Notes under the pieces: model-generated | What the model was told of the DNA's origin: nothing | What the model saw: only the letters and a program-made list of their open reading frames with translations | Database searches by the model: none | Part shown: piece by piece, positions 1-64,000 of the stretch | Numbering within the stretch: the first letter of the stretch is position 1 | How the letters are laid out: each line of letters starts with the position of its first letter | DNA from: a bacterium | Lineage (GTDB): Bacteria; Zhuqueibacterota; QNDG01; JAFGCO01 | Direction: 5' to 3' | DNA: 64,000 nt | Assembly (NCBI GenBank): GCA_016932575.1 | Contig: JAFGCO010000011.1 | Coordinates: forward strand, 10,851-74,850 | Made by a program: the position numbers and the translations under genes

Positions 1-1391
1 GGAATCATGAAAAAGAGGGCGACAAAAACAAAAAATACGGATCCGATCAGGAGCAAAAACGGTTTTTCTTCAAGCGTCTGAACAATCGCCTTGAACATAT
101 TCAGTTTTTTCTGCCTGGTGTGCGCGTAACGCTCCCTGCATAAAATAGCGGGTGTAATCGCCGTAATCAGCATAAACGCGGCAACAATCGCTCCCACATA
201 AAATGCACCCGTGACTTCATTGCCCCCCCAGAGCTGATCCATCAGTGTAATCTTATATAAGGACGCAATCGCGATGCCTACGATGAAAGAGGGCAGAACC
301 CTGAAAATCATCAATTGGGTGCGCTCGTTATAATCCACGGCCAGCTCAAGACCCAATCCGCTGTAAGGCACCACCCACATGGTAAATGCCATATAAAACA
401 GCGAGACCATAATAATCAGATAGAGTGGAGTCCAGATGTTCACCAGGGAAAAATCAGCCGTATATCTGCCGATATCTGAAATCCTGACTTCATCAATCAG
501 TCCTGAATAACGGGTGGAAGTATCATCGTTGATTGACGTTCCGATTTCGGTGGAAGAGTCGGTTCCATCCCATGGCACATCCATCACAATATCTTTAACA
601 GCCTTCTGCTCGCCGTTCAGATACAGACCCATCTGAGTGCCGTTGTAAACGGCTGCGATATGATTCCATACACCCGTTGCCAGGGTCGTGTCAATCCGCA
701 GTTCCTGGGTTTCTCCTGCGCTGTCTTTAATTGAAAAGACGATCCGATTTCGTTCAGGCACACGAATCGATACCTCGCTATTCTGTCCGCGATGATTGAA
801 CAAAGCACTGCCCGTAACAAATGAATCACTTTTTGCATACATTTCGACTGTAAATGTATTTTGAAGCCCCGAGAACGGGCTTCTGATCCCGACACCTCCG
901 TCCTCTTCTGTGAATTTAAGCGCCTTTTTGAATTTTCCTGCGTTTTCCCAGATAAAATTTTTCATGGAACCGTGATTTTGAAATGGACCGGAATCCACGG
1001 CAATATGTTTATGTTCAGCCTCCCCGTTAAAATGCCAGAGGCCGGCCGTGTTCGCATCGACTGAGAATCCTTTTTCAAGCTGTGTTGTATACCAGACCCC
1101 CATAAATGTCAGCGACATTAAAATCGCCCCGAGGAATATCCAGGGCCGCCTTCTTCCCCATCTTGATTTTGTATTGTCCGTAATATTTCCCATCAGGGGA
1201 TCGGTAACCGCATCGATGATCCGTGAAGCGGACAACGCCAATCCGATGTAAAAAGGACTGATCCCCATACCGACGCCAAATATCGGATAAGACAGTGTCA
1301 AAAATGCATTGTTGGCCAAATTTTCGGCAAAACCGCCAATCCCCCAAAATGCCTTCTGCACAATCGACAGAGATTCTTTTTCCTTCGCCAC
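1..1391 (-). CDS. MFS transporter, GPH (MelB-like) family, 5' portion; the gene runs off the window start. A LamG/concanavalin-A-like jelly-roll domain is inserted between TM3 and TM4.
   Basis: Manual translation of the reverse complement gives an uninterrupted frame to position 1. It starts at GTG (~1389-1391) with SD AAGGAGA 6 nt upstream and an in-frame TAA just upstream. TM1-3 carry the GPH signature ...DAVTDPLMGNITDNTKSRWGRRRPW. A soluble domain follows (LWHFNGEAEHKHIAVDSGPFQNHGSMKNF...TGVWNHIAAVYNGTQMGLYLNGEQ). Then come TM4/5 with PYSGLGLELAVDYNERTQL. The track lacks it because there is no stop in the window. Minus-strand ORFs 617..895 and 1075..1347 are off-frame shadows. Confidence 0.6.
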   Translation of the reverse strand, partial: MAKEKESLSIVQKAFWGIGGFAENLANNAFLTLSYPIFGVGMGISPFYIGLALSASRIIDAVTDPLMGNITDNTKSRWGRRRPWIFLGAILMSLTFMGVWYTTQLEKGFSVDANTAGLWHFNGEAEHKHIAVDSGPFQNHGSMKNFIWENAGKFKKALKFTEEDGGVGIRSPFSGLQNTFTVEMYAKSDSFVTGSALFNHRGQNSEVSIRVPERNRIVFSIKDSAGETQELRIDTTLATGVWNHIAAVYNGTQMGLYLNGEQKAVKDIVMDVPWDGTDSSTEIGTSINDDTSTRYSGLIDEVRISDIGRYTADFSLVNIWTPLYLIIMVSLFYMAFTMWVVPYSGLGLELAVDYNERTQLMIFRVLPSFIVGIAIASLYKITLMDQLWGGNEVTGAFYVGAIVAAFMLITAITPAILCRERYAHTRQKKLNMFKAIVQTLEEKPFLLLIGSVFFVFVALFFMI

Positions 1392-1653
1392 AGGTTGTCT
1401 CCTTTTGTCTTATGATCCATTATCATGTAAAGAGGTTTTTTAATGTACGTCCCAACCATATAAAAGTCAAGATAATTTAAGGAGTTAAGAAAAGAGATTC
1501 TATCAGAAAGCACGGCGCTGCCAGAGGCGCTTCCTGGATTCAGGTCAAGGTCTGATTAATTGTGATATAGCTAAAAGAATGTGAAAAGGAGCCTCGGAGA
1601 ACTGGTAACACGTAAAGAAGAGTCAGAAATTATGAATGATGAATGAAAAGAAT

Positions 1654-1812
1654 GTGGATATAAGGGTTATATGGGTAATATAGTGATATGGTGATATGGT
1701 TTTAGTGGCTTGTGTCGATGAATGAAATTGAGAAATATAAAAAAAAATAAGATTAAAAATTAAAGACCCAAGAAGGGAAATGTGGGTATAAGGGCAATAA
1801 GGGAAATAAGCG
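1654..1812. repeat. Two arrays of ~9-bp direct repeats (consensus near TATAAGGG / TATATGG), ~130 bp apart, 200-370 bp upstream of the EPS operon promoter
   Basis: Array 1: GTGGATATAAGGGTTATATGGGTAATATAGTGATATGGTGATATGG. Array 2: GTGGGTATAAGGGCAATAAGGGAAATAAGCG. An ATGAATGATGAATG direct repeat and an A-rich tract also lie in the same AT-rich intergenic region. Confidence 0.4.
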
Positions 1813-1992
1813 AACCGCAGAACCGAGTCCCCGGCAATGCAAACATCAATTGTTCTTCACTATGCAATGATTCCGTTCAAATGGTTCGAAGATTTTTTTG
1901 ATGGATTTGCATCCGTTTTTTCCTGTCTGTTATTAAATCTTTAATATTTATACGCTTATTTATTAACAGAAAAATCATAACAAATAATCTGT

Positions 1993-2008
1993 CGGTTTTA
2001 AAAAACCG
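1993..2008. promoter_or_regulatory. Palindrome CGGTTTT-a-AAAACCG, immediately upstream of the -24 element
   Basis: 15-nt inverted repeat whose right edge lies ~10 nt upstream of the -24 TGGCAT element. It could be an operator, or an IHF/activator site. Confidence 0.3.
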
Positions 2009-2018
2009 GCGATCCCAT

Positions 2019-2034
2019 TGGCATGGTAGTTGCA
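2019..2034 (+). promoter_or_regulatory. Sigma-54 (RpoN) -24/-12 promoter, TGGCAT-N5-TTGCA
   Basis: Perfect match to the consensus TGGCAY-N5-TTGCW (cccatTGGCATggtagTTGCAaatt). It sits ~55 nt upstream of the first start candidate of the 1706-aa ORF. Confidence 0.6.
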
Positions 2035-2088
2035 AATTAATTATAGTTAATTCAATAATTTGTATCGGTTTGATAGAAGAGAACACTA

Positions 2089-5000
2089 TTGAAAGGCATA
2101 TTGAGGAAATGCACAGTGAAGCTCCCCCCTGAAAGCATCGGGGAAACTTCATCTGTAAGGAATCAGTTTATTCTATTGTCTCGAAAGCACCCGCTGAGCA
2201 GATTCAAGCGGGCTTTTATTGTTATTATTCCCGTTTTGTTCCTTTTTTCTGATTGCGGCAATAAACAATCATTTCACGACAGAACCATTTGCATTGATCA
2301 AAAGCGCTTCTTCTCAGTTAGATTCGATCCGTCGTATTACTATGATGTGGATTTAAAGGTTCCTGCGCTTTGTGAAGAACTCGTTTCGAACTGGAAAGAG
2401 AGCGGGATCAATACGGTTTATGTGAAGGTCTATGATCCGCTGTACGGCGCGGTATACAAGACCCGATACATACATAATATCCAGACGGATTACGGCAGAC
2501 TGAATCTGCTCAAGTCCCTGATCAAGACCGGCCATAATCATGGGATTCAAATATTTGCGTGGATTCCGGCCTTTCAGCATAAACAGGTATGGGAGGCACA
2601 TCCGGAGTGGCGCAGCAAACAGGCGGATGAAACCGACTACCAGCCGGATGAAAACAGCTGTCATCTCTGCGTCAGGAATCCGGAATACGGAAAATGGTGG
2701 ATCGGATTTGTGGAAGATCTGCTGAAGCGGTACAGGGATCTGGATGGTGTGGATATCGCCGAACCCGTTGTCAGCTGGAAACCGGATAAGGTCTGCTATT
2801 GCCGCCATTGCCGGGAGGCTCAGAACCGAATGAGTGACAGCTATGGAACGACAAAGAAGGATGCTTTTGAACTGACCCGTTCAGCGGCACTCACATCACT
2901 CATTGAAGAGACATGCCGGCTGGTTCATTCACACGGCAAGCCGGTTTCTGTGACATCTCTCACAACTGCCTATAGCGAGGGCTCCCTTTATTCCGCCCGG
3001 GAACAACAGTCCGCTACGGGATTCGATCTGGAGGCGGTTCTTGAGCTTGAGCATAAACCCGATATCATCAATATGGAAATCCTCTGGCAGGAATGGGCCA
3101 ATTTCTGGAATGACACCACCCTGTTTCAACCGGAATGGACCAAGCAGGCTGTACGGGAAGTGATAAAACAAGTGGATAATCGCAGCAAACTGGTGATTCA
3201 CGTCGAAATGACACCTCTGGGGGATATTCAGGTTCCGGATAAAATGTTCGTCAGATCGATATACGCGGCCCTTGACGGAGGGGCTCAAGGCATTGATTTC
3301 TACGATTCGCATCAGGCGGACAACCGCGGACTTTGGCCGCGGATTAAACAGGCCCTCGGTTATACCCCGTTGAAAAAGATTCTGGTCTATCATGATCCTG
3401 ATTATTTGCAGGATGCCAGACAGCTGGAAGTGCTGCTCCGGCATTTTCGAACAGATACGGAATTGAGGCCCCTGGAAAACAGTTTTTCTCCATCCGATTT
3501 GTCGGGTACGGATTGCATTTTTTATGTGGGTAACGAATACCGTGCATCTCTGCCTGAACGGTTTATACAGGCTGCTGCCGGATTTGACGGAACCGTTTGC
3601 TGGATCAATGAAAATATTCACGCATTGAAAGATGCCGGACTGTCCGGGCTGGGTTTTCATTATCAGGGCTATGATGATACGACCCGGTATGAGATTGTTT
3701 ATCAGGGAACGTCTTTTAATAAAGATAATAATTCGCTTCATCTGATTGATGTGGATCGCCCGGATCGCTGCCATATCATGGCTTCCGCCAGATCCGGTGA
3801 AAAGGAAGTGCCATACATCGTTCGAAGCGGACTCTTTTGGTATGTGGCCGATCTGCCTTCAAACTATATGACAGAGGGCGGAAGGCATATTGTTTTTGCG
3901 GATCTGCTTCATGATATTCTGCGGGAAGACCATATCGAAAAGCATTTGGCGCTGGTCCGGATTGAAGATGTCAATCCCACGTCTCATCCGGAATATCTCA
4001 GATCTATTGCCGATTACTTACACTCTCAGGACGTTCCTTTTTCGGTGGGCCTGACTCCATTCTATCTCGATCCTTCTGAAAACACAGCCATTTCCATTTC
4101 TGATCGTCCTGATTTGACCGATGCGCTGCATTATATGGTCTCGCGGGGAGGTACTGTCATTCTGCATGGATGTACCCACCAGTATCGTGGGCAATCGACT
4201 ATTGATCATGAATTCTGGGACGGAATGAACAATCGGCCCCTTTTTGAAGATTCTGAAGTTTATGTGGAGGAACGGTTAGAGAAAGCGATCAACGAGTGTT
4301 TTAAAAATGATATCTATCCTCTGGTCTGGGAGACACCTCACTATGCCGCTTCTCAGATTGACTATCGGGCAATTAACCGGTTCTTCAGCACCTGTTATGA
4401 AAGAAGACAAACCGTGGATGTTCTGGGATCTGATCAATTGTTGCCCTTTTACATTCCCGCGCGGGCGGGTAAAGCAACGATGATTCCTGAAAACCTGGGA
4501 TATGTTCCTATAGACGATCCCTCTCCTGAAACCATTGTGCTCAACGCACAAAAAAACCTGAGGATCCGGGATGGATTCGCCAGCTTCTTTTTTCATCCTT
4601 TCGTTCCGCTGGAGTCTCTGAAACAAATCATACCCGGTATCCAGGATTTGGGATATACGTTTGCCAGTATCCGATCGATCGACAATCAGGTGAAGGCCGC
4701 TTCCCAAACCGTCATCAGCGGTCAGAACGATCTGAAAATTGATGTCAATGACCAGTATTTCCGGGAATTCTATTTGACTCAAAAAGGCAAAAAGAAACAT
4801 CAGCGAATCAGTGAAAAAAAACTGTCCGAACCCATGGAAAAATCGGTGGTTTGTCCCCAGGACTGGCTTTATGTGGCCAGCGCGCTGGATGTCAGGGATA
4901 AAAAATTTCCGGCAACCCTGCTGGCATCGTTTGACAAGGCACCCTTCGGTCTGGGACATTTCCTTCAGCCGCAGCCTCTGAAGGCGGCCAGTACTACCAT

Positions 5001-7209
5001 TGCCCCTCTTTTCATTGTCGATTCATCTGCCACAGGAAAACCGGCCAGTAGCCAATCCAGTTTAATCAATGCCTTCGAGGCTGCAGGCATCGATTATCAA
5101 ACCGTTCCGGTCCGCGAATTTCTGGACATTCCGAATCATGTCGATATGATCATTGTCCCGTTTGCTGCCGGCCGGAATCTTTCAGAACAACAGATTCTGT
5201 TTATTTTAAGGGCCCTTTCACGCGGCTTGAGAATCATTATGGAAAAAGAGACGCCTTTAAGTGAACGGATCGGGATTATGGGCATCGGCGATTCGCTCAC
5301 TGTGAGTATGGTCCGGGATGAATACTATCCGCAAGTGGATATTCAATGGAAAGAAGCGGATACGTATCGCCGTTTTGATGTGCCCATCGATTATGTCACC
5401 TATTATTCAGAAAAAAACACCGGCAATCCTCTGGTGATAGGCGGTGAATTCGGTGAGGGCATGTATCTTTACTTTGCCACGCTGTTTGATCCCACCACAT
5501 CAAAAGGGTATGGCCGATATCCGTATTACTGTGATCTTCTGCAGCGGCAATTTGACTCATGGCCTCTCGTAAAAAGAGAGTCTGCGGAGATATATTTTGA
5601 GCCGGGTGACCGGGAGGATGTAAGCATAGAAGAGCTGGTTAATCTGTGGAAAAAGAGTGGTTTCAGAACCATCTATGTTGCCGGCTGGCACAGGTATCCG
5701 GACTGGACCTATGATTATAACCAACTCATTGAGTTGGCGCATCAATACGCCATGGAGGTTTATCTCTGGTTTGAACTGCCCCATGTGAACGTCGCTTTTT
5801 GGAACGAACATCCCGAATGGCGGGAGAAAACAGCCACAGGTGAGGACGCGATCATTGAATGGCGGCATTTTATGGCGCTTAACAATCCAGCCTGTCTGAA
5901 TGCGGTCTGCTCGGAATTGTCCTATTTAATTCAAAAATATGACTGGGACGGGATAAATTTCGCCGAGCTCTACTTCAGTTCTCCCCTCGGGCCTGATCGT
6001 CCCGATCTTTTTACGCCCATGAACGCATCGATAAGAAATAGATTTTCCCTGTTATATGGATTTGATCCTGTACAGCTTTTTGATCCTGCTTCATCCTTCT
6101 ATTGGCGAAAAAACAGGGCAAAATGGGAACAGTTCCAGCGATTTCGGCAGGACTTGGTCATTGAACTCCATGATGTTATACTTTCCTTTTTACATCGGGA
6201 AATAGCCAAAAAGCAGAGCGATATGGAAATTGTGGTGACCGCTCTGGACAATATCCATGCCAGACAAACGGGGCTGGGGACAGCAATGGATACCCGGCGT
6301 TTGATTGAACTGGGCGAAAGGCTGCCCTTTACCCTTCAAATTGAAGATCCCTTCGAGTTATGGCATTTGGGACCTTCCCGATATGACCGCCTTTCCCGAA
6401 CATACAGAACATGGCTGCAGGAACCGGAGAAACTTATTTTTGATATCAATGTGGTTCCCTATCGTTCGTTTAAACTGACCATGGCCCCGACAAGACAGCC
6501 GACGGGTCTTGAATTATATCATTTTCTGAAAAGTGCCTCTCAGGATCAAAACCGTGTCGCACTTTACTCCGAGTCAAGTATTTATATGGTTGACCTGCCC
6601 TGGATCTCTTATGCTCTCGGACAATATACCGAAGAGACGTTGTCGCCGTATCGCTGGGAAATTCATACAGAAAACACAGTCACTGTGGACATGGATCCGG
6701 ATAGTCATAAAGACCTGATGGTGAACGGATCATTTTGGCCGGCGTACTTTAATGGTCGCTTGATGCTTCCCCCGGGAGATCATGAGATCGAGTCCGTTTC
6801 AGGGATCAAGGGATTTGCCAAATCCTTAAATACAACAACCCGCCTTGTGGATATCAGCGGAGAGCTAAAATCCTGCCGTCTGAATCATCAGGGGATCGAC
6901 GTGACTTATGAATCTCCGGTCCGAAATTATATCATTGTCAATGAAAAACCAAAGAAAATTATGGTGGACAATACATATTATGAGAGCTGGGTGCGAAAGG
7001 GGAAAAAAGGGTATTCTCTCACCGTTCCATCCGGAATGCATACAATAAAAATTATCACACAGAGTTCGGGCAGCCGATCTTTGAGAAACTTCAGCATTGT
7101 TTCTTCAGTCACCCTTGTTCTGATAAGCGGACTGGCAGGTTTCATTTTACTTGGGCTCTATATCACCGGCGCCTTGAGAAGACACCGTCGCAACAAGCAT
7201 TCATCCTAA
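2089..7209 (+). CDS. Large (1706 aa) membrane-anchored polysaccharide-modifying protein. Domains in order: N-terminal TM/lipoprotein-like signal, glycoside-hydrolase-like TIM barrel (GHL10/DUF187-like), DUF2334 deacetylase-like domain, unknown domain, second GHL-like barrel, beta-sandwich, C-terminal TM.
   Basis: There is no in-frame ATG near the N-terminus. The start is TTG at 2089 (weak SD) or GTG at 2116 (GAGGA 8 nt upstream). Hydrophobic segment KRAFIVIIPVLFLFSDCG. GHL-like motifs GINTVYVKVYD, GHNHGIQIFAWIPAF, WEAHPEW, CYCRHC. DUF2334-like segment DVPFSVGLTPFYLDPSEN...TVILHGCTHQY. Second barrel GFRTIYVAGWHRYPDW...HPEWREK. C-terminal TM VTLVLISGLAGFILLGLYITGALRRHRRNK. Domain assignments are from memory of the families, not a search. 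Confidence 0.6.
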   Translation: MKGILRKCTVKLPPESIGETSSVRNQFILLSRKHPLSRFKRAFIVIIPVLFLFSDCGNKQSFHDRTICIDQKRFFSVRFDPSYYYDVDLKVPALCEELVSNWKESGINTVYVKVYDPLYGAVYKTRYIHNIQTDYGRLNLLKSLIKTGHNHGIQIFAWIPAFQHKQVWEAHPEWRSKQADETDYQPDENSCHLCVRNPEYGKWWIGFVEDLLKRYRDLDGVDIAEPVVSWKPDKVCYCRHCREAQNRMSDSYGTTKKDAFELTRSAALTSLIEETCRLVHSHGKPVSVTSLTTAYSEGSLYSAREQQSATGFDLEAVLELEHKPDIINMEILWQEWANFWNDTTLFQPEWTKQAVREVIKQVDNRSKLVIHVEMTPLGDIQVPDKMFVRSIYAALDGGAQGIDFYDSHQADNRGLWPRIKQALGYTPLKKILVYHDPDYLQDARQLEVLLRHFRTDTELRPLENSFSPSDLSGTDCIFYVGNEYRASLPERFIQAAAGFDGTVCWINENIHALKDAGLSGLGFHYQGYDDTTRYEIVYQGTSFNKDNNSLHLIDVDRPDRCHIMASARSGEKEVPYIVRSGLFWYVADLPSNYMTEGGRHIVFADLLHDILREDHIEKHLALVRIEDVNPTSHPEYLRSIADYLHSQDVPFSVGLTPFYLDPSENTAISISDRPDLTDALHYMVSRGGTVILHGCTHQYRGQSTIDHEFWDGMNNRPLFEDSEVYVEERLEKAINECFKNDIYPLVWETPHYAASQIDYRAINRFFSTCYERRQTVDVLGSDQLLPFYIPARAGKATMIPENLGYVPIDDPSPETIVLNAQKNLRIRDGFASFFFHPFVPLESLKQIIPGIQDLGYTFASIRSIDNQVKAASQTVISGQNDLKIDVNDQYFREFYLTQKGKKKHQRISEKKLSEPMEKSVVCPQDWLYVASALDVRDKKFPATLLASFDKAPFGLGHFLQPQPLKAASTTIAPLFIVDSSATGKPASSQSSLINAFEAAGIDYQTVPVREFLDIPNHVDMIIVPFAAGRNLSEQQILFILRALSRGLRIIMEKETPLSERIGIMGIGDSLTVSMVRDEYYPQVDIQWKEADTYRRFDVPIDYVTYYSEKNTGNPLVIGGEFGEGMYLYFATLFDPTTSKGYGRYPYYCDLLQRQFDSWPLVKRESAEIYFEPGDREDVSIEELVNLWKKSGFRTIYVAGWHRYPDWTYDYNQLIELAHQYAMEVYLWFELPHVNVAFWNEHPEWREKTATGEDAIIEWRHFMALNNPACLNAVCSELSYLIQKYDWDGINFAELYFSSPLGPDRPDLFTPMNASIRNRFSLLYGFDPVQLFDPASSFYWRKNRAKWEQFQRFRQDLVIELHDVILSFLHREIAKKQSDMEIVVTALDNIHARQTGLGTAMDTRRLIELGERLPFTLQIEDPFELWHLGPSRYDRLSRTYRTWLQEPEKLIFDINVVPYRSFKLTMAPTRQPTGLELYHFLKSASQDQNRVALYSESSIYMVDLPWISYALGQYTEETLSPYRWEIHTENTVTVDMDPDSHKDLMVNGSFWPAYFNGRLMLPPGDHEIESVSGIKGFAKSLNTTTRLVDISGELKSCRLNHQGIDVTYESPVRNYIIVNEKPKKIMVDNTYYESWVRKGKKGYSLTVPSGMHTIKIITQSSGSRSLRNFSIVSSVTLVLISGLAGFILLGLYITGALRRHRRNKHSS

Positions 7210-7228
7210 TTCTTAAGGAATCGCTCCC

Positions 7229-8512
7229 ATGCCTTTCGAATCCATTGTGATCAACATTTTATTCCTGTTTTCTGTCTCTGTCATCTGGGTGATGATTCTC
7301 TATCAGCTCGTCCTGACCTTTTACGGGCACAGACACCGCCGGGCCATGGAAAAACGACTGGCAGAAGCCGACTGGCCGGATGCGTCATTGCCTCCGGTAT
7401 CCATATTGGTTCCTGCGAGGAACGAAGAAGTTGTGATTGCCCGGACTCTGGATAAAATACTGGCACTGGATTATCCGGCTGAAAAAATGGAAGTGATTGT
7501 GATCAACGACGGTTCAACCGACAAGACCCAGGCCATCCTTGAACAGTACAAGAAAAAAGACAGCCGGGTAAAGCCCCTTCAGTTACCACCGGCAGAGACC
7601 GGCAGAGGGAAAGCCCGTGCCCTGAATGCGGGCTTCCGGATAACCCGGTATGATTATATCGCCGTTTATGATGCAGACAACAATCCGGAAGCTTCCTCTT
7701 TAAAAACACTGGTTCGGGAACTGATGGAAGACACCGCGGTGGGTGCAGTGATCGGTAAATTCAGAACCCTGAATTGGAAGAGGAATATTTTAACACGATT
7801 CATTAATATCGAGACCTTGAGTTTTCAGTGGATTCTTCAGGCAGGCCGGTACAGGGCATTCCAGGTTTCAATATTGCCGGGCACCAATTTTGTGATTCGC
7901 AAAGCAGTTGTTACCGCCTGTGGAGGATGGGATGAAGCAGCGATAACGGAAGATGCGGAACTGAGCGTACGCATTTATCAGATGGGCTGGAAAATTAAAT
8001 TCGTGCCCCATGCGGTCACATGGGAACAGGAACCGGAGAAGTGGGAAGTGTGGATCCGGCAACGGACACGCTGGGTCAGAGGGAATAATTACGTCATACA
8101 AAAATTTATTAAACCGGCATTGGGCCTGAAGAATCGGTTTCTCTTTACGGAATTTCTGTATCTCTTTATTCTCTACTATTTACTGCTGGGCGCCATTGTG
8201 ACCTCCCATCTTCTCTTTATTCTCTGCGGACTCGGAATCCTCAATGTCGATGTGCCCGGGCCCTATATGGCCGTGTGGATACTGGCCTTTATTTTGTATC
8301 TCATGGAAGTGGTGCTTGCTTTGTCTTACGAAGACGAGGATAAACCGCTGAATATCCTCATTACTGCGGTCATGTACTTCACCTATTGTCAGATGTGGAT
8401 CTATGTGGTATTTCGGGGATTTTATCTGGACCTTTTTAAAAAACGGGTCGGAATCTGGGATAAAACAGAACGTCATAATCAGGATGATCTCCTGACTCAG
8501 GATGGAGATTAG
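7229..8512 (+). CDS. Family-2 glycosyltransferase, processive synthase type (PgaC/IcaA/NodC-like), integral membrane
   Basis: SD TAAGGAA 8 nt upstream. N-terminal TM. GT2 core VSILVPARNEEVVIARTLDKILALDYP...VIVINDGSTD. DxD motif YDADN. QxxRW motif QRTRWVRG. C-terminal TM helices. It starts 19 nt after the upstream stop. Confidence 0.8.
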   Translation: MPFESIVINILFLFSVSVIWVMILYQLVLTFYGHRHRRAMEKRLAEADWPDASLPPVSILVPARNEEVVIARTLDKILALDYPAEKMEVIVINDGSTDKTQAILEQYKKKDSRVKPLQLPPAETGRGKARALNAGFRITRYDYIAVYDADNNPEASSLKTLVRELMEDTAVGAVIGKFRTLNWKRNILTRFINIETLSFQWILQAGRYRAFQVSILPGTNFVIRKAVVTACGGWDEAAITEDAELSVRIYQMGWKIKFVPHAVTWEQEPEKWEVWIRQRTRWVRGNNYVIQKFIKPALGLKNRFLFTEFLYLFILYYLLLGAIVTSHLLFILCGLGILNVDVPGPYMAVWILAFILYLMEVVLALSYEDEDKPLNILITAVMYFTYCQMWIYVVFRGFYLDLFKKRVGIWDKTERHNQDDLLTQDGD

Positions 8513-8514
8513 CC

Positions 8515-9387
8515 TTGCATGGTAAATTCTGGCATATTGCGGCAGGAATGTTTCTGGCTGTGAGCAGCTTAATGGGCAGTGAGCCGGATTCATCGGGGAT
8601 TGAATCAAATCCCGATGAAGGAGGATCCGCTGAAATTCATTGGAGCATTTGGGGAGAATTTTATGATGAGTCCATGATTTTTGAGAGTGAAGAAGACAAT
8701 GTGTTCTCCAATTCGCATATCAGGCAGGGGCTGAAAATCAGACATTTGCCGGTCATCAATCTGTTCCAGACGTATATCCTGCTGCGGTACGGACGGGATC
8801 TTCACAGGGATTTTTGGAACAATAAAACCGAGGTCGGCCTGGGGCTCAGGACCCGGTTCTTTAAAAAAATCTTTTTCGCGCCATATGCTGAATATATCTG
8901 CGGATTCTACAACAAGATCCCGGAGGGTCGTCCGCAACCCCAAGCCCGACAGTATACTGATTTAAGAGGAGGATTCATATTCTGGTATGGATGGGACACA
9001 TGGTATTCCCCTGCCTCGCTGATCACGTTTCCCAGACATTTTATCGGTGAGGTATACAGCGAATTGAACTATTTCAGAAAGGACCGTGACAATATCATAT
9101 CGTATACCCACATGAAGGCAGGCATTCGCGCAGTCCGCATTTGGAAATGCGCTTTTGTCGGTTACGGAGCCATGTATATCATGAAGGACAGAAATCGGGA
9201 TTTTTGGAACAATGTCGCTGAAATAGGGCCCGGTTTCTGGATAAAGCCCCACCCTGACGTGGATTTAAAATTTTTTGTGGAATGGCTTCGGGGCTATTAT
9301 TATGGGATTGAGGGCAGGGATGATAATCCCAATCCTCAAATATTCAGTGATCGAAGAATCGGCATTCTGTTATGGATTGGATGGTAA
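8515..9387 (+). CDS. Putative outer-membrane beta-barrel protein (EPS export porin candidate), internally duplicated
   Basis: TTG start 2 nt after the GT2 stop. Signal-like N-terminus MHGKFWHIAAGMFLAVSSLMG. Aromatic-rich alternating pattern. Two copies of the RDFWNN motif ~120 aa apart. C-terminus ...LLWIGW ends in an aromatic residue. Confidence 0.45.
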   Translation: MHGKFWHIAAGMFLAVSSLMGSEPDSSGIESNPDEGGSAEIHWSIWGEFYDESMIFESEEDNVFSNSHIRQGLKIRHLPVINLFQTYILLRYGRDLHRDFWNNKTEVGLGLRTRFFKKIFFAPYAEYICGFYNKIPEGRPQPQARQYTDLRGGFIFWYGWDTWYSPASLITFPRHFIGEVYSELNYFRKDRDNIISYTHMKAGIRAVRIWKCAFVGYGAMYIMKDRNRDFWNNVAEIGPGFWIKPHPDVDLKFFVEWLRGYYYGIEGRDDNPNPQIFSDRRIGILLWIGW

Positions 9388-9433
9388 TATTTTTAACCGA
9401 TCAATCGACTTATTTTGGTAGGAGCAATTTATT

Positions 9434-11290
9434 ATGAAAAAGAGTCTCATGGGGATTGTATTTTATGTCCTGTGCTTTTGGAGCCCGGGAAATTCCCTTG
9501 TTTTTTCCGAAGATATTGCTGCCCTGATCTGGAAGCTGTCTGCCGATCTGACTGTGACATCTATTGCGCCGACCAGTGATATTGACGGGGACAGTATACC
9601 GGACGTCTTTGTGGGATCGGCCGATCATCTGGTCTATTGCCTTTCCGGGAGCGTTATTCGTCAGGGCGAGATACTCTGGTCCTGGAATTTCGGTGCGCCT
9701 GTATGGACAGTGGCCTCTATTCCGGATATTAACAGAGACGGGGCGGATGACTGCCTGGTTGGGTGTGCTGACAATACCATATACTGCATGTCCGGAAATC
9801 CGGTTCAGGGCCTTTCGGAAATTTTGTGGTCGTACGGTGTGGACGGCGATATTTTTACGATAGCGGTTCTGAACGATCTGAATGATGATGGAATCGATGA
9901 CTGTGTGATGGGGACCAATGATGATCAGGTTTGCTGTCTTGACGGGGCATGGGGTCAGGTGCTCTGGTCCTACCGGGATCCGGCAGTTGGCGCCATCAAG
10001 TCGGTGAGTGCCATCTCCGATGTCAACAATGACGGACTGGATGACTGCCTGGCAGGCGGCGAGAATGACAAGGTGGTCTGTCTGTCCGGGGGCAGTACCG
10101 GAAATGGAGATCTGATCTGGTATTGCAATACCCAGAGCACCGTTCTTTCTGTCAACACTATTGAGGATGTGAATGAGGATAACAAGCCGGATTGCCTGGC
10201 AGGCGGAGAGGATAATTTTGTGTATTGTATATCCGGTAGCGGCTCGGGAAAAAATGATCCCCTCTGGCGCTGTGATATGGGCTCAACTGTAAAATCCGTT
10301 TCTTCTATTGCTGATGTCAATCAGGATGGCATATGGGATTGTCTGGCGGGCAGTGAGAGTTGGGACGATAATATTTATTGTATTTCCGGAGTCACTGGTC
10401 ACGTTCTGTGGTCAAATAAACTCCCCAGCAGTGTTCTCAGTGTGTGCTCCATTGATGATGTCAATGACAGCGGGTTTCATGATTGCATTGCAGGGTGTGA
10501 AAATGACCGGATCTATTGTCTTGAAGGAGGACAGGGAACAGCAATCTGGTCTTACGAGACAGGCGGTGCAGTGAACTGCGTGGTGACAGTGGCCGACCTG
10601 AACGGAAACCTGATTGATGACGTGTTAGGCGGGTCCACGGACAGCTATGTTTACGCTTTAGACGGGGGGGATATTTTAATCGAGGTTGTCAGTCCGCCGA
10701 TTGTTCCCACAGGACCATCCGGGGAAGTATCAGAAGGCAAAACCGGCAACCCAATGGTGCTCGTCACAGGCGGATCGGCCAGCAGTTTTCATCATCCGGT
10801 GGAATACCGGTTTGACTGGGGAGATGAAACGGTTTCGGTTTGGGGAGATTCGAGCCGGAGTCATATCTGGGAAGAGGCTGGCTCATATGAGGTCAGAGCG
10901 CAGGCCAGGTGTGCTCTTCATCCAACGGTACTCAGCGAGTGGTCTGATAATGTAATCGTGAAAATTGTTGAAAAGACACTTGTGAACCGCCATCCAGCAG
11001 AAGATGTGCCCATTCATTTCTGCCTTTATCAGAATTATCCGAATCCCTTTAATTTAATGACCACGATAGAATATCAGGTTCCAAAAGCCTGTCAGGTGAC
11101 CATTAATGTATACAGTATCCATAGTCACCTGATCGCATGCATTGTTGATGGATTTTTCGAGGCCGGGAATTATCGAATTAACTGGGAGGGGAGAACCTCT
11201 TCCGGCACCATCGCATCATCGGGCTGCTATATTTACTGCATGAAAGCCGGAGAATATATCGCGGTCAAAGACATGCTTCTGCTGAAATGA
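9434..11290 (+). CDS. Secreted FG-GAP/integrin-like beta-propeller protein (about 8 blades with Ca-binding DxNxDGxxD loops) carrying a T9SS C-terminal sorting domain
   Basis: Signal peptide. Eight repeats of the form DINRDGADDCLVGCADNTIYCMSG. C-terminal ...YQNYPNPFNLMTTIEYQVP...VYSIHSHLIACIVDGFFEAGNYRINWEG...LLLK matches the Por_Secre_tail / T9SS type-A sorting domain. Confidence 0.7.
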   Translation: MKKSLMGIVFYVLCFWSPGNSLVFSEDIAALIWKLSADLTVTSIAPTSDIDGDSIPDVFVGSADHLVYCLSGSVIRQGEILWSWNFGAPVWTVASIPDINRDGADDCLVGCADNTIYCMSGNPVQGLSEILWSYGVDGDIFTIAVLNDLNDDGIDDCVMGTNDDQVCCLDGAWGQVLWSYRDPAVGAIKSVSAISDVNNDGLDDCLAGGENDKVVCLSGGSTGNGDLIWYCNTQSTVLSVNTIEDVNEDNKPDCLAGGEDNFVYCISGSGSGKNDPLWRCDMGSTVKSVSSIADVNQDGIWDCLAGSESWDDNIYCISGVTGHVLWSNKLPSSVLSVCSIDDVNDSGFHDCIAGCENDRIYCLEGGQGTAIWSYETGGAVNCVVTVADLNGNLIDDVLGGSTDSYVYALDGGDILIEVVSPPIVPTGPSGEVSEGKTGNPMVLVTGGSASSFHHPVEYRFDWGDETVSVWGDSSRSHIWEEAGSYEVRAQARCALHPTVLSEWSDNVIVKIVEKTLVNRHPAEDVPIHFCLYQNYPNPFNLMTTIEYQVPKACQVTINVYSIHSHLIACIVDGFFEAGNYRINWEGRTSSGTIASSGCYIYCMKAGEYIAVKDMLLLK

Positions 11291-11326
11291 TTGAAGAGAA
11301 AAACATTTTGGAAGGCTTTGGGAATA

Positions 11327-12445
11327 ATGAGCGGCAATAACCTCTTCAAAATCATGGTCGTCATGGGAACACGGCCGGAGGCCATTAAACTGGCGCCGGT
11401 TGTGCTTGAACTGAAAAAGCAGTCCGATATTCAGCCGGTTATCGTGGCCACTGCACAGCATCGGGAGATGCTGGATCAGGTGCTGGCCCATTTCCTGATT
11501 GCGCCTGATATGGATCTTGATCTCATGATTCCCGACCAGACCCTGTTTCATCTTACAGGAGCGGCCATTCATGGATTCGAAGCAGTTTTCCAAAAAATCA
11601 GGCCCGATTTGATTCTGGTACAGGGAGATACAACCACATCTTTCATCGGCGCACTGGCCGGATTTTATAAAAAAATCAGGGTCGGCCATGTGGAGGCAGG
11701 ACTCAGAACCGGCAACAAGTATTCTCCCTTTCCTGAAGAGATCAATCGAAAATTGGTTTCTGTACTTGCTGATTACCATTTTGCCCCCACGCCGGGCAAC
11801 CGAAAAAACCTGATCGCCGAAGGAGCCGCGCCCGAAAACATTATTGTCACCGGAAATACGGTGATCGATGCATTGCACCTGACCGTGGACGACAATTTCA
11901 CCTCAGAGATGCTCTCCTCACGGGATTATGACCGTTTTATCCTGATCACCGCCCACAGAAGAGAAAATTTCGGCAAACCCCTGGAAAACATCTGCGAGGC
12001 TGTCCGGCAAATGGCCATGCATCATTCAGACTGGATCTTTATGTATCCGGTTCATCTCAACAAAAATGTTCAGGAACCTGTCCGTCGTATACTCAGCGGT
12101 ATGCACAATGTCCATTTGGCCGATCCCATGGATTATTACACCTTTGCCAATTATATGGCCGCTTCCGATCTCATTCTGACAGATTCCGGAGGCATACAGG
12201 AGGAAGCGCCCAGTCTTGCAAAACCGGTTTTGGTTTTAAGAGATGAAACCGAAAGGCCAGAAGCAGTCGAAGCCGGTACAGTGAAAATCATTGGAACGAA
12301 CCTAAAGACGATTATTTCAGAGACGGAATATCTTCTGAAGAACAAAGAGGCATATGAACAGATGACCAGGGCTCATAATCCATACGGCGACGGTAAAGCA
12401 TCGGAAAGAATCGTGACGTTTATTCGAAATACAATCATGTCATAG
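11327..12445 (+). CDS. wecB: UDP-N-acetylglucosamine 2-epimerase (non-hydrolysing)
   Basis: KIMVVMGTRPEAIKLAPVV, GDTTTSF and HVEAGLRT are classical WecB/MnaA motifs. The track start 11291 is TTG. ATG 11327 (MSGNN...) has GGAAGG upstream. Confidence 0.85.
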   Translation: MSGNNLFKIMVVMGTRPEAIKLAPVVLELKKQSDIQPVIVATAQHREMLDQVLAHFLIAPDMDLDLMIPDQTLFHLTGAAIHGFEAVFQKIRPDLILVQGDTTTSFIGALAGFYKKIRVGHVEAGLRTGNKYSPFPEEINRKLVSVLADYHFAPTPGNRKNLIAEGAAPENIIVTGNTVIDALHLTVDDNFTSEMLSSRDYDRFILITAHRRENFGKPLENICEAVRQMAMHHSDWIFMYPVHLNKNVQEPVRRILSGMHNVHLADPMDYYTFANYMAASDLILTDSGGIQEEAPSLAKPVLVLRDETERPEAVEAGTVKIIGTNLKTIISETEYLLKNKEAYEQMTRAHNPYGDGKASERIVTFIRNTIMS

Positions 12446-12492
12446 ATGTATCATTGCTCTAATTGAATAAACCAGTGACAATACTGAATTAT

Positions 12493-14421
12493 TTATATTT
12501 TTGTTTTCATGGCGGTTCGGATTTTTTGCAGTAATGCGACCATCGTATAGGGCTTTTCCAAAAGGGGATACGCCTTCTTTTGAATGTCAGACCATTTGGA
12601 GCTGTATTCAGGATAGCCGCTGGTCAATAAAATGTGAATATCCGGCTTTTTAGCCAATAATGTTTCAACAAGTTCAACCCCGCTTTCACCGGACAATTCC
12701 ACATCACTGAAAACCAGATCAAAACTACCATTTTCTTTATCGAAAACTTCCATGGCCTCTTTGACATTGGCGGCCGCAAAGGTGATAAAATTGTTTTTGA
12801 TTAAAGCTTTTTCCATAAAGGTTCTGACTTTTTTATCATCTTCAACAAAAAGAATACGTTCACCGTTTCCCTTAAGAGACTGGATGGGCAGTTCTTTATT
12901 TGTTTCAATATCCGGATGTTTCGGAACTGCCTCAAAATAGATATTGAAGGTGGTTCCCGTTGCCGGTTTGCTTTTCACTTCAATCCATCCGTTGTGTTCC
13001 TTCACAATACCAAATATCACGGCCAATCCCAGACCTGTCCCCTTATCATGCTTTTTGGTGGTGAAAAAAGGCTCAAAAATACGTTCCAGGGTTTTTTTAT
13101 GCATGCCAACACCCGTGTCCGTTATTGAGAGGCAGACAAAATGACCGGGTCTGGCTTCGGTACTTAGACTGCTTTGCTTCTCAGAGATGGTCACATGCTT
13201 GGTTTCAATGGTCAGCGTGCCGCCTTCGGGCATTGCGTCCCGGGCATTCATGGACATATTCAGGAGAATTTGTTCCAGAGTGCCTTTATCTGCTTTGACG
13301 GAGCACAGATCCTGAAGCAGGGATTCTTTGATCTTAATATGTTCTCCAATCAATCGGCGAATCATATTGGTCATATTTTTAATCAGGACGTTTAAATCGA
13401 GAACCTCAAATGACATGGGCTTGTTGCAACTGAAGACCAACAGTTTGCGTGTTAAATCGGCAGCCTGATCCGCAGAATCCTGAATTTGCTGAATGAATTG
13501 ATAAAGGTTGGACTGCTGTGCCAGGTCCGGAAGGATCAGTTCTGTTGTCCCCCGAATGGCAGTTAAAATATTGTTGAAATCGTGTGCGACACCTCCTGCC
13601 AGGGCTCCTATAGCATCCATCTTGCAAGCCTGTCTGAGCTGCTCTTCCATTTGTTTTTTTTCTGTGATGTTCCGAAAAACCAATACGACACCATTGAGTT
13701 TGCCGCGATCATCCCTGATGGGTGCTGCATTGTCATCAATCGGTATTTTTTTGCCGTTTTTCGCGATGAGCAATGTATTGTTGGTCAGGGAAACGGGCTT
13801 CCCTGTATTCAGCACCGTTCCGACCGGGTCGTTCACCCACTCTGTTTCGTTATCGTTGGTAATATGAAATACCATATTTATGTTTTTACCTATGCCTTCT
13901 TTCTGTGACCATCCGGTCAGTTTTTCTGCACCGGGATTCATAGAAACAATGGATCCTTTCCTGTCTGTTGTGATTACCGCATCGCCGATACAATTTAAGG
14001 TGGTGGAAAGCCATTCTTCATTTGCTTTGAGCTTCTTTTCCATCTCATGCTTATAGAGAGAGATTTCAATGGATGAACTTACCTCTCTCTCATCCAGAGG
14101 CTTCAGTATGTACCCGTAAGGTTCAGCTCGTTTTGCTCTTGTTAAAGTCTGTTTGTCTGAATAGGCTGTTAAAAAAACAACCGGGATATCATAATGCTCA
14201 TGGATATATTCAGCAGCATCGAGCCCTCCCATTTCATCACCCAGCATGATATCCATTAATACCAGATCAGGCCGGTTGGATTGAGTTGATTGAATGGCAG
14301 CTTCTTTTGACCTGACTGAATCGGTGACATGATAACCCAGGTCCTCCAGTCTTTCCTGGATCTCCAGGGCAATAATGTGCTCATCTTCAACAACCAGTAT
14401 TTTTTTCTTATCGGTATTCAT
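12493..14421 (-). CDS. Hybrid sensor histidine kinase/response regulator (REC-PAS-HisKA-HATPase-REC)
   Basis: N-terminal receiver ILVVEDEHIIALEI...DLVLMDIML. PAS. H-box HDFNNILTAIRG. HATPase GTGLGLA. C-terminal receiver ERILFVEDDKKVR...DLVFSDVEL. SD AAGAGG. Confidence 0.85.
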   Translation of the reverse strand: MNTDKKKILVVEDEHIIALEIQERLEDLGYHVTDSVRSKEAAIQSTQSNRPDLVLMDIMLGDEMGGLDAAEYIHEHYDIPVVFLTAYSDKQTLTRAKRAEPYGYILKPLDEREVSSSIEISLYKHEMEKKLKANEEWLSTTLNCIGDAVITTDRKGSIVSMNPGAEKLTGWSQKEGIGKNINMVFHITNDNETEWVNDPVGTVLNTGKPVSLTNNTLLIAKNGKKIPIDDNAAPIRDDRGKLNGVVLVFRNITEKKQMEEQLRQACKMDAIGALAGGVAHDFNNILTAIRGTTELILPDLAQQSNLYQFIQQIQDSADQAADLTRKLLVFSCNKPMSFEVLDLNVLIKNMTNMIRRLIGEHIKIKESLLQDLCSVKADKGTLEQILLNMSMNARDAMPEGGTLTIETKHVTISEKQSSLSTEARPGHFVCLSITDTGVGMHKKTLERIFEPFFTTKKHDKGTGLGLAVIFGIVKEHNGWIEVKSKPATGTTFNIYFEAVPKHPDIETNKELPIQSLKGNGERILFVEDDKKVRTFMEKALIKNNFITFAAANVKEAMEVFDKENGSFDLVFSDVELSGESGVELVETLLAKKPDIHILLTSGYPEYSSKWSDIQKKAYPLLEKPYTMVALLQKIRTAMKTKI

Positions 14422-14443
14422 GATTCGCCTCTTTATTTATAGA

Positions 14444-15865
14444 TCATATTTCGAAAATAATTTTATATTCTGTTCCATTGTTTCGGTTGATTTCCATCAT
14501 GCCATCCAGCTGTTTAATTAAAGTATTGACAAGCCGCAATCCCAGGGTGTTCACATTTTTCATATCAATTTCATCAGGCATTCCAATGCCATTGTCCTTT
14601 ACATCAATAATGGCCCGGTCGCTGTCGATAGTATCTATTTTAATCTTGATCTCCCCTTTGCGGGCATTCGGGAAGGCATGTTTCAGGGAGTTTGATATCA
14701 GTTCATTGATGATCAATCCACAGGGAATGGCCTTGTCAATATTGATTTCGAAATTACCGATTTCCTTATGAATAGAGATATTTAATGAACTAACACGATA
14801 TGACTTGATTAAATAGGATGTCAGACTGCTTATATATTTGGAAAAATCAATATGAACAATATCCTCTGACTGGTACAGTTTTTCATGAATTAATGCCATC
14901 GCTTTAATTCGGTTTTGGCTTTCTTTGAACATTTCTAAAGCTTCATTATTTTTGATTTTCTTGGACTGGAGAAAAAGCAGACTGGAAATAACCTGCAGGT
15001 TGTTTTTAACACGATGGTGAATTTCTTTTAGAAGAATTTCCTTTTCTTCCAGGGAAGCCTTTATTTTTTTCTCTGCACTTTTACGCTGAATCAGCTCTTC
15101 GTGCAATTGCCTTGCCCGGTTCTCAAGTTCATGGCTGGCATTTTGAAGCGCAATATTTTGATTCTGAATTTGTGTCAGCATTTCATTAAACTGCTCAGTG
15201 AAAAAACCCAATTCATCTTCACTTGATTTTTGTGCACGGACTGAATAATCCTGATTCAGGGAAATTTTTTGGGCAACCTTTGCAAGGTGTAAGATGGGTT
15301 CAGAGACAACGCGCTGTAACCGGGTTGTCATCAGGAAACTGACTAAAATCGCCACGAGCAATACCAAAATCACAATAATAAAATTTCGCCTGAGCCTGGC
15401 TTTAATTTCTTCCAGACTTGATTGGATATATACCTTTCCTATTTTTTCCTGATCCAGCATAATATCCCTGTATATAACAAAGTGGTCTTTGTAAAAATAA
15501 GCGCCGTTCTCCTTTGGCATGGGCGGCAAAGACTGAATATCCACACCTTCAATTTTGTACTTTGCAAAAATTTTATCGTTCTTATCATAGATGGCGGCAA
15601 AAAGAATATATTTTTCTGCTTTTAATAAAATGGACAGGGTTTCCTTGGCATCATCTTCATTATCAAAAATTAGTGCTGCAGTGCAGTGATTTCCAATAAT
15701 CTCCGCGAGTGTATCCATCTTATGTTTAATGACTTCCCGATAATTGAGCTGATCTGAAGTGATTAAGGCAGCACAAGCAATAAGAAGCGCAACACTGCTG
15801 CTGAACATTGTGATTGCTGTCAGCTTCTGTTTGATAAAAAGCTTATGGAAAAGCTGCTTTTTCAT
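14444..15865 (-). CDS. Sensor histidine kinase, HisKA_2 family, with a periplasmic sensor domain flanked by two TM helices
   Basis: TM1, a ~125-aa periplasmic domain, TM2, a HAMP-like segment and a coiled coil. HisKA_2 H-box [17 protein letters not shown]. HATPase_c follows. It lies 22 nt upstream of the hybrid kinase. Confidence 0.8.
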
Positions 15866-15871
15866 TTCATT

Positions 15872-16444
15872 CTATTCAAGTGAAGGTTCTGGAATATCTG
15901 CCATTTTCAACAGTTTTGTACTCATCTTTAAACCGGACTGTTTAACAGCTTCGCTGTTGATTTCAAAGCGTATCTTTTTTTTCTTGATAATAAAATTAAT
16001 CATTCCGCCATCTTTGGAAAAATTGGTTTCATCACCCACTGTAAGAATACTGTTATTTTTAATTTTACTGAATATTTGAGACCGCCGGTCTCTGTTGTCC
16101 ACACCAATGAACAGGATATGGCAAGACGACAAATCTTCCAGATTCTGATAGCGCCTGATTCTGAACTCTCGATTTTTTATTTGTTTCCCCTCAATGGTTT
16201 TTTCCAGATCAATGCCATAAGGATCACTGCCGATAATACCAATCACAAACGGTGAATCCGGATTATTGAATGATTCTTCGGGCCAATCCACAAATCTTGC
16301 AAAATTATACAGATATTTGGCCTTGATCTGATACTCTGTCGGAATGACAGTAAATCCCATTTGTGAATAACTATTTGATCCCCCAAGAATTATGATAAAT
16401 ACGGTAAAACATCGGATTGAAATGATGTTAATTTTAGGTAACAT
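15872..16444 (-). CDS. YfiR-like periplasmic protein (DUF4154)
   Basis: Signal peptide from the ATG at 16444 (MLPKINIISIRCFTVFIIILGG); the track start 16477 is TTG. It carries the DUF4154 hallmark YLYNFARFVDWP. It is the first gene of a minus-strand operon with the two kinases. Confidence 0.65.
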   Translation of the reverse strand: MLPKINIISIRCFTVFIIILGGSNSYSQMGFTVIPTEYQIKAKYLYNFARFVDWPEESFNNPDSPFVIGIIGSDPYGIDLEKTIEGKQIKNREFRIRRYQNLEDLSSCHILFIGVDNRDRRSQIFSKIKNNSILTVGDETNFSKDGGMINFIIKKKKIRFEINSEAVKQSGLKMSTKLLKMADIPEPSLE

Positions 16445-16771
16445 ATGTTCTATTTTTGAAATATTTTTCAATTCCAATCAACCCATAAAACATTAATAAA
16501 CAAGATATTATTTCTAAAAATCAATAATAAATCACAATGTTTTATGAAAATCTCTTTTTCATTATGGAATCATGATCCTTTTTATCTCAATTTCATATCC
16601 AGGGGGATTGTTCAGCTGCAGTCGCAGAATGAAGGGATGATAAATCCAGATTTTCCAATAAGGTTACACAGTAAACAAATTTAATCAATGGTGAAGGAGA
16701 AGTTTTATGCTCATCCTTTTCCCCGGTTCCGATATCCTGTTTTTATTAAAACCTGTATTTTTTATGAAATG

Positions 16772-16787
16772 TGCAAACGATATGCCA
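16772..16787 (-). promoter_or_regulatory. Sigma-54 -24/-12 promoter on the minus strand (TGGCAT-N5-TTGCA)
   Basis: Plus strand reads TGCAAacgatATGCCA, which is TGGCATatcgtTTGCA on the minus strand. This is a perfect consensus. It lies ~330 nt upstream of the YfiR-like gene. Palindromes ATTCAATTGAAT (16820..16831) and GCAGGCgGCCTGC (16845..16857) lie just upstream. Confidence 0.55.
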
Positions 16788-17190
16788 GGTTGATATGTGA
16801 ATAACAGGGTAATGTCTATATTCAATTGAATACCGTGTTGCACAGCAGGCGGCCTGCTTTGGTATTGCAGTTAATCAAAATTAAGGACATATGGCACGGC
16901 TGCCGGTTTTTTAAGGGGAGCCATAATTTCATAAAATAATCAGTCAATTTCAGTAATATCAGTTCAATAAAGGCCTTTCTATTTTGGATGATGTCGTCAT
17001 GCCGGCATATTTACATGTCATTCCTTCGATGACGAAACAGCGAACCTGACCTGGCATTATAGTAAAAGATTATGTTTGATAAGAAATAAATAATTAATTA
17101 CATTTACTTGACGAGTACCATCAACAGGGTGTTTTGCTTTGTGTTTCCAATGAGTAAAAATCGATAAATATTTATACCTGAAGCCATGAT

Positions 17191-17706
17191 ATGAAAAACA
17201 AACACACCAAAGAAGCAGCATACTGGATCGAAAAACTCGACCTGAAACCGCATCCGGAAGGCGGGCATTACCGCGAAGTGTTCGCCGGATCGGACCAAAT
17301 CCGGGCCGATGCCCTGCCCCCCGGATTCACTGGCCCGAGAAAAACATACACCTCCATTTACTTTTTACTGGAAAGCCATCAGATTTCACGTCTTCATCGT
17401 TTAAAGTCGGACGAACTCTGGAACTTTTATTCAGGCAGTCCGATTCGGATTCACGTCATCAGGCCTGACGGAACCCATGAAGAGCGTATACTCGGGCCCG
17501 ATCCGGAAAATGGAGAGGCATTTCAGTATTGTGTTCCGTCCGGATGCTGGTTTGGAAGCCTGGTTAGTGAACCCCAAAGCTACGCACTGGCCGGCTGTTT
17601 CGTCGCGCCGGGATTTGATTTTCAGGATTTTGAACTGGGAAGCAGGGAGTCCCTGATCCATACGTTTCCTGAGCACAAGACGATTATCCAGAAATTGACG
17701 TCTTGA
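17191..17706 (+). CDS. Cupin-fold protein, DUF985 family
   Basis: KLDLKPHPEGGHYREVF is the DUF985 signature. Confidence 0.7.
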   Translation: MKNKHTKEAAYWIEKLDLKPHPEGGHYREVFAGSDQIRADALPPGFTGPRKTYTSIYFLLESHQISRLHRLKSDELWNFYSGSPIRIHVIRPDGTHEERILGPDPENGEAFQYCVPSGCWFGSLVSEPQSYALAGCFVAPGFDFQDFELGSRESLIHTFPEHKTIIQKLTS

Positions 17707-17847
17707 ACCATTCATTCCGGCTCAAAAAGGATTTCCATAAAGACAAACAATGCTGAAACCCAATACTTGAACAATGATGCATGATATGCCCTTAAGCAGC
17801 GCTGTTATTTTTTAAAAAATGAATTTATCGTGGGAGGTTAAGACCGA

Positions 17848-18585
17848 ATGGATAAACAAAATGCCTTTTCCACTCACTCCTCATGGAATCATTATTATAA
17901 ATTATGCGGAGTGACGACCCTACTCATGATGATACTTTTTTTATTTGACGTGATAATATGGAGCGTGTTCGGGCCGTACCCAGACTCCGCCGAGGGTTGG
18001 TTCAATCTATTACAGCAAAATCGATTGCTCGGTTTGTCGTTGCTTTCGTTTCCGACTCTTTTGGGTATCATCTTGTATTATATGACATTTCTTGGTCTGT
18101 ACAATCTTTTAAAGAAAATTGAACCGGCTTTTGCATCTCTGGCATTGCTTCTTTCCTTTACAGGTTTGACAATTTTAATAATTACCAATATGGCTTATCC
18201 ACTGGTTCAATTAAATGATCAATATGGTTCTGCCACCTCTGAGGCACAGAAAATGTTATTGATAACAGCAGGCGAGATAAAAATCGTGACTGCTGTGACA
18301 GGTTCGAAGATTGGCGGATTCTTTGCGGAAGGAGCTGCTGTTATTTTTTCAATTCTTATGTTTAAAGATCCTGTTTTCGGTAAAACAGCTGGCTGGCTTG
18401 GCGTCATTGGCCATGGTCTTGATTTTATTCGAATCATTATGACCTTGACCTTCTTGCCGGAGAATATCGGAGCAATACTTTTAATGATCGGCGGTCTGCC
18501 TCAATTTATCTGGTTGATTATTGTAGGAATCAAATTTATTCATTTAGGGCAATTAAAACGAGCACCTGCAACAATCGTGAACTGA
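17848..18585 (+). CDS. Integral membrane protein (DUF4386-like)
   Basis: SD GGGAGG. Six hydrophobic helices. Confidence 0.5.
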   Translation: MDKQNAFSTHSSWNHYYKLCGVTTLLMMILFLFDVIIWSVFGPYPDSAEGWFNLLQQNRLLGLSLLSFPTLLGIILYYMTFLGLYNLLKKIEPAFASLALLLSFTGLTILIITNMAYPLVQLNDQYGSATSEAQKMLLITAGEIKIVTAVTGSKIGGFFAEGAAVIFSILMFKDPVFGKTAGWLGVIGHGLDFIRIIMTLTFLPENIGAILLMIGGLPQFIWLIIVGIKFIHLGQLKRAPATIVN

Positions 18586-18694
18586 ATTTATATGTTTAAA
18601 TAAACAAAGGGCCAACGCCGGACCGGTAAATACGGTGCATGATCCCGAATCGATGAGACAATTTTTAAATAAAATTTAAGGAGGATACCCGACA

Positions 18695-19975
18695 ATGTCA
18701 AAAAAACCTTGTATGCAAAAAATCTCCGATTCCAGGCGTTTTCCGTGGATTCATCATTTACTCAGGTTCTCAGCCGTTTCAGCCGGTCTGATGCTTTTCT
18801 GGATCGTCTGTTGTGATCCTTCACCGACTAACGCCTCCGGCCTGAAGTGGGTCGGAACCTGGGGGACTGCACAACAGCTGGTTGAACCGCGCAATATGCC
18901 TCCGAAAAAACCCGGATTGAGCAACAACACACTCCGGCAAATCGTTCAGGTTTCAGTAGGCGGAAAACAATTGAGGGTGAAATTCTCAAATAAATTCAGT
19001 ACGAGCCCTGTAACAATGAAATCGACACATATTGCTGTCTCAAGGGAAGGCAGCACGATTGATACGGAAACGGAGCAGGTACTGTTATTCGAAGGAGAAC
19101 CGGAAGTGACCATGGAGCCGGGTGCTGCCGTAACGTCAGATTTATGTAATTTTCTGCTGAAACCGCGATCCCGTGTGGCAATCACAATTTACTTTGGCGA
19201 GACGTCACCGGACGTGACGGGTCATCCGGGATCGCGGACCACCTCTTATCTGCTTGAAGGAAATAAAGTTTCTGCTGAAAACTTCCCGGATGCCGCACAA
19301 ACAGATCACTGGTACGTCATCGACGGCATCGATGTCAGGGTACCGGAAGCCGCTGCTGCCGTCGCTGTATTGGGCAATTCCATCACCGACGGACGCGGTT
19401 CGGGTACAAACAGGCAAAATCGCTGGCCGGATGAACTGGCGCGCCGCCTTCAGGAAAATCCCGGAACGCTACTGGTGGCTGTTCTAAACATGGGAGTCGG
19501 GGGCAATTGTGTGCTTCGTCAGTGTCTTGGTCCCTCTGCCCTGAATCGCTTCGGCCGCGATGTGAAAGAACGGGCCGGGGTGCGCTGGTTAATCATCCTT
19601 GAGGGAATCAACGACATTGGAGGAACGCAGGATGCAGCGGAAGCAGACTCTGTGGCAGACAATCTGATCGCCGCGTTCGAACAGATGATCGACCAGGCTC
19701 AAAACGAAGATATTCTTGTATACGGAGCGACACTGCTTCCATTCGGCGGATCTTTTTATGATACGGAGTACCGTGAAGCGGCGAGAAAAACCGTCAACGA
19801 ATGGATCCGGAACAGCGGTCGTTTCAATGCTGTGATTGATTTCGATGCAGCCATGCGTGATCCTGAGAATCCTTTGTACCTTTTGCCTGAGGCGGATACG
19901 GGTGATCATCTCCATCCAAACGAGACAGGCCACAGGATGATGGCCGAGGCGGTTGACCTGACACTTTTTCAGTGA
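18695..19975 (+). CDS. Secreted SGNH/GDSL hydrolase with an N-terminal beta-sandwich domain
   Basis: Signal peptide. SGNH blocks VAVLGNSITDGRGSG, GINDIG and DHLHPN. SD AAGGAGG. Confidence 0.7.
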   Translation: MSKKPCMQKISDSRRFPWIHHLLRFSAVSAGLMLFWIVCCDPSPTNASGLKWVGTWGTAQQLVEPRNMPPKKPGLSNNTLRQIVQVSVGGKQLRVKFSNKFSTSPVTMKSTHIAVSREGSTIDTETEQVLLFEGEPEVTMEPGAAVTSDLCNFLLKPRSRVAITIYFGETSPDVTGHPGSRTTSYLLEGNKVSAENFPDAAQTDHWYVIDGIDVRVPEAAAAVAVLGNSITDGRGSGTNRQNRWPDELARRLQENPGTLLVAVLNMGVGGNCVLRQCLGPSALNRFGRDVKERAGVRWLIILEGINDIGGTQDAAEADSVADNLIAAFEQMIDQAQNEDILVYGATLLPFGGSFYDTEYREAARKTVNEWIRNSGRFNAVIDFDAAMRDPENPLYLLPEADTGDHLHPNETGHRMMAEAVDLTLFQ

Positions 19976-20313
19976 ACCGAAGGCCATTTGTATAATTTAC
20001 GATACGATATTATAATAATACTTGCACTCGTTCATAAAATTCATTATTATTTTTTTAATCATAAGGATTGAAACCCCTTCCTGAAATAAAGATGGCAGCT
20101 TTCCGGATATATACTATTAGGGACTATCAATGGAATTTATCATCGCATGCATCATTTGGAATCGGCATCGATTTAGGATATAATCTTGCAGCAGAAAACG
20201 GTTTTGGCATTATTCCCAAAGTGATTGTAACAATTGCAATGTAAGATATTTTTTAAACCTTTATAAATAACTTGGCCCGCTTCTCTCATTCATCTGAAGA
20301 AAGGAGACCTTTC

Positions 20314-20364
20314 ATGTTCTGTAAATATTGCGGAAAGGAAATTGAGGAAACCACTGTTATTTGA
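20314..20364 (+). pseudogene. Truncated zinc-ribbon mini-ORF (16 codons, MFCKYCGKEIEETTVI) with a perfect SD
   Basis: AAAGGAGA lies 7 nt upstream of the ATG. The CxxCG half-motif is typical of zinc-ribbon proteins, but the frame stops before any second Cys pair. The next gene starts ~110 nt later. Confidence 0.3.
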
Positions 20365-20473
20365 CGATAAAATTCTCAGATTAAACCATCCGGGTTTTGG
20401 ACAGCACTGACCAATATAAACATCATATTTTCATCCCCAAAAGCCCTGGATCAAAACACAAGGAGGGCATGTG

Positions 20474-21196
20474 ATGACCAAAGAGACATCCAAAATCAGG
20501 GAAATGGTTTCATCACTAAAGGATTTTTTTATATTTCTGAGAGAAGCTGCCATTATTTCCATCTTTCTTTTAATTCTGTTTTTCCCCGTGTCATTCAATA
20601 CGGTTTTGTCGCGTGCCGGGTTTGTGGAGGGCAATATCGCTGGATTTACCTGGAGAAACCAGCTAAATAAAACAGACAAGACGCTTCAAAAAGCCAATGA
20701 AACAATACAGCAGCTGGAATCTGAACTGGCCGAATCCAATAAAATCATCCAGGAACTTACCGCCGAAGTCGATGCACAAAAGGCTGAAAAATTAAAAACA
20801 CAGACCATTAAAAACACACGCGTTTTAAAGGATGTCAAGAGTCGGGATGAAGCCATTCAGAAGACACTTCAGATGAATAAATCCATGCTCGAGCGGCAGC
20901 AATTCCAAATTCAGCCGATATCGGAATGGGGTGTTATCTCCGGCCCACACATGGACTTGCAGCATGCCAGGGTACAACAGGAGCAGGCACTCGAACGGGG
21001 ATTCGGACAAAGCCGGATTTATCAAAAACATCAGGAATACTGGAATGTGCTTCTGTTCCAGTCCGAAGAGAAAGCGCACGACATGCTCATGAAACTGGAG
21101 AGATCAGGGCTTCATGCCGACATGGTCAATCTGAATGAATTTTGTCCCCACGCCGGGCTGTCGCAGCAAAGGGATATCTGGATTTGTGAAGAATAA
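20474..21196 (+). CDS. Hypothetical membrane-anchored coiled-coil protein
   Basis: SD AAGGAGGG 6 nt upstream of ATG 20474; the track start is GTG 20471. One TM (AAIISIFLLILFFPV) and a long coiled coil. Confidence 0.5.
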   Translation: MTKETSKIREMVSSLKDFFIFLREAAIISIFLLILFFPVSFNTVLSRAGFVEGNIAGFTWRNQLNKTDKTLQKANETIQQLESELAESNKIIQELTAEVDAQKAEKLKTQTIKNTRVLKDVKSRDEAIQKTLQMNKSMLERQQFQIQPISEWGVISGPHMDLQHARVQQEQALERGFGQSRIYQKHQEYWNVLLFQSEEKAHDMLMKLERSGLHADMVNLNEFCPHAGLSQQRDIWICEE

Positions 21197-21421
21197 TTTC
21201 CACTTGAGGACAGGACAAACCAAATTGATACCGGGTGGCCATGGACTCTGCTGGATCCGCAATCTGACAATCTGTCCGGCCAGACGAAAACGAATTCAGG
21301 AAAAAACGATCCGGAGATCAAATGAAGATCATCAGTTTGTCTTCACGTGAAACTTTGTTTCTCTTGAAACCGGGGGCAGGGTGCTGCTAAACAACCAATT
21401 CATGGAAAGAAAGGGATTCAT

Positions 21422-23401
21422 ATGAAAAAACTAACAAGCACATCATCGATGAGAATATCGGCTGTCGCAGTCGCTTTCATTGCCATAGTCCTCAATGCAT
21501 CCATAATGAACGAATCTGCTGATCTGGTGTTCATTAACGGAAAAATTATCACAGTCGACGAGGATGATCATATTGTTCAGGCGGTTGCAGTGAAAGACAG
21601 CCTGATTTATGCAGTGGGAACCACAACAGAAATCATGACGCTTGTCGGGGACTCAACGGAGGTGCGAAACCTCAAGGGCAAATGCATGACCCCCGGCATA
21701 ATCGATGCCCACACCCATCTTATGTATTATGGTCAGGGCGAGATTGATTATGTGAATTTGCGTCCCCCGGAAGTTCAAACCGTCGAAGATCTGGTCGCAA
21801 AAATTGAAGAACGTGTGAAAAGTATCGAACCCGGTGAATGGGTCATCGGAGACGGGTACTTTAAATTGGAGAAAATGCCGACGCGCTATGATCTGGATCC
21901 GGTGTCACCGGATAATCCTGTTTTTTTAAACAGTCTTGGCGGGCATTACGGCACCGCGAACAGCAAAGCACTGGAAATCGCCTGTATTGACTCCACCACT
22001 GAAGATCCTGTGGGGGGCATCATCCAAAGAGATTCAACCGGTGTCCCAAACGGATTATTCTGGAATCATCCGGCAATGGATATGGTCAGACAATATATTC
22101 CTCCGCTTGATGAAACCGTTTTAACAGAATGCGTCCTCTATGCCCAGGAGAAATATTTAAATTACGGGATTACCAGTTTTCAGGATGTAAACTGCAGAGG
22201 CATTTCCCGATTAATGGGTTACGTACATGCTGTGGATTCTTTAAAAATAAGAGGATACTTATCTTTCACGATTGAAAAGTCAAGAGACGCGGCTTTCAGT
22301 ATCGAGAATTTACAGCCCTATCAGGGCCCATGGCTGTCACTGATGAGTGATAAATTCCTGCTGGATGGTCAGCCGCCAACATCATTTACTTATGATCCGC
22401 ATTTGGGCCCCACCCATGATCTGCCCACATGGAATCCCGATACTTTAAAAAAGGTCGTGAAAGACCTGCATTGTGCCGGTCATCAAATCGCCATTCATGT
22501 GATGGGTGACGCTGCGATTGATCTGGCGCTCGATGCTATCGAAGAAGCATTGAATGATACGCCGAAACCCGACCACCGTCATCGTCTCGAGCATGTCATG
22601 ATACCCACAGAAGAAGCCATTCAGCGAATGGCACAATTGGGTGTTATTGCCTCACTGCAGCCTGCCGCCATTTATGCAAGCGGTGATTTCTATACAAAAA
22701 TCTGGGGTGCCGAGACTGCAAGGCGATTGAAACCTTTACGGTCTCTGCTGGATGCCGGAATTCATATCGCATTGGGAACCGATTATCCGACTGTTCCGCG
22801 TTTGCATCCGAAATATACTTTATGGGCCTGTCTTGCCCGAAGAACTTCAAGCGGCATCACAATCGCTCCTGAAGAGAGCATTACCATTCAGGAAGCCTTG
22901 CGCGCACATACCATGGGCTCGGCTTATGCCGCCTTTGAAGAGGATGTCAAAGGATCGATTGAAGTGGGTAAATATGCCGATATGACAATCTGGTCGGATG
23001 ATCTTTATTCGGTTCCGGTCAGCGAGATCCCGAATTTATGGATAAGGGGTGTGGTTGTCGGGGGAACTGTTTATGATAATGTGAATGCCTCTGTGGAAGA
23101 CAATAGAAAAGCAAATCTCCCTGAAAATATCCAATTATATTATAACTATCCCAATCCTTTTAATCCATCGACCAATATTGTTTATAATCTTGTAAAACCC
23201 GGGCATACAAGTTTAAAGATTTATAACGCTGTTGGACAATGTGTTCGAACTCTCGTGAATCATATCCAGTTGCCGGGTAAATATATTGTCACATGGGACA
23301 GCCTGGATAATGACGGGAAAAATGTCCCTTCAGGACAGTATTATTTTCAGCTGGCGCAGGGAGATCATATCATTATTAAAAAAGCACTTCTTCTAAAATA
23401 A
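21422..23401 (+). CDS. Metal-dependent amidohydrolase (Amidohydro_3/YtcJ-like) secreted via T9SS (C-terminal sorting domain)
   Basis: Signal peptide. MTPGIIDAHTHL. C-terminal YYNYPNPFNPSTNIVYNL...LKIYNAVGQCVRTL...GQYYFQL...KKALLLK. Confidence 0.75.
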   Translation: MKKLTSTSSMRISAVAVAFIAIVLNASIMNESADLVFINGKIITVDEDDHIVQAVAVKDSLIYAVGTTTEIMTLVGDSTEVRNLKGKCMTPGIIDAHTHLMYYGQGEIDYVNLRPPEVQTVEDLVAKIEERVKSIEPGEWVIGDGYFKLEKMPTRYDLDPVSPDNPVFLNSLGGHYGTANSKALEIACIDSTTEDPVGGIIQRDSTGVPNGLFWNHPAMDMVRQYIPPLDETVLTECVLYAQEKYLNYGITSFQDVNCRGISRLMGYVHAVDSLKIRGYLSFTIEKSRDAAFSIENLQPYQGPWLSLMSDKFLLDGQPPTSFTYDPHLGPTHDLPTWNPDTLKKVVKDLHCAGHQIAIHVMGDAAIDLALDAIEEALNDTPKPDHRHRLEHVMIPTEEAIQRMAQLGVIASLQPAAIYASGDFYTKIWGAETARRLKPLRSLLDAGIHIALGTDYPTVPRLHPKYTLWACLARRTSSGITIAPEESITIQEALRAHTMGSAYAAFEEDVKGSIEVGKYADMTIWSDDLYSVPVSEIPNLWIRGVVVGGTVYDNVNASVEDNRKANLPENIQLYYNYPNPFNPSTNIVYNLVKPGHTSLKIYNAVGQCVRTLVNHIQLPGKYIVTWDSLDNDGKNVPSGQYYFQLAQGDHIIIKKALLLK

Positions 23402-23452
23402 GAAAAATGTGGACGATAAAACACCGCAGAATATTTTGAAAGGAGGCTCTAA

Positions 23453-23788
23453 ATGTCAAAATTAATTAAGGTCAGCGTGGTCTTAATGCTGATCATGGCT
23501 TTATTCCGAATCTTTGCGAGCATTCAAATGGTTTTAAGCGGTGAGAAGGAATTGGATTCAGGCATTCTGTTCGCCCTCAATGCGATTGCCGTTATCGGTA
23601 TCACACTGGGAGCTTATCAAAAAGGAGAAAAATGGGCCTGGTGGACTTTGCTTGTCATTGTGATGACGCCCCCCATCTATTGCATTTTTGCCCACGGATG
23701 GCTGGCCTGGAATATTATCGGATTGGTACTGTCAACGCTCCCAATCGTCATACCGGCAAAGGCCATTCTTTGTTCAAAGCGAACCTGA
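23453..23788 (+). CDS. Small membrane protein (3 TM)
   Basis: SD AAGGAGG. Hydrophobic helices. Confidence 0.45.
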   Translation: MSKLIKVSVVLMLIMALFRIFASIQMVLSGEKELDSGILFALNAIAVIGITLGAYQKGEKWAWWTLLVIVMTPPIYCIFAHGWLAWNIIGLVLSTLPIVIPAKAILCSKRT

Positions 23789-23944
23789 CTCCTCCTGTTA
23801 TAAAGCGATAGGGACAAGACTGAATAAACGGACAACGAACTCACAATGGTTTTTCAGCACAACCCAGAGTTGAGTGACAAGCGGAAGCCGGTCCTGCGCA
23901 GCATGGCTCCTTAATTCCCCTGTCACCGGCATACATCCGGAAGC

Positions 23945-26056
23945 TTAATCAACTACAGTCACACTCTTCTCGAGCACAATCTCCTGCGATGACTTTCCGA
24001 TCATAATCGCAAACACGCCCGGCTCCACGGTCCAGTCTTTAAGATCCGGATGCCAGAATGCGAATGCATCTTTGCCAAGTTCAAAAAAGAGGGTTTGCCT
24101 CTCTCCGGGCTGAAGACAGACTTTCGCAAATGCCTTCAGCTCTTTTTCAGGACGGGGCAGCGAACATGCTTCATCCCTCACATAAAGCTGAACGGTTTCT
24201 GCGCCTTCCCTGCCTCCGATGTTTTTAATCTGCACAGAAACACGGACGGGTGTGTCTGTCTTGACTTGTACCTCCGGAATATCAAGATTGGTGTATTCAA
24301 ACTGTGTATACGACAATCCATGACCGAATGGATACAAGGGCGCAATTTTCTTGTGCTCATACCATCGGTATCCGATAAAAATATCTTCTTTATAATCCAC
24401 ATCATACACCGGATGTTCATACTCTTTCTCTCTGGGCCAGTCATGATAAAGCTGCTCACCCTCCGGGATGTATCCATACCCCGGCGAATCTTCAAACCGT
24501 TTCTCGATGGTAATGGGCAGTTTGCCTGAAGGATTGGTTTTGCCTGATAAAATTTCAGCTAACGCGACATTGCCGATCTGGCCTTTGTACCAGGTGTGCA
24601 AAATGGCGCCCGCCCGCGCCTGCCACGGGCTCATATTGATTCCACCTCCCGAATGCACAATCACGACAGATTTGGGATTATGATCAAGGCAATAAATGAT
24701 AAATTGATTGGTCGAATCTGGCAGATCAAAGGGTCTGTCCCATCCTTCACTGTCGCTGGTACCGGTATTGACAAGAACCATATCCGCCTCTTCTATCACT
24801 TTTTCAGTGGGATTGGGATCATAAATAATCTTGTCGCCGAATTCTCCTTTCAGGGCTTCGAGCACCGTAACCGTATTGTATCCTTCCACATATGCGGAAC
24901 CACCGCCCGTTGCGTTCTTCGTAACATATTCTCCTGTTATCAGAATCCGCCTTACGGTTTTTAACGGAATGGGAAGCATATCCTCGTTTTTCAGCAGTAC
25001 AATCCCTTCACGTGCAGTTTGCAGTGCAATTTTCTCATGTTCCGGAAATTGTTCATCATAGCTGTGATCCACCGGAAGCCGGTTATATATCCCCATAGCA
25101 AAAAGTGTTGTTAAAATGGAGGATGCCATACGATCGATATCAGATTCTTCGATTTTACCTGCATTCAGCAGGTCCTTTGCACCTTGAACCGCTTTGGGAC
25201 CTGGCATCTCAAGATCCTGGCCCGATTCGATCACTTTCTCTCCGTCCCAGACTGACCACCAGTCGGTCATGACCATCCATCTGAAACCGAGTTTATTACG
25301 GAGAACATCATGAATCACATCCCTGCTCTGTCCTGACCATTCCCCATTTACCAAATTATACGAGGTCATGACCGCCATGGCTCCGGCCTCAATACCTGCC
25401 CTGAATCCCTGTGTGTAGAGTTCATGCAGCGCACGTTCACTGACTACAGAATTGGACCTGCGTCGAAAAAAATCCGTATTATTTGCCACAAAATGTTTCA
25501 GCGTGCCGATCGTACCCGTGGACTGCAATCCTGAAATGTAGTTCCTGATCATTTGAGACACGAGAAAGGGATCTTCACCAAAATACTCGAAATTCCTTCC
25601 GCACTGGGAAATCCGGTACAGGTTGAGTCCCGGCCCCAAAAGCACGGACACACCTCCCAGGCGGCATTCCTCACCCACGGCTTTGGCATACTGATAAGCC
25701 AGTTCTGTGTTCCATGTGGCAGCCAGTAAAAGCGGACACGGAAATGCTGTCGATCTCTCCATGGGTTCAATTTCAAAGGTTTGATCCCGATATGTATTCC
25801 TGATATGCACACCCTGGGTGGCATCCGCCATGTACAGGTCGGGAAAACCAAACCGCTCCAGTCCATGAATAAAAAAATGATTGACTCCTCCGATTATGCT
25901 GAGCTTCTCATCAAGTGTCAGCTGCTGTACAATGGAATCTGCCCGCTCTGAAGCGGCCTCAAAAGAAACTGCGGGTGTAAATGATTTTTCCATGCTGAAT
26001 AGAGCTCCGGTTAAAATGGTTGATTGTAAAAACAGAATTTTCAAGAAATCTTTCAT
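23945..26056 (-). CDS. Glycoside hydrolase family 3 beta-glucosidase (BglX-like), secreted
   Basis: Start moved to the internal ATG (MKDFLKI...), which has SD AGGAGA 6 nt upstream. GH3 motifs KHFVANN and GFRWMVMTDW. FnIII-like C-terminal domain. Confidence 0.85.
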   Translation of the reverse strand: MKDFLKILFLQSTILTGALFSMEKSFTPAVSFEAASERADSIVQQLTLDEKLSIIGGVNHFFIHGLERFGFPDLYMADATQGVHIRNTYRDQTFEIEPMERSTAFPCPLLLAATWNTELAYQYAKAVGEECRLGGVSVLLGPGLNLYRISQCGRNFEYFGEDPFLVSQMIRNYISGLQSTGTIGTLKHFVANNTDFFRRRSNSVVSERALHELYTQGFRAGIEAGAMAVMTSYNLVNGEWSGQSRDVIHDVLRNKLGFRWMVMTDWWSVWDGEKVIESGQDLEMPGPKAVQGAKDLLNAGKIEESDIDRMASSILTTLFAMGIYNRLPVDHSYDEQFPEHEKIALQTAREGIVLLKNEDMLPIPLKTVRRILITGEYVTKNATGGGSAYVEGYNTVTVLEALKGEFGDKIIYDPNPTEKVIEEADMVLVNTGTSDSEGWDRPFDLPDSTNQFIIYCLDHNPKSVVIVHSGGGINMSPWQARAGAILHTWYKGQIGNVALAEILSGKTNPSGKLPITIEKRFEDSPGYGYIPEGEQLYHDWPREKEYEHPVYDVDYKEDIFIGYRWYEHKKIAPLYPFGHGLSYTQFEYTNLDIPEVQVKTDTPVRVSVQIKNIGGREGAETVQLYVRDEACSLPRPEKELKAFAKVCLQPGERQTLFFELGKDAFAFWHPDLKDWTVEPGVFAIMIGKSSQEIVLEKSVTVVD

Positions 26057-26355
26057 GGCATTCTCCTGCAATAATAACAGTTTTTTAAGATATGAATATT
26101 TTTTACCGGTTTCAAGCAAAAGGTAACAACCGGTTGGCCAATCCTGTAAATTTTATTTGGAATAATCACTAATGCCTGATTTAAAATATACTGGTTTTAA
26201 AAAAATAAATTCTTATCTTTTATAAAAAGGCGGCTTTGTTGATTATATGGTTTTCAAAACAAATAAAAGGCGATGTTTTTAAAGCAATAAGAGCAAACCC
26301 GGATAAGCTTTCGCAATGCCAATAAATTTACATCGATTCAAGAGGAGGTTCATAA

Positions 26356-27339
26356 ATGCAGTATAGAGAGCTCGGCCGTACAGGCTGGAAAGTATCCAGC
26401 ATCAGCTTTGGATCCTGGGCTATCGGCAGTGCCTGGGGACCTGTAAAAGATGAAGAATCCTTGGCAGCCCTGCACCGGGCTGTAGAACTTGGCGTTAACT
26501 TTTTTGATACAGCTGATGTTTACGGTGATGGCCGCAGCGAACGGCTGCTGGCTCAACTTCGCAGGGATCACGGTAAAACCTTTTATATTGCCACCAAGGC
26601 AGGACGAAGGCTGGATCCTCATCTCGCAGACGGCTATAACCGGGAAAACCTCACTGCGTTTGTAGAGCGCAGCCTAAAAAATCTGAATACAGAAACCATT
26701 GATTTGCTTCAGCTTCACTGCCCGCCGACCGATGTTTATTACAGACCTGAAGTATTCGGCATACTCGATGGTCTTATGAATGCAGGAAAAATCCGCTACT
26801 ATGGTGTGAGCGTGGAAAAAGTGGAAGAAGCGCTTAAAGCTATAGAATTTCCCAATGTGCAAACCGTGCAAATCATTTTTAATATATTCCGTCACCGTCC
26901 CGCAGAACTGCTTTTTGAGCAGACAAAAAAGCGAAAGGTGGGTATTCTAGCACGGGTGCCGTTGGCCTCCGGCATGCTGACAGGCAAGCTCAAACCGGAT
27001 ACCCTGTTCGCATCGGATGACCATCGTGCGTTTAACCGCTCAGGAGAAGCGTTTGATCGCGGAGAAACCTTTTCAGGAGTTGATTATGAAACGGGTCTCA
27101 AAGCAGTTGAAGAGCTGAAATCCGTTTGTCCACAGGGAATGAGTCTGGTACAGTTCGCCCTGCGCTGGATTCTGATGTCTGATGCTGTAACCTGCGCCAT
27201 TCCAGGTGCAAAGCGTGTGTCGCAGGTTGAGGAAAACCTGGCCGCAGCAGATCTTTCACCCCTATCTGAAGAGACCATGACACGGGTACGATCCATCTAT
27301 GAGCACCAAATCTCCGGATTTGTTCACCAATACTGGTAA
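26356..27339 (+). CDS. Aldo/keto reductase (Tas/YajO-like)
   Basis: MQYRELGRTGWKVSSISFGSW, FFDTADVYG. SD GAGGAGG. Confidence 0.85.
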   Translation: MQYRELGRTGWKVSSISFGSWAIGSAWGPVKDEESLAALHRAVELGVNFFDTADVYGDGRSERLLAQLRRDHGKTFYIATKAGRRLDPHLADGYNRENLTAFVERSLKNLNTETIDLLQLHCPPTDVYYRPEVFGILDGLMNAGKIRYYGVSVEKVEEALKAIEFPNVQTVQIIFNIFRHRPAELLFEQTKKRKVGILARVPLASGMLTGKLKPDTLFASDDHRAFNRSGEAFDRGETFSGVDYETGLKAVEELKSVCPQGMSLVQFALRWILMSDAVTCAIPGAKRVSQVEENLAAADLSPLSEETMTRVRSIYEHQISGFVHQYW

Positions 27340-27574
27340 ATTTGATTTTATGTGAAACAAGGAGAATAAAATATAAACTGCGCCATCTGTGAAACTCCAA
27401 ATTTTGTCAGCAATGGCCCGTTTTTAAATAATAATCAAATTTTAAAACCTGTTTCCTCAATACTTATGCAATGATTTAACATTTTTTCAGAAATTTTAAA
27501 GAGATTTCTTGAAATTTCAATAATTGCTCAATATATTGGAACTATATACAGTCCGAACGAAACAAGGTGTTTGC

Positions 27575-30193
27575 ATGCAAAATGCCAGTATCCTGATCGT
27601 TGAAGATGAAGTGATTATCGCCTATGATCTTCAGCAAAAGCTGCAAACGTTGGGTTATCAGGTTCCCGATATATGCACCTCTGGTGAAGAAGCTATAGAA
27701 AGCACAAACAAACATCTGCCGGATCTCATTCTTATGGATATCCGGCTTCATGGAAATATGTCAGGAATCGAAGCCGTCGAACAGATCCAAAAACAACACG
27801 ACATGCCCATCATATACCTGACTGCTCATACGGACACATCCACCCTTGAAAAAGCAAAGCATACACGGCCTGAGGGGTACCTTGTCAAGCCTATTGATGA
27901 CGAACAATCCATTTACGGCCCAATAGAAATCGCATTACACAAACATCAGATGGAAACCATTCTCAAGGAAAGGGAATCCTGGTTCGCTTCAACTCTGCAA
28001 AGCATTGAAGATGCAGTTATTACCATCGATCATCTGGGAAATATTACTGTAATGAATCCCAAAGCCCAAATGATGACAGGCTATTCAAAATCACCCTCTC
28101 CTGAACAAAGCATCGATGAAATTATCCCTCTGTCGTTAAATAAAAAATCCATATATATCTCCAGGTGGATGCAGGAAACCATCAAGACCGGTCAATCCAT
28201 CAATCTTCCGGATAACACACTCCTTCATAACCTGAATGGAACCGTTTTTAATATCGAAGGCACAATTACTCCAATCTTCTCACCAAAAAACGAGGTGTTG
28301 GGCGCGGTTTTTTCCTTTCGAAATATCACTGAAAGAAAAAAAATGGAAGACCGGCTTCGAATGACCCAGTATTCTCTGAATCATGTCGGTGAAGGCGCTT
28401 TCTGGATACGAAAGGATGCTACTTTTGCCGCTGTGAATGAAACCGCCTGTAAAATGCTGGCTTATACTCGTGAGAGATTACTTCAAAAAACAATTGTTGA
28501 CATAGACAGTAATCTAAGCTTGAAGCGTTGGAATTTATATTGGGAGACGTTAAAGGAAAAACAGCATCATATTTTCGAGACAACACTATTCACAAGAGAC
28601 GGCCGAAAATTGCCTGTGGAAATCATTGGCAACTATCTGGAATATAATGAGGTCGAATACAATTTTGCAATTGTCCGCGATATTACGGAAAGAATCATTA
28701 ATATAAAGGCACTGCAGGAAAGTAAACGAAAGCTCAGTTTATTCGCACGGAATTTCAGGGGGATCGCTTATCAGGTACAGGCCAAAGGCGAGCATGAATA
28801 TATTATTTCACATCTTGAAGGCGATCTGGAACGTATCACAGGTTATCCCTCTGAACTGTTTCACTCGGGAGAAATGCATTGGAATCAACTTATTCATCCG
28901 GATGATCTCGACAAAGTGCTTTCAGAAGACAAAAAGATGATCACCATATCAGACTATACAGCTGATAATGAATATCGGATCATTAAAAAGGATAAAAGTA
29001 TCCGTTGGGTCAGAGATATTGCCCGTATCATTGAAACGGAAAAGAATCTGATCTATCAAGGTTCGATTTTTGATATCACCGAACGTGTACAAGCGGAACA
29101 GGCGCTCAGAGAAAGTGAAGAAAAATATCGAAGTCTCGTCGAACTGGCAAGTGATGGCATTCTCATTGTTCATCAGGGATGGATTCGTTTCGCAAATAAC
29201 AGGCTAATCTCAATGTTCGATCTTCCGGCCAGCAAAGTGCTGAATACCCGATGGCTGGATCATGTTATTCCTGAAGACAAATCCATAGTAACAAAATACT
29301 TTAAAAATCAAATGCATAATAAAGAGATAACAGAAACCTTCGAGATTCAAATCTATCTTCGCAACAATCAAATACTGCCTGTCGAAATCAGTATGGGACA
29401 TATCCCATTCCATGAAGAAAAAGCATATTTGGTCTTTGTCCGTGATATTCGCGAACGGAAGAAAGCAGAATTGGCCATGCAGCAGGCCCAACGCACGTAT
29501 CATCTGGCTTCATTGGGAACTCTGGCTGCCGGCATTTCTCATGAAATCAATCAGCCGCTGACAGCGCTGAAAGTTAAAGTGGACGGCCTGCTCTATTGGG
29601 GAAAAGAAAATCCTGATATTTTACAAAGAAATTTAAAGAGCAATTTGCATTTTATCTCAGAGCAGGCAGAAGAAATCAATAAGATCATCAAACACATGCG
29701 CTCGCTTATCTATCAGGAAAAAGGTCCCTTAACCAAAATCCATATCAATCAGGTTATCCAAAAAGCCTGCCGTTTTGTGGAGCAGAGACTTTCCTCTCAT
29801 GGCATTGTTCTCAATCTCAGATTAACCCCGCGAGATCCAAGCGTTCTCGCCATTGAAACGCCTTTGGAACAGATTGTATTAAATCTCATCACCAACGCCC
29901 TTAACGCATTGAATCGTACCGATCTGAATGAGAAAATCATCGAAATACAGACACAGCGCAGGCATGGTTATTGTTTTATCCATGTCAGGGATAACGGCCC
30001 CGGCATCCCGGAAGACAACATGAACCGGATTTTTGATCCATTATTTACAACGGAAAAAAATGGAAAAGGCATGGGACTGGGCCTTGCCATTGTGGAAGAA
30101 TTGCTAAGACAATTCAAGGGATCTATTAAGGCAAAAAATCAGACAACAGGTGGCGCTCAAATGACCGTACAGATACCATTAATTAATGAATAA
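27575..30193 (+). CDS. Hybrid REC-PAS(xN)-HisKA-HATPase sensor kinase
   Basis: The track start 27524 is TTG. ATG 27575 (MQNASILIVEDEVIIAYDL...) has AAGGTG upstream. Multiple PAS repeats. H-box ISHEINQPLTAL. HATPase GMGLGLAI. Confidence 0.8.
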   Translation: MQNASILIVEDEVIIAYDLQQKLQTLGYQVPDICTSGEEAIESTNKHLPDLILMDIRLHGNMSGIEAVEQIQKQHDMPIIYLTAHTDTSTLEKAKHTRPEGYLVKPIDDEQSIYGPIEIALHKHQMETILKERESWFASTLQSIEDAVITIDHLGNITVMNPKAQMMTGYSKSPSPEQSIDEIIPLSLNKKSIYISRWMQETIKTGQSINLPDNTLLHNLNGTVFNIEGTITPIFSPKNEVLGAVFSFRNITERKKMEDRLRMTQYSLNHVGEGAFWIRKDATFAAVNETACKMLAYTRERLLQKTIVDIDSNLSLKRWNLYWETLKEKQHHIFETTLFTRDGRKLPVEIIGNYLEYNEVEYNFAIVRDITERIINIKALQESKRKLSLFARNFRGIAYQVQAKGEHEYIISHLEGDLERITGYPSELFHSGEMHWNQLIHPDDLDKVLSEDKKMITISDYTADNEYRIIKKDKSIRWVRDIARIIETEKNLIYQGSIFDITERVQAEQALRESEEKYRSLVELASDGILIVHQGWIRFANNRLISMFDLPASKVLNTRWLDHVIPEDKSIVTKYFKNQMHNKEITETFEIQIYLRNNQILPVEISMGHIPFHEEKAYLVFVRDIRERKKAELAMQQAQRTYHLASLGTLAAGISHEINQPLTALKVKVDGLLYWGKENPDILQRNLKSNLHFISEQAEEINKIIKHMRSLIYQEKGPLTKIHINQVIQKACRFVEQRLSSHGIVLNLRLTPRDPSVLAIETPLEQIVLNLITNALNALNRTDLNEKIIEIQTQRRHGYCFIHVRDNGPGIPEDNMNRIFDPLFTTEKNGKGMGLGLAIVEELLRQFKGSIKAKNQTTGGAQMTVQIPLINE

Positions 30194-31649
30194 TGGTGGC
30201 ATAATGATGCATATTTTACTGGTTGAAGACAACACAGGAGTCCGGGAAAGTCTGGTCGAATTACTCCAGAATCTCGGCTATCAGATCACAAGCTGTGAAA
30301 ATGGAAAAATTGCCATGGACATCCTCAATCAGTCGGATATTAATGTGGTCCTGTCTGACATCATGATGCCGGTAATGAATGGACATCAATTACTGAAAAA
30401 TGTTAAAGACAAGGATTCGTTAAAACATATTGAAGTCATCTTATTTACAGGACATGGAGACGTGAAAAGCGCTGTGGAAGCCATGCGTGACGGCGCATAC
30501 GATTATTTGGTCAAACCGGTGAATGTTGAGGAATTGGACGTGGTTTTAAAACGGCTGAATGATCTTTTTCAATTAAAAACAGACCATGAAAAACTCAGCC
30601 ATCATTTTAAGGAAGAAGTTCAAAAAGCCACGCAGGAAATTGAGAATGAATTAATTGCCATTCGCAAGGCATTTGCACGGGAAATTGGCACAGTTGAAAT
30701 TGGTATTTTTTCAAAATCCATGAAACAGGTTTTCGGACGCGCAGAAAAACTGCATCAGAATCCCGACATTCCTGTACTCATTGAAGGAGAAACAGGGACT
30801 GGAAAAGAGCTGGTGGCTCATTTCATCCATTATGGGCATGGCGATGTGGTCGCTCCTTTTGTGGGATTAAACTGTGCGGCACTCAGCGCCAATTTATTTG
30901 AAAGCGAGCTGTTCGGTTACGAACCCGGTGCATTTACCGGAGGCAGCCCCAGGGGTCAAAAAGGCAAACTGGAACTAAGCGGGAATGGTTCTCTTTTCCT
31001 GGATGAAATTACGGAAATGCCGGCTGAGCACCAGGCCAAGTTGTTACGGGTAATTCAGGAACGGGAATTTTTCCGTGTGGGGGGGTTAAAAAAAAAGGAA
31101 GCCAAAGCCAGGTTCATTTGCGCAACGAACCGGAATGTAAAAGAAGCCGTTAAAAACGGCTCTTTTCGTCAGGATCTATACTTCCGGTTGAATATCGGAC
31201 ATATCCGTATTCCTCCGCTGAGAGAGCGTCCGGAATCTATTTTACCAATGGCTCTTTTATTTTTGAAACAACTGACAAAGCAGAAAGCCACACATTTCCA
31301 GAAAATTTCTCAAAAAGCCAGTGAGATGCTTCAAAAGTATCATTGGCCGGGCAATGTACGTGAGTTAAAAAATCTGATCGAACGCATTGTTCTGTACTGG
31401 GATGACGAAGAAATCCGGCCAACTCATGTTCGTGCCTGCCTTGAAAGTATCCCAAGCCCTTATATGTCCAATAAAATAAACGAAATCCCTGAAGAATTCC
31501 AAATGCCCGGAAACCGTATGGATTTAAATAAACATGTATTGACCCTGGTAAAAAAGGCCCTGGATATGCATCAGGGCAATCAAACGCAGACCGCCCAGTA
31601 TCTTGGAATTTCTGTCCGCGTCTTGCATACATATATGAAAAAATTATAA
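30186..31649 (+). CDS. Sigma-54-dependent response regulator (NtrC family; REC + AAA+ activator + Fis-type HTH)
   Basis: ILLVEDN...DVVLSDIMMP, Walker A GETGTGKE, GAFTGG motif ESELFGYEPGAFTGG, C-terminal HTH. It overlaps the upstream kinase gene by 8 nt. Alternative starts are ATG 30204 or 30207. Confidence 0.85.
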   Translation: MNNGGIMMHILLVEDNTGVRESLVELLQNLGYQITSCENGKIAMDILNQSDINVVLSDIMMPVMNGHQLLKNVKDKDSLKHIEVILFTGHGDVKSAVEAMRDGAYDYLVKPVNVEELDVVLKRLNDLFQLKTDHEKLSHHFKEEVQKATQEIENELIAIRKAFAREIGTVEIGIFSKSMKQVFGRAEKLHQNPDIPVLIEGETGTGKELVAHFIHYGHGDVVAPFVGLNCAALSANLFESELFGYEPGAFTGGSPRGQKGKLELSGNGSLFLDEITEMPAEHQAKLLRVIQEREFFRVGGLKKKEAKARFICATNRNVKEAVKNGSFRQDLYFRLNIGHIRIPPLRERPESILPMALLFLKQLTKQKATHFQKISQKASEMLQKYHWPGNVRELKNLIERIVLYWDDEEIRPTHVRACLESIPSPYMSNKINEIPEEFQMPGNRMDLNKHVLTLVKKALDMHQGNQTQTAQYLGISVRVLHTYMKKL

Positions 31650-31715
31650 AAATCAAATAAAAAACTTCGGGTTCCATAAAAGACAACACTCTATCTGAAT
31701 AAGCAGGTTGCGCCA

Positions 31716-31745
31716 ATTGACAAATCCGTATACCAATCTGTCAAT
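31716..31745. promoter_or_regulatory. Inverted repeat ATTGACA-N16-TGTCAAT, candidate enhancer (UAS) for the downstream sigma-54 promoter
   Basis: It lies ~110-140 bp upstream of the -24/-12 element at 31856. Confidence 0.35.
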
Positions 31746-31855
31746 CCATGAAATTTCCACGTATTTCTTTATCATAATTTCTTTCAATTAAATAATCATT
31801 TTATTTCAATTTAATTAATAATTTATATAAGCTCCCGGTCGGAAAGAATTCAACC

Positions 31856-31871
31856 TGGCATAATTCATGCA
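31856..31871 (+). promoter_or_regulatory. Sigma-54 -24/-12 promoter (TGGCAT-N5-aTGCA)
   Basis: caaccTGGCATaattcaTGCAttt. GG and GC are correctly spaced, with one mismatch at the first T of the -12 element. It is ~90-170 nt upstream of the first chemosensory gene and directly downstream of the NtrC-like gene. Confidence 0.6.
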
Positions 31872-32023
31872 TTTAAAGTTTTGTTTATTGATTCGCTGAC
31901 TTTAAGAAAAATGACAGAGCATAGATACAATGCCGCGTTTAATCATTGATAAAGTTCATGACAGGAATGAAAAGGGATGCCGAAATGCAGCTTGCCAACG
32001 CTTTGAAGAAAGTGGGGTCTCCG

Positions 32024-33037
32024 ATGAAGCTCCTGATTATTGATGATCAACCTCAAGTAACAAACAGCCTTAAAGAAGCCATCGAGCCTGGAGGACATGA
32101 ATGTGTGGTATTTAACCAGCCCCAAAAAGCCGTTTCACATTTTCAGAACGAATACTTTGATGCCGTCATTACCGATTTGAAAATGCCTGAAATGGATGGC
32201 ATTCAAGTCTTAAAAATGATTCAAAAAAATCGTCCGGGCACTCCGGTGATTATCCTTACAGGATATGCCGACACACAAAATGCCATAGAAGCAGTAAATC
32301 TCGGGGCATACGGTTTTTTTCAAAAGCCGGTTCAAATTCAGGAACTGCTGGAATCTCTCAAACAGATCGAATTAAAAATTCAGGAAGACATGTTGAGGGA
32401 TATCCGACTGAACCAGTTGCAGGCAGAAAAGGAAAAAATGTCCACTGAACTGAAAGAACGCATCAACCAGACTCTTCAGCTCATCAGCAGCCTGTTGCGA
32501 ATGCAATACGGAAAAATGGAAAACAGCCAGGCAAAAAAAGCGCTTCATTCCGCCTATCAACGCATACATACCATGGCATTGATTCATGAACGTATTTATT
32601 CAGAAGGTCACGCAGCAAAACTGAATCTGGCTGAATATATCAAACGTTACATGAATACATTTTCACAAATCAATCAATTGAATGAGAAAAATATCACCAT
32701 TGATTTGCAACTCGAACCTGTCACCGTGGATGTCAATCATGCCATCCCCTGGGGTTTGGTATTTAACGAACTGATCGCCAATGCCATTTCTCATGCCTTT
32801 TCAGACTCCAATGGAAATGACAACAGAATTTATGTGTCTCTAAACCGAAATAAAAGCAATGCCATTACTTTGAAAGTCAGTGACAACGGAAAAGGAATCG
32901 ATCAAAAAATAAATATGGATGAATATGCTTCTTTAGGCATGAACCTGATTTCAAATATTGTACGATATCAGCTTAACGGAAATATCGATATTCAATCCAA
33001 ATCCGGAACCTGTATAAAGATTGTTAGCCCCTCATGA
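32024..33037 (+). CDS. Response-regulator receiver fused to a degenerate HisKA_2-like domain (phospho-His replaced) plus HATPase_c
   Basis: Receiver MKLLIIDDQPQ...AVITDLKMPEMDG. The DHp segment aligns with the HisKA_2 kinase at 14444..15865 ([24 protein letters not shown] versus EKEKMSTELKERINQTLQLISSLL), so HH is replaced by KE. HATPase follows. The track start 31946 is TTG. Confidence 0.7.
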   Translation: MKLLIIDDQPQVTNSLKEAIEPGGHECVVFNQPQKAVSHFQNEYFDAVITDLKMPEMDGIQVLKMIQKNRPGTPVIILTGYADTQNAIEAVNLGAYGFFQKPVQIQELLESLKQIELKIQEDMLRDIRLNQLQAEKEKMSTELKERINQTLQLISSLLRMQYGKMENSQAKKALHSAYQRIHTMALIHERIYSEGHAAKLNLAEYIKRYMNTFSQINQLNEKNITIDLQLEPVTVDVNHAIPWGLVFNELIANAISHAFSDSNGNDNRIYVSLNRNKSNAITLKVSDNGKGIDQKINMDEYASLGMNLISNIVRYQLNGNIDIQSKSGTCIKIVSPS

Positions 33038-33076
33038 TCATTTTGACAACCTATGCGAGAATAAAAGGACGATACA

Positions 33077-33712
33077 ATGGACAATCAAGATCAAGTTAAG
33101 TATATCTGGCATCAGTGGGTCTGTTTTAAATTGGGCAATGAAGAGTTTGGTGTGGATATACTCAAAGTCAGAGAAATTGTACGCATCCAATCGATTACCC
33201 ATGTTCCACAGACACCTGATACAGTTGCCGGAGTGATCAATCTGCGAGGCAATGTCATTCCGGTAATCGATTTGCCCAAAAAGCTGGGTCTGCCTGAATC
33301 CAACCGGGACGACAAAGCACGAATCATTGTTTTTTTCGTCGGTGATAAACTGATCGGAATGATTGTAGATCATGTCGAACGTGTACTGCGTATCAGAAAA
33401 GAGCAGATTGAATCGCCTCCGGATATTGGTGCAGGCAGAATTCAGGATTATATTGAAGGCATGGGAAAAGTTGAGAAAGACCTGATTGTCTTACTGAATA
33501 TCGACAAAATATTAACCGAAGAAGATATTATTCAAATCGAAGATTTGAAAAAAATGAAACAGGCAACCGAACAAATAAAGGCATCGAAAATACCGCCTGA
33601 AAAAACTGTCAGAAAACCAGAATCCACATCGAAAACCGCAACGAAAAAAAAGACAAAATTGAATCTCCCGGTTGCTAAAAAAAAGAATCAGAAAAAATTA
33701 TCGAAAAAATAA
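33077..33712 (+). CDS. cheW: CheW-like coupling protein with a lysine-rich C-terminal tail
   Basis: GVDILKVREIVRIQSITHVPQTPDTVAGVINLRGNVIPVIDL. Confidence 0.8.
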   Translation: MDNQDQVKYIWHQWVCFKLGNEEFGVDILKVREIVRIQSITHVPQTPDTVAGVINLRGNVIPVIDLPKKLGLPESNRDDKARIIVFFVGDKLIGMIVDHVERVLRIRKEQIESPPDIGAGRIQDYIEGMGKVEKDLIVLLNIDKILTEEDIIQIEDLKKMKQATEQIKASKIPPEKTVRKPESTSKTATKKKTKLNLPVAKKKNQKKLSKK

Positions 33713-33731
33713 AAAAAGGGGAGAATCTGGC

Positions 33732-35873
33732 ATGACTGTTAAAAAGATACTGGGCATAAGTATAATAATCTTGTCAGGTATTGATATCGGATTTGCCCAA
33801 AAGACCGAAGATCTGATGTCTATGTCTCTCGAAGATATCCTTAACATGAATATTTTTTCAGTATCCAAGCAGGCAGAGAATATCTTCGAGTCCCCGCTTT
33901 CAGCATCAGTGATTACTCGGGAAGATATTCTGAACTCAGGCGTGACCACATTAGAAGAGGCTTTACGCCTCGCACCCGGGTTGATTGTTCGTGAAGAAAG
34001 CCACGGAAATTATGATATTCATATTCGGGGTATGGATAATATCCCGCCGGGTAATTTTACATCATTCAGTGAAAATACCATGACATTGGTCATGATCGAC
34101 GGTCGAAAGGTTTTCAATCATCTGAATGGCGGCACATTCTGGGAAACACTTCCGATCGGCATTGATGAAATTGAACGTATCGAAATTATACGCGGTCCGG
34201 CTGCCTCCTTGTATGGTCCCAACGCAGTCACGGGTGTGATCCATTTTATTACCAGGGAGGCACATATAGACAAGTCTGGTATTTCTGGAAATATCACACA
34301 AGGGCACCCAAACTCATCAATCGGTGAACTGAATGCTTTTTATAAACCGAGGAATAATATGGGTATGAAAATCAGCGCTATTGGGGAACAAAGAGAACGG
34401 TTTCAGGACACCTATCATTCATATTTACATGATGCAGAAGTGCCTTATGATTCGCTTCGGCCTTATCGAATCGATCCTTCCACAGATCAGGGTTACCCTG
34501 AAATTAAAGACAAGAACATTTCAAAAAAACGCTGGAGCAGCACAATCAGATTGAATTGGGACATTTCCAAATCGATAAAACTTGATATAAGCGGCGGCTA
34601 TCAGGATTCAAGAGCACAAACCGTATTTATGGAAACTTTTGCCACACCATTAAGCATTCGTACTTCAAAAACAAGTTATGCCAATATCAATGCTACTATT
34701 TACGGTTTTCAGTTACAGATTTCCGGTCAGACGGGAATACAGGACATGAAAGAAAATTTTAAAATTGTATCGAAATTCGATATGCGCATGTTTGATGGTA
34801 ATTTAGAATACGCCTGGGAAAAAGGTCCGCTGAAACTCAGGCCCGGAATGAGCTGGCAGGAAGTAATGTACAAAGATACGCCTTATCTGACTCCTGAGCA
34901 GCTGGATATGGGGTATTTAAACGCTGAACGAACTCTGAGCAATTATGCCTATTTTTTAAGGACAGAATATCAGCCTGTCAATCCTGTCCGCATTATAGCT
35001 GCTCTGCGTACCGATTATTATAATTACCCGGATACGGCCTATATTAATTATCAGCTGGCTGCAACATATCGAATAAATGGCAACAATATCATTCGAGGAG
35101 TCTATTCACGAGCCAATCGCGGTCCCTTTTTCATGGATATTTATACGGATGTTTCTGAATATATTGACGAAAAACAAATTGAATATCTGGGCAACAGAAA
35201 TTTACGATTACCATTAACAGATATGGCTGAAATTGGTTTTCGCAGCCGACTTTCAAAGCGAGTGCAAATGGATATTGAACTCTATTACAGCACAACCCGG
35301 GATCTGACCAGCCTTGATGTAAATACGATTGGATATATTGAGAATCAACCTTCAAATTTCAGCAGTCTGGGATATATCTACCACAATATTCGTTCGACAG
35401 CACGGCAGATGGGAATCACAGGCAATTTCAGCATCACCTTGAGTCAGTCATTAAAAAGTCGTTTTTACGGTTCAATCCAAAAAACGGAACTTGAAGATTT
35501 CGGCTGGAAAACCTCACCCTTTGAATTACAACCTGAAGAAGGATCACTTATACATAAAAATACTCCGGCATTTTATGGCGGCCTTTTACTCACATATCAT
35601 CCTTCCCATTCATGGACAGTAAACGGGAGCATTTATTATCTGGGTTCTCATATGTATCGGCATGATTACGCCTCGATAGATGAAGCCAATGGTGAAATAA
35701 AGCTGAAATCCAGACTCATTCCGGCAATCCATGTGAGATATAAATTTTTCAAAGAAAATTCGGTATACTTCACCCTGAAAAATTTCATTACCGATCAACG
35801 GGAATTCGGTTTTGCAGAATCTACCGGCCTGTCCATATTCGGAGGATTCCGGTGGGCATGGGCAAAGCCATAA
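33732..35873 (+). CDS. TonB-dependent outer-membrane receptor
   Basis: Signal peptide MTVKKILGISIIILSGIDIGFAQ. Plug domain SPLSASVITREDILNSGVTTLEEALRLAPGL...IERIEIIRGPAASLYGPNA. About 700 aa of beta-barrel. The track start 33672 is an upstream extension. Confidence 0.75.
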   Translation: MTVKKILGISIIILSGIDIGFAQKTEDLMSMSLEDILNMNIFSVSKQAENIFESPLSASVITREDILNSGVTTLEEALRLAPGLIVREESHGNYDIHIRGMDNIPPGNFTSFSENTMTLVMIDGRKVFNHLNGGTFWETLPIGIDEIERIEIIRGPAASLYGPNAVTGVIHFITREAHIDKSGISGNITQGHPNSSIGELNAFYKPRNNMGMKISAIGEQRERFQDTYHSYLHDAEVPYDSLRPYRIDPSTDQGYPEIKDKNISKKRWSSTIRLNWDISKSIKLDISGGYQDSRAQTVFMETFATPLSIRTSKTSYANINATIYGFQLQISGQTGIQDMKENFKIVSKFDMRMFDGNLEYAWEKGPLKLRPGMSWQEVMYKDTPYLTPEQLDMGYLNAERTLSNYAYFLRTEYQPVNPVRIIAALRTDYYNYPDTAYINYQLAATYRINGNNIIRGVYSRANRGPFFMDIYTDVSEYIDEKQIEYLGNRNLRLPLTDMAEIGFRSRLSKRVQMDIELYYSTTRDLTSLDVNTIGYIENQPSNFSSLGYIYHNIRSTARQMGITGNFSITLSQSLKSRFYGSIQKTELEDFGWKTSPFELQPEEGSLIHKNTPAFYGGLLLTYHPSHSWTVNGSIYYLGSHMYRHDYASIDEANGEIKLKSRLIPAIHVRYKFFKENSVYFTLKNFITDQREFGFAESTGLSIFGGFRWAWAKP

Positions 35874-35901
35874 CAATTCCAGTAATAAAAGGCAATCTAT
35901 C

Positions 35902-36144
35902 ATGAATATAAAAACGATCGCAGAATTCTTTTTATCGATTCTATGCCCGGGTTTTCTTTTCAATCTTCAGACCCGGGAGATCGACAGTAAAATTCTGCTG
36001 AATTTCACTTTAACGCATCATATCCATACGAATATCGATCTGTTTGTGAATACACGCAACGTATTGGGTAATAACTCCCAGGAATTTGGATTTACCGACA
36101 ATACAAACCGGCTCTGTCTGTCAGGCCTGCGTTTTGAATATTAA
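35902..36144 (+). pseudogene. Duplicated C-terminal fragment of a TonB-dependent receptor (80 codons)
   Basis: ...VNTRNVLGNNSQEFGFTDNTNRLCLSGLRFEY aligns with the C-terminus of the adjacent receptor (...KNFITDQREFGFAESTGLSIFGGFRW). It ends in the canonical terminal aromatic residue. It is in a different frame from the full gene. Confidence 0.35.
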
Positions 36145-36169
36145 TAACGGCTCAATCCTGGAGGCTATG

Positions 36170-36694
36170 ATGGCCAAATTGTTTATAAAAATATTCATTC
36201 TGATCATGACAGGCATACTCATTCTCTTGCCTGTTTCACTGACGGCTCAGACAGAAAATACACCTGCGAGTCTTGCTGTTGCTCTGACCTTGAAATTGGC
36301 CGCTTTTGAAAAAAATATCGCGTCACAAGAAAATGTGACAATATTTGTTCTGGGAGCGCCTGATGTAGCTGTTGAGCTACAGAACGTCATCGGAAGTGCG
36401 ATTGGCAAAGCGACACTGACTGCCGTATCATCCGGAGATACATTGCCGGAACAGCCGCCCTCTTTACTGTTTGTCGGTTCTGAAGCCGATATCAATCAAG
36501 CCGTTGAATATGCAAAAAAGCACAACATCCTCAGCATCACAGGCGTGCCGCAGTTTGCCAGCAAAGGAGTAATCCTCGGAATCGGCATCGGAACAAACGG
36601 GAAACCCGTTGTTACATTAAACCTGACTTCAACGATCGAAGCGGGTATTTCCTGGAATCCTGCCATCATGAAAATCGCAAAAACAATCAAATAA
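36170..36694 (+). CDS. Second YfiR-like (DUF4154-like) periplasmic protein
   Basis: Signal peptide MAKLFIKIFILIMTGILILLPVSLTAQ. It aligns block-wise with the protein at 15872..16444 (ILSITGVPQFASKGVILGIGIGTNGKPVVTLNLTSTIEAGISWNPAIMKIA versus ILTVGDETNFSKDGGMINFIIKKKKIRFEINSEAVKQSGLKMSTKLLKMA). It lies 17 nt upstream of the first MCP. Confidence 0.55.
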   Translation: MAKLFIKIFILIMTGILILLPVSLTAQTENTPASLAVALTLKLAAFEKNIASQENVTIFVLGAPDVAVELQNVIGSAIGKATLTAVSSGDTLPEQPPSLLFVGSEADINQAVEYAKKHNILSITGVPQFASKGVILGIGIGTNGKPVVTLNLTSTIEAGISWNPAIMKIAKTIK

Positions 36695-36710
36695 GGGGTA
36701 AGAATATACC

Positions 36711-38288
36711 ATGTTCGAAAAAATTCTTAAAATAAGCAATTGGAAAATCAAATGGCGCATCATTCTTCTGATCAGCCTGATTGGCATTTTTGTCAGCATT
36801 CTTCTTGGCATTTACGCTCCCGGACAGGCCAGAAAAATGGGTGAAGCCATCCTGAAAAACGACGTGGGGTTTATTGCCAATCTGCTTGCCGACAATCTGG
36901 CTCTGGGTATGCAGACCCGCTTCTTCGATGAAGGCGCTTCATTGCAGCAAACTCTCGATATGTTAAAATCATCGGATGGACCTCAAAAAGGAACCATAAG
37001 CCAGGTTTATATCTTTGATGAGACTGGCGCATTCATCAGAGCTATGAAGGATGAAAAACCAATAGAGTTCAAGCAAACAAACAACATTGAAATCATCAAT
37101 AAAGGTGCCTATTTTCGTGTATGGATCCCCATGCAGGATATCGATCAGGCTGTTGTAGGATATCTGGCAATTGATTTTTCAAAGAATTTTTTCAAAAGAC
37201 AGGCAGATAAGATCGCATGGCTGGGTCTTCTGATTGGAATAATAGTACTGGCAGGCACTTTATTGGGAAGTATTTATCTCAGTCGCAGCGTTTCACAGGG
37301 ACTGCGCCGGGCTACCAATATCATGATTGACATTGCCGAAGGAGAAGGGGATCTAACCCGTCGTTTGCCTGTGGAATCTGAAGACGAGGTAGGAGAACTG
37401 AATCGGTGGATCAATGCCTTTATGGACAGGCTGCATGATCTGATCTCCCAGGTAAGGGACAACACAGACCAGGTAATCGGGGCTGTCGGACTGATTACGA
37501 ACGCTGCCAATGAAATGGCCTCGGGTGCCGAAGAACAGACTGCTCAGGCTTCCGAAGTATCTGCCGGTGTGGAAGAAATGACGTCTTCTATCATGCAAAC
37601 TTCACAAAACGCCGGTGAAACAGCGAAAATCAGCGAATCCGCCACAAATAAAGCCAAACAGGGTTCTGAGGCCATGCAAATGACACGCGAGGGTATCCGT
37701 GATATTGTGACATCAACGGGTAAGATGCGAGATATCATTAAAACTTTAACAGAACGCGCCGGCCAGATTGATAAAATTATCCAGGTGATCGACAAAATTG
37801 CTGATCAGACCAACCTGCTTGCATTAAATGCCGCAGTTGAAGCTGCACGAGCTGGTGAACAGGGCAGCGGTTTCGCAGTAGTCGCCGATGAAGTGCGAAA
37901 GCTGGCTGAACGCACCACAAATGCCACCAAAGAAATCGCGGAAACCATTCAGGCCATACAGCAGGATACGCATATGGCATCGGAGTCTATGGATGAAACA
38001 AACAGTAAAGTGGCCCACGGTGAATGGGCAACAGAGCAAACTGAAAAAGTGCTCGGTGAAATCGTGGACATTGTAGCGCAGGCCATGGATATGATTCAAC
38101 AAATTGCCGCGGCCGCTGAAGAACAAAGCGCTGGTGCCGAAGAAATTTCAAGCAGTGTCGAAACCATCGCCAGTATCACCAAACAATCCGCGGTAAACGC
38201 AGAAACCATGGCCTCTGCCGCACATCAATTAAATAAACAAACAGCTGTCCTTCAGAAGGCAGTCAGTTTGTTTAAATTACGTAAATAA
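36711..38288 (+). CDS. Methyl-accepting chemotaxis protein (TM, ~150-aa periplasmic domain, TM, HAMP, MCP signalling domain)
   Basis: [29 protein letters not shown]. Signalling core [34 protein letters not shown]. Confidence 0.85.
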
Positions 38289-38415
38289 CACATAATCATC
38301 AAGGGCACCTGATCGTGAAACCAGTATCCCTTTAACGAAATCACGTCCAGGCGCTCCATTGTAAATAAAAAACAGAATGGGGCAACGTTATTATATATAA
38401 AAAAAGGATGATCCA

Positions 38416-40047
38416 ATGTTTAAACGATTGAAATTCAGAGAAAAATTATTTTCAATCCCCCTGGCTATACTCTTTTTCTTTTTTATTGCTATCATCGGCG
38501 TCACGATTATCAACAACAGATCAGCACATAACCGGAACAGCTTAATCAGCGAGGGATACTGTCCGGCTTATATGATCAGTCGGGACATGGCGGAACAGCT
38601 CGTCACCATTAAAATGAAACTCCAGGAGGCTGTTTCGACTATGGAAGAAGAAACACTTCTTGAAGCGGATGAAGCAAGAAATACATTTATTGCTTTAATC
38701 AATAAGGGAATACAAAATCCGGTTTTAGAGGATAAAATTGATTTGCTTGTCAGACGCAAGCAGGATCTTGAAGAATACTACAATCATGCTTATAAAATCA
38801 GCAAGCAGATGATTAATGGTTATATGAACAGAGATCTCATGAACGAGCTGGAAACCATGAATAAAAGGTATGAAAATCTCAAAATCGGGATTGAACAGGA
38901 TCGCGACATTTTTGAAAATGAAATGAACATGAATTTTAAAAAAATGGAAAAAAACAACAACGTTTCTTTCTTTATTATGGTAGGTTTGATAATCATCTCA
39001 ATGACAACCATAGGTATTGTGAATTACCATATCACCAATACAATCACCAGAAATCTGAATGAGATGGTCAATATGATGAAAGCCATTGCAAAAGGTGAGG
39101 GTGATTTGACCAAAAGGCTCACTGTATATTCAAATGATGAATTGGGAGATCTGGCCAATTGGTTCAACCTTTTTGTAGAGAAATTACATGCGATTATCAG
39201 TCAGGTACGACTCAATACCAACCATGTATCCAGCGCAGCTTCCACCATAAGCGCCACTGCGATACAAATGGCTGCCGGGTCTGAAGAACATAACACGCAA
39301 GCCGGAGAAGTATCTGCCAGTGTTGAAGAAATGACTGCCTCGATTATGCAGAATTCCAAAAACGCGGGAGAAACAGCTAAAATTGCAGAAGAGGCCAGTG
39401 ACCGTGTAAAACAAGGCACAGAAACCGTACAGACCACTCGCCAGGGCATGGAGCGTATTGTACAAGCATCTTTAAAAATGGAATCCACCATTAAGTCACT
39501 GACCAATCGAGCATTACAAATTGGTGAAATCACACGGGTCATTGATAAAATTGCCGATCAAACCAACCTTCTTGCCTTAAATGCTGCTGTGGAAGCGGCG
39601 CGCGCCGGCGAACAGGGCAGCGGTTTCGCGGTGGTTGCGGATGAAGTCCGCAAATTGGCCGAACGAACTGCAGAAGCAACCGGTGAAATTGCGGAAACCA
39701 TTGAAGCTATTCAAAAAGATACCATTGAAGCTTCCGAATCCATGATGGAAACCAAAGATGCTGTCGATTCCGGAAAAAATTCTACAGAACAGGCAGAAAT
39801 AGTATTGGCAGAGATTCTTAATTCCGTGAATCAGGCCGTGGATATGATACAGCAAATTGCCGCCGCTTCAGAAGAACAAAGCGCCGGTGCTCAGGAAATA
39901 TCAGGCAGTATAGAACAAATGAATTCTGTCTCCAGACAAACCTCTGATGGTTCAGAGAAAATGTCTACAGCGGCCCAGGAATTAAAGTCACAAACAGAAG
40001 TGCTAAGCGCGCTGGTTAATCATTTTAAATTAAATCACAATATATAG
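38416..40047 (+). CDS. Methyl-accepting chemotaxis protein (second paralog, distinct sensor domain)
   Basis: The HAMP and signalling core are identical in type to the first MCP ([34 protein letters not shown]). SD AAAGGA. Confidence 0.85.
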
Positions 40048-40062
40048 ACAGGCCTGAGGGAA

Positions 40063-40899
40063 ATGATAGAAACGCCATACATTGTCACATATCCGGTATC
40101 TGATGCTGAATTTCAATTGATACAAAAGTTAATATATGAGACTGCGGGAGTATACATCAAATCCCATAAAAAAACAATGGTTGCCAACCGTCTCAGAAAA
40201 AGACTGGAGGCTCATGGCTTCAGCAGGCATAAACAGTATTATGATTTTATCACAAAGACACCGGAAGGACGACAAGAATTAATTGAATTTATTAATTGCC
40301 TGACCACCAATGAGACTTTTTTCTTTAGGCATGGCGAACAATTGGATCTCTTGGCAGAAAAAATTATTCCTCAACTTCTTTCTGAACTGAAACCTTCGGA
40401 AAAACTCCGAATATGGTCTGCCGCCTGCTCATCGGGTGAAGAACCTTATTCTATTGCAATATTGCTCCATCACAAATTCAGGCCAGATGTCCTGAAACGT
40501 ATTGAAATAGTGGCATCCGATATTAACATTCAGGTATTGGAAAAGGCCAAACAGGGGGATTATAAACCGTATGCACTGCAAAAGGTATCGCCATTTTTCA
40601 AGGGTCATTACTTCGAAAAAAAATCCGAAGACAAATATCACCTGATCCGGCCAGTGAAAGAAATGGTTCAATTCTTTCGCCATAATTTATTAGAATCCAA
40701 TCACCACGGAAAATTTGATATTATTCTCTGCCGTAATGTAATGATCTATTTCGATATTGAAAGTAAAAAGAAAACACTTGGGCAAATAGACCTGTGTTTG
40801 AAAAAGGGCGGATATTTGATGACCGGTTACGCAGAAAGTCTTTTTAGAATAGAAACCACTTTAAAGTATATACAACCGACACTCTATTTCAAAGAATAG
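40063..40899 (+). CDS. cheR: Chemotaxis protein methyltransferase CheR
   Basis: RIWSAACSSGEEPYSIAILL is the CheR SAM-binding domain. Confidence 0.85.
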   Translation: MIETPYIVTYPVSDAEFQLIQKLIYETAGVYIKSHKKTMVANRLRKRLEAHGFSRHKQYYDFITKTPEGRQELIEFINCLTTNETFFFRHGEQLDLLAEKIIPQLLSELKPSEKLRIWSAACSSGEEPYSIAILLHHKFRPDVLKRIEIVASDINIQVLEKAKQGDYKPYALQKVSPFFKGHYFEKKSEDKYHLIRPVKEMVQFFRHNLLESNHHGKFDIILCRNVMIYFDIESKKKTLGQIDLCLKKGGYLMTGYAESLFRIETTLKYIQPTLYFKE

Positions 40900-40913
40900 G
40901 TAAATCGATCACC

Positions 40914-42995
40914 ATGCATACCATATTTGATGAATATAAAATTGCTTTTCTTGAGGAAACCCAGGAACATCTGATCATGTTGAACGACGATTTAATTGCT
41001 CTCGAAAAAAATCCTTCCCAGACTGATCTTATTGACAGCATTTTTCGTGTTTTGCATACCCTGAAAAGTTCGGCAGCCGCTGTCGGTTTCAATGAGCTGA
41101 GTCAGTTTGCCCATCGTGCTGAAGATCTGGTCCAACAAATTCGTAATAAACAGAGAAAAATCACTCCTAAACTTGTCAATCTTCTGTTCCAGGTGTTCGA
41201 TAACATTCAGGCATTCATCAACCTTGCTCAGTCAGATCATGCCGACAACAAAATATTCTCCCAAGTATTACGGCAGCTGATGGCCTATAAAAGCCGAAAA
41301 GGCCGAAAAAATATTCGTATAAAACCGGAGATACCCGCTTCTGCATCCGTGCAGCAGTTGCCGGCCGAGATTCAGACCCATCTTAATCAAAAGACCGGAA
41401 GAGATGCGACTCTCTACGAAATTTCTGTTTGCATTGATACTGCTGAACCCATTAAATGGCTGCGTTCGGAACTCATTCTAAATCATGCAAAAAAACTCGG
41501 GGAAATTGTCGCCATTGTACCGGACAAATCTTCATTTCAATCCATCGCGTTTGATGGCAGATTCAAACTCTTTCTTTCATCAAAACAAAACGCAGCAACC
41601 ATTCAAAAAAAGATTACGATTGATTTGATGAAAATTGAGAACATTCAAGTGCTTTCACCGAACGACATGACCAATTCAAACACTCCTCAATCATCCCAGG
41701 TTGAGAACAATCGCAATCGCTTCAACAATTACAAACAAGCCGGAAAAACCAATACCATTCGTGTGCCAATAAAAAAGCTGGACAGTATCATGCACCTTGT
41801 GGGAGAATTGGTGGTGGCCAATTCAGCGTTAAAAATACTGGAAAATCAGATTCATAATATTCATCGAGACGACCCGATCTCTCATGAAATGAATTTAATT
41901 GTAGATAAATTTTCCAAGCTGTCGACATCACTACAAAGCAGGGTGTTAAACACGCGTATGATGCCGATTTATATCCTGTTTAATCAATATAACCGGGTTG
42001 TCCGCGACCTTTCTCAAAAGGAATCAAAAGAAATTGATTTATTAATCAGCGGAGGCGAAACCGAGCTGGACAAAAAAGTAATCGATGCCATGGGCGACCC
42101 TCTGACCCATCTGATACGAAATGCAGTAGATCATGGTATTGAATCACCTCAGGAACGGAAAAGCAAAGGTAAAAACCTCCGGGCAAAAATTCAATTGTCT
42201 GCAGCACAGGCTGGAAACCACATCCTTATTTCAATTAAGGATGACGGAAGGGGTCTTGATTTAAATAAAATCCGAACGACCGCTGTGGAAAAGGGATTGC
42301 TGCAAAAAGAGGCAGCTGACAGTATGGCGGAATCCGAAATTCTGAATATGGTTTTTGAACCCGGATTCAGCACCGCTGAAAAGGTGAGTTCTGTTTCAGG
42401 AAGAGGGGTTGGTTTGGATGTGGTAAATAATATTATCAGCAGTCTGAATGGAACTGTTCAGATTAATTCCCGACAGAATCAGGGAACTGAATTTTTAATT
42501 ACACTTCCATTAACACTGGCAATATCCACAGTTATTGTCGTAGAAGCGGGGAAAAGCAGTTATGGTATTCCCATCAATGATATTCGCGAGACGATTAAAG
42601 TACCTGAGCATGAATTAAACACACGGCAATGCATTCGTGCACTAAACTTGGAAAATCGTGTTATCCCGGTATTGGGGCTTGATCAGATTCTTGACGAAGC
42701 ACCGGCGCGATTGCCCAAAGACATCCATGGGAATGTTCCTGTCATTATCGTCACTTACCAGGAGCGTGAAATCGGACTCATCGTCGATCGCATTATGGGT
42801 AAACAGGAAATTGTCATGAAACCATTAGAAGAACATTATAAATCAATTCGCGGTGTATCCGGGGCCGCTATTCTGGGGGATGGGACTGTAATTCTCATCG
42901 CCGATGTACTGGGCATCATACAAATTGTAAGAGACATTGAAAAAGAAGACCAAAAATCCCAAACAACCATAAAGGAAAAGGTACAACCATGTTAA
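40914..42995 (+). CDS. cheA: Chemotaxis histidine kinase CheA (Hpt, dimerisation, HATPase, CheW-like)
   Basis: Hpt VLHTLKSSAAAVGF. HATPase LTHLIRNAVDHGIE...GRGVGLDVV. C-terminal CheW-like domain. Confidence 0.9.
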   Translation: MHTIFDEYKIAFLEETQEHLIMLNDDLIALEKNPSQTDLIDSIFRVLHTLKSSAAAVGFNELSQFAHRAEDLVQQIRNKQRKITPKLVNLLFQVFDNIQAFINLAQSDHADNKIFSQVLRQLMAYKSRKGRKNIRIKPEIPASASVQQLPAEIQTHLNQKTGRDATLYEISVCIDTAEPIKWLRSELILNHAKKLGEIVAIVPDKSSFQSIAFDGRFKLFLSSKQNAATIQKKITIDLMKIENIQVLSPNDMTNSNTPQSSQVENNRNRFNNYKQAGKTNTIRVPIKKLDSIMHLVGELVVANSALKILENQIHNIHRDDPISHEMNLIVDKFSKLSTSLQSRVLNTRMMPIYILFNQYNRVVRDLSQKESKEIDLLISGGETELDKKVIDAMGDPLTHLIRNAVDHGIESPQERKSKGKNLRAKIQLSAAQAGNHILISIKDDGRGLDLNKIRTTAVEKGLLQKEAADSMAESEILNMVFEPGFSTAEKVSSVSGRGVGLDVVNNIISSLNGTVQINSRQNQGTEFLITLPLTLAISTVIVVEAGKSSYGIPINDIRETIKVPEHELNTRQCIRALNLENRVIPVLGLDQILDEAPARLPKDIHGNVPVIIVTYQEREIGLIVDRIMGKQEIVMKPLEEHYKSIRGVSGAAILGDGTVILIADVLGIIQIVRDIEKEDQKSQTTIKEKVQPC

Positions 42996-43618
42996 ATCTT
43001 GCCGAGGAATTAAACAAGGTCAATATCTCCAAATCCACCTTTAACCAAATCAAACACATCTTTCAATATGGATTTGACCAGGCGGCACATTCGGCTTCAA
43101 CAATGTTTGGTCGTCCCATGACCATCGATCAAATTCAAATCCAGATAAAAAGCGGTGAAACCTTTATGAATCAGGTTGAAAATGAATTTGAAACATGCTA
43201 TTTCGCCTCTATCATTAAAACCATGAACGACATGAACTTAAATATCCTCTTCCTCACATCTGAAACAGAAGGCATCGGGTTGTATCACTCATTGATTGGA
43301 GAAGAGAAAAGAGCAAATGTTTTCGTCACATCAGAAATGATTTCCGCTATTGGAGAACTCAACAATATTCTTGGAAGCGCCTTTATCAACAGCATTGCAA
43401 ATTACTTTAAAACAATTATTCATGCAACCCCCCCTTATAATACATTTGATATGTTGGGGGCTGTGGTTCAATGTATCGTATTGCAGGATGAGTTTTTAAA
43501 CAAAGAATTTTTATGTGTGGATGCGGCCATTCGTGAAAAGGAACATGAGGGATTTCTGATTCGATTAATCATCATGTCGAATAAAGATCTATTTATTGAA
43601 CTGGCAAACCGATTCTAA
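42989..43618 (+). CDS. CheC-like CheY-P phosphatase (CheC/CheX/FliY family)
   Basis: Two-repeat architecture. SAIGELNNILGSAFINSIANYF fits the S-x3-E-x2-N active-site motif. It overlaps the cheA stop by 7 nt. Confidence 0.6.
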   Translation: MLNLAEELNKVNISKSTFNQIKHIFQYGFDQAAHSASTMFGRPMTIDQIQIQIKSGETFMNQVENEFETCYFASIIKTMNDMNLNILFLTSETEGIGLYHSLIGEEKRANVFVTSEMISAIGELNNILGSAFINSIANYFKTIIHATPPYNTFDMLGAVVQCIVLQDEFLNKEFLCVDAAIREKEHEGFLIRLIIMSNKDLFIELANRF

Positions 43619-43626
43619 AAGGCCCG

Positions 43627-44100
43627 ATGGAAACCTTTTTAAAAATGTCCGAAATCCGGGTGGCAAAGGCACCTTGCGTGATTAAAACTGTTGTCGGATC
43701 ATGTATTGCGCTTTGTATTTGGGACAGGGAAACCAGGATTGGAGGAATGGCCCATATTATGATGCCAAGCAATAATGGAGATACTTCGGCACCAAAAGGC
43801 AAATACGCAGATCTTGCTGTGGATGCACTCATTAATGAAATGCAGGAAAAAGGTGCTGTCCTAAAAGATATGATTGCCACCTGTATAGGCGGAGCAACCA
43901 TGTTTGGAAAAGTCAACGGATTAAAACCGACAATTGGCGAACGTAATGTGGAAATTGTCAAATCTCTTTTAACAGATTACACGATTCCAATCATGATTGA
44001 ATCTGTGGGCGGATTTGCAGGAAGAAAAGTTGCTTTGGACTGTAATAATGGGGCTGTAACTGTGACGATGCTTAATAAAAAATTTCAGTATGATTGGTGA
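43627..44100 (+). CDS. cheD: Chemoreceptor glutamine deamidase CheD
   Basis: VVGSCIALCIWDRETRIGGMAHIMMP. Confidence 0.8.
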   Translation: METFLKMSEIRVAKAPCVIKTVVGSCIALCIWDRETRIGGMAHIMMPSNNGDTSAPKGKYADLAVDALINEMQEKGAVLKDMIATCIGGATMFGKVNGLKPTIGERNVEIVKSLLTDYTIPIMIESVGGFAGRKVALDCNNGAVTVTMLNKKFQYDW

Positions 44101-44106
44101 TAAACC

Positions 44107-45192
44107 ATGAGTCATTCAAAACAAGAAAAGCCCATAGGGGTTCTATGCGTTGATGACTCTCCTCTCATTCGTAAAATTCTGACGCGGATGATTGGAAAAC
44201 ATCCGGATCTGAAGCTTTTGGGGACCGCACATAACGGAAAAACGGCATTGGAAGAAATCGCCAGGAAAAAACCGGATGTTATTACCCTTGACTTTGAAAT
44301 GCCTGAAATGGATGGGCTGGAAACTTTGCGCCGAATCATGCAGGAAATGCCAACACCCGTCATCATGTTAAGCTCATATTCTGTCGAAGGTGCGGATTTA
44401 ACATTTCGAGCTCTGGATCTCGGCGCTGTGGACTTTATTGCCAAACCGCACAAGATTTTTTCTCGAAGCATAGAAGATATTGAAACGCAAATTTTAAATA
44501 AAATCCGCGCGGCCAGTCAGGTCCATGTTAAAAAAATGGATCCTGTTCAAATAAAATCTGCTCTCAACAGTCAGCATCTGCATAAAGAACATAAAAAATC
44601 AATCCGGATACGTGCCTGTGACTATGTCATTTCTATTGGAGTTTCCACTGGCGGACCATTGGCTCTAAAACAAATATTGCCGATGATACCGGCAGATATC
44701 AATGCTTGCTTTTTAATTGTGCAGCATATGCCGCCGGGATTCACAAAAGCATTGGCTGACCGTTTAAACGAAATTGCTTCTGTTGATATCAAAGAAGCGG
44801 ACGACGGCGATCTTTTGATGAGTGGTAAAGTCTATATCGCAAAAGGCGACCACCATTTGATCGTACGCGGAGCGAACCATGGCTGGATTACAGGACTCAG
44901 CATAAATGGGCATGTATCCAGTTTTCGGCCTTCGATTGACGTTTTAATGAACTCAACATCCAAATATTTTGAAGACAGAAATATTGGCGTCATCATGACA
45001 GGCATGTGCGCCGATGGTGTCAAAGGCGTTCAAAGCATAAAGAATAAAAACGGACGGGTGATTGCACAAGATGAACGGACATCCGTCATTTTTGGAATGA
45101 ATAAACTGGCAATACAGGCGGGTTATGTCGACGAAATCGTTCCTTTAAATCAAATTATTCCTAAAATTCTGGAACACATTAATTACGCGTAA
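44107..45192 (+). CDS. cheB: Protein-glutamate methylesterase CheB (REC + methylesterase)
   Basis: IGVSTGGPLAL, QHMPPGFT. Confidence 0.9.
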   Translation: MSHSKQEKPIGVLCVDDSPLIRKILTRMIGKHPDLKLLGTAHNGKTALEEIARKKPDVITLDFEMPEMDGLETLRRIMQEMPTPVIMLSSYSVEGADLTFRALDLGAVDFIAKPHKIFSRSIEDIETQILNKIRAASQVHVKKMDPVQIKSALNSQHLHKEHKKSIRIRACDYVISIGVSTGGPLALKQILPMIPADINACFLIVQHMPPGFTKALADRLNEIASVDIKEADDGDLLMSGKVYIAKGDHHLIVRGANHGWITGLSINGHVSSFRPSIDVLMNSTSKYFEDRNIGVIMTGMCADGVKGVQSIKNKNGRVIAQDERTSVIFGMNKLAIQAGYVDEIVPLNQIIPKILEHINYA

Positions 45193-45208
45193 AAGGAGGT
45201 GAAATCTT

Positions 45209-45718
45209 ATGGCCATACAAGATCTGGATGCAAATTTTATTGAGCTTTTTCTGGGATCAGTCGAATCTACTTTTTCAAAGGTTTTTAATACTGAAGTCAC
45301 CCGTGGACAAATGTCTATCTGGAAAAACAATCTGAGCGATCATGAAATTGCTGCGATTACCGGAATTATTGGAGAAGCGCATACGGGAATGGTAATTTAC
45401 AGTATGAAAGAATGCACTGCAGAAAGGATGATTCGCTTTCTGGATCCTTCGATGTCAAAGGAATTCGACAGACGGGTTATTTACGATGGACTCAGCGAAA
45501 TCATTTGTATACTCTCGGGAAACACAATGACTGCCTTTTCAGAAAATGATATTGAGATTGACATCACAACTCCTTCTATTGTCTCAGGAGACTCGTTTCA
45601 AATGCATATGCCTAATCACACAATGCTGACCGTGGATATGCTTTCTGAATTCGGAACCATCGATGTGAATATTGCTATTAAACGACATGGCAAAAAACAA
45701 AAAAATAAAGCAGCATAA
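45209..45718 (+). CDS. CheX/CheC-family-like small protein (putative second phosphatase)
   Basis: SD AAGGAGG. IAAITGIIGEAHTGMVIY...ICILSGNTMTAF resembles the CheX fold. The assignment is weak. Confidence 0.45.
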   Translation: MAIQDLDANFIELFLGSVESTFSKVFNTEVTRGQMSIWKNNLSDHEIAAITGIIGEAHTGMVIYSMKECTAERMIRFLDPSMSKEFDRRVIYDGLSEIICILSGNTMTAFSENDIEIDITTPSIVSGDSFQMHMPNHTMLTVDMLSEFGTIDVNIAIKRHGKKQKNKAA

Positions 45719-45731
45719 GGAGGATAGCTTA

Positions 45732-46094
45732 ATGGGAAAAATTATGATTGTTGATGACGCCCGGTTGATGCGAAATATCATTCGTACAGCGCTACTGGAA
45801 AATAATGATTACAAAATTGTTGAAGCGGTTAATGGAAAAGAAGCCGTAGCCTTGTACAAGCAGGAACAACCGGACATTGTGACCATGGACATTACAATGG
45901 AAGTGAAAAACGGTGTGGAAGCTGCCAAAGAAATTTTGGAATATGATCCCAATGCTAAAATCATCATGGTCACATCTTTGGGACAGGAAAAACTTCTCAA
46001 AGAATGTGTGGAGGCTGGTGTAAGCGATTATATCGTCAAGCCATTCACCAAAGAAAGGATCACATCATCCATATTGAATTCATTGAACAACTGA
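45732..46094 (+). CDS. cheY: CheY-like response regulator (stand-alone receiver)
   Basis: Start at ATG 45732 with SD AAGGAGG 9 nt upstream; the track start 45672 is an upstream extension. KIMIVDDARLMRN...DIVTMDITME...IIMVTSLGQE...DYIVKPF. Confidence 0.85.
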   Translation: MGKIMIVDDARLMRNIIRTALLENNDYKIVEAVNGKEAVALYKQEQPDIVTMDITMEVKNGVEAAKEILEYDPNAKIIMVTSLGQEKLLKECVEAGVSDYIVKPFTKERITSSILNSLNN

Positions 46095-46216
46095 TTCACC
46101 TATCATGGATAATCGTATGATTCAGTTTTATATTGAACAAAGAGAAACCTTAATAGGAGTTAGACAGATGACAACAAATCATTCAGTCGATCCATTATAT
46201 CCATCAGGAGGTCTGC

Positions 46217-46639
46217 ATGTATAAAATTCTCATTGCCGATGATGCAAAATTAATGCGGGACATCATCTGTCAGGTATTCAGAGAATTCGGCGATTTCGAA
46301 ATAATCATTGCGCATAACGGCAATGAAGCAGTTGAACTCTACAAACAGCACCAACCGGATCTCGTAACTATGGATATCACAATGGAGATAAAAGACGGGC
46401 TCCAGGCCACTCAGGAAATCATGACTTATGATGCCAATGCTAAAATTATCATCATTACATCCCTGGGTCAAGATAAATTGCTGAATGCATGCCTGAATTG
46501 CGGAGCTTATGATTTTATTGTCAAGCCCTTTAACAAAGACCGTATTAAATCAGCTGTTCAAAACGTATTAGGTAAAAAAAATGTTTCAATACCGAACCGA
46601 AATACATCAATGCTTAACTCTTCAATGACATACAAGTAA
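46217..46639 (+). CDS. Second CheY-like receiver with a short C-terminal extension
   Basis: SD CAGGAGG. KILIADDAKLMRD...DLVTMDITME...DFIVKPF. Confidence 0.8.
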   Translation: MYKILIADDAKLMRDIICQVFREFGDFEIIIAHNGNEAVELYKQHQPDLVTMDITMEIKDGLQATQEIMTYDANAKIIIITSLGQDKLLNACLNCGAYDFIVKPFNKDRIKSAVQNVLGKKNVSIPNRNTSMLNSSMTYK

Positions 46640-46655
46640 AATTGAGAAGAAACCA

Positions 46656-47759
46656 ATGGCACTCGAAATGGTATTGATCGAAAGAATCTGGATGGAGCTT
46701 CTGGAAACAGCAAATATGCCATGCTTCATTATGGATGAGCAGGGTCAGCTTATTGAAGGAAACGATGCTCTTAAAATATTGATAGAATGCCCATCCTGGC
46801 AAACCATCGAGCCGTACAACGTATTTGAAAAACTCGGAATAGATGATAACAATTTGAAACATATCAGAGATAAGCTTGATAAAGGCATCCTCTCTCAGCA
46901 TATCCAAATCCGTCACAAGGGAAAAAACCGGAGAATGCATTTTATTTGTCGAGAAATGCAGGTTCAGGTTTATGATTCAATGATGTATTATGGTATGCTG
47001 ATAGATGAAACAGAAAAAGTGGAATTGCAGCAAAAATGGTCCCGTGCTAAAAAAACAGTTGCCCTGGGCCAATTAACCGGAGAAATCATCCACGATTTCA
47101 ATAATCTGACCAATATTATTCAAAATTGTGCAGAATTAATCCATCGCGAAATCGACGATAATGGTCATATTTACAATGATCTGCAGGCAATCAGACTGGC
47201 TGCCCAAAAAGCCAGCCAGCTGAGTCAAAAACTATTAACCTATATCAAAGAAGGGCACGAATCTCAATCCACAGTATTTTCTGTAAACGATAAAATTCGT
47301 GAGCTCCTTGGTATATACAATGCCTTTTTACAAAATCATTTTACCATTGAGTATCAATTAAATGCCGAAGAAGACCGGGTGCAAGGAGATCCAGCGCTTC
47401 TGGATCAGGCCATTATGAATTTACTTATCAATGCCAAGGAAGCCATGCCAGACGGGGGTATCATCACAATTATAACCAAAAACGTCAATATGATTGAAGC
47501 CCTGCCCCATAAAAAATCTTTAAAAATCTGTCCCAACAATTACATTTGCATTCAAATTAGAGATACCGGTCCAGGTATTCCTCAGGAATTAAAGAAAAAT
47601 ATTTTCCAGCCACTCTTCACCACAAAACAGAAAGGTACTGGTCTGGGATTATCCATTGTTGAAGACAATATACATAAATTGAACGGCCGTATTTCCGTTT
47701 ACAGCCGTAGAAAGCAGGGCTCAACTTTTAATATATTAATTCCATTTTATAAAAAATAA
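46656..47759 (+). CDS. Cytoplasmic PAS-HisKA-HATPase histidine kinase, terminal gene of the chemosensory cluster
   Basis: H-box GEIIHDFNNLTNII. HATPase GTGLGLSIV. Confidence 0.8.
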   Translation: MALEMVLIERIWMELLETANMPCFIMDEQGQLIEGNDALKILIECPSWQTIEPYNVFEKLGIDDNNLKHIRDKLDKGILSQHIQIRHKGKNRRMHFICREMQVQVYDSMMYYGMLIDETEKVELQQKWSRAKKTVALGQLTGEIIHDFNNLTNIIQNCAELIHREIDDNGHIYNDLQAIRLAAQKASQLSQKLLTYIKEGHESQSTVFSVNDKIRELLGIYNAFLQNHFTIEYQLNAEEDRVQGDPALLDQAIMNLLINAKEAMPDGGIITIITKNVNMIEALPHKKSLKICPNNYICIQIRDTGPGIPQELKKNIFQPLFTTKQKGTGLGLSIVEDNIHKLNGRISVYSRRKQGSTFNILIPFYKK

Positions 47760-47887
47760 ATGACTATATCCGGTTTGTGTAAAAATGATTCGTTATAGTC
47801 ATATTAATGCAATCTCAATAATTCCATCTTGTCATTCATTGTTAAATTCTATATATTATTATCATAATCACAAATAGGAAACCACTT

Positions 47888-48097
47888 ATGAAAACATGGG
47901 AATATAAACTTGTCGACAGTAATACCGTTAAGAAACCCGGTCTGATGAATGATTTTCCACCTGCCGATGTGGAGCAGCTACTCAACAAACTCGGCAGAGA
48001 AGGATGGGAAATTGTCTATTTTCAGTGTAAATTTAAAGCCAAGCAAATTGAAAATTTTTATGGGGTTGCCAAGAGAGAAGGCTCGGATCAATCTTAA
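47888..48097 (+). CDS. DUF4177 small protein
   Basis: MKTWEYKLV...EGWEIVYF. Confidence 0.55.
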   Translation: MKTWEYKLVDSNTVKKPGLMNDFPPADVEQLLNKLGREGWEIVYFQCKFKAKQIENFYGVAKREGSDQS

Positions 48098-48306
48098 CCA
48101 TTGATTTTTTTAAACGAACATACAGCCCTTTTAAAGGGCAAATCGGATGATTCCCGGATAATATCATGATTCTTTGTATTCTCAATAATCTCTGAGTATA
48201 AACAGGCCTTAAAGTTCAATTCATGTGTGATTGAACCTTGGCTTTTCCATAAGAGTCCATTATCTTAACATATCTGCCTTCTAAATATTTTGGAGAAAAT
48301 CGCATT

Positions 48307-48867
48307 ATGCCGTTTCATTTTAAACATCTTGCTATACCGGATATTATTTTAATCGAACCAAAAACTTTTCGTGATCCACGCGGTTATTTTCTGGAAACAT
48401 ATAAACATCCCGATTTCACTGCAAACGGCATTCCAAATCATTTTGTTCAAGATAATCTCTCCCATTCAACAAAAAATATACTCCGGGGATTGCATTACCA
48501 GATACCGCCCCACGCACAGGGTAAACTGGTCATGGCCCTTCAGGGAGAAATCTTTGATGTGGCCGTTGATATTCGAAAAGGCTCACCCACATATGGAAAA
48601 TGGATTAAAAAACACCTGTCCGAGGCCCGCCATGGGATGCTTTACATTCCTCCAGGATTTGCTCACGGATTCTTTGTGAAAAGCGAGGTTGCCGTTGTCA
48701 TGTACAAGTGCACTTCTGAATATTCGCCTCAGCATGATCGGGGAATTATTTGGAATGATCCCGAAATCCGGATCTGCTGGCCTTCTGAAAAACCGATATT
48801 ATCAAAAAAAGATTTGTCTCTGCCCCGCCTTTGTGAAGCAGAAAATCCATTTTTATACGCCCCCTGA
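48307..48867 (+). CDS. rmlC: dTDP-4-dehydrorhamnose 3,5-epimerase
   Basis: FKHLAIPDIILIEPKTFRDPRGYFLETY...GLHYQ...QGKLV. RmlC cupin fold. Confidence 0.85.
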   Translation: MPFHFKHLAIPDIILIEPKTFRDPRGYFLETYKHPDFTANGIPNHFVQDNLSHSTKNILRGLHYQIPPHAQGKLVMALQGEIFDVAVDIRKGSPTYGKWIKKHLSEARHGMLYIPPGFAHGFFVKSEVAVVMYKCTSEYSPQHDRGIIWNDPEIRICWPSEKPILSKKDLSLPRLCEAENPFLYAP

Positions 48868-48939
48868 AGGAAAACTGGTTCAGGAAATAATCTGAATGAA
48901 CAGAGCACACAATCAGCGTGAGACAACATGGAGAAAACG

Positions 48940-50244
48940 ATGACATTTCATAACAATCATGCCAAATGTATTATTTTTACCTTTATGGGTCTTATCATTT
49001 TTCTGCAAGGCACATTCCTTTTTGCTGTATCTGAGACTGCAGTATTGTTTTTATTGATATCGCCTTCTCCCCAGGCCAACGGCATGGGCCATACTTATGC
49101 AGCTGCGGCTTCCAAAGATCCCATGGCGTCCTTGATGAATCCGGCTTATCTGGGTTGCTATACAGAACATTATAATGCCGGCTTGTCTTTTTCTTATGCT
49201 GACTGGCTTCCCGAACTGGTCTCAGACATGTCCTACCACTGCGTATCCGCCAACGCGGGATTGACACTGAAAAAAATGCCGGTTTCTTTTGGATTGGGAC
49301 TGCACCGCATATTTCTGGATATGGGAGAAAATGTCTGGACAAGTGAATCAGGTACAGAGCTGGATCGCTTTGAAAGCTGTGACAAGGCCCATGTGCTCTC
49401 CCTGGCCGGTTCATGGAATTATCTGATTAATTTCAGCGCCGGAATGAATATCAAATGGATCCATTCCATGCTGGCTCCTGACTGGATCAGTGTTGGAAGC
49501 AAACAAGGGGCGGGAGAGGCAAAATCGACGGCCTATGACTTTGGAATGGCCCTGAAAATCCCGGCGGTCCAATCATTTGAGCATATATACGGTGACCCCA
49601 TTTTTGGGGATTTTCCCGTAAGCATCTTTCTCACTCCCGGTGTGAACTACAGTATCAACAATATAGGTGAAAAATTGACCTATATGGATCCTAAAGAGGC
49701 CGATCCTTTGCCAAGGGCTGCCCGTACAGGGATTCATTTTGAAACCGGGCTCCGATATCAGCACAATGATTTCCGTTTCAATATCGTTTCATTCTGCTAT
49801 GCGCGTGAAGCAATGGATATCCTGGCTGAAAAACAATGGGATGCAAATCATGAAAAAACGTCGATTCGCTACCAATCCGGCCTGGGGGATATTGATTTCT
49901 TTCATAACATTCTGCAGGGTAAAAAAAATTATCATGCGGAAACAATGGATGGTTGGGAATTTTCATTATGTGAAACTGCGGACCTGCGTTATGGCTATTA
50001 TGAAGATATTTCCGGAAATGTTAACTATCATACGCTGGGAGTCAGTTTAAATATACTGCCCGCTTTCAAATTATATCGTTATTTATTCGGCCATCTTGAC
50101 CATGATGATCTTATTGATTTCTTTATTACATACGGAGATATTGAAATACTCTACTCACAATACGATACAGACAAGGGCCACCCTTTGCAGGGCACATATT
50201 TTGTCGGCTTCCGCCTGCAATTAAGAAATTTTATAAGCTTATAA
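48940..50244 (+). CDS. FadL/PorV-like outer-membrane beta-barrel protein
   Basis: ATG 48940 has SD GGAGA 6 nt upstream. Signal peptide. N-terminal conserved block GMGHTYAAAASKDPMASLMNPAYLG, of the G..YAA...D.SA...NPAGL type shared by the FadL, PorV and UPF0164 families. Confidence 0.45.
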   Translation: MTFHNNHAKCIIFTFMGLIIFLQGTFLFAVSETAVLFLLISPSPQANGMGHTYAAAASKDPMASLMNPAYLGCYTEHYNAGLSFSYADWLPELVSDMSYHCVSANAGLTLKKMPVSFGLGLHRIFLDMGENVWTSESGTELDRFESCDKAHVLSLAGSWNYLINFSAGMNIKWIHSMLAPDWISVGSKQGAGEAKSTAYDFGMALKIPAVQSFEHIYGDPIFGDFPVSIFLTPGVNYSINNIGEKLTYMDPKEADPLPRAARTGIHFETGLRYQHNDFRFNIVSFCYAREAMDILAEKQWDANHEKTSIRYQSGLGDIDFFHNILQGKKNYHAETMDGWEFSLCETADLRYGYYEDISGNVNYHTLGVSLNILPAFKLYRYLFGHLDHDDLIDFFITYGDIEILYSQYDTDKGHPLQGTYFVGFRLQLRNFISL

Positions 50245-50313
50245 ATTGATTATTTTTCAATGGATGATTCGTTATATCAGGATGCGGATCAAACAGACGA
50301 ACCGGAGATCAAA

Positions 50314-51291
50314 ATGCCCGTTCAAACTGAATTACTCGAAATCCTGGCATGTCCCGACTGCACAGGACATCTGCAAGCCGGGGATTCTGAACTTATCTGC
50401 GCTGACTGTAAACGAAAATTTCAGATTCAAAACGACATTCCCCTGCTCTATCCGAAAAATCAGGATATTTCCGGATTCCGTGAAAAAATATTACTGGCTG
50501 AAATTGAAAAGCAATCCCGCACCGGAGAACAGGCAGAATACGACGCCATTCAATGGAAGCAATCCAAACAGGAATTTTGGAAGATAGTTCAGAAAAAGAT
50601 CGGCAAACCTCCAAAGCGGATTCTCTATATTGGTGCCGGTTATGATCCCGGATTTCAGCCATTTCAAGAAAATGGACATCTTTTCATCAATTTGGATTTG
50701 GTCAGTGACAAGCTGGAAACATTAAAAAATGAGCACAAGGCCGAGTACTGCATTGCAGGCGACATGCATGCCCTGCCCTTTCAAAAGCAATGCTTTGATG
50801 CGTTCATCATCATCGATTTGCTTCAGTACGAAAGAGACCTGAAATCCATTCTGCAAAATATGATGCATTTTCTGAAACCGGAAGGACAATTCTTTCTGCG
50901 GGCAATAAATGCCTGGGCTCTTTTCCGATTTTTCAAACCCATTGTCATGCCCCGGATGATGTATTCATTGATACATAAAATTCATGATCGATATAAAAAG
51001 AAACATCACTGGCGGTACAGGTATCAATTCCCGACCAGTTACTGGAACATCAGACAACATTTGGCCCAATTGGGATGCAGCAACATTCAGGTCTTTCCCA
51101 TCGATTCTTATCCCGGTCTGAATCAAATCAACCGCACTATTTATCATCTGCTCTCCCTGATAAAAGCAGTTCCTATATATTTGAATTATCATTATATGCT
51201 CTCTGCCGAAAATAATCACAACAGCAGTTTCAACGAGGTGTTGAAACGCGTGAACAGCTTTGATTTTGATAATGCAAAAAAGCCGTCCTGA
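50314..51291 (+). CDS. Trm112-like zinc-ribbon domain fused to a class I SAM-dependent methyltransferase
   Basis: MPVQTELLEILACPDCTGHLQ (Trm112/DUF343-type) with SD GGAG 7 nt upstream. The methyltransferase core ILYIGAGYDPG...ALPFQKQCFDAFIIIDLLQY...LKPEGQFFL follows. Confidence 0.65.
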   Translation: MPVQTELLEILACPDCTGHLQAGDSELICADCKRKFQIQNDIPLLYPKNQDISGFREKILLAEIEKQSRTGEQAEYDAIQWKQSKQEFWKIVQKKIGKPPKRILYIGAGYDPGFQPFQENGHLFINLDLVSDKLETLKNEHKAEYCIAGDMHALPFQKQCFDAFIIIDLLQYERDLKSILQNMMHFLKPEGQFFLRAINAWALFRFFKPIVMPRMMYSLIHKIHDRYKKKHHWRYRYQFPTSYWNIRQHLAQLGCSNIQVFPIDSYPGLNQINRTIYHLLSLIKAVPIYLNYHYMLSAENNHNSSFNEVLKRVNSFDFDNAKKPS

Positions 51292-51308
51292 AAGACGGCT
51301 TTTTTTTA
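51276..51308. terminator. Bidirectional rho-independent terminator between convergent genes
   Basis: AAAAAAGCCGTC-ctgaaa-GACGGCTTTTTTTT. A perfect 7-bp GC-rich stem is flanked by an A-run and a T-run. The TGA stop of the upstream methyltransferase gene lies in the loop. Confidence 0.7.
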
Positions 51309-51354
51309 TCTGAAACAAATTGCCCTGATGAGACAATCGATACGAAGCTGATGT

Positions 51355-52374
51355 TTAAAACGGCGCGTATTCTACAGCTGCTTCCAATTTTAATTCTTCG
51401 ATATGCTGTTTGAAAATTTCATTTTTTCTCTCATTTTCAATTTGAGACATAAGTTTATCTCGAACTTCTTCCAACGGAAGCGTCTCTTTCTTCCGATCAA
51501 TCACCTTGATAATATGATATCCATATTGCGTTTCCACCAAATCGCTGATTGAATCCACGGGCAATGTGAATGAAGCTTCTTCAAAAGGCTTGACCATATC
51601 CCCCCGTTTAAAATCTTGATACAGACCGCCTTTTTCATTGGATCCCGGATCTTCGGAATATTTTTTCACCAGTTTTTCAAAATCTGCACCGCTTTTTGCC
51701 ATGGCCAGTACTTCTTCTGCCTTTTTCCGGGTTTCCTGCTTCATTGAATCGGATTTTCCCTGGGTTAAAAAAAGAATATGCCGAACGGAAGCAGTTTTAT
51801 CCTGATTATAACGATCAATAACCTCCTGCTCTGTCGGGATTACATCCTGACCGAATTTTTCATCAAAGTATTTGTTAATCAGAAGCCTGTTTTTCATGTC
51901 TTCAATCACCTGGTCAACAGAAATGTTGTTATTTTCAAGTTGGGTCATAAACTGTTCCTCTCCACCCGCCCGGTCATAATTAAGCTGCATGACACTATCC
52001 AGTTCTGATTCTGAAATATTTAATCGTGTTTTTTCAATCTTGTTGATCAGTAAATTTTGATTTACGACTTCTTCCAGATTTGATTGAATAATGTTCCGTA
52101 ATTGATTCTCGCGTGCAGACAAAAGACGGCCACTGCTCTTCCCAAAAAAGAGATGCAGCTGCTCGATGACTGTGCCCGTAGTGATTTTAATACCTTTTCC
52201 TTTGGCCAAAACATTATTGGCATCCGGGTCAAAATAGGGTAATTTCTCGGAAATACTGACAGCCAGTTGATACGCTTCCGTACCTGGTTCCAATTTTACA
52301 CTTTGATCTTTTTCTTTTGAACAGGCACCAATCATAATACATAAAACAACAAAAACCATCATTAATTTTTTCAT
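51355..52374 (-). CDS. Parvulin-type peptidyl-prolyl cis-trans isomerase lipoprotein (PrsA/SurA-like)
   Basis: Start at the internal ATG with SD AAGGAG 8 nt upstream. Lipoprotein signal MKKLMMVFVVLCIMIGACS. PpiC domain VRHILFL...GGLYQDFKRGDMVKPFEEASFTLP...GYHIIKV. Confidence 0.8.
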   Translation of the reverse strand: MKKLMMVFVVLCIMIGACSKEKDQSVKLEPGTEAYQLAVSISEKLPYFDPDANNVLAKGKGIKITTGTVIEQLHLFFGKSSGRLLSARENQLRNIIQSNLEEVVNQNLLINKIEKTRLNISESELDSVMQLNYDRAGGEEQFMTQLENNNISVDQVIEDMKNRLLINKYFDEKFGQDVIPTEQEVIDRYNQDKTASVRHILFLTQGKSDSMKQETRKKAEEVLAMAKSGADFEKLVKKYSEDPGSNEKGGLYQDFKRGDMVKPFEEASFTLPVDSISDLVETQYGYHIIKVIDRKKETLPLEEVRDKLMSQIENERKNEIFKQHIEELKLEAAVEYAPF

Positions 52375-52564
52375 TTTAAACTCCTTGTTAAAATTGACAT
52401 AGGACGTAACTGACCAGCAAATCATTATCAATAACATTTAATTCCGTTCATTTCAGGAATCATAGCCCTGGTAGTATAATGTTTTTAATTTATCACTTCT
52501 GCTGGACAGCCTTATCTTATTTGTTACATAAAAGTACAAAAAGATATTTAGATTTCCCAGTGAA

Positions 52565-53080
52565 TTATATCAGATCGCGAATATAGGGACGAAATATCCG
52601 GCAGACAAACAAAAAAACAATATTTGCCGCCAACAATGCGAGTAACACCGGCCATGAGAATCCGTGAATGGCCACTCCCAATGCTGTCCCCGAGGCCGGA
52701 GGATGTTCCATATCAAAGACAACCATGAAAAACATGGAAAAGCCGACAGCCAGCGCATAAGCCATTAATGTAATCATCACATGCGGCTGAGGAATAACAG
52801 CGCACAGGCTGCCGCAGACGAATCCAATCATATGCCCGCCAATCACATTTCTCGGTTTGGCTGTTACGCTTTTCGGCATGGAAAATACAATAAAAGCCGT
52901 AGCACCAATTGAAGCCGATATCACCAGATTCTGAAATTTTAATACCAGTAAAACAGCAAACATAGAAATCATGGCGAACATGCTTTGAAAAACATAATGT
53001 TTCCAATGACTGCGAAACTCCTGCAGCATCTGCGAAACACTGCGCTGTGTTGAATTTCTGTTTCTCATGGATTCCTTCAT
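52565..53080 (-). CDS. HPP-family integral membrane protein
   Basis: DMEHPPASGTALGVAIHG is the HPP motif. Four TM helices. Confidence 0.7.
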   Translation of the reverse strand: MKESMRNRNSTQRSVSQMLQEFRSHWKHYVFQSMFAMISMFAVLLVLKFQNLVISASIGATAFIVFSMPKSVTAKPRNVIGGHMIGFVCGSLCAVIPQPHVMITLMAYALAVGFSMFFMVVFDMEHPPASGTALGVAIHGFSWPVLLALLAANIVFLFVCRIFRPYIRDLI

Positions 53081-53087
53081 AATAGAT

Positions 53088-53864
53088 TCAAATTCGTCTC
53101 AGTAAATAGGTCACGCAGACCAACTGATTTTCAAGGATCTGGTTTTCCCTGATCTGCGCATCGAGATATTTCTGCAGAATGTCCTGTTTATCCGGATATT
53201 GTAATATGAATTCATTGGCTCTTTTTTCAATGGCCTGATAGATTTGCCGGTTTGATTTCTTAATAAATGATGCGTCCATTGTCTGTTGACCCGCACATAT
53301 AAATCCGGCCCTTTGGATTTGTTTCATCATCTCCGTTTCAGACAGATACATGTCCGATTGCCAGGAAACGTTATCAGGAATGTACCCGTCATCCAAAACA
53401 ACATGTCCATTCGGTCTCAGACGCAATTTGATTTGTTTGAGCGTCTCTTCAACCGTTCCCAGCACGGGGCCAATAGAGCCCAGTATAATCAAGTCATATC
53501 CCTTGAACTCGGATGAAAGCTTACGGATATCTCCCACTTCAAACCGGCATAAATGAGAGACGCCGTTTTGTTCAGCATGCTCCCATGCTTCTTTGATAAA
53601 CGCCGGCATGGCATCAATGCCATGCACACGGAACCCAAATACCCTGGCCAATGGAACGGAGATCGCCCCCTTGCCGCATCCCAGATCCAGCACGGTGAAA
53701 TCGGATTGCTGATCCAGCTGATGCTTTCTGATCAGGCCAAGAATCACGTCTGCCGATGAACCGATCTCCCATAAATCCTGCAGCAAATATGGGAGGTAAG
53801 GATAGAGGGCCTCGTCTTCACCGTCCAGGGATTGAACAACCGATATGATGATATCATCCTGCAA
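53088..53864 (-). CDS. Class I SAM-dependent methyltransferase
   Basis: TTG start with GGAG 9 nt upstream. SAM motif I VLDLGCGKGAISVPLA. Confidence 0.7.
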   Translation of the reverse strand: MQDDIIISVVQSLDGEDEALYPYLPYLLQDLWEIGSSADVILGLIRKHQLDQQSDFTVLDLGCGKGAISVPLARVFGFRVHGIDAMPAFIKEAWEHAEQNGVSHLCRFEVGDIRKLSSEFKGYDLIILGSIGPVLGTVEETLKQIKLRLRPNGHVVLDDGYIPDNVSWQSDMYLSETEMMKQIQRAGFICAGQQTMDASFIKKSNRQIYQAIEKRANEFILQYPDKQDILQKYLDAQIRENQILENQLVCVTYLLRRI

Positions 53865-54007
53865 TTATTTTCTCCAGTTCAGAAAAAAAATATAAATATA
53901 AATTTATGTATTTGAGTACAGCGAAATCCATAATAAATATAAACAGAAGAAAAAAGACGATGATCCTGACCGATTTTTTATGATCTGTTGTTTGATAAAT
54001 CACAAAT

Positions 54008-56269
54008 TTACTTTCCCATTTCTAGCAGTTTCAGTGCGCTCTCTTTTCCCTTTTCACCCACCTCGAGAACCGGTCCCACACAGGACGGACACCCGTTTGT
54101 ACACGTACAGGAGCGTATAAGGTCTCTGGCAGCATCAATCAGATCCTCATGAATCCCGAACAGTTTTTGGCTGTAACCCACACCTCCAGGCGTATGTTCA
54201 TAAATATAAACCGTGGGTTTAGAAGAAAATGGCGAGCGGAGCATAGGGACCGTACGTAAATCTTTTGGATCGGTCATCACCCACAACGGCGCCACATTTT
54301 CGAGCACATTGGCCACGGCTTTTAAGGCATCCCCGAGATTGTCTTCAGTCATGCTCAATTGATCCTTGACTGTATCATCCAATTCCCACCAATAGGCTGT
54401 GGTATGCATGGTTATTTCAGGTAGATGAATTTTACCGGCCCCCACATTTTCATGGGTATTGAATTTTATTTTTTTATAAAGGGTTGCGAGATTGGTCACG
54501 CTTACCTCGCCGTGGCCCTTCTGCCCGCAGGATACGGGAACCTGCTTAAAGGCGTCAATGACCCGGATATCCGTCTTCATCTGCGCATCTGTGTAATAAT
54601 CCGTCTTTTTCTCTTGAACATACGCTTTTCTCCGGTTCCAATCAAGCTTATCTACATGAAACTTACGACCCTCATGAATATAGATGGCTTCATCGTGAAC
54701 CAGCATAGGCGCGCTGAACAAATCCACTTCCCCGATAACACGCTCTCCCTGCGTGGTATCAATAATCACCACATTGTCCGGGGCAGCCCTTCGCAAACTC
54801 ACCTCTTCCGCCGGATAGGTTTCACTGGACCAGTGATATTGATCCCCGGCATGATGAATCACTTGATGCTCTTCCAGATATGTCAGCAGTTCATCGGTAG
54901 AATCCGTACCAAAGTGCTCACCATCCTTAAAAGGCAATTCAAAAGCCGCACACTTCAGATGGGATAATAAAATGATAAGATTGTTCGGATCGACCACGCC
55001 CATTTCAGGCGGACTTTCGAAAAAATATTCCGGATGATTGATAATATACTGATCCAGAGGAGCACTTGTGGCGACAAGAATGGCGACAGACAGGGACGAT
55101 CTCCTGCCTGCACGGCCTGCCTGCTGCCAGGTTGAGGCAATTGTTCCCGGATAACCGCACATCATGGCCACTGAGAGCTGGCCGATGTCAATACCCAATT
55201 CCAGGGCATTGGTGGAAACCACTGCCTGAATCGATCCGTTCCGCAAACCGGTTTCTATCTCTCGCCGCTGATTAGGCAGATACCCGCCGCGGTAACCGCG
55301 AATTAAACGGGACGATTTTTTCAGGGACTTCATGGCCTCCTGCAAATAGGTCAGCAGGATTTCCACGCGAAGCCGGCTTCTGGCAAAAATGAGGGTTTGC
55401 ACGCCGGAGGACAAAAAATGCCGTGCAATGGAACGTACTTCTTTTACAGCTGATTTTCGAATACCCAGTTCGGGATTAACAACAGGCGGATTATAAAAAA
55501 TAAAATGTTTTTCACTGCGGGGCGCGCCATTATTATCGATTAAAACCGCTTTGTCTTCAATGAGTTTCTGAAACAGTTCTTGCGGATTGGCTATGGTTGC
55601 AGAACAGCCGACGAACTGGGGGGAAGCACCGTAAAATCGGCATATCCGTTTTAAACGCCGGATCAAATTCACCAGATGGCTGCCGAAAACACCCCGGTAA
55701 GAATGGACTTCATCAATAACCACATATTTCAGATTTTCGAAAAGTTTCACCCATTTTGTATGATGCGGTAAAACACCCTGATGAAGCATATCCGGATTGG
55801 TAACCACAATATGCCCTACCAGACGAATGGCCCGACGGGCAGATACCGGCGTATCGCCATCAAATGTATAGGTTTTAATATCCACTCCAAGAATCTGAAC
55901 CAGATCATGCAATTCGGAAACCTGATCCTGCGAGAGTGCTTTGGTAGGAAACAAGTAAAGTGCCCTGTTTTCAGGATTTTCAAGAACCGCATCCAATACG
56001 GGAAGATTATAACAAAGCGTTTTTCCTGAAGCGGTCGGTGTGACAACGACTGTATGATTTCCGGCCAGAATTGAATCAATGGCGGCGGTCTGATGCGTGT
56101 ACAGCTTCTTGATACCCCTGGATTGAAGCGCATCCAGAAGCCGGCAATCAAGTTTTTCCGGAAATCCAGAATATTCAGCAGGTTGCGCCGGTATTTTCTC
56201 CCAATGTGTTACGTTGCTGTGGAATTCAGGCGACCTTTCCAGCCAGTCAATGAGTTGTAATAGATTCAT
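54008..56269 (-). CDS. DEAD/DEAH-box helicase with C-terminal DUF1998 zinc-ribbon (MrfA/YprA-like)
   Basis: Walker A TPTASGKTL. DEVH-type box VIDEVHSYRG. Motif III SATIANP. C-terminal CTCTNGCPSCVGP. The size (753 aa) matches YprA/MrfA rather than DISARM DrmA. Confidence 0.8.
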   Translation of the reverse strand: MNLLQLIDWLERSPEFHSNVTHWEKIPAQPAEYSGFPEKLDCRLLDALQSRGIKKLYTHQTAAIDSILAGNHTVVVTPTASGKTLCYNLPVLDAVLENPENRALYLFPTKALSQDQVSELHDLVQILGVDIKTYTFDGDTPVSARRAIRLVGHIVVTNPDMLHQGVLPHHTKWVKLFENLKYVVIDEVHSYRGVFGSHLVNLIRRLKRICRFYGASPQFVGCSATIANPQELFQKLIEDKAVLIDNNGAPRSEKHFIFYNPPVVNPELGIRKSAVKEVRSIARHFLSSGVQTLIFARSRLRVEILLTYLQEAMKSLKKSSRLIRGYRGGYLPNQRREIETGLRNGSIQAVVSTNALELGIDIGQLSVAMMCGYPGTIASTWQQAGRAGRRSSLSVAILVATSAPLDQYIINHPEYFFESPPEMGVVDPNNLIILLSHLKCAAFELPFKDGEHFGTDSTDELLTYLEEHQVIHHAGDQYHWSSETYPAEEVSLRRAAPDNVVIIDTTQGERVIGEVDLFSAPMLVHDEAIYIHEGRKFHVDKLDWNRRKAYVQEKKTDYYTDAQMKTDIRVIDAFKQVPVSCGQKGHGEVSVTNLATLYKKIKFNTHENVGAGKIHLPEITMHTTAYWWELDDTVKDQLSMTEDNLGDALKAVANVLENVAPLWVMTDPKDLRTVPMLRSPFSSKPTVYIYEHTPGGVGYSQKLFGIHEDLIDAARDLIRSCTCTNGCPSCVGPVLEVGEKGKESALKLLEMGK

Positions 56270-56319
56270 GGCATCCTATTTGCCTGTTTTATAGATGTAA
56301 CTGTTATTTAATTGCTTTA

Positions 56320-57186
56320 TTGAGACCCCAAAAGAGAAAATCTATGAAAATCGGGTTTCGAATTCTAACGACAAGTCTGATAATTTTAAGCATGCGGGGT
56401 TCTGCTCGCTCTGAAAAGTTCCTCTTCTGCTACAAGTTTCGTCCCGGAGAATACTTAACATATCAGACCAACCGATGGGACAGTGTTTTAATTGGCAGTA
56501 AAAACCGATTTTCTGCCAGTGAAATTCATGTCTATTTAAAAGAAACACTCGAAGTCCGGAAAGCATCTCCAGAAATTCATCACGCTATTGCATATCATCT
56601 GGATGCAGTCGACATAACACCTGACAGGCTGACTTCCAAGATCGAGGATTGGAATCTGTTTCAGCATTTTCGAAAGCAATTAACTGATACGTTGATATAT
56701 ATGTCCACAAACGGATATCCATTGTGGAATACGGATCATTTTCATTTTAATCAACTCACATTGCCTTTGTCTGAATTTCCCCTTGAATTGAATGAAGGCT
56801 GGGAATTTGAGTTTGAGCTTCCACATGATCCTCTTTCTTCCCAAAGCTGCCAATCTGTTGTATTCGGGCATGGTATGCTGTATGATTTTATTAAGGAAGA
56901 TTCACGAACATTTGCCCGATTTGTTGTCAATACCACCCAGCTTTTTGAAGGTGAATGCACAATATTCAATGGATCATCACACAACTTCATCAACCGTGAG
57001 GGTGTAATTGAAGCCACGCATCTTGTATACTTTGACGAGGATCGTGGCATTATCACAAAAATAATTACAGAACAAGTGACAAAAGAAAAACAGTACACAC
57101 AGTCCGACTATCTGTCATTTACCATTAAAACAAAATCCACCACAGAATTGGTGGATTGGGATATGGGTAAAGGTCTCCTGCAGTAA
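56320..57186 (+). CDS. Hypothetical secreted protein
   Basis: Signal peptide MRPQKRKSMKIGFRILTTSLIILSMRGSARS. No recognisable domain. Confidence 0.4.
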   Translation: MRPQKRKSMKIGFRILTTSLIILSMRGSARSEKFLFCYKFRPGEYLTYQTNRWDSVLIGSKNRFSASEIHVYLKETLEVRKASPEIHHAIAYHLDAVDITPDRLTSKIEDWNLFQHFRKQLTDTLIYMSTNGYPLWNTDHFHFNQLTLPLSEFPLELNEGWEFEFELPHDPLSSQSCQSVVFGHGMLYDFIKEDSRTFARFVVNTTQLFEGECTIFNGSSHNFINREGVIEATHLVYFDEDRGIITKIITEQVTKEKQYTQSDYLSFTIKTKSTTELVDWDMGKGLLQ

Positions 57187-57294
57187 ATATCCGAATTTAA
57201 TTTTAACGATAGCTCAAGATTAATATATAAAAGCCATTTCAATCCCGCAAGAATAAAAAGGCCAAAAATAAACCCGAAAAATATCGTGAGTTGA

Positions 57295-57501
57295 TCAGGC
57301 TGCAGTGATACCCAGTTTTACGGTCACCTGCCAGTAGGCGACTTTTCCGTTTTCGACCTGGCCTCGCGTCTCTACTACCTGAAACCAGCGGATATTATTC
57401 TCCGCTTCTCCAACATGGGTAATCGCATTATGAACGGCGTCTTCAATACTCTGTCTGGATGAACCGACAACATCGATTATTTTATATACATGGTCGGACA
57501 T
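57295..57501 (-). CDS. Dodecin (flavin-binding)
   Basis: 68 aa. MSDHVYKIIDVVGSSRQSIEDAVHNAI...WFQVVETRGQV fits the dodecin family. Confidence 0.8.
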   Translation of the reverse strand: MSDHVYKIIDVVGSSRQSIEDAVHNAITHVGEAENNIRWFQVVETRGQVENGKVAYWQVTVKLGITAA

Positions 57502-57601
57502 GATAACCTCCTAATCAATGTCTGATTTATGATATCAAACGATTCTCATGAATTGATGGTTCCCGAATTCAAACCCAAATGTTCACCTGGCAATCGAGTG
57601 A

Positions 57602-59446
57602 CTATTTCTCAAGATCAGAGAGCGCCTTTAAGATTACCTTGCGCACGTCTTCATCAGGATCGGATATTTTTTTTAACATTTTGGGCTTCAGCGGTCGGGC
57701 AGTCTCATTTAAATAATCAATAGCATTTGCGGCCCGCAGCCGCACAGCATTTATTTCATGATCCAAAAGCATACTGAGTATGGATAGTGATTTTCTGGGA
57801 TCACTGAACCGTGCTGCGTATTCAGCAGCGGCAATCTGGACATCCGGGCATGCATCCTCAAAGAGATTCTGAATATCAGGCAGAAGAGGTACCGCCCGGC
57901 AGCCGAGAATAAGACAACCCGTAATACCCCAATATCGAATTACAGCATCCGCATCATGCATATACTGCTTGAGTAAAAATAAATTCTCAATCTTCCCCAG
58001 GCTGGCGGTTTCAGCCGCATGACTGGATTTTTCGAAATCGTAATGTCCTGTCTTTCGGACCATCTCATAAACCGTGGTTTTCCTGGTTCTGGCAATCATC
58101 TCTCCTTCGGGGATAAATCCTGTATCCTGTATCTTTTCCATCCATTGATTCAAAGCCTGTCTCATCTGAAACAGAATTTTTCGATAATCGGGATCTTCAG
58201 CAAGATTTTTCACTTCATCCGGATCGTTTTCGGTATCATACAGTTCTTCCGCAGGTTTGTGCTCCCAAAAAAACCGTTGACTCCCCGCGCATTTGCTTTG
58301 TTTGTAAAGAGATTCCCACCTTCGCGTCGTAGGCATGCGCCATAAATATTCCACATGCTGTCCGTAAATCAAATGAGGCATGTAATTGCGAATATATTTG
58401 AATTTATCACTATGAACAGCTCGCATGAGATCATACCGTTCATCCATACGGTCACGAAAACAGTAAACATAATCCTGTGGTTTTCTCTGCTGAAGACCCA
58501 GGAAAGCTTGTCCCTGCATATGAGAGGGAATCTCCACGCCGGCAAGACTCAGGATCGTGGGTGCCAGATCAACAAAACTGATCAGTCGGTTCGACATTGT
58601 GCCCGGGGCAGATGGAGCCAGGTGCTGATATTGTTTCGGAAACCGGACAATAAAGGGCACATGAATACCCGAATCATATAAAAACCGCTTGCTTCTTGTG
58701 AGTACTCCCCCATGATCAGAATAATAAAATACAATTGTATTATCGAGCAAGCCTTCGGCTTCCAATGCATTTAACCTGTCTCCGATTTGACAGTCCAGTT
58801 CAGCAATACGGTCATAATACTGCGCCCAATCGTGACGAATAACCGGATCGTCCGGATGATAATCCGGCAGCCGCATTTGATCCGGATCATGCTGCACATC
58901 TGTCGTTTGATGCAGCGAACTCTCATGACTCACCGTGAAATTGAAAACCGCAAAAAAAGGCTGCTCCGGATTTCGATTTGCATAAGTGGCTTGTGTGCTG
59001 GATTCATCCCACACGTTGTCAGGTTTTTTTGCGACATTATAATCTTCTTTCGAATTGTTCGTGCAGTAATATCCGGCCTGCCGTAAAAGCTGGGGAAAAA
59101 ATGTTATAGAATTTGGAACAGCCCGTTTGCTGCGCATATGCTGGGTACCCAGAGAACTGGCATACATCCCGGTAATAATCGAGTTCCTGGCCGGAGCGCA
59201 TACAGGGGCATTTGCGAACGCATGTGTGAACATAATTCCTTCGGATGCCAGCCGGTCCATATTTGGCGTGTTTGCATTGGGATCTCCGTAACATCCTAAA
59301 AACGGTCCGTTGTCTTCACTGGTGAGCCATAAAATATTGGGCCGGTCTGGTTTTTCCCGGCAATGGATAACAGCTGACATGGCTAAAGCCATAGTGCCGG
59401 TGCTGGTGGTTTTAATAAAATCCCGCCGTTTCATTTTTTTTGACAT
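57602..59446 (-). CDS. Tat-exported sulfatase (formylglycine-dependent) with C-terminal HEAT-like repeats
   Basis: Start at ATG (MSKKMKRRDFIKTT, Tat RRxFIK) with GAGG upstream; the track start 59554 is a GTG extension. Sulfatase signature NAPVCAPARNSIITG (C-x-P-x-R). C-terminal HEAT-like helices. Confidence 0.8.
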   Translation of the reverse strand: MSKKMKRRDFIKTTSTGTMALAMSAVIHCREKPDRPNILWLTSEDNGPFLGCYGDPNANTPNMDRLASEGIMFTHAFANAPVCAPARNSIITGMYASSLGTQHMRSKRAVPNSITFFPQLLRQAGYYCTNNSKEDYNVAKKPDNVWDESSTQATYANRNPEQPFFAVFNFTVSHESSLHQTTDVQHDPDQMRLPDYHPDDPVIRHDWAQYYDRIAELDCQIGDRLNALEAEGLLDNTIVFYYSDHGGVLTRSKRFLYDSGIHVPFIVRFPKQYQHLAPSAPGTMSNRLISFVDLAPTILSLAGVEIPSHMQGQAFLGLQQRKPQDYVYCFRDRMDERYDLMRAVHSDKFKYIRNYMPHLIYGQHVEYLWRMPTTRRWESLYKQSKCAGSQRFFWEHKPAEELYDTENDPDEVKNLAEDPDYRKILFQMRQALNQWMEKIQDTGFIPEGEMIARTRKTTVYEMVRKTGHYDFEKSSHAAETASLGKIENLFLLKQYMHDADAVIRYWGITGCLILGCRAVPLLPDIQNLFEDACPDVQIAAAEYAARFSDPRKSLSILSMLLDHEINAVRLRAANAIDYLNETARPLKPKMLKKISDPDEDVRKVILKALSDLEK

Positions 59447-59598
59447 AATTGCCTCATCGAGTTTATTACCCTGCATCGATCCATTTGCCGAATTTGAATC
59501 CCACCTGTTTAAAATGAGAAGCTTAATAGAAATCACAGATATCCTGGATATCACTAAATTGAACGTATCAAATATTCAAGTCATTTCCCTTGTTTTGG

Positions 59599-60765
59599 TT
59601 AAGGTGAATCATCAGGCTGGTACTCAAACGGCAGCATATCAGCAACTCCGCAAACAGACCAGTGTCCGGAAACGGAAAATGCATGAGGTGTATGCACATT
59701 ACCTAACGGATCGATTAGGGCCATATCACAGTTCATGTTAAAAAAACACGGTTCATAAAACTCGAGCTGATAAAAATCTGCCTTTTGTGCCTGCTCAACG
59801 AACTTGTCCGTTTTTCTCGGAATATGATGGGACAATAACATATAATGTCCTTTCAGACAGATTGACTTTAATCCGGGAAAATCGCTCTTTACGGCCATCT
59901 TTACATCTTCTCCGACTCGATCGGTGGATCCCCAGGTATAAATTTTATTACCAACCTGCTTCACTTCATAAAGTTCCAGCCCCTCTTGATCCAGAGACTG
60001 ATGATATGCAGCCCTCAGAAAATGACGGAAAGAACCCAGATAGGTTTTCTGCCGCTGCCTGACCCATCGAATCGAATCATCCAGGGCTTGGACCGGCATA
60101 GGACGGAAAACAGGATAAATTTGATATTTTATTTGATTCGGCCCGCATCTGAAATTTTCCAGAATCAAACTGATATCATACCCAAGCGCCTGATTCCGGA
60201 TGCGGATCAGACTGTCTGTGGATGCATAAAGCCATCCCTGACGGACAGTAAAATCAATCACTTCAGGATGATAAAAATGGCAGTATTTTGCGTTTTCTGT
60301 TTTTCCCAGAAAAGCTTTCCGGAATTCCTGAAAATGTTTTTGCCATAATTTTTCCCGTTCAGCAACAATCTCGATGCGTTTGCCGGACAATACACGGGGA
60401 ACAAGTTCTACGGCAAGGTGGACTGTTTTCTCTTTAAGCAGATTCACATGAAGCACTTTTGTTTGATAAGCAATGTGATGGACGACCACTTTATAACAAC
60501 CCGGAGCGATATTATTCATTTTGAATGTACCATCCGTTGCTGTAGCGGAGCCTATGGTGGTATTGGATATAAACACATCCGCAAAATAAACCGGATCCTT
60601 TGTTTTGGAGTCGATTACCCGGCCGCGGATGTCAGATCCATGGTCCTGTCCCAGAAAAATAGAGACTGATAACATGAAAAAAAAGGGAGTTATATATTTA
60701 TAAACTTTTTTGTGTAACCTGATGTTCTTCATGTTTAACAGGGAGATATTATTTATGACATTCAA
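59599..60765 (-). CDS. Secreted protein with an N-terminal carboxypeptidase-regulatory-like (CarbopepD_reg) domain
   Basis: IRGRVIDSKTKDPVYFADVFI...TDGTFKMNNIAPGCYKVVVHHIAYQ. A ~250-aa domain of unknown function follows. Confidence 0.5.
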   Translation of the reverse strand: MNVINNISLLNMKNIRLHKKVYKYITPFFFMLSVSIFLGQDHGSDIRGRVIDSKTKDPVYFADVFISNTTIGSATATDGTFKMNNIAPGCYKVVVHHIAYQTKVLHVNLLKEKTVHLAVELVPRVLSGKRIEIVAEREKLWQKHFQEFRKAFLGKTENAKYCHFYHPEVIDFTVRQGWLYASTDSLIRIRNQALGYDISLILENFRCGPNQIKYQIYPVFRPMPVQALDDSIRWVRQRQKTYLGSFRHFLRAAYHQSLDQEGLELYEVKQVGNKIYTWGSTDRVGEDVKMAVKSDFPGLKSICLKGHYMLLSHHIPRKTDKFVEQAQKADFYQLEFYEPCFFNMNCDMALIDPLGNVHTPHAFSVSGHWSVCGVADMLPFEYQPDDSP

Positions 60766-60851
60766 ATTGATTATAACAATATCTAAAAGTAATGAGTATT
60801 ACCTATTCATGCAATAAAAAAATAATTGACAACAAATAAACAATTTATTAT

Positions 60852-60871
60852 ATTTCGTTATATATCGAAAT
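60852..60871. promoter_or_regulatory. Palindromic operator ATTTCG-N8-CGAAAT immediately upstream of arsR
   Basis: atttcgttatatatcgaaat has 9/10 symmetry. It ends 3 nt before the arsR ATG. Confidence 0.45.
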
Positions 60872-60874
60872 GAT

Positions 60875-61231
60875 ATGGATAATTATATGGAACAATGTTT
60901 AACATTATTTAAGGCGCTGTCAGATAAAAACAGAATTCGCATTATTAAAATACTTGAAAAACGTCCTCTATGTGTCTGCGAAATCACGACAATTCTGAAT
61001 CTGGCCTGCTCCACGACTTCGAAACATCTCAGTGTTTTAAAAAAAGCCAAACTCATATTTGAGCAAAAAGAAGGCAAATGGGTTAATTATTACCTGAACA
61101 AGGCAACCATGAATCCTTATATTAAAGAATTCTTGCCGATGGTCAAGCGATGGTTGAATGACGACATGATTATTGTTCGAGATCTTCGCAAAGTGGATAA
61201 AATTAATCGAAATGAAATATGCAAATCTTAA
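60875..61231 (+). CDS. arsR: ArsR/SmtB-family arsenic-responsive repressor
   Basis: HTH DKNRIRIIKIL. As(III)-binding motif LCVCEI. Confidence 0.85.
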   Translation: MDNYMEQCLTLFKALSDKNRIRIIKILEKRPLCVCEITTILNLACSTTSKHLSVLKKAKLIFEQKEGKWVNYYLNKATMNPYIKEFLPMVKRWLNDDMIIVRDLRKVDKINRNEICKS

Positions 61232-61250
61232 AAATCATACAGGCATTATT

Positions 61251-61270
61251 ATTTCGATATTTATCGAAAT
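61251..61270. promoter_or_regulatory. Second palindromic operator ATTTCGATA-TT-TATCGAAAT between arsR and the permease gene
   Basis: atttcgatatttatcgaaat has 9/10 symmetry and the same half-site as the upstream operator. It ends ~15 nt before the permease ATG. Confidence 0.45.
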
Positions 61271-61285
61271 ATGAGAATAATTTAA

Positions 61286-62587
61286 ATGAATTGGAAACAC
61301 GAATGGAAAAATTTCGGCTGGATGGCAGCTGTTTTTCTGACTGCTTATTTTTTACCTGTTGAAAAAACACGTTTCATCCAGGCCGTTCATGAATCTCTCG
61401 CTCTTGCGAAATGGTATGCACGGGAGCATGTACTCTTATGCCTGGTACCCGCATTCTTTATCGCGGGTGTAATCAGCGTATTCATTAGCCAAGCTGCCGT
61501 GATTAAATATTTCGGCGCAAGAGCGAATAAATGGAAGGCATACCTGATGGCTTCCGCTTCGGGGACGATTCTTGCAGTCTGTTCGTGTACGATACTGCCC
61601 CTTTTTTCCGGTATTCATAAACGGGGTGCCGGATTAGGCCCGGCCATTGCCTTTCTTTATTCCGGCCCTGCAATTAACATCCTCGCAATTATCCTGACAA
61701 CAAGGATTTTAGGGACTGAGCTGGGTATTGCACGTGTTGTCGGTGCGGTCATATTCAGTGTAGCGATTGGTCTGATCATGCATCTGATCTATCGACAAGA
61801 AGAAAAGCAAAAAGCAGACATGCAGCTTTTAATACCTGAGCCAGTAGAGATACGTCCCCTTTGGCAAACGCTCTTCCACTTCTTTATCCTTGTGAGTATT
61901 CTTGTATTTGCGAACTGGGGTAAATCCGGTGAGTCCTCCGGATTTTTGTACAACATCTGGTCCGCCAAATGGGTGATAACAGGATTCTTTGGTGTGTTGC
62001 TCGGCATTTCACTTATCACCATTCTCAAAATACAATGGCAATGGGTGGCGGTCTCTTTTGTTTTTGTGATCCTGGAAGTTCTGCTTATACCGAACAAACC
62101 TTTAATACCCTTTATGACAGGTCTATTGGCGACATCAATCTTAATCAGCCTGCATGAAGGAGAGCCGCATGAGTGGATGGCCGCTACGTGGGGATTTGCC
62201 AAACAGATTTTACCAGTACTGGCTGCCGGAGTTCTTCTCGCCGGTCTCCTTTTGGGATCACCCGAAAGCGGGCAGGGACTTATACCGCCAAAATGGATTT
62301 CGGATCTTGTTGGCGGGAACTCGGTTTTATCAAACTTTTTCGCCTCCGTCACCGGTGCATTTATGTATTTTGCCACTTTGACGGAAGTGCCGATCCTCCA
62401 GGGTCTGATCGCTAACGGTATGGGCAAAGGACCGGCCTTGGCCCTTTTGCTCGCGGGACCGGCGCTTTCCTTACCCAATATGCTGGTCATCCGAAGTGTG
62501 ATCGGCACACAAAAAACCATTGTATTTATTTTGCTGGTCGTGGTGATGGCCACAACCGCCGGTTTGATTTACGGATCTGTATTTTAA
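61286..62587 (+). CDS. COG0701/DUF318 permease, ArsP-like (organoarsenical efflux permease candidate)
   Basis: Multi-TM protein with the CSC motif (ILAVCSCTILPLF) as in ArsP. It is co-located with arsR, a Trx-like protein and arsC. Confidence 0.6.
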   Translation: MNWKHEWKNFGWMAAVFLTAYFLPVEKTRFIQAVHESLALAKWYAREHVLLCLVPAFFIAGVISVFISQAAVIKYFGARANKWKAYLMASASGTILAVCSCTILPLFSGIHKRGAGLGPAIAFLYSGPAINILAIILTTRILGTELGIARVVGAVIFSVAIGLIMHLIYRQEEKQKADMQLLIPEPVEIRPLWQTLFHFFILVSILVFANWGKSGESSGFLYNIWSAKWVITGFFGVLLGISLITILKIQWQWVAVSFVFVILEVLLIPNKPLIPFMTGLLATSILISLHEGEPHEWMAATWGFAKQILPVLAAGVLLAGLLLGSPESGQGLIPPKWISDLVGGNSVLSNFFASVTGAFMYFATLTEVPILQGLIANGMGKGPALALLLAGPALSLPNMLVIRSVIGTQKTIVFILLVVVMATTAGLIYGSVF

Positions 62588-62599
62588 TGGAGACTCATC

Positions 62600-62833
62600 A
62601 TGAAAAAACTTCAAATTCTGGGTATGGGCTGTCCCAAATGCCAAAAGCTGAGCGAATTGACTGAACAGGCGGCCAAAAAACTGGGTATCGAGTATGAAAT
62701 TATCAAAGTCACAGACCTGAATGACATCATGAAATTCGGTGTCATGATGACACCCGGTCTGGCCGTTGACGGAGAAGTCAAATTTTCGGGCAAAGTGCCG
62801 ACCTTGGATGAGATAAAAATAATGCTGATGTAG
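62600..62833 (+). CDS. Thioredoxin-family small protein (redox-active disulfide protein 2 type)
   Basis: 77 aa with GMGCPKC (CxxC). This family is typically paired with COG0701 permeases. Confidence 0.75.
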   Translation: MKKLQILGMGCPKCQKLSELTEQAAKKLGIEYEIIKVTDLNDIMKFGVMMTPGLAVDGEVKFSGKVPTLDEIKIMLM

Positions 62834-62879
62834 GAGGAATTATGCCCCGTTCAATTTGATTTGCAGTGTCATATAAACT

Positions 62880-63335
62880 ATGGATGAGAATCCAATGTCA
62901 GAAAATCCAAATAAAATCAAGCTCCTCTTTCTCTGTACCGGTAACTCGTGCCGTAGTCAAATGGCAGAAGGATGGACACGTCATCTCAAAAGAGACTGGA
63001 TCGACGTATGGTCCGCAGGTGTGGAACCGCATGGCCTGAATCCATATACGGTTCAAGTGATGGCCGAAGCGGGTGTTGACATTTCTGATTACCGGTCAAA
63101 ACATATCAATGATGTCATGGACATCCCGTTCGATTATGTTGTCACTGTCTGTGACCATGCACGCGAAAGCTGTCCGCTGTTTCCTCGGCCGGTAAAAAAG
63201 ATACACAAAAGCTTCGATGATCCGCCGACTCTGGCGAAACAGGCGGCATCGGAAGAAGAAAAAATAGAAATTTATCGCCGCGTACGCGATAAGATCCGCG
63301 CCTTTATAGAGACTCTGCCGGAAGAACTGAAATGA
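62880..63335 (+). CDS. arsC: Arsenate reductase, LMW-PTP/thioredoxin-coupled type
   Basis: KLLFLCTGNSCRSQMAEGW P-loop plus downstream Cys pair VTVCDHARESCP. Confidence 0.85.
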   Translation: MDENPMSENPNKIKLLFLCTGNSCRSQMAEGWTRHLKRDWIDVWSAGVEPHGLNPYTVQVMAEAGVDISDYRSKHINDVMDIPFDYVVTVCDHARESCPLFPRPVKKIHKSFDDPPTLAKQAASEEEKIEIYRRVRDKIRAFIETLPEELK

Positions 63336-63369
63336 TTGTTCGAGTGCATTCACCATTTTGGAGGCTATT

Positions 63370-63843
63370 ATGCTGGTCCAGAAAAGCCGTGAAATGAGTA
63401 TTGTATTGATTATATCTGCTGCCCTGGTGTTTTGCACCTGGTTTCTTTTAGACGGGGAACGCTGGATCGGACCCGGTGTGGTGGTCATGAGTGCGCTGCC
63501 CTTGCTTGCAGCAAAGATCGCAAAACTCAAATTAAAATCACTGATCCCCGATCTGGTGTTTGGTTCCGTAGATACCGGACTGCTTACCATTGGAGCTGTT
63601 ATAGGGGCAACAGGATTCGGAGTTCTTGGAGCCGTTGTGGGAGGCGTTGTCGCTGATGCAATTACAGACGGTATTGCCGGCTTTTTTGAAGGCAGCGCGG
63701 CAGAATGGCTCCGAAGCAAAGGTTTTGAAGAATCAAGAACAGCTTTGGGTTCTGCATGCGGAAAAATGGCCGGATGCCTGCTGGGAAGCGGATGGATGCT
63801 CACGCTCCTTACAATTGCAGGAGTTTCTTTAAGTCAGCTTTGA
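63370..63843 (+). CDS. Hypothetical membrane protein (Gly-rich TM helices)
   Basis: ATG 63370 (MLVQKSREM...). Glycine-zipper-like TGFGVLGAVVGGVVADAITDGIAGFFEG. Confidence 0.4.
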   Translation: MLVQKSREMSIVLIISAALVFCTWFLLDGERWIGPGVVVMSALPLLAAKIAKLKLKSLIPDLVFGSVDTGLLTIGAVIGATGFGVLGAVVGGVVADAITDGIAGFFEGSAAEWLRSKGFEESRTALGSACGKMAGCLLGSGWMLTLLTIAGVSLSQL

Positions 63844-63881
63844 AATAAAATACCCTATATTCAATTCTGGCTGAAAGTTAA

Positions 63882-64000
63882 AAATCATCTTTTACATTCA
63901 CAAAACTGAATGGATACTGCTTTTTCAAATTACGGATATATGCTTCATCTTCCCGCACTCTCTCATGGAGACTGCTAAATGGCCATTCCTCTGCATTTTC
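63882..64000 (-). CDS. 3' end of a minus-strand gene that runs off the window end
   Basis: Manual translation of the reverse complement reads ...ENAEEWPFSSLHERVREDEAYIRNLKKQYPFSFVNVKDDF*. It is not in the ORF track because there is no start in the window. Confidence 0.3.

Follow-up and report, generated by a model that had tools for sequence, protein, structure and literature searches.

A LamG beta-sandwich inserted into the periplasmic loop 3-4 of a predicted GPH-family symporter

Bacterial transporters of the MFS type are usually portrayed as bare 12-helix bundles that draw their substrate from the bulk periplasm. At the left edge of the DNA analyzed in the present study, a window of 64,000 nucleotides from a bacterial contig, a first-pass annotation had proposed a MelB-type MFS symporter with a LamG jelly-roll domain inserted between TM3 and TM4. 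This locus raises the questions of whether such a protein is indeed encoded, where the inserted domain came from, and what it may do for a transporter of this type.

Regarding the reading frame, the continuous ORF claimed for the minus strand was borne out by computed translation, in which the reverse complement of positions 1-1391 gave 463 codons with neither a stop nor a frameshift. The GTG at 1391-1389 is the same start as that used in GenBank, the Shine-Dalgarno sequence that had been read lies 6 nt upstream of it, and an earlier start is impossible because of an in-frame TAA at 1412-1410. The core motifs quoted previously were found in the translation (GRRRPW at aa 79-84 and VPYSGLGLEL...NERT at aa 341-358), as were the stretches LWHFNGEAEHKHIAVDSGPFQNHG and VWNHIAAVYNGTQMGLYLNGEQKA. 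The listed minus-strand ORFs 617..895 and 1075..1347 are offset by 1 and 2 nt from the true frame and are, therefore, shadows, as had been supposed. The gene had also been described as unannotated, which holds for the ORF track of the window, from which it is missing solely because the window edge cuts it, but not for public data; the identical protein of 674 aa (P0001 hereafter; 100% identity) is registered in GenBank as MBN2102874.1, 'MFS transporter [bacterium]'. The remaining 211 codons, left of position 1, were recovered from an independent Logan assembly (L001), in which the full gene occupies 4109-6133 and matches the window over all 1391 nt. The sigma-70-like match upstream of the gene (Table 1) is weak evidence for a promoter because the region contains 8 such sites versus 3.3 +/- 2.0 in shuffles, and no tRNA or Rfam elements were found within the 64-kb window.

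Table 1. Features of the transporter gene within the window (positions are those of the window; aa are those of the encoded protein).
Feature	Position	Strand	Basis
5' part of GPH-family MFS symporter gene with LamG insert, codons 1-463 of 674 (1389 nt)	1..1391	-	
Shine-Dalgarno-like AAGGAGA	1398..1404	-	Read from sequence
Sigma-70-like promoter match TTGACT-17-TACATT, ~50 nt upstream of the start	1442..1470	-	9/12 consensus positions
TM1 (aa 19-41), TM2 (aa 46-73), loop 2-3, TM3 (aa 82-99)	1095..1337	-	AF2 pLDDT 88-97; MFS_2
GRRRPW in cytoplasmic loop 2-3	1140-1157	-	
LamG (Laminin_G_3) beta-sandwich, aa ~108-316	444..1070	-	Alignment, Pfam, profile, AF2, Foldseek
Part of the insert covered by the Pfam Laminin_G_3 HMM, aa 177-306	474..863	-	
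TM4 (aa 320-350), TM5 (aa 354-382), TM6 (aa 392-417), central cytoplasmic loop, start of TM7 (aa 443)	1..434	-	AF2 helices, pLDDT 90-98; second MFS_2 stretch

The protein was confirmed, on the basis of profile matches and structure prediction, to be a 12-helix symporter of the GPH family (TC 2.A.2, Pfam MFS_2). MFS_2 (PF13347), which had been suggested as a check, matched the window fragment at 8.6e-32 with 110.6 bits against a cut-off of 27 in two separate stretches, the first of which covers aa 17-106, and the same family is precomputed on full-length P0001. The TIGR00792 model 'gph' scored 172.8 bits for the full length and 189.2 bits without the insert, and covered the core from end to end (4-436 of 437) once the insert was removed; as judged from these scores, which are below the curated cut-off of 231.35, the core is a divergent branch of the gph family. 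The designation MelB-type is appropriate at the family level, at which MFS_2 passes, but not in the sense of a MelB orthologue, for which the equivalog model NF007749 gave 123.5 bits (141.7 without the insert) against a cut-off of 456.

The AF2 model of the core consists of 12 long helices (pLDDT ~90-98) in two 6-helix lobes, and Foldseek placed it close to both MFSD2A (2.7e-13) and MelB (1.3e-10), with a TMt of 0.77-0.86 to both. Besides the 12-TM MFS fold, the protein shares with the GPH symporters represented by MelB of Salmonella and E. coli a GRRRPW-type motif in loop 2-3 and a PY..L....ERT motif in TM4/5, whereas loop 3-4 of MelB is short and MelB has no extramembrane domain. MFSD2A, a Na+-dependent lysophosphatidylcholine symporter, is the best sequence/fold match among solved structures (4e-18) and has the TDP motif in TM2 and VPYS.L in TM4 in common with the present protein; however, it is eukaryotic, transports a lipid, carries no LamG insert, and is only 12-15% identical, and the bacterial subfamily, in contrast, lies in CAZyme-rich surroundings.

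The TM2 segment SRIIDAVTDP (D60/T63/D64) aligns with GRAWDAITDP of MFSD2A, the only protein against which this pattern was aligned here, and T337 lies in TM4 within FTMWVVPYS. The resulting D-T-D/T pattern in TM2/TM4 resembles a cation site, and cation coupling is predicted from it. We take D-x-x-[NT]-D in TM2 and the T in TM4 to occupy the cation-site positions of MelB, a correspondence drawn by eye, and D124 and W128 of the MelB sugar site presumably correspond to V340 and S344, which were also aligned by eye. Across the core, 115 of the 117 strongly conserved columns are kept. TM4 carries VPYSGLGLEL...NERT, and TM6 has an unusual F397 (R397F deviation) at its periplasmic end; the arginine conserved at this position of the periplasmic face is replaced in all carriers of large inserts. 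The short periplasmic loops contain no K or R versus 3-7 in the longer cytoplasmic segments, and this positive-inside distribution, together with the position between TM3 and TM4, places the insert on the periplasmic side, as had been proposed. It likewise puts the N-terminus of the protein on the cytoplasmic side.

At the insertion site, a complete LamG (Laminin_G_3) jelly roll replaces a periplasmic TM3-TM4 loop of ~10 residues, as confirmed by sequence profiles and modelling; in P0005, a relative that lacks the insert, this loop is 10 residues long and reads WFTPRTGSELIP. An alignment with insert-less relatives and a comparison of loop lengths defined the insert as ~209 aa, or 220 aa from helix to helix, which corrects the previous estimate of ~170 aa. 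Laminin_G_3 (PF13385) was detected at 5.5e-22 to 1.1e-22 (79-81 bits; cut-off 27.6), and both Pfam matches are, as profile scores, far beyond chance. A profile of this insert and that of P0002 (see below) gave 40,003 matches spanning its whole length (positions 3-212). When modelled alone by AF2 (pLDDT 91.8, pTM 0.90), the insert formed the anticipated jelly roll, a two-sheet beta-sandwich of 15 strands without helices. The linkers that join it to the core are short, at ~15 and ~12 residues.

LamG_3 domains are functionally diverse and include lectins, protein-protein modules, and the spacer domains of toxins and enzymes. Foldseek of the insert model returned 472 PDB matches at E<=1e-3, with AbnA domain 4 and the clostridial neurotoxin Hc-N domain at the top; the LG domain of PAPP-A and the Hc-N domain fit the model almost as well as the AbnA domain. 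The closest solved structure, AbnA domain 4 (PDB 5hon/5ho0; TMq 0.76, TMt 0.77; TM 0.74-0.77 and 21% identity), is a new CBM of the GH43 arabinanase of Geobacillus stearothermophilus, the concave aromatic cleft of which accommodates arabinopentaose with a Kd of 8-11 uM (PMC9110388). It shares the LamG_3-type beta-sandwich with the insert but is attached to a secreted enzyme, and its arabinan ligand need not be common to the insert.

A search for the same insertion elsewhere revealed one other protein, P0002, which is 59% identical to P0001. Each of the two forms a singleton cluster and only they carry the LamG insert, and, thus, the design has not been widely successful. They were exclusive sisters in 93 of 100 bootstraps over 449 core columns, and this grouping indicates one insertion event. 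The inserts are 45% identical versus 78% for the cores, and the insert therefore evolves much faster; nevertheless, 62 invariant positions are common to both inserts and to P0144, and the frame is not disrupted. P0144 consists of a signal peptide, two LamG domains, and a Por_Secre_tail, and its LamG domain 1 is 42% identical to the insert over 208 aa with 3 gaps. T9SS tails are also present on many further relatives of the insert. T9SS-sorted secreted LamG_3 proteins such as P0144 share the boundary motifs F[ST]xDxxTxGLWHF ... IDEVRISDxxRY..F with the insert, but are free-standing secreted or surface proteins, and MFS_2 was absent from all 120 listed relatives of the insert (LamG profile matches). 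Based on these sequence similarities, the donor was likely of the type of a secreted T9SS-cargo LamG protein.

Relatives of the insert also include huge multi-LamG, adhesin-like proteins, and no protein of 600-700 aa was present among the best 150 of the 40,003 profile matches, in which scores are summed over repeats, such that giant multi-LamG proteins dominate and other MFS fusions could be masked. A word-index search with the insert alone retrieved nothing and thereby missed even the parent protein, an outcome set by the tool that has no bearing on rarity. A metagenome scan with insert peptides yielded 14 LamG loci with 24-39% identity, and tblastn detected no MFS sequence in their flanks, in a collection that is incomplete and missed the P0002 contig, while a genome scan returned insert-less relatives only (L002 and L003). 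In agreement with the statement in the first-pass annotation that no described GPH transporter with this insertion was known, no description of a GPH/MFS transporter with a LamG insert was found in full-text searches of the literature; a match on Drosophila SLC5A transporters (LamG + MFS) was a false positive caused by the term 'LamGFP'. GC3 is lower in the insert than in the core. This difference was rejected as a mark of recent foreign origin because the P0002 gene shows the same contrast and the GC3 of the insert equals the genome average, and it more likely reflects the codon usage of the conserved membrane core.

A comparison of loop lengths showed that loop 3-4 is the only loop in the subfamily that accepts domain-sized inserts. 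Two other modules, unrelated to LamG, occupy the same loop in relatives, one of ~207 aa in P0105 and the other in P0048 and P0061 (135 aa in P0048), which makes the loop an insertion hotspot. These modules were also considered as divergent LamG domains, but were rejected as such by hhalign probabilities of 0.4% (P0105) and 0.1% (P0048) and had no Pfam matches. A neighbouring paralogue of the GPH family (L005 5834-7471) contains a fourth module, in its loop 5-6. Folded extracellular loop domains occur in eukaryotic MFS proteins, namely, PepT1/PepT2 (TM9-10), SV2 (luminal, TM7-8), and SLC22 (TM1-2). These proteins resemble P0001 in that an MFS core carries a soluble folded domain in one of its extracytoplasmic loops, but differ from it in the loop, fold, and kingdom, and none belongs to the GPH family or uses loop 3-4.

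The substrate class was examined through the genomic context. Genes for GH94 phosphorylases directly adjoin insert-less relatives in four of eight loci (L002, L005, L025, and L026), a GH3 gene follows the transporter in L008, a GH88 gene precedes it in L024, and GH130, GH9, GH5, and GH2 genes are found near the transporters of insert-less relatives. The GH94, GH3, and GH88 neighbours point to the uptake of beta-linked oligosaccharides, and the subfamily most likely imports those of the cellobiose/cellodextrin/gluco-manno type. Since MelB and the lysolipid symporter MFSD2A are about equally near to the core, the assignment of a sugar substrate rests on this context of the relatives. The gene itself is divergent from an exopolysaccharide-type cluster (2089-12445) that encodes a 1706-aa GHL6/GHL10+DUF2334 protein, a GT2, a beta-propeller protein, and a UDP-GlcNAc 2-epimerase; on the side within the window, no GH94 or GH3 gene adjoins it, and the nearest GH3 gene is ~22 kb away. 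The short P0002 contig has unrelated neighbours.

Considering these findings, our main explanation, which we hold with about even confidence, is that P0001 is a symporter for oligosaccharides to which a carbohydrate-binding module is tethered on the periplasmic side. An inner-membrane, cation-coupled GPH symporter would import beta-linked oligosaccharides for cytoplasmic phosphorolysis or hydrolysis, and a complete LamG_3 module of the kind found in T9SS-sorted proteins would have entered the TM3-TM4 loop in the common ancestor of P0001 and P0002, with the 12-helix core staying intact. The beta-sandwich would be held on the periplasmic face of the N-lobe beside the entrance of the transport cavity, where it may catch oligosaccharides present in the periplasm, enrich them locally, or sort them before they enter the transporter. 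Lectin-like capture is plausible by analogy because the solved structure nearest to the insert is a CBM with demonstrated binding and the relatives sit in oligosaccharide-utilisation loci. The arrangement would functionally resemble a substrate-binding domain fused to a transporter, as in the ABC importers GlnPQ and OpuA, whose substrate-binding domains are fused to the membrane domain. This is a functional analogy only, in which a tethered extracytoplasmic domain raises the local substrate concentration; GlnPQ and OpuA are primary active and carry an SBP-fold at a terminus, whereas here a lectin fold would lie inside a loop of a secondary transporter.

The domain may instead be a protein-protein docking module that tethers a periplasmic or outer-membrane partner, such as a glycoside hydrolase, a TonB-dependent receptor, or another envelope protein, and thereby couples product release to uptake. 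LamG/LNS-type folds commonly mediate protein binding, and the near-equal fit of the PAPP-A and neurotoxin domains, the adhesin-like relatives, and the replacement of R397 in all large-insert carriers, which suggests new surface contacts, are in line with docking. However, the structure that fits best is that of a module which binds sugar, and no conserved candidate partner lies beside the two genes, the neighbours on the P0002 contig being unrelated; we regard docking as rather unlikely.

It is improbable, in our view, that the insert is a passenger, tolerated although it does little or nothing, i.e., a mobile and abundant LamG domain that landed in the permissive loop 3-4 by illegitimate recombination and persisted. 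Although the extreme rarity of the architecture (two singleton clusters), the fast evolution of the insert, its lower GC3, and the acceptance of large inserts by loop 3-4 alone, with three unrelated modules so far, all suit a passenger, two lineages with a core divergence of 22% have both kept an intact and confidently foldable domain, with LamG core residues preserved, including the 62 positions common with P0144. Moreover, a useless periplasmic domain of 209 aa costs Sec-dependent translocation and should, therefore, decay or be deleted.

We give little weight to a role as a sensor or regulated gate (transceptor), in which a glycan bound to LamG modulates alternating access or signals substrate availability. 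The short linkers lie between what MFS architecture suggests to be a peripheral TM3 and a cavity-lining TM4, such that ligand-induced movement could bias the conformation, and two-component and chemotaxis genes abound in the window; however, the gene is linked to neither a signalling domain nor a partner, and the core retains all hallmarks of the transport family. A partnership with the divergent exopolysaccharide-type cluster, as an exporter/flippase or a recycling importer whose LamG domain binds that polymer, is very unlikely. The gene adjoins that cluster and the encoded core is no less similar to MFSD2A, which handles lipids, than to MelB, but the genes are divergent rather than co-oriented and the association is not conserved, with P0002 and eight relatives having other, predominantly catabolic (GH94/GH3/GH130) neighbours. 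An artefact of assembly or gene calling (a chimeric contig or a frameshift fusion) is effectively refuted, since, although the sequence is known from metagenome assemblies only, the NCBI MAG contig and the independent Logan assembly are identical over 1391 nt, P0002, which shares the architecture, stems from another JGI sample, and the insert keeps the frame and is flanked by transporter sequence at both ends.

Returning to a carbohydrate-binding module, we entertain as a tentative possibility a stronger version, in which LamG is a true built-in substrate-binding domain that delivers cello- or gluco-manno-oligosaccharides to the MFS cavity and the recurrent, independent entry of three unrelated modules into loop 3-4 is a general evolutionary route to such proteins. 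If this is true, P0001 would accomplish within one polypeptide of the MFS what binding-protein-dependent systems do, an arrangement that, to our knowledge, has not been described for MFS transporters, and polysaccharide degraders would equip their GPH importers with periplasmic 'antennae' through the insertion of modules into loop 3-4. Assistance by a binding domain is considered to be a hallmark of ABC, TRAP, and TTT systems. Even if the domain is idle, the locus still documents the grafting of an abundant secreted module into a polytopic membrane protein with no damage to its core. Loop 3-4 may also be a permissive position at which domains can be engineered into transporters of the GPH family. 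A symporter of this family that bears a folded lectin-type module at the mouth of its cavity would represent a natural experiment on whether a secondary transporter can have its affinity or selectivity tuned by the capture of substrate nearby, and the repeated acceptance of different modules in loop 3-4, in oligosaccharide-utilisation loci, would serve the same test.

Regarding the P0001 gene, the first-pass annotation had read a continuous minus-strand frame from a GTG at about 1391 to the window edge, and the computed translation of the reverse complement of 1-1391 (463 stop-free codons) bore this out. The GTG at 1391-1389, with AAGGAGA 6 nt on its 5' side, is the earliest possible start because of an in-frame TAA at 1412-1410; the frame continues past the left window edge, and the full identical protein has 674 aa. 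The gene was absent from the ORF track for the reason proposed, since its frame runs off the left side, and the listed ORFs 617..895 and 1075..1347 (minus strand) are shadows, each in one of the two other frames. The gene cannot be regarded as unannotated, as had been stated, because the same protein is public as GenBank MBN2102874.1, 'MFS transporter [bacterium]', on a 172-kb MAG contig, and was hidden from the ORF track by the window edge only. The complete gene was also present in an independent Logan assembly (L001), which matched the window at 1391 of 1391 nt; the gene is therefore real, with a generic annotation already public, and this identity excluded an assembly artefact as the source of the fusion.

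It is practically certain that P0001 is a GPH-family symporter with a LamG insert. In the window fragment, Pfam MFS_2 matched in two stretches (8.6e-32, 110.6 bits, cut-off 27) with Laminin_G_3 between them at aa 177-306 (5.5e-22, 79 bits, cut-off 27.6). A full-length AlphaFold2 model built from a 75-sequence alignment showed 12 confident helices, with the insert between TM3 (aa 82-99) and TM4 (aa 320-350). The short periplasmic-side loops contain no K/R, the other side is K/R-rich, and to our knowledge MFS topology is universally N-in, which puts the insert on the periplasmic side; the TM3-TM4 periplasmic loop was thus correctly named as its site. Among solved structures, MFSD2A and MelB ranked best in sequence comparison (4e-18 and 1.5e-15, respectively) as well as in fold comparison (2.7e-13 and 1.3e-10; TMt 0.77-0.86). 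TIGR00792 was matched over its whole length, but at 172.8 bits (189.2 without the insert) the score stayed below the curated cut-off of 231.35, and the MelB equivalog model gave 123.5 bits, far under its cut-off of 456. As judged from these scores, the core belongs to the GPH family broadly defined, and the earlier term 'MelB-type' therefore holds at the family level and fails as a statement of MelB orthology. The TM2 motif GRAWDAITDP of MFSD2A is matched by SRIIDAVTDP in P0001, which is consistent with cation coupling.

Alignment against ~464-aa insert-less relatives delimits the insert at aa ~108-316, and its ~209 residues, rather than the ~170 first estimated, stand in place of a loop with a median length of 10. 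Because it was only partly confident in the full-length model, it was modelled alone on 63 LamG relatives that a profile of three sequences had retrieved; the predicted LamG/ConA-like jelly roll was obtained, helix-free and with 15 strands, at pLDDT 91.8 and pTM 0.90. The top Foldseek match was AbnA domain 4 (TMq 0.76, TMt 0.77, 21% identity), and clostridial neurotoxin Hc-N domains, which are lectin-like, came next. That AbnA domain 4 is a carbohydrate-binding module has been validated by experiment: arabinopentaose occupies its concave, aromatic cleft with a Kd of 8-11 uM (PMC9110388). An exhaustive profile search aligned the insert in full (profile positions 3-212) with a single LamG unit, and did so in 40,003 proteins. 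Besides minor corrections to length, annotation status and the scope of 'MelB-type', the original observation and its structural interpretation are correct.

Among 508 significant homologues from 5.8 billion clusters, the LamG insert was found only in P0001 and P0002, a 666-aa JGI metagenome protein 59% identical to P0001, and both clusters were singletons. In this search, any close insert-bearing relative would have outranked the insert-less ones. Metagenome and genome scans gave no further LamG-fused copy, PF13347 occurred in 0 of 120 proteins among the listed matches of the LamG profile search, and, in line with the earlier statement, full-text literature searches gave no account of a GPH symporter with such an insert. 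P0001 and P0002 were exclusive sisters in 93 of 100 NJ bootstraps (449 core columns), a pairing that indicates one insertion event, which would have occurred in their ancestor. Their cores share 78% identity and their inserts 45%, and both cores have diverged ~15-25% further from outgroups than those of insert-less sisters. Over 208 aa, with boundary motifs included and only 3 gap positions, the insert shares 42% identity with LamG domain 1 of P0144, which is 542 aa long and combines a signal peptide and a pair of LamG domains with a C-terminal T9SS sorting domain; this similarity nearly equals that between the two transporter inserts, and the same sorting tail (Por_Secre_tail) occurs in many other relatives of the insert. 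From this likeness, the loop evidently received an entire module from a P0144-type secreted protein. GC3 was much lower in the LamG segment than in the core (0.47 vs 0.59 in P0001, 0.49 vs 0.64 in P0002), and the P0001 core lay above every one of the 22 further window genes examined (mean 0.457, sd 0.049).

In the 75-sequence alignment, cytoplasmic loops were constant in length, and only periplasmic L3-4 (median 10 residues; long values of 135, 207 and 219-220) and L7-8 (median 4, maximum 32) varied. Neither the L3-4 insert of P0105 nor that of P0048/P0061 matched Pfam or resembled LamG in profile comparison, and their carriers lie on separate tree branches; therefore, at least three unrelated modules have entered loop 3-4, which is, on this alignment, an insertion hotspot. 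A distant GPH paralogue (23% identical) carries another periplasmic-loop module, an insert of ~95 aa between TM5 and TM6.

Across the 117 core columns whose conservation reaches 90% or more in the 73 other subfamily members, P0001 retains 115, and its two deviations, P103T and R397F, are common to P0002. P103T falls where the insert joins the core (TPR to TTQ/TTK). R397 lies where TM6 ends on the periplasmic side. Each of the three proteins with an L3-4 insert of ~210 aa has lost this Arg (F in P0001 and P0002, H in P0105), and these inserts trace to two independent insertion events; 135-aa-insert proteins such as P0048 retain it. Residue 397 is a candidate contact or compensation site. These features fit an intact transport core with a periplasmic face locally adapted to a bulky neighbour.

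Positions of the features in the window and gene contexts of subfamily relatives
Sequence	Position	Strand	Feature
Window	~201-203	-	codon 397 of P0001 (R397F)
Window	444-1070	-	LamG segment of P0001
Window	2089-12445	+	exopolysaccharide-type cluster, divergent from P0001; includes a 1706-aa GHL6/GHL10 glycosidase-like + DUF2334 deacetylase-like protein
Window	7229-8512	+	GT2 glycosyltransferase
Window	8515-9387	+	290-aa ORF, no Pfam match
Window	9434-11290	+	FG-GAP/PKD beta-propeller protein, FlgD_ig tail
Window	11291-12445	+	UDP-GlcNAc 2-epimerase
Window	12493-14421	-	sensor kinase
Window	14444-15865	-	sensor kinase
Window	15872-16477	-	YfiR/HmsC-like (DUF4154)
Window	21422-23401		amidohydrolase, FlgD_ig-type end
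Window	23945-26119	-	GH3 beta-glucosidase-type + Fn3-like domain
Window	33672-35873		TonB-dependent receptor
Window	36086-36694	+	YfiR/HmsC-like (DUF4154)
Window	36711-45192		chemotaxis operon: two MCPs, CheR, CheA, CheB
L004	367-2367		P0002
L005	5834-7471		distant GPH paralogue, 545 aa, between two GH94 genes
L005	10001-12052		P0105, 207-aa beta-rich L3-4 insert; flanked by GH94 genes, GH9 nearby
L006	10001-11785		P0048, 135-aa L3-4 insert (likewise P0061); no directly adjacent CAZyme, SASA esterase two genes downstream
L002 (Ignavibacteriota)			insert-less orthologue, then GH94, SSF (Na+:solute) transporter, GH130, second GH94; GH9, GH5, GH2 upstream
L025 (Sedimentisphaerales)			P0008, then two GH94 + GH27
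L026			P0014 in array GH5-CBM11 / GH130 / GPH / GH94 / GH130 / GH94
L008			P0006, then GH3-PA14
L024			P0005, preceded by GH88
L027			P0013, no directly adjacent CAZyme

GH94 enzymes phosphorolyse beta-gluco-oligosaccharides in the cytoplasm, and their recurrence beside relatives of P0001 suggests that the subfamily most likely imports cellobiose, cellodextrins or related beta-linked oligosaccharides. SASA-family esterase genes near the transporter in three of eight relatives' loci (L002, L005, L006/L007) hint that the substrates may be acetylated oligosaccharides. The surroundings of P0001 itself say little: no catabolic CAZyme of the window is closer to the transporter than a GH3-type gene ~22 kb away, and the 3-kb P0002 contig adds a putative dGTPase-type HD protein, recognised by eye. 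Insert-bearing P0002 and insert-less P0014 come from one metagenome (JGI sample 3300056874), so that a single community harbours the two forms. Concerning the other window genes, FlgD_ig-type domains end two secreted-type proteins and, with the Por_Secre_tail domains of insert relatives, hint that the host is FCB-group-like and uses T9SS-type sorting. Signalling genes are unusually abundant: one of two YfiR/HmsC-like genes is followed by two same-strand sensor-kinase genes, and the other lies between a TonB-dependent receptor gene and a chemotaxis operon.

The best-supported reading, to which we give about an even chance, is that P0001 imports oligosaccharides by cation coupling and that its insert is a carbohydrate-binding module tethered in the periplasm. 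Linkers of ~15 and ~12 residues hold the LamG sandwich between peripheral TM3 and cavity-lining TM4, an attachment that, from MFS architecture, should set it on the N-lobe beside the entrance of the transport cavity, where it could capture or pre-select oligosaccharides. Less probable explanations of the same domain are that it is a protein-docking module, a tolerated passenger or a regulatory gate; a further rival is that the transporter's function is tied to the neighbouring exopolysaccharide-type cluster. The combination of a GPH transporter with a LamG module is a rare new form of a known type, and is not a new kind of system; it would be more significant if the LamG domain is a functional built-in substrate-binding domain and if the recurrent use of loop 3-4 is a general strategy.

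Follow-up and report, generated by a model that had tools for sequence, protein, structure and literature searches.

The window analysed here is a stretch of 64,000 nucleotides of bacterial DNA (GCA_016932575.1, JAFGCO010000011.1:10851-74850), and the features under study are three operons together with a two-gene regulatory pair. The first, a five-gene polysaccharide (EPS) operon (2116..12445, plus strand), encodes a 1,697-aa GHL6/GHL10 plus DUF2334 (YdaL-like) protein, a PgaC-like GT2 synthase, a 290-aa hypothetical protein, a beta-propeller/FG-GAP/PKD protein and a WecB UDP-GlcNAc 2-epimerase, and its gene order is the same in the orthologous loci L057/L061, L059/L062 and L060/L063. The best profile match of the glycosyltransferase, TIGR03937, reaches 162.8 bits against a cut-off of 422.3; by this score the enzyme is PgaC-like and not a PgaC/IcaA equivalog, and the operon falls outside the PNAG (pgaABCD/ica) type. 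The approximately 2 kb upstream of the EPS promoter, for which no ORFs are listed, are mostly occupied by a minus-strand MFS_2/Laminin_G_3 gene that crosses the window edge.

Convergent with the EPS operon lies a three-gene YfiR/kinase operon (12493..16444, minus strand) for a YfiR-like periplasmic protein, a CHASE8-HAMP-HisKA_2 sensor kinase and a REC-PAS-HisKA-HATPase-REC hybrid kinase. Its profile matches include DUF4154 (1.5e-48) and CHASE8 (8.2e-14), and the YfiR-like protein and sensor pair scores above the cut-offs of NF053591 (165.7; cut-off 125) and NF053592 (223.9; cut-off 194). The convergent EPS/YfiR pairing is conserved in L001, L057, L059 and L060. Further along the window, a cytoplasmic REC-PAS(x3)-HisKA-HATPase histidine kinase (27575..30193, plus strand) is followed by an NtrC-type enhancer-binding protein with a REC domain, an AAA+ sigma-54 interaction domain and HTH_8 (30186..31649, plus strand), whose start codon is probably at 30207. 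A putative sigma-70-type promoter, TTGAAA-N17-TATATT (27509..27537, plus strand), precedes this pair and is conserved in L030. The third operon, a chemosensory operon of about 16 genes (31985..47759, plus strand), specifies a REC-HisKA_2 kinase, CheW, a TonB-dependent receptor, a YfiR-like DUF4154 protein, two MCPs, CheR, CheA, a CheC-like protein, CheD, CheB, CheX, two REC proteins and a histidine kinase, in the same order in L030, L031, L033 and L034. The functions that a sequence-only reading had guessed for the three operons thus agree with their gene content, and the REC-PAS kinase and NtrC-type activator that it had placed next to the third promoter are both present there. The two YfiR-like proteins of the window share no pairwise similarity; similarity between the MCP sensor domains and the CHASE8 kinase, a candidate link that was discarded, extends no further than the TM/HAMP region. 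The window gave no hits in Rfam and tRNA scans.

The canonical sigma-54 promoter consensus is TGGCAC-N5-TTGCW, as exemplified by the enterobacterial glnAp2 promoter. Each of the three operons is preceded by a candidate -24/-12 element of this class: P1 (TGGCATGGTAGTTGCA; 2019-2034, plus strand; matrix score 18.0 of a maximum of 19.2) before the EPS operon, P2 (TGGCATATCGTTTGCA; 16772-16787, minus strand; 16.5) before the YfiR/kinase operon and P3 (TGGCATAATTCATGCA; 31856-31871, plus strand; 13.8) before the che operon. In all three, the GG and GC dinucleotides that define the class are 10 bp apart (in P1, GG at 2020-2021 and GC at 2032-2033). P1 and P2 match TGGCAY-N5-TTGCW exactly, and P3 has one mismatch, at -15. 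The predicted transcription starts are at about 2045 for P1, 16761 for P2 and 31882 for P3, and the distances from the end of the element to the annotated start codon are 82 nt for P1 (GTG of the first EPS gene at 2116), 328 nt for P2 and 114 nt for P3 (ATG at 31985). The three 16-mers stand at the coordinates given by the sequence-only reading, each in intergenic DNA ahead of an operon and directed at it, and every orthologous locus shows this arrangement.

How surprising such a set of elements would be depends on how it is counted. The exact TGGCAY-N5-TTGCW pattern occurs twice in the window against an expectation of 0.21, and 1 of 100 shuffles reached two. With one mismatch allowed, there are nine matches where 5.97 +/- 2.41 would be expected, a count of nine being reached in 14 of 100 shuffles. 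One-mismatch matches therefore occur at chance frequency, so that P3 is not significant by count, a point against the sigma-54 model. The earlier estimate that a perfect TGGCAT-N5-TTGCA is expected 0.03 times by chance is arithmetically correct at this base composition, and the argument from improbability holds for the two perfect sites; extended to "three such elements", it overstates the statistics. Position adds to the picture: with an approximate sigma-54 matrix, four of the five best matches in the window fall into favourable slots (non-coding, gene-co-oriented and at most 350 nt from a start), which make up 3.5% of all position/strand slots (binomial P ~7e-6). Other matrix matches were judged to be chance occurrences, namely those at 48420 (inside a coding sequence), at 27572 on the minus strand (its GC lost in L030) and at 26306 on the minus strand (missing in L030). 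Motif counting alone justifies two of the three sites and cannot separate a common sigma factor from a common signal. Conservation across orthologues settled both questions.

The decisive evidence for the three promoters is this conservation, as read from aligned sequence. The footprinting set comprised 12 orthologous promoter regions whose adjoining proteins share 53-85% identity, and in the three promoter sets all 15 of 15 instances keep TGGCA and TGC unchanged and at a fixed distance from each other. Pairwise identity amounts to 0.82-0.96 at the 11 core positions, but only to 0.44-0.69 in the spacer and to 0.24-0.36 across the 30 nt that precede the element. Specifically, TGGCAT-N5-TTGC is kept at P1 in L001, L061, L062 and L063 (77-55% protein identity), P2 is kept in L001, L057, L058, L059 and L060 (85-53%) amid otherwise diverged DNA, and P3 is kept as TGGCA-N6-yTGC in L030, L031, L033 and L034, where spacer and flanks vary. 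When 11-22 kb of each orthologous locus were ranked with the matrix, the promoter was the top match in L001 (for both P1 and P2), in L057-L063 and in L031, L033 and L034, and the second in L030. Phylogenetic footprinting thus supports all three sites as genuine -24/-12 promoters, and with them a predicted dependence on sigma-54. A P1-type promoter is missing from the EPS-gene homologues at 47% identity or less (distant genome homologues L003-L029 and L064), which suggests that sigma-54 control of these genes is specific to this clade. A metagenome scan with the 1,706-aa protein returned relatives at 26-34% identity and one 26-residue fragment (65%), which were useless for footprinting.

Conserved TGGCA-N6-TGC blocks might also be the operators of an unrelated transcription factor in an organism without a functional sigma-54. 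An RpoN box was not found in the window or in the 980 kb of further DNA scanned, as this explanation would have it, and this counts against the sigma-54 model. The conserved motif, however, is asymmetric, always points at the gene as expected of a -24/-12 element and fits the consensus at every defining position, and a sigma-54-specific AAA+ activator with a conserved contact loop has been kept under selection beside one of the sites. Taken together, these observations make the operator explanation barely credible.

A candidate upstream element, CACTATGCAATGATTCCG / ATGCAATGATTCCG (1855..1876, plus strand), lies about 155 nt upstream of the TGGCA of P1. It is non-palindromic and conserved at -150 to -165 in L001, L061 and L062 and at -101 in L063, and might serve as an enhancer-like site. 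In the three closest genomes P1 overlaps a sigma-70-like TTGGCA-N18-TATAGT, an observation counted against the sigma-54 model. The conserved block might accordingly be read as a sigma-70 promoter, instead of or in addition to a sigma-54 promoter, with TTGGCA as its -35 and TATAGT/TATAAT as its -10 hexamer, an AT palindrome at 2035-2052 as operator and a sigma-54 likeness that is incidental at P1 only. The sigma-70-like sequence fits 10 of 12 positions in the window and 11 of 12 in L001 and L061, canonical sigma-70-type promoters are apparently used in the lineage, and conservation in L001 and L061 runs well beyond -12. In the diverged L062 and L063, however, the -10 hexamer and the palindrome are lost, whereas TGGCAT-N5-TTGC, which lies partly in the would-be sigma-70 spacer, is invariant. 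A sigma-70 promoter is thus an unlikely account of the block, and sigma-54 remains the preferred reading of P1.

The most complete regulatory arrangement is found at P3. The activator matches Sigma54_activat at 2.5e-58 and has the layout of an NtrC-type protein: a REC domain with its Asp, an AAA+ domain that includes the Walker A/B motifs and an arginine finger, and a C-terminal Fis-type HTH. Its Walker A/B motifs, phospho-acceptor Asp, GAFTGG loop and HTH are invariant in four orthologues, and GAFTGG is listed as an activity-compatible variant of the GAFTGA loop (PMC4641369). The protein does not reach the equivalog cut-off of any named NCBIfam activator, NtrC and AtoC included, which places it in an unnamed subfamily. 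The kinase, its presumed partner, accompanies it in L030, L033 and L034, and a longer kinase form of 1,391 aa takes this place in L031. Kinase, activator, gap and che operon occur together in all four of these orthologous loci, which have different outer neighbours.

Within the gap, an ATTGACA-N16-TGTCAAT repeat is present at 31716-31745, 111-140 nt upstream of the P3 TGGCA, as the sequence-only reading had pointed out in calling it UAS-like. The repeat does mark a conserved enhancer-like site, yet the conserved part is the inner 22-bp palindrome ACAAATnnGTATACnnATTTGT / ACAAATCCGTATACCAATCTGT (31720-31741; centre 125.5 nt upstream of the TGGCA), and the outer 7-nt arms are restricted to the window and its closest relative. 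This palindrome and P3 are the sole two conserved islands in the alignment of the activator-che gap. There is one copy per locus, 113-127 nt upstream of P3 in every orthologue; the copy in L031 is perfect, and the palindrome is unique within the window. A search for IHF consensus sites between enhancer and promoter gave none that was consistent. Judged by their sequence and joint conservation, the activator, its candidate enhancer site and P3 belong together as a coherent unit, in which the adjacent kinase and NtrC-type activator likely control the che promoter.

This unit resembles canonical NtrC-type systems in the 10-bp distance between GG and GC, in the dyad-symmetric candidate activator site about 110-130 bp upstream and in the REC-AAA+-HTH_8 activator encoded with a partner kinase beside the target. 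It differs from them in that the target is a chemosensory operon and not nitrogen assimilation, and that a single 22-bp palindrome with a GTATAC core takes the place of tandem NtrC sites. Moreover, the loop is GAFTGG instead of GAFTGA, P3 departs from the consensus at -14/-15 (ATGC or CTGC in place of TTGC), and the kinase is a cytoplasmic REC-PAS protein and not NtrB.

The available data are compatible with a model in which the kinase and activator genes would be expressed from a sigma-70-type promoter of their own and the REC-PAS kinase would phosphorylate the activator. As a dimer or oligomer, the activator would then bind the 22-bp palindrome, some 125 bp ahead of the -24 element, and looping of the A/T-rich spacer would bring it into contact with the closed sigma-54 holoenzyme. 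By hydrolysing ATP, the activator would open P3 and thereby switch on the che operon. In turn, P1 would drive the polysaccharide operon and P2 the convergent operon for the YfiR-like protein, the CHASE8 kinase and the hybrid kinase, both with the same sigma factor as P3 and with one or more other activators encoded elsewhere. That the window holds three independent sigma-54 promoters, each heading its own operon, with P3 as the target of the upstream NtrC-type regulator and P1 and P2 in need of other activators, is the most probable interpretation of the conserved sequences.

The sequence-only reading had gone further and proposed that the kinase and activator at 27575-31649 turn on P1, P2 and P3 in one two-component cascade with a Wsp/Dif-like coupling of chemosensing to exopolysaccharide. 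The promoter class is common to all three operons, which lie within 30 kb of each other in the window and, as far as visible, in L030, and a 12-mer, TATGCAATGATT, that precedes the kinase-activator operon as well as P1 hints at a common factor. The second copy of this 12-mer, however, is not conserved in L030, L031 and L033. Neither P1 nor P2 has the palindrome nearby, be it in the window or in any of nine orthologous loci, and the three promoter sets have no upstream 9-mer in common even with one mismatch allowed. Furthermore, the che module and the EPS/YfiR module of the Zodletone MAG are on separate contigs with different neighbours (JAFGGN010000097 and JAFGGN010000092, respectively). None of the loci examined encodes a second activator close to P1 or P2. 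ATGATTCC, which occurs near both P1 and P2 and was considered as a shared site, is not enriched (10 found against 6.8 expected). A single cascade is therefore very unlikely. What survives of the proposed RpoN regulon is trivial, the sigma factor being common to all sigma-54 promoters, and the three promoters are best seen as an ordinary instance of enhancer-dependent regulation, not as a proven single cascade.

The comparison with Wsp likewise fails on the defining output. Both have a che-like cluster with a plausible role in controlling a surface or biofilm trait, but the WspR-type REC-GGDEF output is absent here (none of the approximately 47 window proteins scanned has a GGDEF domain), and the TonB-dependent receptor and YfiR-like protein of the present cluster are both lacking in Wsp. 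Similarly, the YfiR/kinase operon recalls Pseudomonas aeruginosa YfiBNR (PMC3375315, PMC4887326) in combining a YfiR-like periplasmic protein with a sensor of the inner membrane whose periplasmic domain is of the YfiN type (CHASE8). It differs in its output, which is a HisKA_2 histidine kinase and a hybrid kinase and not a diguanylate cyclase. GGDEF and the YfiB OmpA-like lipoprotein are absent from the operon, and the pair falls into NCBI curated families of its own, NF053591 and NF053592.

A further parallel is offered by Myxococcus xanthus Che3 with CrdS/CrdA (PMC3147164), where a histidine kinase and an NtrC-like activator also adjoin the che cluster. In both cases the cluster probably serves a function other than swimming. 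In M. xanthus the CrdA activator is the output of the pathway, and its DNA targets were not known at the time (PMC3147164); here, in contrast, the conserved palindrome-plus-promoter unit would put the che operon itself downstream of the activator. The two arrangements could be combined if the kinase-activator pair were both the switch of the che operon and the phospho-output of the chemosensory pathway, with P3 in a feedback loop. CrdA, encoded beside che3, is controlled by CrdS and CheA3 (PMC3147164), the N-terminal receiver domain of the kinase could take phosphate from another kinase, additional kinases and receiver proteins are encoded at both ends of the che operon, and the kinase-activator-che linkage is conserved. 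The cluster nevertheless differs from Che3 in keeping CheY-like receivers of its own, together with CheC/CheX phosphatases, and a conventional output is not missing. Such wiring is possible but doubtful, and control of the che operon by the pair is the part retained in the preferred reading. An equally tentative extension sees in the whole unit a self-regulating envelope-sensing pathway, in which the outer-membrane TonB-dependent receptor and the periplasmic YfiR-like protein might signal to the MCPs and the pathway kinases might in turn target the activator, or else the receiver of the REC-PAS kinase, much as Che3 acts on CrdA, so that the che system would set its own sigma-54-dependent expression; the sigma-54-driven YfiR-kinase phosphorelay might, for its part, control polysaccharide synthesis via a second, distant activator.

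That sigma-54 controls genes for exopolysaccharide and the cell surface is an established theme across phyla (Francke et al. 2011, PMC3162934), and NtrC-dependent EPS is described in Burkholderia cenocepacia (PMC5491218). The present case shares with these the sigma-54 promoters before exopolysaccharide and surface- or motility-related operons as well as the character of a prediction from motif plus conservation. It differs in coming from an uncultivated lineage with distant homologues in candidate division KSB1 and in its EPS operon of the DUF2334/PgaC-like type. With this theme already established, the locus raises no newly testable open question except for the unusual che operon with its TonB-dependent receptor and YfiR-like protein. 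Its value lies in mapping, with good support, the regulation of three surface and signalling operons of this lineage and in a complete, testable activator-site-promoter unit at P3 that could be moved into a heterologous reporter.

P2 stands apart in several respects. Neither an activator nor a clear enhancer site was found for it, which counts against the sigma-54 model, and nothing upstream of it is conserved across the orthologous loci. A structured RNA or riboswitch in its leader (16445..16760, minus strand) was unconvincing, with no Rfam match and a consensus fold of only -9 kcal/mol over 326 columns, and a mini-ORF of three to four codons in a conserved block of the leader is lost in L058. 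The leader runs for about 316 nt up to the ATG of the YfiR-like gene (16444), an unusually long distance between promoter and gene that was counted against the sigma-54 model. The window, L001, L057 and L058 have conserved sequence blocks in common within it, and the leader is only 133-185 nt long in L060 and L059. It also contains, as a further point against that model, a sigma-70-like TTGAGA-N18-CATAAT, which lies nearer to the gene than P2.

The three 16-mers that the sequence-only reading had put forward as sigma-54-type (-24/-12) elements are all present in the window: P1 (TGGCATGGTAGTTGCA, 2019-2034, plus strand) heads the EPS operon, P2 (TGGCATATCGTTTGCA, 16772-16787, minus strand) the YfiR-kinase operon and P3 (TGGCATAATTCATGCA, 31856-31871, plus strand) the chemosensory (che) operon. 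The case that all three are real sigma-54 promoters, with an activator and a candidate enhancer site identifiable for one, appears well supported by sequence comparison. The accompanying claim that such matches would not arise by chance is good for two sites, not three: exact TGGCAY-N5-TTGCW occurs twice in the window against 0.21 expected, a count of two being reached in 1 of 100 dinucleotide-preserving shuffles, whereas P3 counts as a match only if one mismatch is allowed, and then nine matches stand against 5.97 +/- 2.41 expected. Position is more telling than motif count. Both strands (128 kb) were scanned with an approximate sigma-54 weight matrix, whose frequencies follow published compilations and whose scores are indicative only. 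P1 (18.0), P2 (16.5), P3 (13.8) and a fourth candidate of similar score to P3 (TGGCATCCTATTTGCC, 56269-56284, plus strand; 13.5) are intergenic and co-oriented, and a hit at 48420 (14.3) is coding. Four of the best five hits occupy favoured slots (non-coding, co-oriented with a gene and at most 350 nt from its start), which make up 3.5% of position/strand slots (binomial P ~7e-6). The fourth candidate lies in the 50 bp that separate two divergent genes, one for an MrfA-like helicase and the other a 288-aa hypothetical ORF (56320-57186) that has no Pfam match.

The decisive evidence for the promoters is phylogenetic footprinting across orthologous loci. Specifically, TGGCAT-N5-TTGC is kept at P1, 5' of the giant gene, in L001 (77% protein identity), L061 (81%), L062 (61%) and L063 (55%), and is the top matrix hit in each of these 13-22-kb loci. 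The P2 element is kept 5' of the YfiR-like gene in L001, L057 (85%), L058 (74%), L059 (56%) and L060 (53%), again as the top hit of each locus; in the pairwise alignment of the window with L001 it falls in an 18-nt block, CTGGCATATCGTTTGCAC, amid otherwise unalignable upstream DNA. At P3, TGGCAY-N5-yTGC is kept in L030 (82%), L031 (70%) and L033/L034 (67%). All 15 promoter instances have TGGCA and TGC, 14 of them have T at position 6, and the five spacer positions are free to vary. When the sequences are aligned on the promoter without gaps, pairwise identities are 0.82-0.96 over the 11 core positions, 0.24-0.36 over the 30 nt upstream and 0.31-0.59 over the 30 nt downstream. The motif is asymmetric and directed toward the gene in every case, as expected of a -24/-12 element but not of a dimeric operator. 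EPS-gene homologues at <=47% identity (L003-L029 and L064, DUF2334 giant-protein homologues from Ignavibacteria, Acidobacteriota and one 5.2-Mb complete MAG) lack an upstream sigma-54 site, which places the gain of the predicted sigma-54 control over this type of EPS operon within one clade. Among MAGs, the nearest to this uncultivated bacterium derives from Zodletone spring, and remoter homologues carry the label candidate division KSB1; type IX secretion sorting domains in window proteins suggest membership of the FCB group.

According to Pfam and NCBIfam scans, the P1 operon (2116-12445, plus strand) encodes a 1,697-aa GHL6/GHL10 plus DUF2334 ('YdaL'-like) protein, a processive GT2 (best match PgaC/IcaA, under the family cut-off), a 290-aa hypothetical protein, a beta-propeller/FG-GAP/PKD protein and WecB, five products in all. 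P1 has its own conserved upstream element, ATGCAATGATTCCG, at about -155. Additionally, the exact 12-mer TATGCAATGATT occurs twice on the plus strand of the window (~0.016 expected, as estimated here from base composition), once within this P1 element (1861-1872) and once upstream of the kinase-activator operon (27465-27476), the latter copy being absent from L030, L031 and L033. A less likely reading is a sigma-70 promoter at the P1 block, in place of the sigma-54 one or in addition to it: a sigma-70-like TTGGCA-N18-TATAGT overlaps the block and an 18-bp AT-rich palindrome (AATTAATTATAGTTAATT, 2035-2052) directly follows, spanning the predicted P1 transcript start. However, both features are conserved in the closest relatives only, with a perfect palindrome in L001 and L061 and none in L062 and L063, where TTGC is invariant. 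The palindrome might serve as an operator or belong to an overlapping sigma-70 -10 region. At the left window edge, the product of a gene running off the end (3-1409, minus strand) resembles MFS_2 sugar transporters, but its membrane halves are separated by an inserted Laminin_G_3 (concanavalin-like) domain.

The P2 operon (16444-12493, minus strand; same scans) is convergent with the P1 operon and encodes a YfiR-like periplasmic protein, a CHASE8-HAMP-HisKA_2 kinase and a REC-PAS hybrid kinase, the first two scoring above the NCBI curated cut-offs for the 'TOL_0243 YfiR-like' and 'YfiR-like-associated sensor kinase' families, respectively. No conserved upstream element was found at P2. Some 316 nt separate P2 from the start codon, and this leader (16445-16760, minus strand) contains blocks that four lineages have in common (CGGAACCGG, CATTGATT, TGGAAAATCnGGATTT and AAAGGATCATGATTCCATAwTGAAA); Rfam gave no match for it, and its consensus fold is weak. 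The most strongly conserved of these blocks overlaps with a sigma-70-like TTGAGA-N18-CATAAT (16590 to 16561), and the operon may have a second, proximal promoter. The EPS and YfiR-kinase operons, separated in the window by 12446-12492, are also convergent in L001, L057, L059 and L060 amid otherwise different surroundings, and this pairing in four or more lineages points to a functional link.

Upstream of P3 lie genes for a cytoplasmic REC-PAS(x3) kinase (27575-30193, plus strand) and a REC-AAA+-HTH_8 activator (30186-31649, plus strand), identified with Pfam/NCBIfam. Their operon is preceded by a sigma-70-type promoter, TTGAAA-N17-TATATT (27509-27537, plus strand), whose conservation in L030 suggests that the lineage uses canonical sigma-70 hexamers. 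In a five-sequence alignment of the gap between activator gene and che operon, conservation is confined to two islands, the promoter and an enhancer-like 22-bp palindrome (ACAAATnnGTATACnnATTTGT, 31720-31741). The palindrome is unique within the window, perfect in L031 and present exactly once per locus, centred 113.5-126.5 nt upstream of TGGCA. The ATTGACA-N16-TGTCAAT repeat proposed earlier does bracket it, but those outer arms are limited to the window and L030, so the inner palindrome is the likely functional core. The activator is 73-82% identical among four lineages, with invariant Walker A/B motifs, receiver aspartate, ESELFGYEPGAFTGG loop and HTH; GAFTGG is among the activation-compatible variants in a study of the Desulfovibrio sigma-54 regulome (PMC4641369). 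The block of kinase, activator, gap and che operon is preserved despite different outer neighbours (LacI/aldose-epimerase in L031, PmbA/TldD in L033). The simplest model for P3 would be a classical NtrC-type mechanism, in which the two-component pair is expressed via sigma-70, the activator, once phosphorylated, binds the 22-bp palindrome, and it then remodels the sigma-54 closed complex at P3 through DNA looping.

A single cascade joining all three operons, as the sequence-only reading envisaged, is not supported by these comparisons. No copy of the palindrome (<=3 mismatches) occurs in the P1 or P2 region, whether in the window or in nine orthologous loci, the 300-nt upstream regions of the P1, P2 and P3 sets share no non-AT-rich 9-mer, and no locus has a further activator gene near P1 or P2. 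Two linkages are seen, of the kinase-activator pair with the che operon and of the YfiR-kinase operon with the EPS operon; in the Zodletone MAG the che module sits on another contig among other neighbours. That sigma-54 controls exopolysaccharide and surface-related operons is established across phyla (PMC3162934, PMC5491218). As in Myxococcus Che3-CrdSA, an NtrC-like activator adjoins a che cluster, although the Myxococcus activator is the pathway's output (PMC3147164). Like YfiBNR, the window system pairs YfiR with a YfiN-type sensor, but it has a kinase output and YfiB is absent. The suggested Wsp analogy fails on the REC-GGDEF output that defines Wsp, as Pfam/NCBIfam scans of window proteins found no GGDEF, EAL or PilZ domain.

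The P3 operon (31985-47759, plus strand; Pfam and NCBIfam) encodes a REC-HisKA_2 kinase, CheW, a TonB-dependent receptor, a second YfiR-like protein and two MCPs, followed by CheR, CheA, a CheC-like protein, CheD, CheB, CheX, two receiver proteins and a kinase. The MCP sensor domains showed no clear similarity to CHASE8. The TonB-dependent outer-membrane receptor and YfiR-like DUF4154 protein between CheW and the MCPs (33672-36694, plus strand) are unusual in a chemosensory cluster, and this arrangement is conserved in L030, L031, L033 and L034, with two receptors in L030.

Follow-up and report, generated by a model that had tools for sequence, protein, structure and literature searches.

Bacillus depends on its YdaLMN proteins to produce an exopolysaccharide (PMC5422440, PMC9800504), and in Listeria a β-1,4-ManNAc polymer is made by PssC, a PgaC-like GT2 (PMC4125290, PMC13492145) that is ~30% similar to PNAG synthases yet yields a ManNAc product (PMC4125290). 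The Nfr system of Escherichia coli also uses a GT2 synthase to make a ManNAc polymer, in a WecB-dependent manner (PMC8669469, PMC8669472). The domains of PelA run from a hydrolase barrel through a mixed α/β domain and a deacetylase to a β-rich domain (PMC12022489). Here we describe an operon, shared by several uncultured phyla of bacteria and so far undescribed, that is a Gram-negative-type relative of the Yda exopolysaccharide system of Bacillus, itself poorly understood. With a probability of roughly two in three, we read it as a diderm (FCB-type) operon for synthase-dependent exopolysaccharide biosynthesis, modification, and export, organized around a YdaL-GT2 core. The polymer that it makes, trims, and exports is most likely an N-acetyl-hexosamine surface polysaccharide, probably of N-acetylmannosamine.

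The window, which is the whole 64,000-nucleotide stretch of DNA that was analyzed, carries five co-directional + strand open reading frames that span 2089-12445 with spacings of 19, 2, 46, and 0 nt, exactly where an earlier, sequence-only reading had placed a five-gene operon (Table 1). All motifs quoted in that reading were located in the giant protein encoded by ORF1 (GINTVYVKVYD at aa 106, WEAHPEW at 168, HPEWREK at 1241) and in the GT2. The giant gene is preceded by an AT-rich leader of 700 nt, which ends with a promoter candidate ~40 nt upstream of the gene, and no Rfam family was found in the region 1300-2300. The reported absence of Wzx/Wzy and ABC exporters was upheld for the operon and for the flanking genes scanned to position 43 kb.

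Table 1. Features of the operon and its surroundings, in window coordinates.
Feature	Coordinates	Strand	Residues	Basis or remarks
Sigma-70-like promoter candidate, TTGGCA-18-TATAGT	2018..2047	+		10/12 consensus matches; match to consensus only
ORF1, giant protein	2089-7209	+	1706 aa	TTG start
Putative lipoprotein-type signal peptide (…FKRAFIVIIPVLFLFSD-C56)	2176..2256	+		h-region ~13 residues, then Cys
GH barrel 1, (β/α)8, Cwp19/GHL10/PgaB-GH153 type	2308..3363	+	~74-425	
α/β (flavodoxin/GH42-trimerisation-like) domain plus β-sheet	3376..3858	+	~430-590	AF2; Foldseek GH42 two-domain matches
DUF2334 deacetylase-like domain	3886..4683	+	~600-865	Pfam PF10096, 7e-49, aa 621-848
β-sandwich, then low-confidence linker	4702..4893	+	~872-935, ~938-957	AF2
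Second α/β (GATase1/GH42M-like) domain	4996..5478	+	~970-1130	AF2; Foldseek partial matches GH42, STM3548
GH barrel 2, paralogue of barrel 1	5566..6618	+	~1160-1510	AF2, hhalign, Foldseek
C-terminal β-sandwich	6631..7068	+	~1515-1660	AF2, model strands 645-787
C-terminal TM anchor	7087..7176	+	1667-1696	Hydropathy 2.41 over 19 residues; modelled long helix (AF2)
ORF2, GT2	7229-8512	+	427 aa	
ORF3, putative outer-membrane export barrel	8515-9387	+	290 aa	Secreted
ORF4, FG-GAP propeller	9434-11290	+	618 aa	
ORF5, WecB	11291-12445	+	384 aa	
Convergent sensor cluster	12493..16477	-		Pfam

The source is a metagenome-assembled genome, the giant ORF opens with TTG and has no ATG among its first 80 codons, and in one relative (locus L063) separate ORFs encode the DUF2334 part and the C-terminal half, all of which would fit a chance juxtaposition, a mis-assembly, or an artefactual gene fusion. 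We regard the probability of such an artefact as negligible, and family clusters, long contigs, and conserved linkage effectively refute it. The giant protein family comprises 93 clusters, 80 of them independent and full-length (1615-1775 aa), drawn from many different assemblies and phyla; the alignment is continuous with conserved inter-domain regions, AF2 models (pLDDT 82 and 88) are confident across domain boundaries, and the same gene order is found on contigs up to 5.2 Mb. Because the family has 93 clusters and its gene order is conserved, the feature is far beyond chance. NCBI places the start of the giant gene at GTG 2116, giving 1697 aa, and the protein is a 100% match to the NCBI entry 'DUF2334 domain-containing protein [bacterium]'.

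A gene-neighborhood search, a check proposed in the sequence-only reading, bore out the linkage of the large protein to the synthase and the small barrel. In 31/31 related loci, no more than 300 bp downstream separate the giant gene from the GT2 start, and ORF3 and the propeller were present in 20/22 and 21/22, respectively, while WecB lay within ±10 kb in 16/22 and was missing in 6/22. With identities of 34-77%, these loci lie in MAGs of Fibrobacterota, KSB1, Sumerlaeota, Planctomycetota, and others, and the rearranged gene order in distant lineages argues for functional coupling rather than mere inheritance. The C-terminal α/β-barrel 2-β-sandwich-TM module of the giant protein is always encoded directly upstream of the synthase; this adjacency is retained by the short form in L062 and by L063, where the protein is split, and these two loci and L001 hold only the giant protein, or its parts, and the GT2. 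DUF2334, GT2, and WecB also recur in Salibacterium and on a Streptomyces plasmid.

The earlier assignment of ORF2 as a processive GT2 synthase is supported by matches to Pfam GT2 families, the motifs DGS94, DAD148, TED240, and QRTRW278, and a topology of one N-terminal and about four C-terminal TM segments; the protein does not resemble a dolichol-phosphate or ManNAc transferase unrelated to polymer synthesis, and no PilZ, GGDEF, or MshEN domain was found in it. The best NCBIfam match, TIGR03937 PgaC_IcaA (162.8 bits, 1.2e-47), falls far under the cut-off of 422. Alignment to the yda-type GT2 of Salibacterium extended over the full length (42% identity over 422 aa, 344 bits), compared to the catalytic core only for E. 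coli PgaC (30% identity over 239 aa, 102 bits), and there was no similarity to NfrB (26 bits). Identity to the GT2 of the Priestia koreensis cassette was 34% over the full length. Judged by these alignments, the synthase groups with its counterparts in the YdaL-GT2(-WecB-GH8) cassettes of Firmicutes. A PNAG, Pel, or Nfr identity for the operon was rejected on this GT2 affiliation and on the whole YdaL contained in the giant protein, and the earlier distinction from PNAG and Pel, to which Nfr can be added, stands.

Our data support the giant protein as a multi-domain periplasmic modification enzyme whose first ~900 residues follow the PelA domain order. Barrel 1 matched GHL6 (6e-13) and GHL10 (2e-10) in Pfam over aa 89-224 and has a CxCxxC motif at aa 236-241, and its putative catalytic pair, Glu225 (DIAEP, end of β4) and Glu373 (HVEMT, end of β7), is invariant (80/80). 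For barrel 2, the Pfam GHL10 match was weak (E 2.5e-4, below threshold), and structure prediction, fold search, and profile-profile homology to barrel 1 (hhalign, 99.1%, E 4.5e-19) confirm that the domain is real; Foldseek matched it to the PgaB C-terminal domain (TMt 0.70), Cwp19 (0.63), and BpsB (0.63). Its β4 glutamate, Glu1293, is present (62/93 homologues), while the β7 position is Asn1454 (Asn in 64/93, never Glu among the top residues), and barrel 2 may be non-canonical or non-catalytic. Both barrel folds of the sequence-only reading hold, but two hydrolases are not established, as barrel 2 lacks the canonical β7 nucleophile. The GH114-like label of that reading found no specific support, with both barrels being GHL10/Cwp19/GH153-like.

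In the structural comparison, Cwp19, which is described as a peptidoglycan hydrolase, ranked first for barrel 1. Homologues that stand alone, without any GT2, exist both for barrel 1 (Bdellovibrio) and for the C-terminal half, and WecB also serves ECA and teichoic linkage units. The giant protein could accordingly be viewed as mainly degradative or cell-wall-remodelling, for instance as a hydrolase of peptidoglycan or another glycan, with the GT2, WecB, and the other genes making a cell-envelope glycoconjugate (an ECA- or teichoic-like ManNAc-containing polymer or glycolipid), not a secreted exopolysaccharide. We consider this quite improbable, since a multi-TM processive-type GT2 (QxxRW, TED) adjoins the giant gene in 31/31 loci, a relative of an exporter-type C-terminal module co-occurs, the domain order is shared with PelA, a biosynthetic modification enzyme, and the operon has no lipid-carrier genes (Wzx/Wzy, WecA-type).

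The DUF2334 domain was recovered in the middle of the giant protein, as previously claimed, and Pfam domain searches did not reduce the protein to a known single-function enzyme. Residues E626, D627, H693, H697, E708, D711, H751, R827, D828, and H836, putative catalytic residues among them, are invariant in 93/93, and we take the motifs I-E626-D627, H693-GCT-H697, and FFF-H836 to be CE4-like. NCBI names relatives 'polysaccharide deacetylase family protein'; Pfam gave no CE4 (PF01522) match in the operon proteins, and no profile or fold match ties DUF2334 to CE4. Giant residues 431-900 align to a whole Firmicute YdaL (Priestia YdaL 32-530; BLAST, E 3e-47), with the α/β plus β-sheet domain corresponding to the N-terminal part of YdaL, and the source databases (COG/NCBI) name the family YdaL/DUF2334.

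TM segments had been proposed at both ends of the giant protein. The C-terminal one, directly followed by the basic tail RRHRRNKHSS, is kept in 91/93 family members. At the N-terminus, a 19-residue hydropathy scan shows that the hydrophobic stretch AFIVIIPVLFLF, after which SDC comes next, has not the length of a TM helix; a hydrophobic N-terminal region is found in 84/93 homologues and a lipobox-like xxxC in about 21, and this end probably represents a signal or lipoprotein signal peptide instead. In the AF2 model of the C-terminal half, strands occupy residues 4-64 and pLDDT drops below 50 at model residues 69-88, and PF08532 Glyco_hydro_42M was matched on short-form homologues. The C-terminal half had no BcsB Pfam match, and homology between it and the final gene in the Priestia cassette could not be detected. 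Because its standalone homologues (Paenibacillus, Clostridia, Acidobacteriota) lie in unrelated contexts without a GT2, this half could be merely another hydrolase and not a synthase partner.

ORF3 has a signal peptide and an internal duplication of two ~125-aa halves (29% identity, E 1e-17), each with an RDFWNN motif and ending …FW·GW (C-terminus …GILLWIGW), with 18% aromatic residues and 12-14 amphipathic β segments. An exhaustive phmmer search returned 197 relatives, many of 400-1070 aa and matching at their C-terminus, and those tested were TPR proteins (10/10). A weak NfrA_C match was detected on one orthologue (21 bits vs a cut-off of 25), and hhalign of ORF3 against NfrA was not significant (E 0.03, probability 1.7%). 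From its sequence, ORF3 corresponds to the C-terminal module of exopolysaccharide-exporter-layout TPR proteins, internally duplicated and without the TPRs, and sequence features and family architecture make it a putative outer-membrane barrel, in keeping with the earlier description. ORF4 encodes an 8-bladed FG-GAP/PQQ-like β-propeller whose loops read DxNxDGxxDC, together with a PKD domain and, at the C-terminus, FlgD_ig (Pfam, repeats). The T9SS sorting domain also attributed to it is type-A-like, matching the PorU C-terminus at 24.8 bits, but remains under the curated cut-off of TIGR04183 (15.1 bits vs 23), and the C-terminal domain of a neighboring gene passes TIGR04183 at 30.3 bits. ORF5 was correctly named, as its match to TIGR00236 (485.5 bits vs a cut-off of 210) marks a bona fide WecB equivalog, the non-hydrolysing UDP-GlcNAc 2-epimerase that makes UDP-ManNAc (Pfam Epimerase_2, 2e-118); it shares 47% identity with the WecB of the Salibacterium cassette.

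The sensor cluster encodes a YfiR/HmsC-like periplasmic protein, a CHASE8-HAMP-HisKA_2 kinase, and an RR-PAS-HK-RR hybrid kinase. Its place beside the operon is conserved in no more than the closest relatives (L003, L005, and L024; 51-79% identity), and it is possible that it regulates the operon. A divergent PNAG (poly-β-1,6-GlcNAc) system, with a PgaC/IcaA orthologue, the giant as a super-PgaB, ORF3 as a reduced PgaA, and WecB as a neighbor that serves a different pathway, would be favored by PgaC_IcaA as the best NCBIfam match of the GT2, by PgaB/BpsB GH153 as the closest structures to both barrels, by a combination of deacetylase-like domain and hydrolase that mirrors PgaB, and by the YfiR/HmsC-CHASE8 module nearby, as sensors of this type control Hms/PNAG in Yersinia. 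This reading is nevertheless unlikely. Beyond the sub-cut-off PgaC score and the closer yda-type GT2, the 0-46 nt gaps leave no room for a PgaD/IcaD-like small subunit, a CE4 match was not found, and WecB is linked in 16/22 loci and also sits inside Firmicute and Streptomyces cassettes. Listeria PssC is equally ~30% similar to PNAG synthases, and its product is a ManNAc polymer (PMC4125290).

The main elements of the sequence-only reading all survived testing, and a combination of synthase, modifier, and exporter is supported. In our preferred exopolysaccharide reading, WecB would turn UDP-GlcNAc into UDP-ManNAc in the cytoplasm as donor, and the inner-membrane GT2, judging from its motifs, topology, and family, would polymerise and translocate a HexNAc polymer, most likely ManNAc-based. 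The C-terminal TM, possibly together with an N-terminal lipid, would tether the giant protein beside the synthase to receive the chain in the periplasm. There, the DUF2334 domain may partially de-N-acetylate the chain, barrel 1, with its intact Glu/Glu pair, may cleave or trim it as PelA and PgaB do, and the α/β-barrel 2-β-sandwich-TM module could serve, close to the synthase, as a subunit that handles or binds the chain, with a function analogous to that of BcsB or PgaD. Homology to the exporter-layout TPR proteins suggests that ORF3 exports the polymer across the outer membrane. More tentatively than any other step, the propeller could be secreted, in this lineage probably via T9SS, and bind, anchor, or process the polymer at the cell surface. 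A c-di-GMP receptor is not present within the operon, and expression would probably be under two-component control through the YfiR/CHASE8 kinase cluster.

Among known systems, the N-terminal half of the giant protein has the same domain order as PelA (GH166 + CE21; PDB 9cgy), also a periplasmic dual-activity modifier in a synthase-dependent system, with Foldseek matches over ~900 columns of that half (E 1e-14); for the C-terminal half, 800 columns were aligned (E 4e-10). At 0.29-0.30 the overall TM-score is low, so the agreement is between the domains and does not extend to how they pack, and the Pfam families differ from those of PelA (GHL6/GHL10 and DUF2334 here), with no sequence-level membership. 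PelA is soluble and docks on PelB TPRs, whereas the giant is membrane-anchored with a second α/β-barrel-β module, and the Pel synthase is a GT4 (PelF) with PelDEG instead of a GT2. In PgaB the deacetylase comes first, reversing the domain order, and is CE4 instead of DUF2334; unlike PgaABCD, the operon has a GT2 under the PgaC equivalog cut-off, no PgaD, and a putative exporter without TPRs. Cwp19 (GHL10 family; PDB 5oq2) is a cell-wall-anchored surface protein of a monoderm, Clostridioides difficile, and has no associated synthase, deacetylase, or exporter. E. coli NfrA/NfrB/YbcH (the phage N4 receptor glycan) would share a GT2 synthase-dependent poly-ManNAc needing WecB, and its outer-membrane component combines TPRs with a C-terminal barrel to which the ORF3 orthologue match is sub-threshold, but the operon GT2 has neither NfrB similarity nor an MshEN c-di-GMP domain. 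The Listeria monocytogenes Pss system (pssA-E, PssZ) is likewise synthase-dependent and, as far as chemistry goes, sets the best precedent for such a WecB-linked GT2, although it differs in α-1,6-Gal branches and in its BcsB-like PssD, GGDEF receptor PssE, and GH126/GH8-like PssZ, none of which the operon has.

The link to the B. subtilis and Listeria type systems rests on source annotation (COG/NCBI 'YdaL') and cassette content. We compared the cassettes of Salibacterium salarium (L059; YdaL-GT2-WecB-GH8) and Priestia koreensis (L058; GH8-YdaL-x-GT2-x). Like Firmicute yda cassettes (ydaJKLMN type), the operon has a YdaL protein, a GT2 of the same subfamily, and a glycoside hydrolase accompanying the synthase, and like that of Salibacterium it encodes WecB. 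Unlike B. subtilis yda, it lacks GH8 (YdaJ) and YdaK, the degenerate-GGDEF protein that is a receptor for c-di-GMP, and a BcsB-like subunit was not detected in it. The suggestion that this is not a described exopolysaccharide architecture applies to the fused diderm form, while the YdaL-GT2 core has Firmicute precedent. Compared to the Firmicute cassettes, YdaL is fused here between two GHL10/GH153-like barrels with a TM anchor at the end, and three parts are added: ORF3 as a putative module for export across the outer membrane, a propeller that is secreted, and the diderm envelope.

ORF calling returned five co-directional genes with exactly the coordinates proposed in the sequence-only reading, all of whose quoted motifs were also found, and Pfam and NCBIfam searches recovered the DUF2334 domain, the GHL barrel, the GT2, the FG-GAP propeller, and WecB. 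These genes are listed below with the domains of the 1706-aa first protein (the giant protein) and other features of the window. Domain scans of the operon and its neighbours up to 43 kb detected no flippase, polymerase, or ABC genes, which upholds the claim that Wzx/Wzy and an ABC exporter are absent. The operon is preceded by a 700-nt AT-rich leader (G+C content of 39.6% in 1001-2000) containing one promoter-like site from a consensus scan, a method that performed at chance level for both promoters and terminators. An RNA-family search of the leader found no riboswitch, such as one for c-di-GMP, and no known RNA family. The leader also carries a 30-nt direct repeat (AATGTGGrTATAAGGG…), with copies 83% identical and 128 nt apart, as well as several shorter repeats, and these may be candidate regulator-binding sites. 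On the other side of the leader, a divergent ORF appears by eye to be MFS/GPH-like and to contain a sizeable soluble insertion rich in β structure (LamG/concanavalin-like).

Features of the window, domains of the giant protein, and gene content of two Firmicute cassettes (nt, window positions; aa, residues of the giant protein)
Feature	Position	Strand	Length or content
Divergent membrane transporter-like ORF	nt 1-1390	-	runs off the window
Direct repeat in leader	nt 1651-1680 and 1779-1808
Promoter-like site	nt 2018-2047
Giant	nt 2089-7209	+	1706 aa
Signal peptide with Cys56	aa ~30-56
(β/α)8 barrel 1	aa 74-425
α/β domain and β-sheet	aa 430-590
DUF2334	aa 600-865
β-sandwich	aa 872-935
Disordered linker	aa ~938-957
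Second α/β domain (GATase1/GH42M-like)	aa 970-1130
Barrel 2	aa 1160-1510
Second β-sandwich	aa 1515-1660
TM helix	aa 1667-1696
GT2	nt 7229-8512	+	427 aa
ORF3	nt 8515-9387	+	290 aa
Propeller	nt 9434-11290	+	618 aa
WecB	nt 11291-12445	+	384 aa
Convergent sensor cluster	nt 12493-16477	-	YfiR/HmsC-like periplasmic protein (DUF4154), CHASE8-HAMP-HisKA_2 histidine kinase, RR-PAS-HK-RR hybrid kinase
Amidohydrolase	nt 21422-23401		T9SS type A C-terminal domain
GH3 β-glycosidase	nt 23945-26119
Region with second YfiR/HmsC-like gene	nt 33672-42995 (gene, 36086-36694)	+	gene between TonB-dependent receptor and two MCPs
Priestia koreensis cassette			GH8, YdaL, 254-aa gene, GT2, 337-aa gene
Salibacterium salarium cassette			YdaL, GT2, WecB, GH8

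The GT2 is a multi-TM protein with the D, D, TED, and QxxRW motifs of processive enzymes and no additional Pfam domain. Its best named relative was PgaC/IcaA, although a TIGR03937 score of 162.8 bits, where the curated cut-off is 422.3, indicates that it is not a PgaC/IcaA equivalog. In BLAST comparisons, it matched the GT2 proteins of the Salibacterium (42% over 422 aa, 344 bits) and Priestia (34% over 421 aa, 266 bits) cassettes, as well as E. coli PgaC (30% over 239 aa, 102 bits), while the match to E. coli NfrB was not significant (26 bits over 89-95 aa). A divergent PNAG system is therefore unlikely in view of these scores, and also because the WecB linkage, the lack of a CE4 (PF01522) match, and the absence of PgaD/IcaD argue against it; the intergenic gaps of 19, 2, 46, and 0 nt leave no room for PgaD/IcaD, and BLAST found no match to E. 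coli PgaD. GT2 proteins encoded beside DUF2334 on Bacillus tropicus and Streptomyces plasmids were rejected as orthologues since they belong to a different subfamily, with 28-30% identity to the window GT2 and 32-33% to each other.

The giant protein was represented by two AlphaFold2 models built on family alignments (aa 31-905, pLDDT 82, pTM 0.81; aa 870-1706, pLDDT 88, pTM 0.80). Pfam assigned DUF2334 (PF10096, 7e-49) and an N-terminal GHL6/GHL10 barrel, with a sub-threshold GHL10 match in the C-terminal region; searching PDB sequences with giant-protein and ORF3 profiles returned nothing significant. In barrel 1, Glu residues end strands β4 (E225, DIAEP) and β7 (E373, HVEMT) in 80/80 full-length members, and their strand positions in the model suggest the classical clan GH-A arrangement. 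DUF2334 residues E626, D627, H693, H697, E708, D711, H751, R827, D828, and H836 are kept in all 93 aligned members, and we take its I-E-D, H-x3-H, and F-H motifs to resemble CE4 motifs 1, 2, and 5. When the N-terminal half was compared with E. coli PgaB using hhalign, there was only a motif-level, non-significant match at the start of GH153 (E 0.07), so a sequence-level link between DUF2334 and CE4 was not obtained. Barrel 2 keeps the β4 Glu in 62/93 members and has Asn rather than Glu at the β7 position in the same alignment, suggesting that it may be non-catalytic or use another mechanism. The sequence-only reading had placed TM segments at both ends of the protein. This holds for the C terminus, where a TM segment is present in 91 of the 93 members, but the N-terminal hydrophobic stretch has the length of a signal peptide and is shorter than a TM segment.

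No PF01270 (GH8) match was detected in the operon proteins by Pfam, and the GHL barrels presumably act as the hydrolase in place of a GH8 YdaJ. There was also no Pfam match to BcsB in the C-terminal half of the giant protein. Correspondence of this half to YdaN was considered and set aside, though not refuted, as an hhalign comparison with the final Priestia cassette gene found no similarity and the contexts of its homologues are unrelated. The α/β-barrel 2-β-sandwich region has standalone homologues of ~620-730 aa (P0113-P0201; E 1e-115 to 1e-188) in, among others, Paenibacillus, Clostridia (as 'stalk domain-containing' proteins), and Acidobacteriota, and most of these homologues carry no Pfam domain; three loci that encode them (L054, L055, L056) have gene contexts unrelated to GT2 or DUF2334. 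They form a putative, uncharacterised glycoside-hydrolase or glycan-binding family. Standalone barrel-1 homologues of ~380 aa, with 28-32% identity to giant residues 67-410, were found in Bdellovibrio/Pseudobdellovibrio (L043-L048, for example L045:10010-11152), with no GT2 or DUF2334 nearby and with MFS, ABC-F, and NAD-binding epimerase-like genes as neighbours. One is from the cultured strain Bdellovibrio sp. HCB2-146, making this group a tractable entry to the biochemistry of the barrel family.

ORF3, the 290-aa product of the third gene, has a signal peptide, 18% aromatic residues, 12-14 amphipathic β segments, and a β-signal-like C terminus (…GILLWIGW). Its two halves are homologous (29% identity, E 1e-17), and it has no TPR and matches no family in Pfam or NCBIfam. 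An exhaustive phmmer search identified 197 relatives, many of them 400-1070 aa long and matching at their extreme C terminus; all 10 of the C-terminal-match relatives that were tested are TPR-repeat proteins, a layout shared with PgaA, BcsC, PelB, and NfrA-type exporters. This layout suggests that ORF3 is a TPR-less, duplicated member of an exporter-module family. One orthologue (L035) had a sub-threshold match to NfrA_C (PF13283, 24 residues, 21.2 bits where 25 is the cut-off), while the window protein itself had no Pfam match to this family, and hhalign of ORF3 was not significant against either NfrA (E 0.03) or PgaA (E 0.27). The TPR relatives (P0339, P0345, P0349, P0370, P0375, P0379, P0388, P0392, P0416, and P0418, within P0331-P0471) are 540-1070 aa long, have C-terminal ~130-250 residues homologous to ORF3 that would form a barrel domain without a Pfam model, and are presumably outer-membrane exopolysaccharide exporters. 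In Fibrobacterota, the ORF3 orthologues L021:16335-17606 and L022:16645-17931 have a helical (coiled-coil-like) segment of ~90 residues inserted precisely where the two halves meet, and the propellers of these loci have no PKD or C-terminal sorting part.

The propeller has eight DxNxDGxxDC blades of the FG-GAP/PQQ type, with PKD and FlgD_ig-like C-terminal domains by Pfam. Its C terminus scored 15.1 bits against the Por_Secre_tail model TIGR04183 (cut-off of 23) and 24.8 bits (E 3.7e-6) against the PorU C-terminal region, and contains the motif …NYPNPFN…; although below cut-off, it resembles T9SS type A sorting domains. Elsewhere in the window, an amidohydrolase encoded near a GH3 β-glycosidase has such a domain above threshold (TIGR04183, 30.3 bits), indicating that the organism uses T9SS sorting.

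The identification of the last gene as WecB was borne out by a score of 485 bits against an NCBIfam cut-off of 210, and the protein is 47% identical to the WecB of the Salibacterium cassette. Firmicute homologues of YdaL were reached through a Bacillus plasmid match that led to the two chromosomal cassettes, and both YdaL proteins align over their full length with giant residues 431-900 (Priestia, E 3e-47; Salibacterium, E 3e-44). On a Streptomyces sp. NBC_01237 plasmid (L052, 3034-10047), GH16, wecB, and GT2 genes lie beside a divergently oriented gene for a 615-aa DUF2334 protein; since this GT2 is of the different subfamily, the DUF2334 and WecB pair occurs with more than one synthase type. 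A 549-aa YdaL homologue that is widespread on B. cereus group chromosomes (L057) lies beside SLT transglycosylase and TatD genes with no GT2 neighbour, so DUF2334 alone does not define the system, and DUF2334 proteins also work outside synthase cassettes. In B. subtilis, YdaLMN produce a structurally undefined exopolysaccharide and are controlled by YdaK and c-di-GMP (PMC5422440, PMC9800504); the product reacts with α-Gal/GalNAc lectins (PMC13274460). Identity to PNAG synthases is only ~30% for Listeria PssC, yet its product is a β-1,4-ManNAc polymer branched with α-1,6-Gal (PMC4125290, PMC13492145), and E. coli NfrB makes a WecB-dependent ManNAc polymer (PMC8669469, PMC8669472).

An NCBI entry, 'DUF2334 domain-containing protein [bacterium]', encoded on a 172-kb MAG contig, matches the giant protein at 100% identity, and relatives of the protein are labelled 'YdaL' in the source databases. 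The chance that it is an assembly artefact is negligible, as this is refuted by 80 independent full-length homologues (1615-1775 aa, 33-82% identity); a short form of ~1320 aa without barrel 1 also exists. With each GTDB species represented by one genome, a scan yielded 47 loci, 46 of them from MAGs (Fibrobacterota, KSB1, Sumerlaeota, Planctomycetota, 'Deltaproteobacteria', and 'Cytophagia') and one from the cultured Bdellovibrio strain, whose group carries the standalone barrel-1 homologue only. When synteny was scored by tblastn of the window proteins, all 31 loci (31/31) had a GT2 that begins within 300 bp of the giant gene on its downstream side. The other three genes were counted in the 22 loci that have ≥5.5 kb of downstream sequence: 20 carry ORF3, 21 the propeller, and 16 WecB, with the full trio in 15. 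The exact five-gene order is kept in a Fibrobacterota MAG at 35% identity, and distant lineages (L033, L035, L039, L040) have a rearranged order. The synthase gene also directly follows the coding region for the TM-anchored C-terminal module in loci with a short form (L062) or a split form (L063). At the split locus (L063:7869-13117), a 379-aa DUF2334 ORF overlaps a 930-aa C-terminal-half ORF by 8 nt, followed by GT2; the split could be genuine or an assembly frameshift. A cell-wall or glycoconjugate role, with the giant protein being degradative, is very unlikely, since the GT2 adjacency is absolute, ORF3 is related to an exporter-type module, and the giant protein has a PelA-like domain order.

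Collectively, a processive GT2, a PelA/PgaB-like giant protein, an ORF3 related to exporter modules, and the lack of Wzx/Wzy and ABC genes fit the general synthase-dependent exopolysaccharide class, which is the best-supported reading of the operon (probability of roughly two-thirds). Against the observed gene identities, folds, residue conservation, and linkage, we infer the substrate, activities, localisation, and interactions of the products as follows. WecB would supply UDP-ManNAc, and the GT2 would polymerise and translocate a HexNAc (probably ManNAc) chain. The membrane-tethered giant protein would deacetylate this chain with DUF2334 and trim it with barrel 1, its C-terminal module acting as a synthase-proximal handling unit, before export by ORF3 and binding or processing at the surface by the propeller. 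We put forward only tentatively, as one joint proposal, that the operon may be an unrecognised diderm machine of a fifth or sixth synthase-dependent type, making a ManNAc/ManN polymer. One 1,700-aa polypeptide would then replace both the soluble modifier (PelA/PgaB) and the TPR/BcsB-type scaffolds, anchored by its C-terminal helix beside the synthase and spanning the periplasm. Barrel 2, having lost its nucleophile, would be a chain-guiding, lectin-like module instead of an enzyme; the chain would pass to a minimal duplicated porin derived from TPR-barrel exporters by TPR loss, and the propeller, delivered by T9SS, would be dedicated to anchoring the polymer at the surface.

Pfam detected no GGDEF, PilZ, or MshEN domain in the five proteins or their immediate neighbours. 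The convergent sensor cluster directly downstream of the operon is a candidate regulator; it adjoins the operon in the closest relatives only (L003, L005, L024; 51-79% identity). CHASE8/YfiR modules are most familiar as fusions to diguanylate cyclases (YfiN/HmsD) controlling Pel, Psl, and PNAG, whereas the sensor in this cluster is coupled to a kinase instead of a cyclase. The second YfiR/HmsC-like gene is followed by a CheR/CheA/CheW chemotaxis-type cluster, the YfiR module again being coupled to a non-cyclase output.

Gram-negative bacteria build their biofilm matrix mainly with synthase-dependent systems, of which only a handful of types have been recognised (cellulose, PNAG, alginate, Pel, and, more recently, Nfr). 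The locus would extend the chemically undefined Bacillus Yda family to diderms of several uncultured phyla, and a conserved WecB link would suggest ManNAc-based polymers across the whole family, a prediction for the B. subtilis Yda polysaccharide. Three uncharacterised families would gain hypotheses: DUF2334 as a polysaccharide de-N-acetylase, the GHL10/GH153-like barrels, and the duplicated TPR-less porin. If true, matrix assembly would be tied to T9SS through a propeller anchor delivered by that system. There is also practical use, as anti-biofilm reagents, for enzymes that cut or deacetylate the polymers of the matrix. The locus would interest specialists in exopolysaccharides and leaves the present understanding intact.

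Compared to PNAG systems, ORF3 is without the TPR of the TPR and β-barrel exporter PgaA, and compared to Pel, the GT2 is the sole glycosyltransferase, with no GT4 PelF, PelC-like, or TPR gene in the operon. In gene content the operon differs from both systems, with a GT2 rather than a GT4, no PgaD, and no TPR exporter. The N-terminal half of the giant protein aligned to PelA (9cgy) with a Foldseek E of 1e-14 over ~900 columns, but with a TM-score of only 0.29 and no sequence-family membership; residues ~70-935 follow the published PelA order of hydrolase barrel, mixed α/β domain, deacetylase, and β-rich domain (PMC12022489). The operon shares YdaL (PF10096) and its adjoining GT2 with yda-type cassettes, a GT2 match that is to the Salibacterium and Priestia cassettes and not to B. 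subtilis YdaM itself, but has neither the degenerate-GGDEF c-di-GMP receptor YdaK nor the GH8 YdaJ. The pss and yda operons are probably homologous to each other, and the BcsB, GGDEF, and GH8/GH126 domains of Listeria Pss are absent here by Pfam. Unlike NfrB, the GT2 is without a C-terminal MshEN c-di-GMP domain. A full-text literature search for 'DUF2334' returned only unrelated work. The sequence-only reading had not recognised the architecture as a described exopolysaccharide system, which is correct only in part: the YdaL-GT2(-WecB) core is common to this locus and Yda-type Firmicute cassettes, so the locus is not categorically new. Its apparently undescribed traits are the fusion of domains into one 1,700-aa protein, a duplicated export module that has no TPR, and a propeller that is conserved in diderm phyla.
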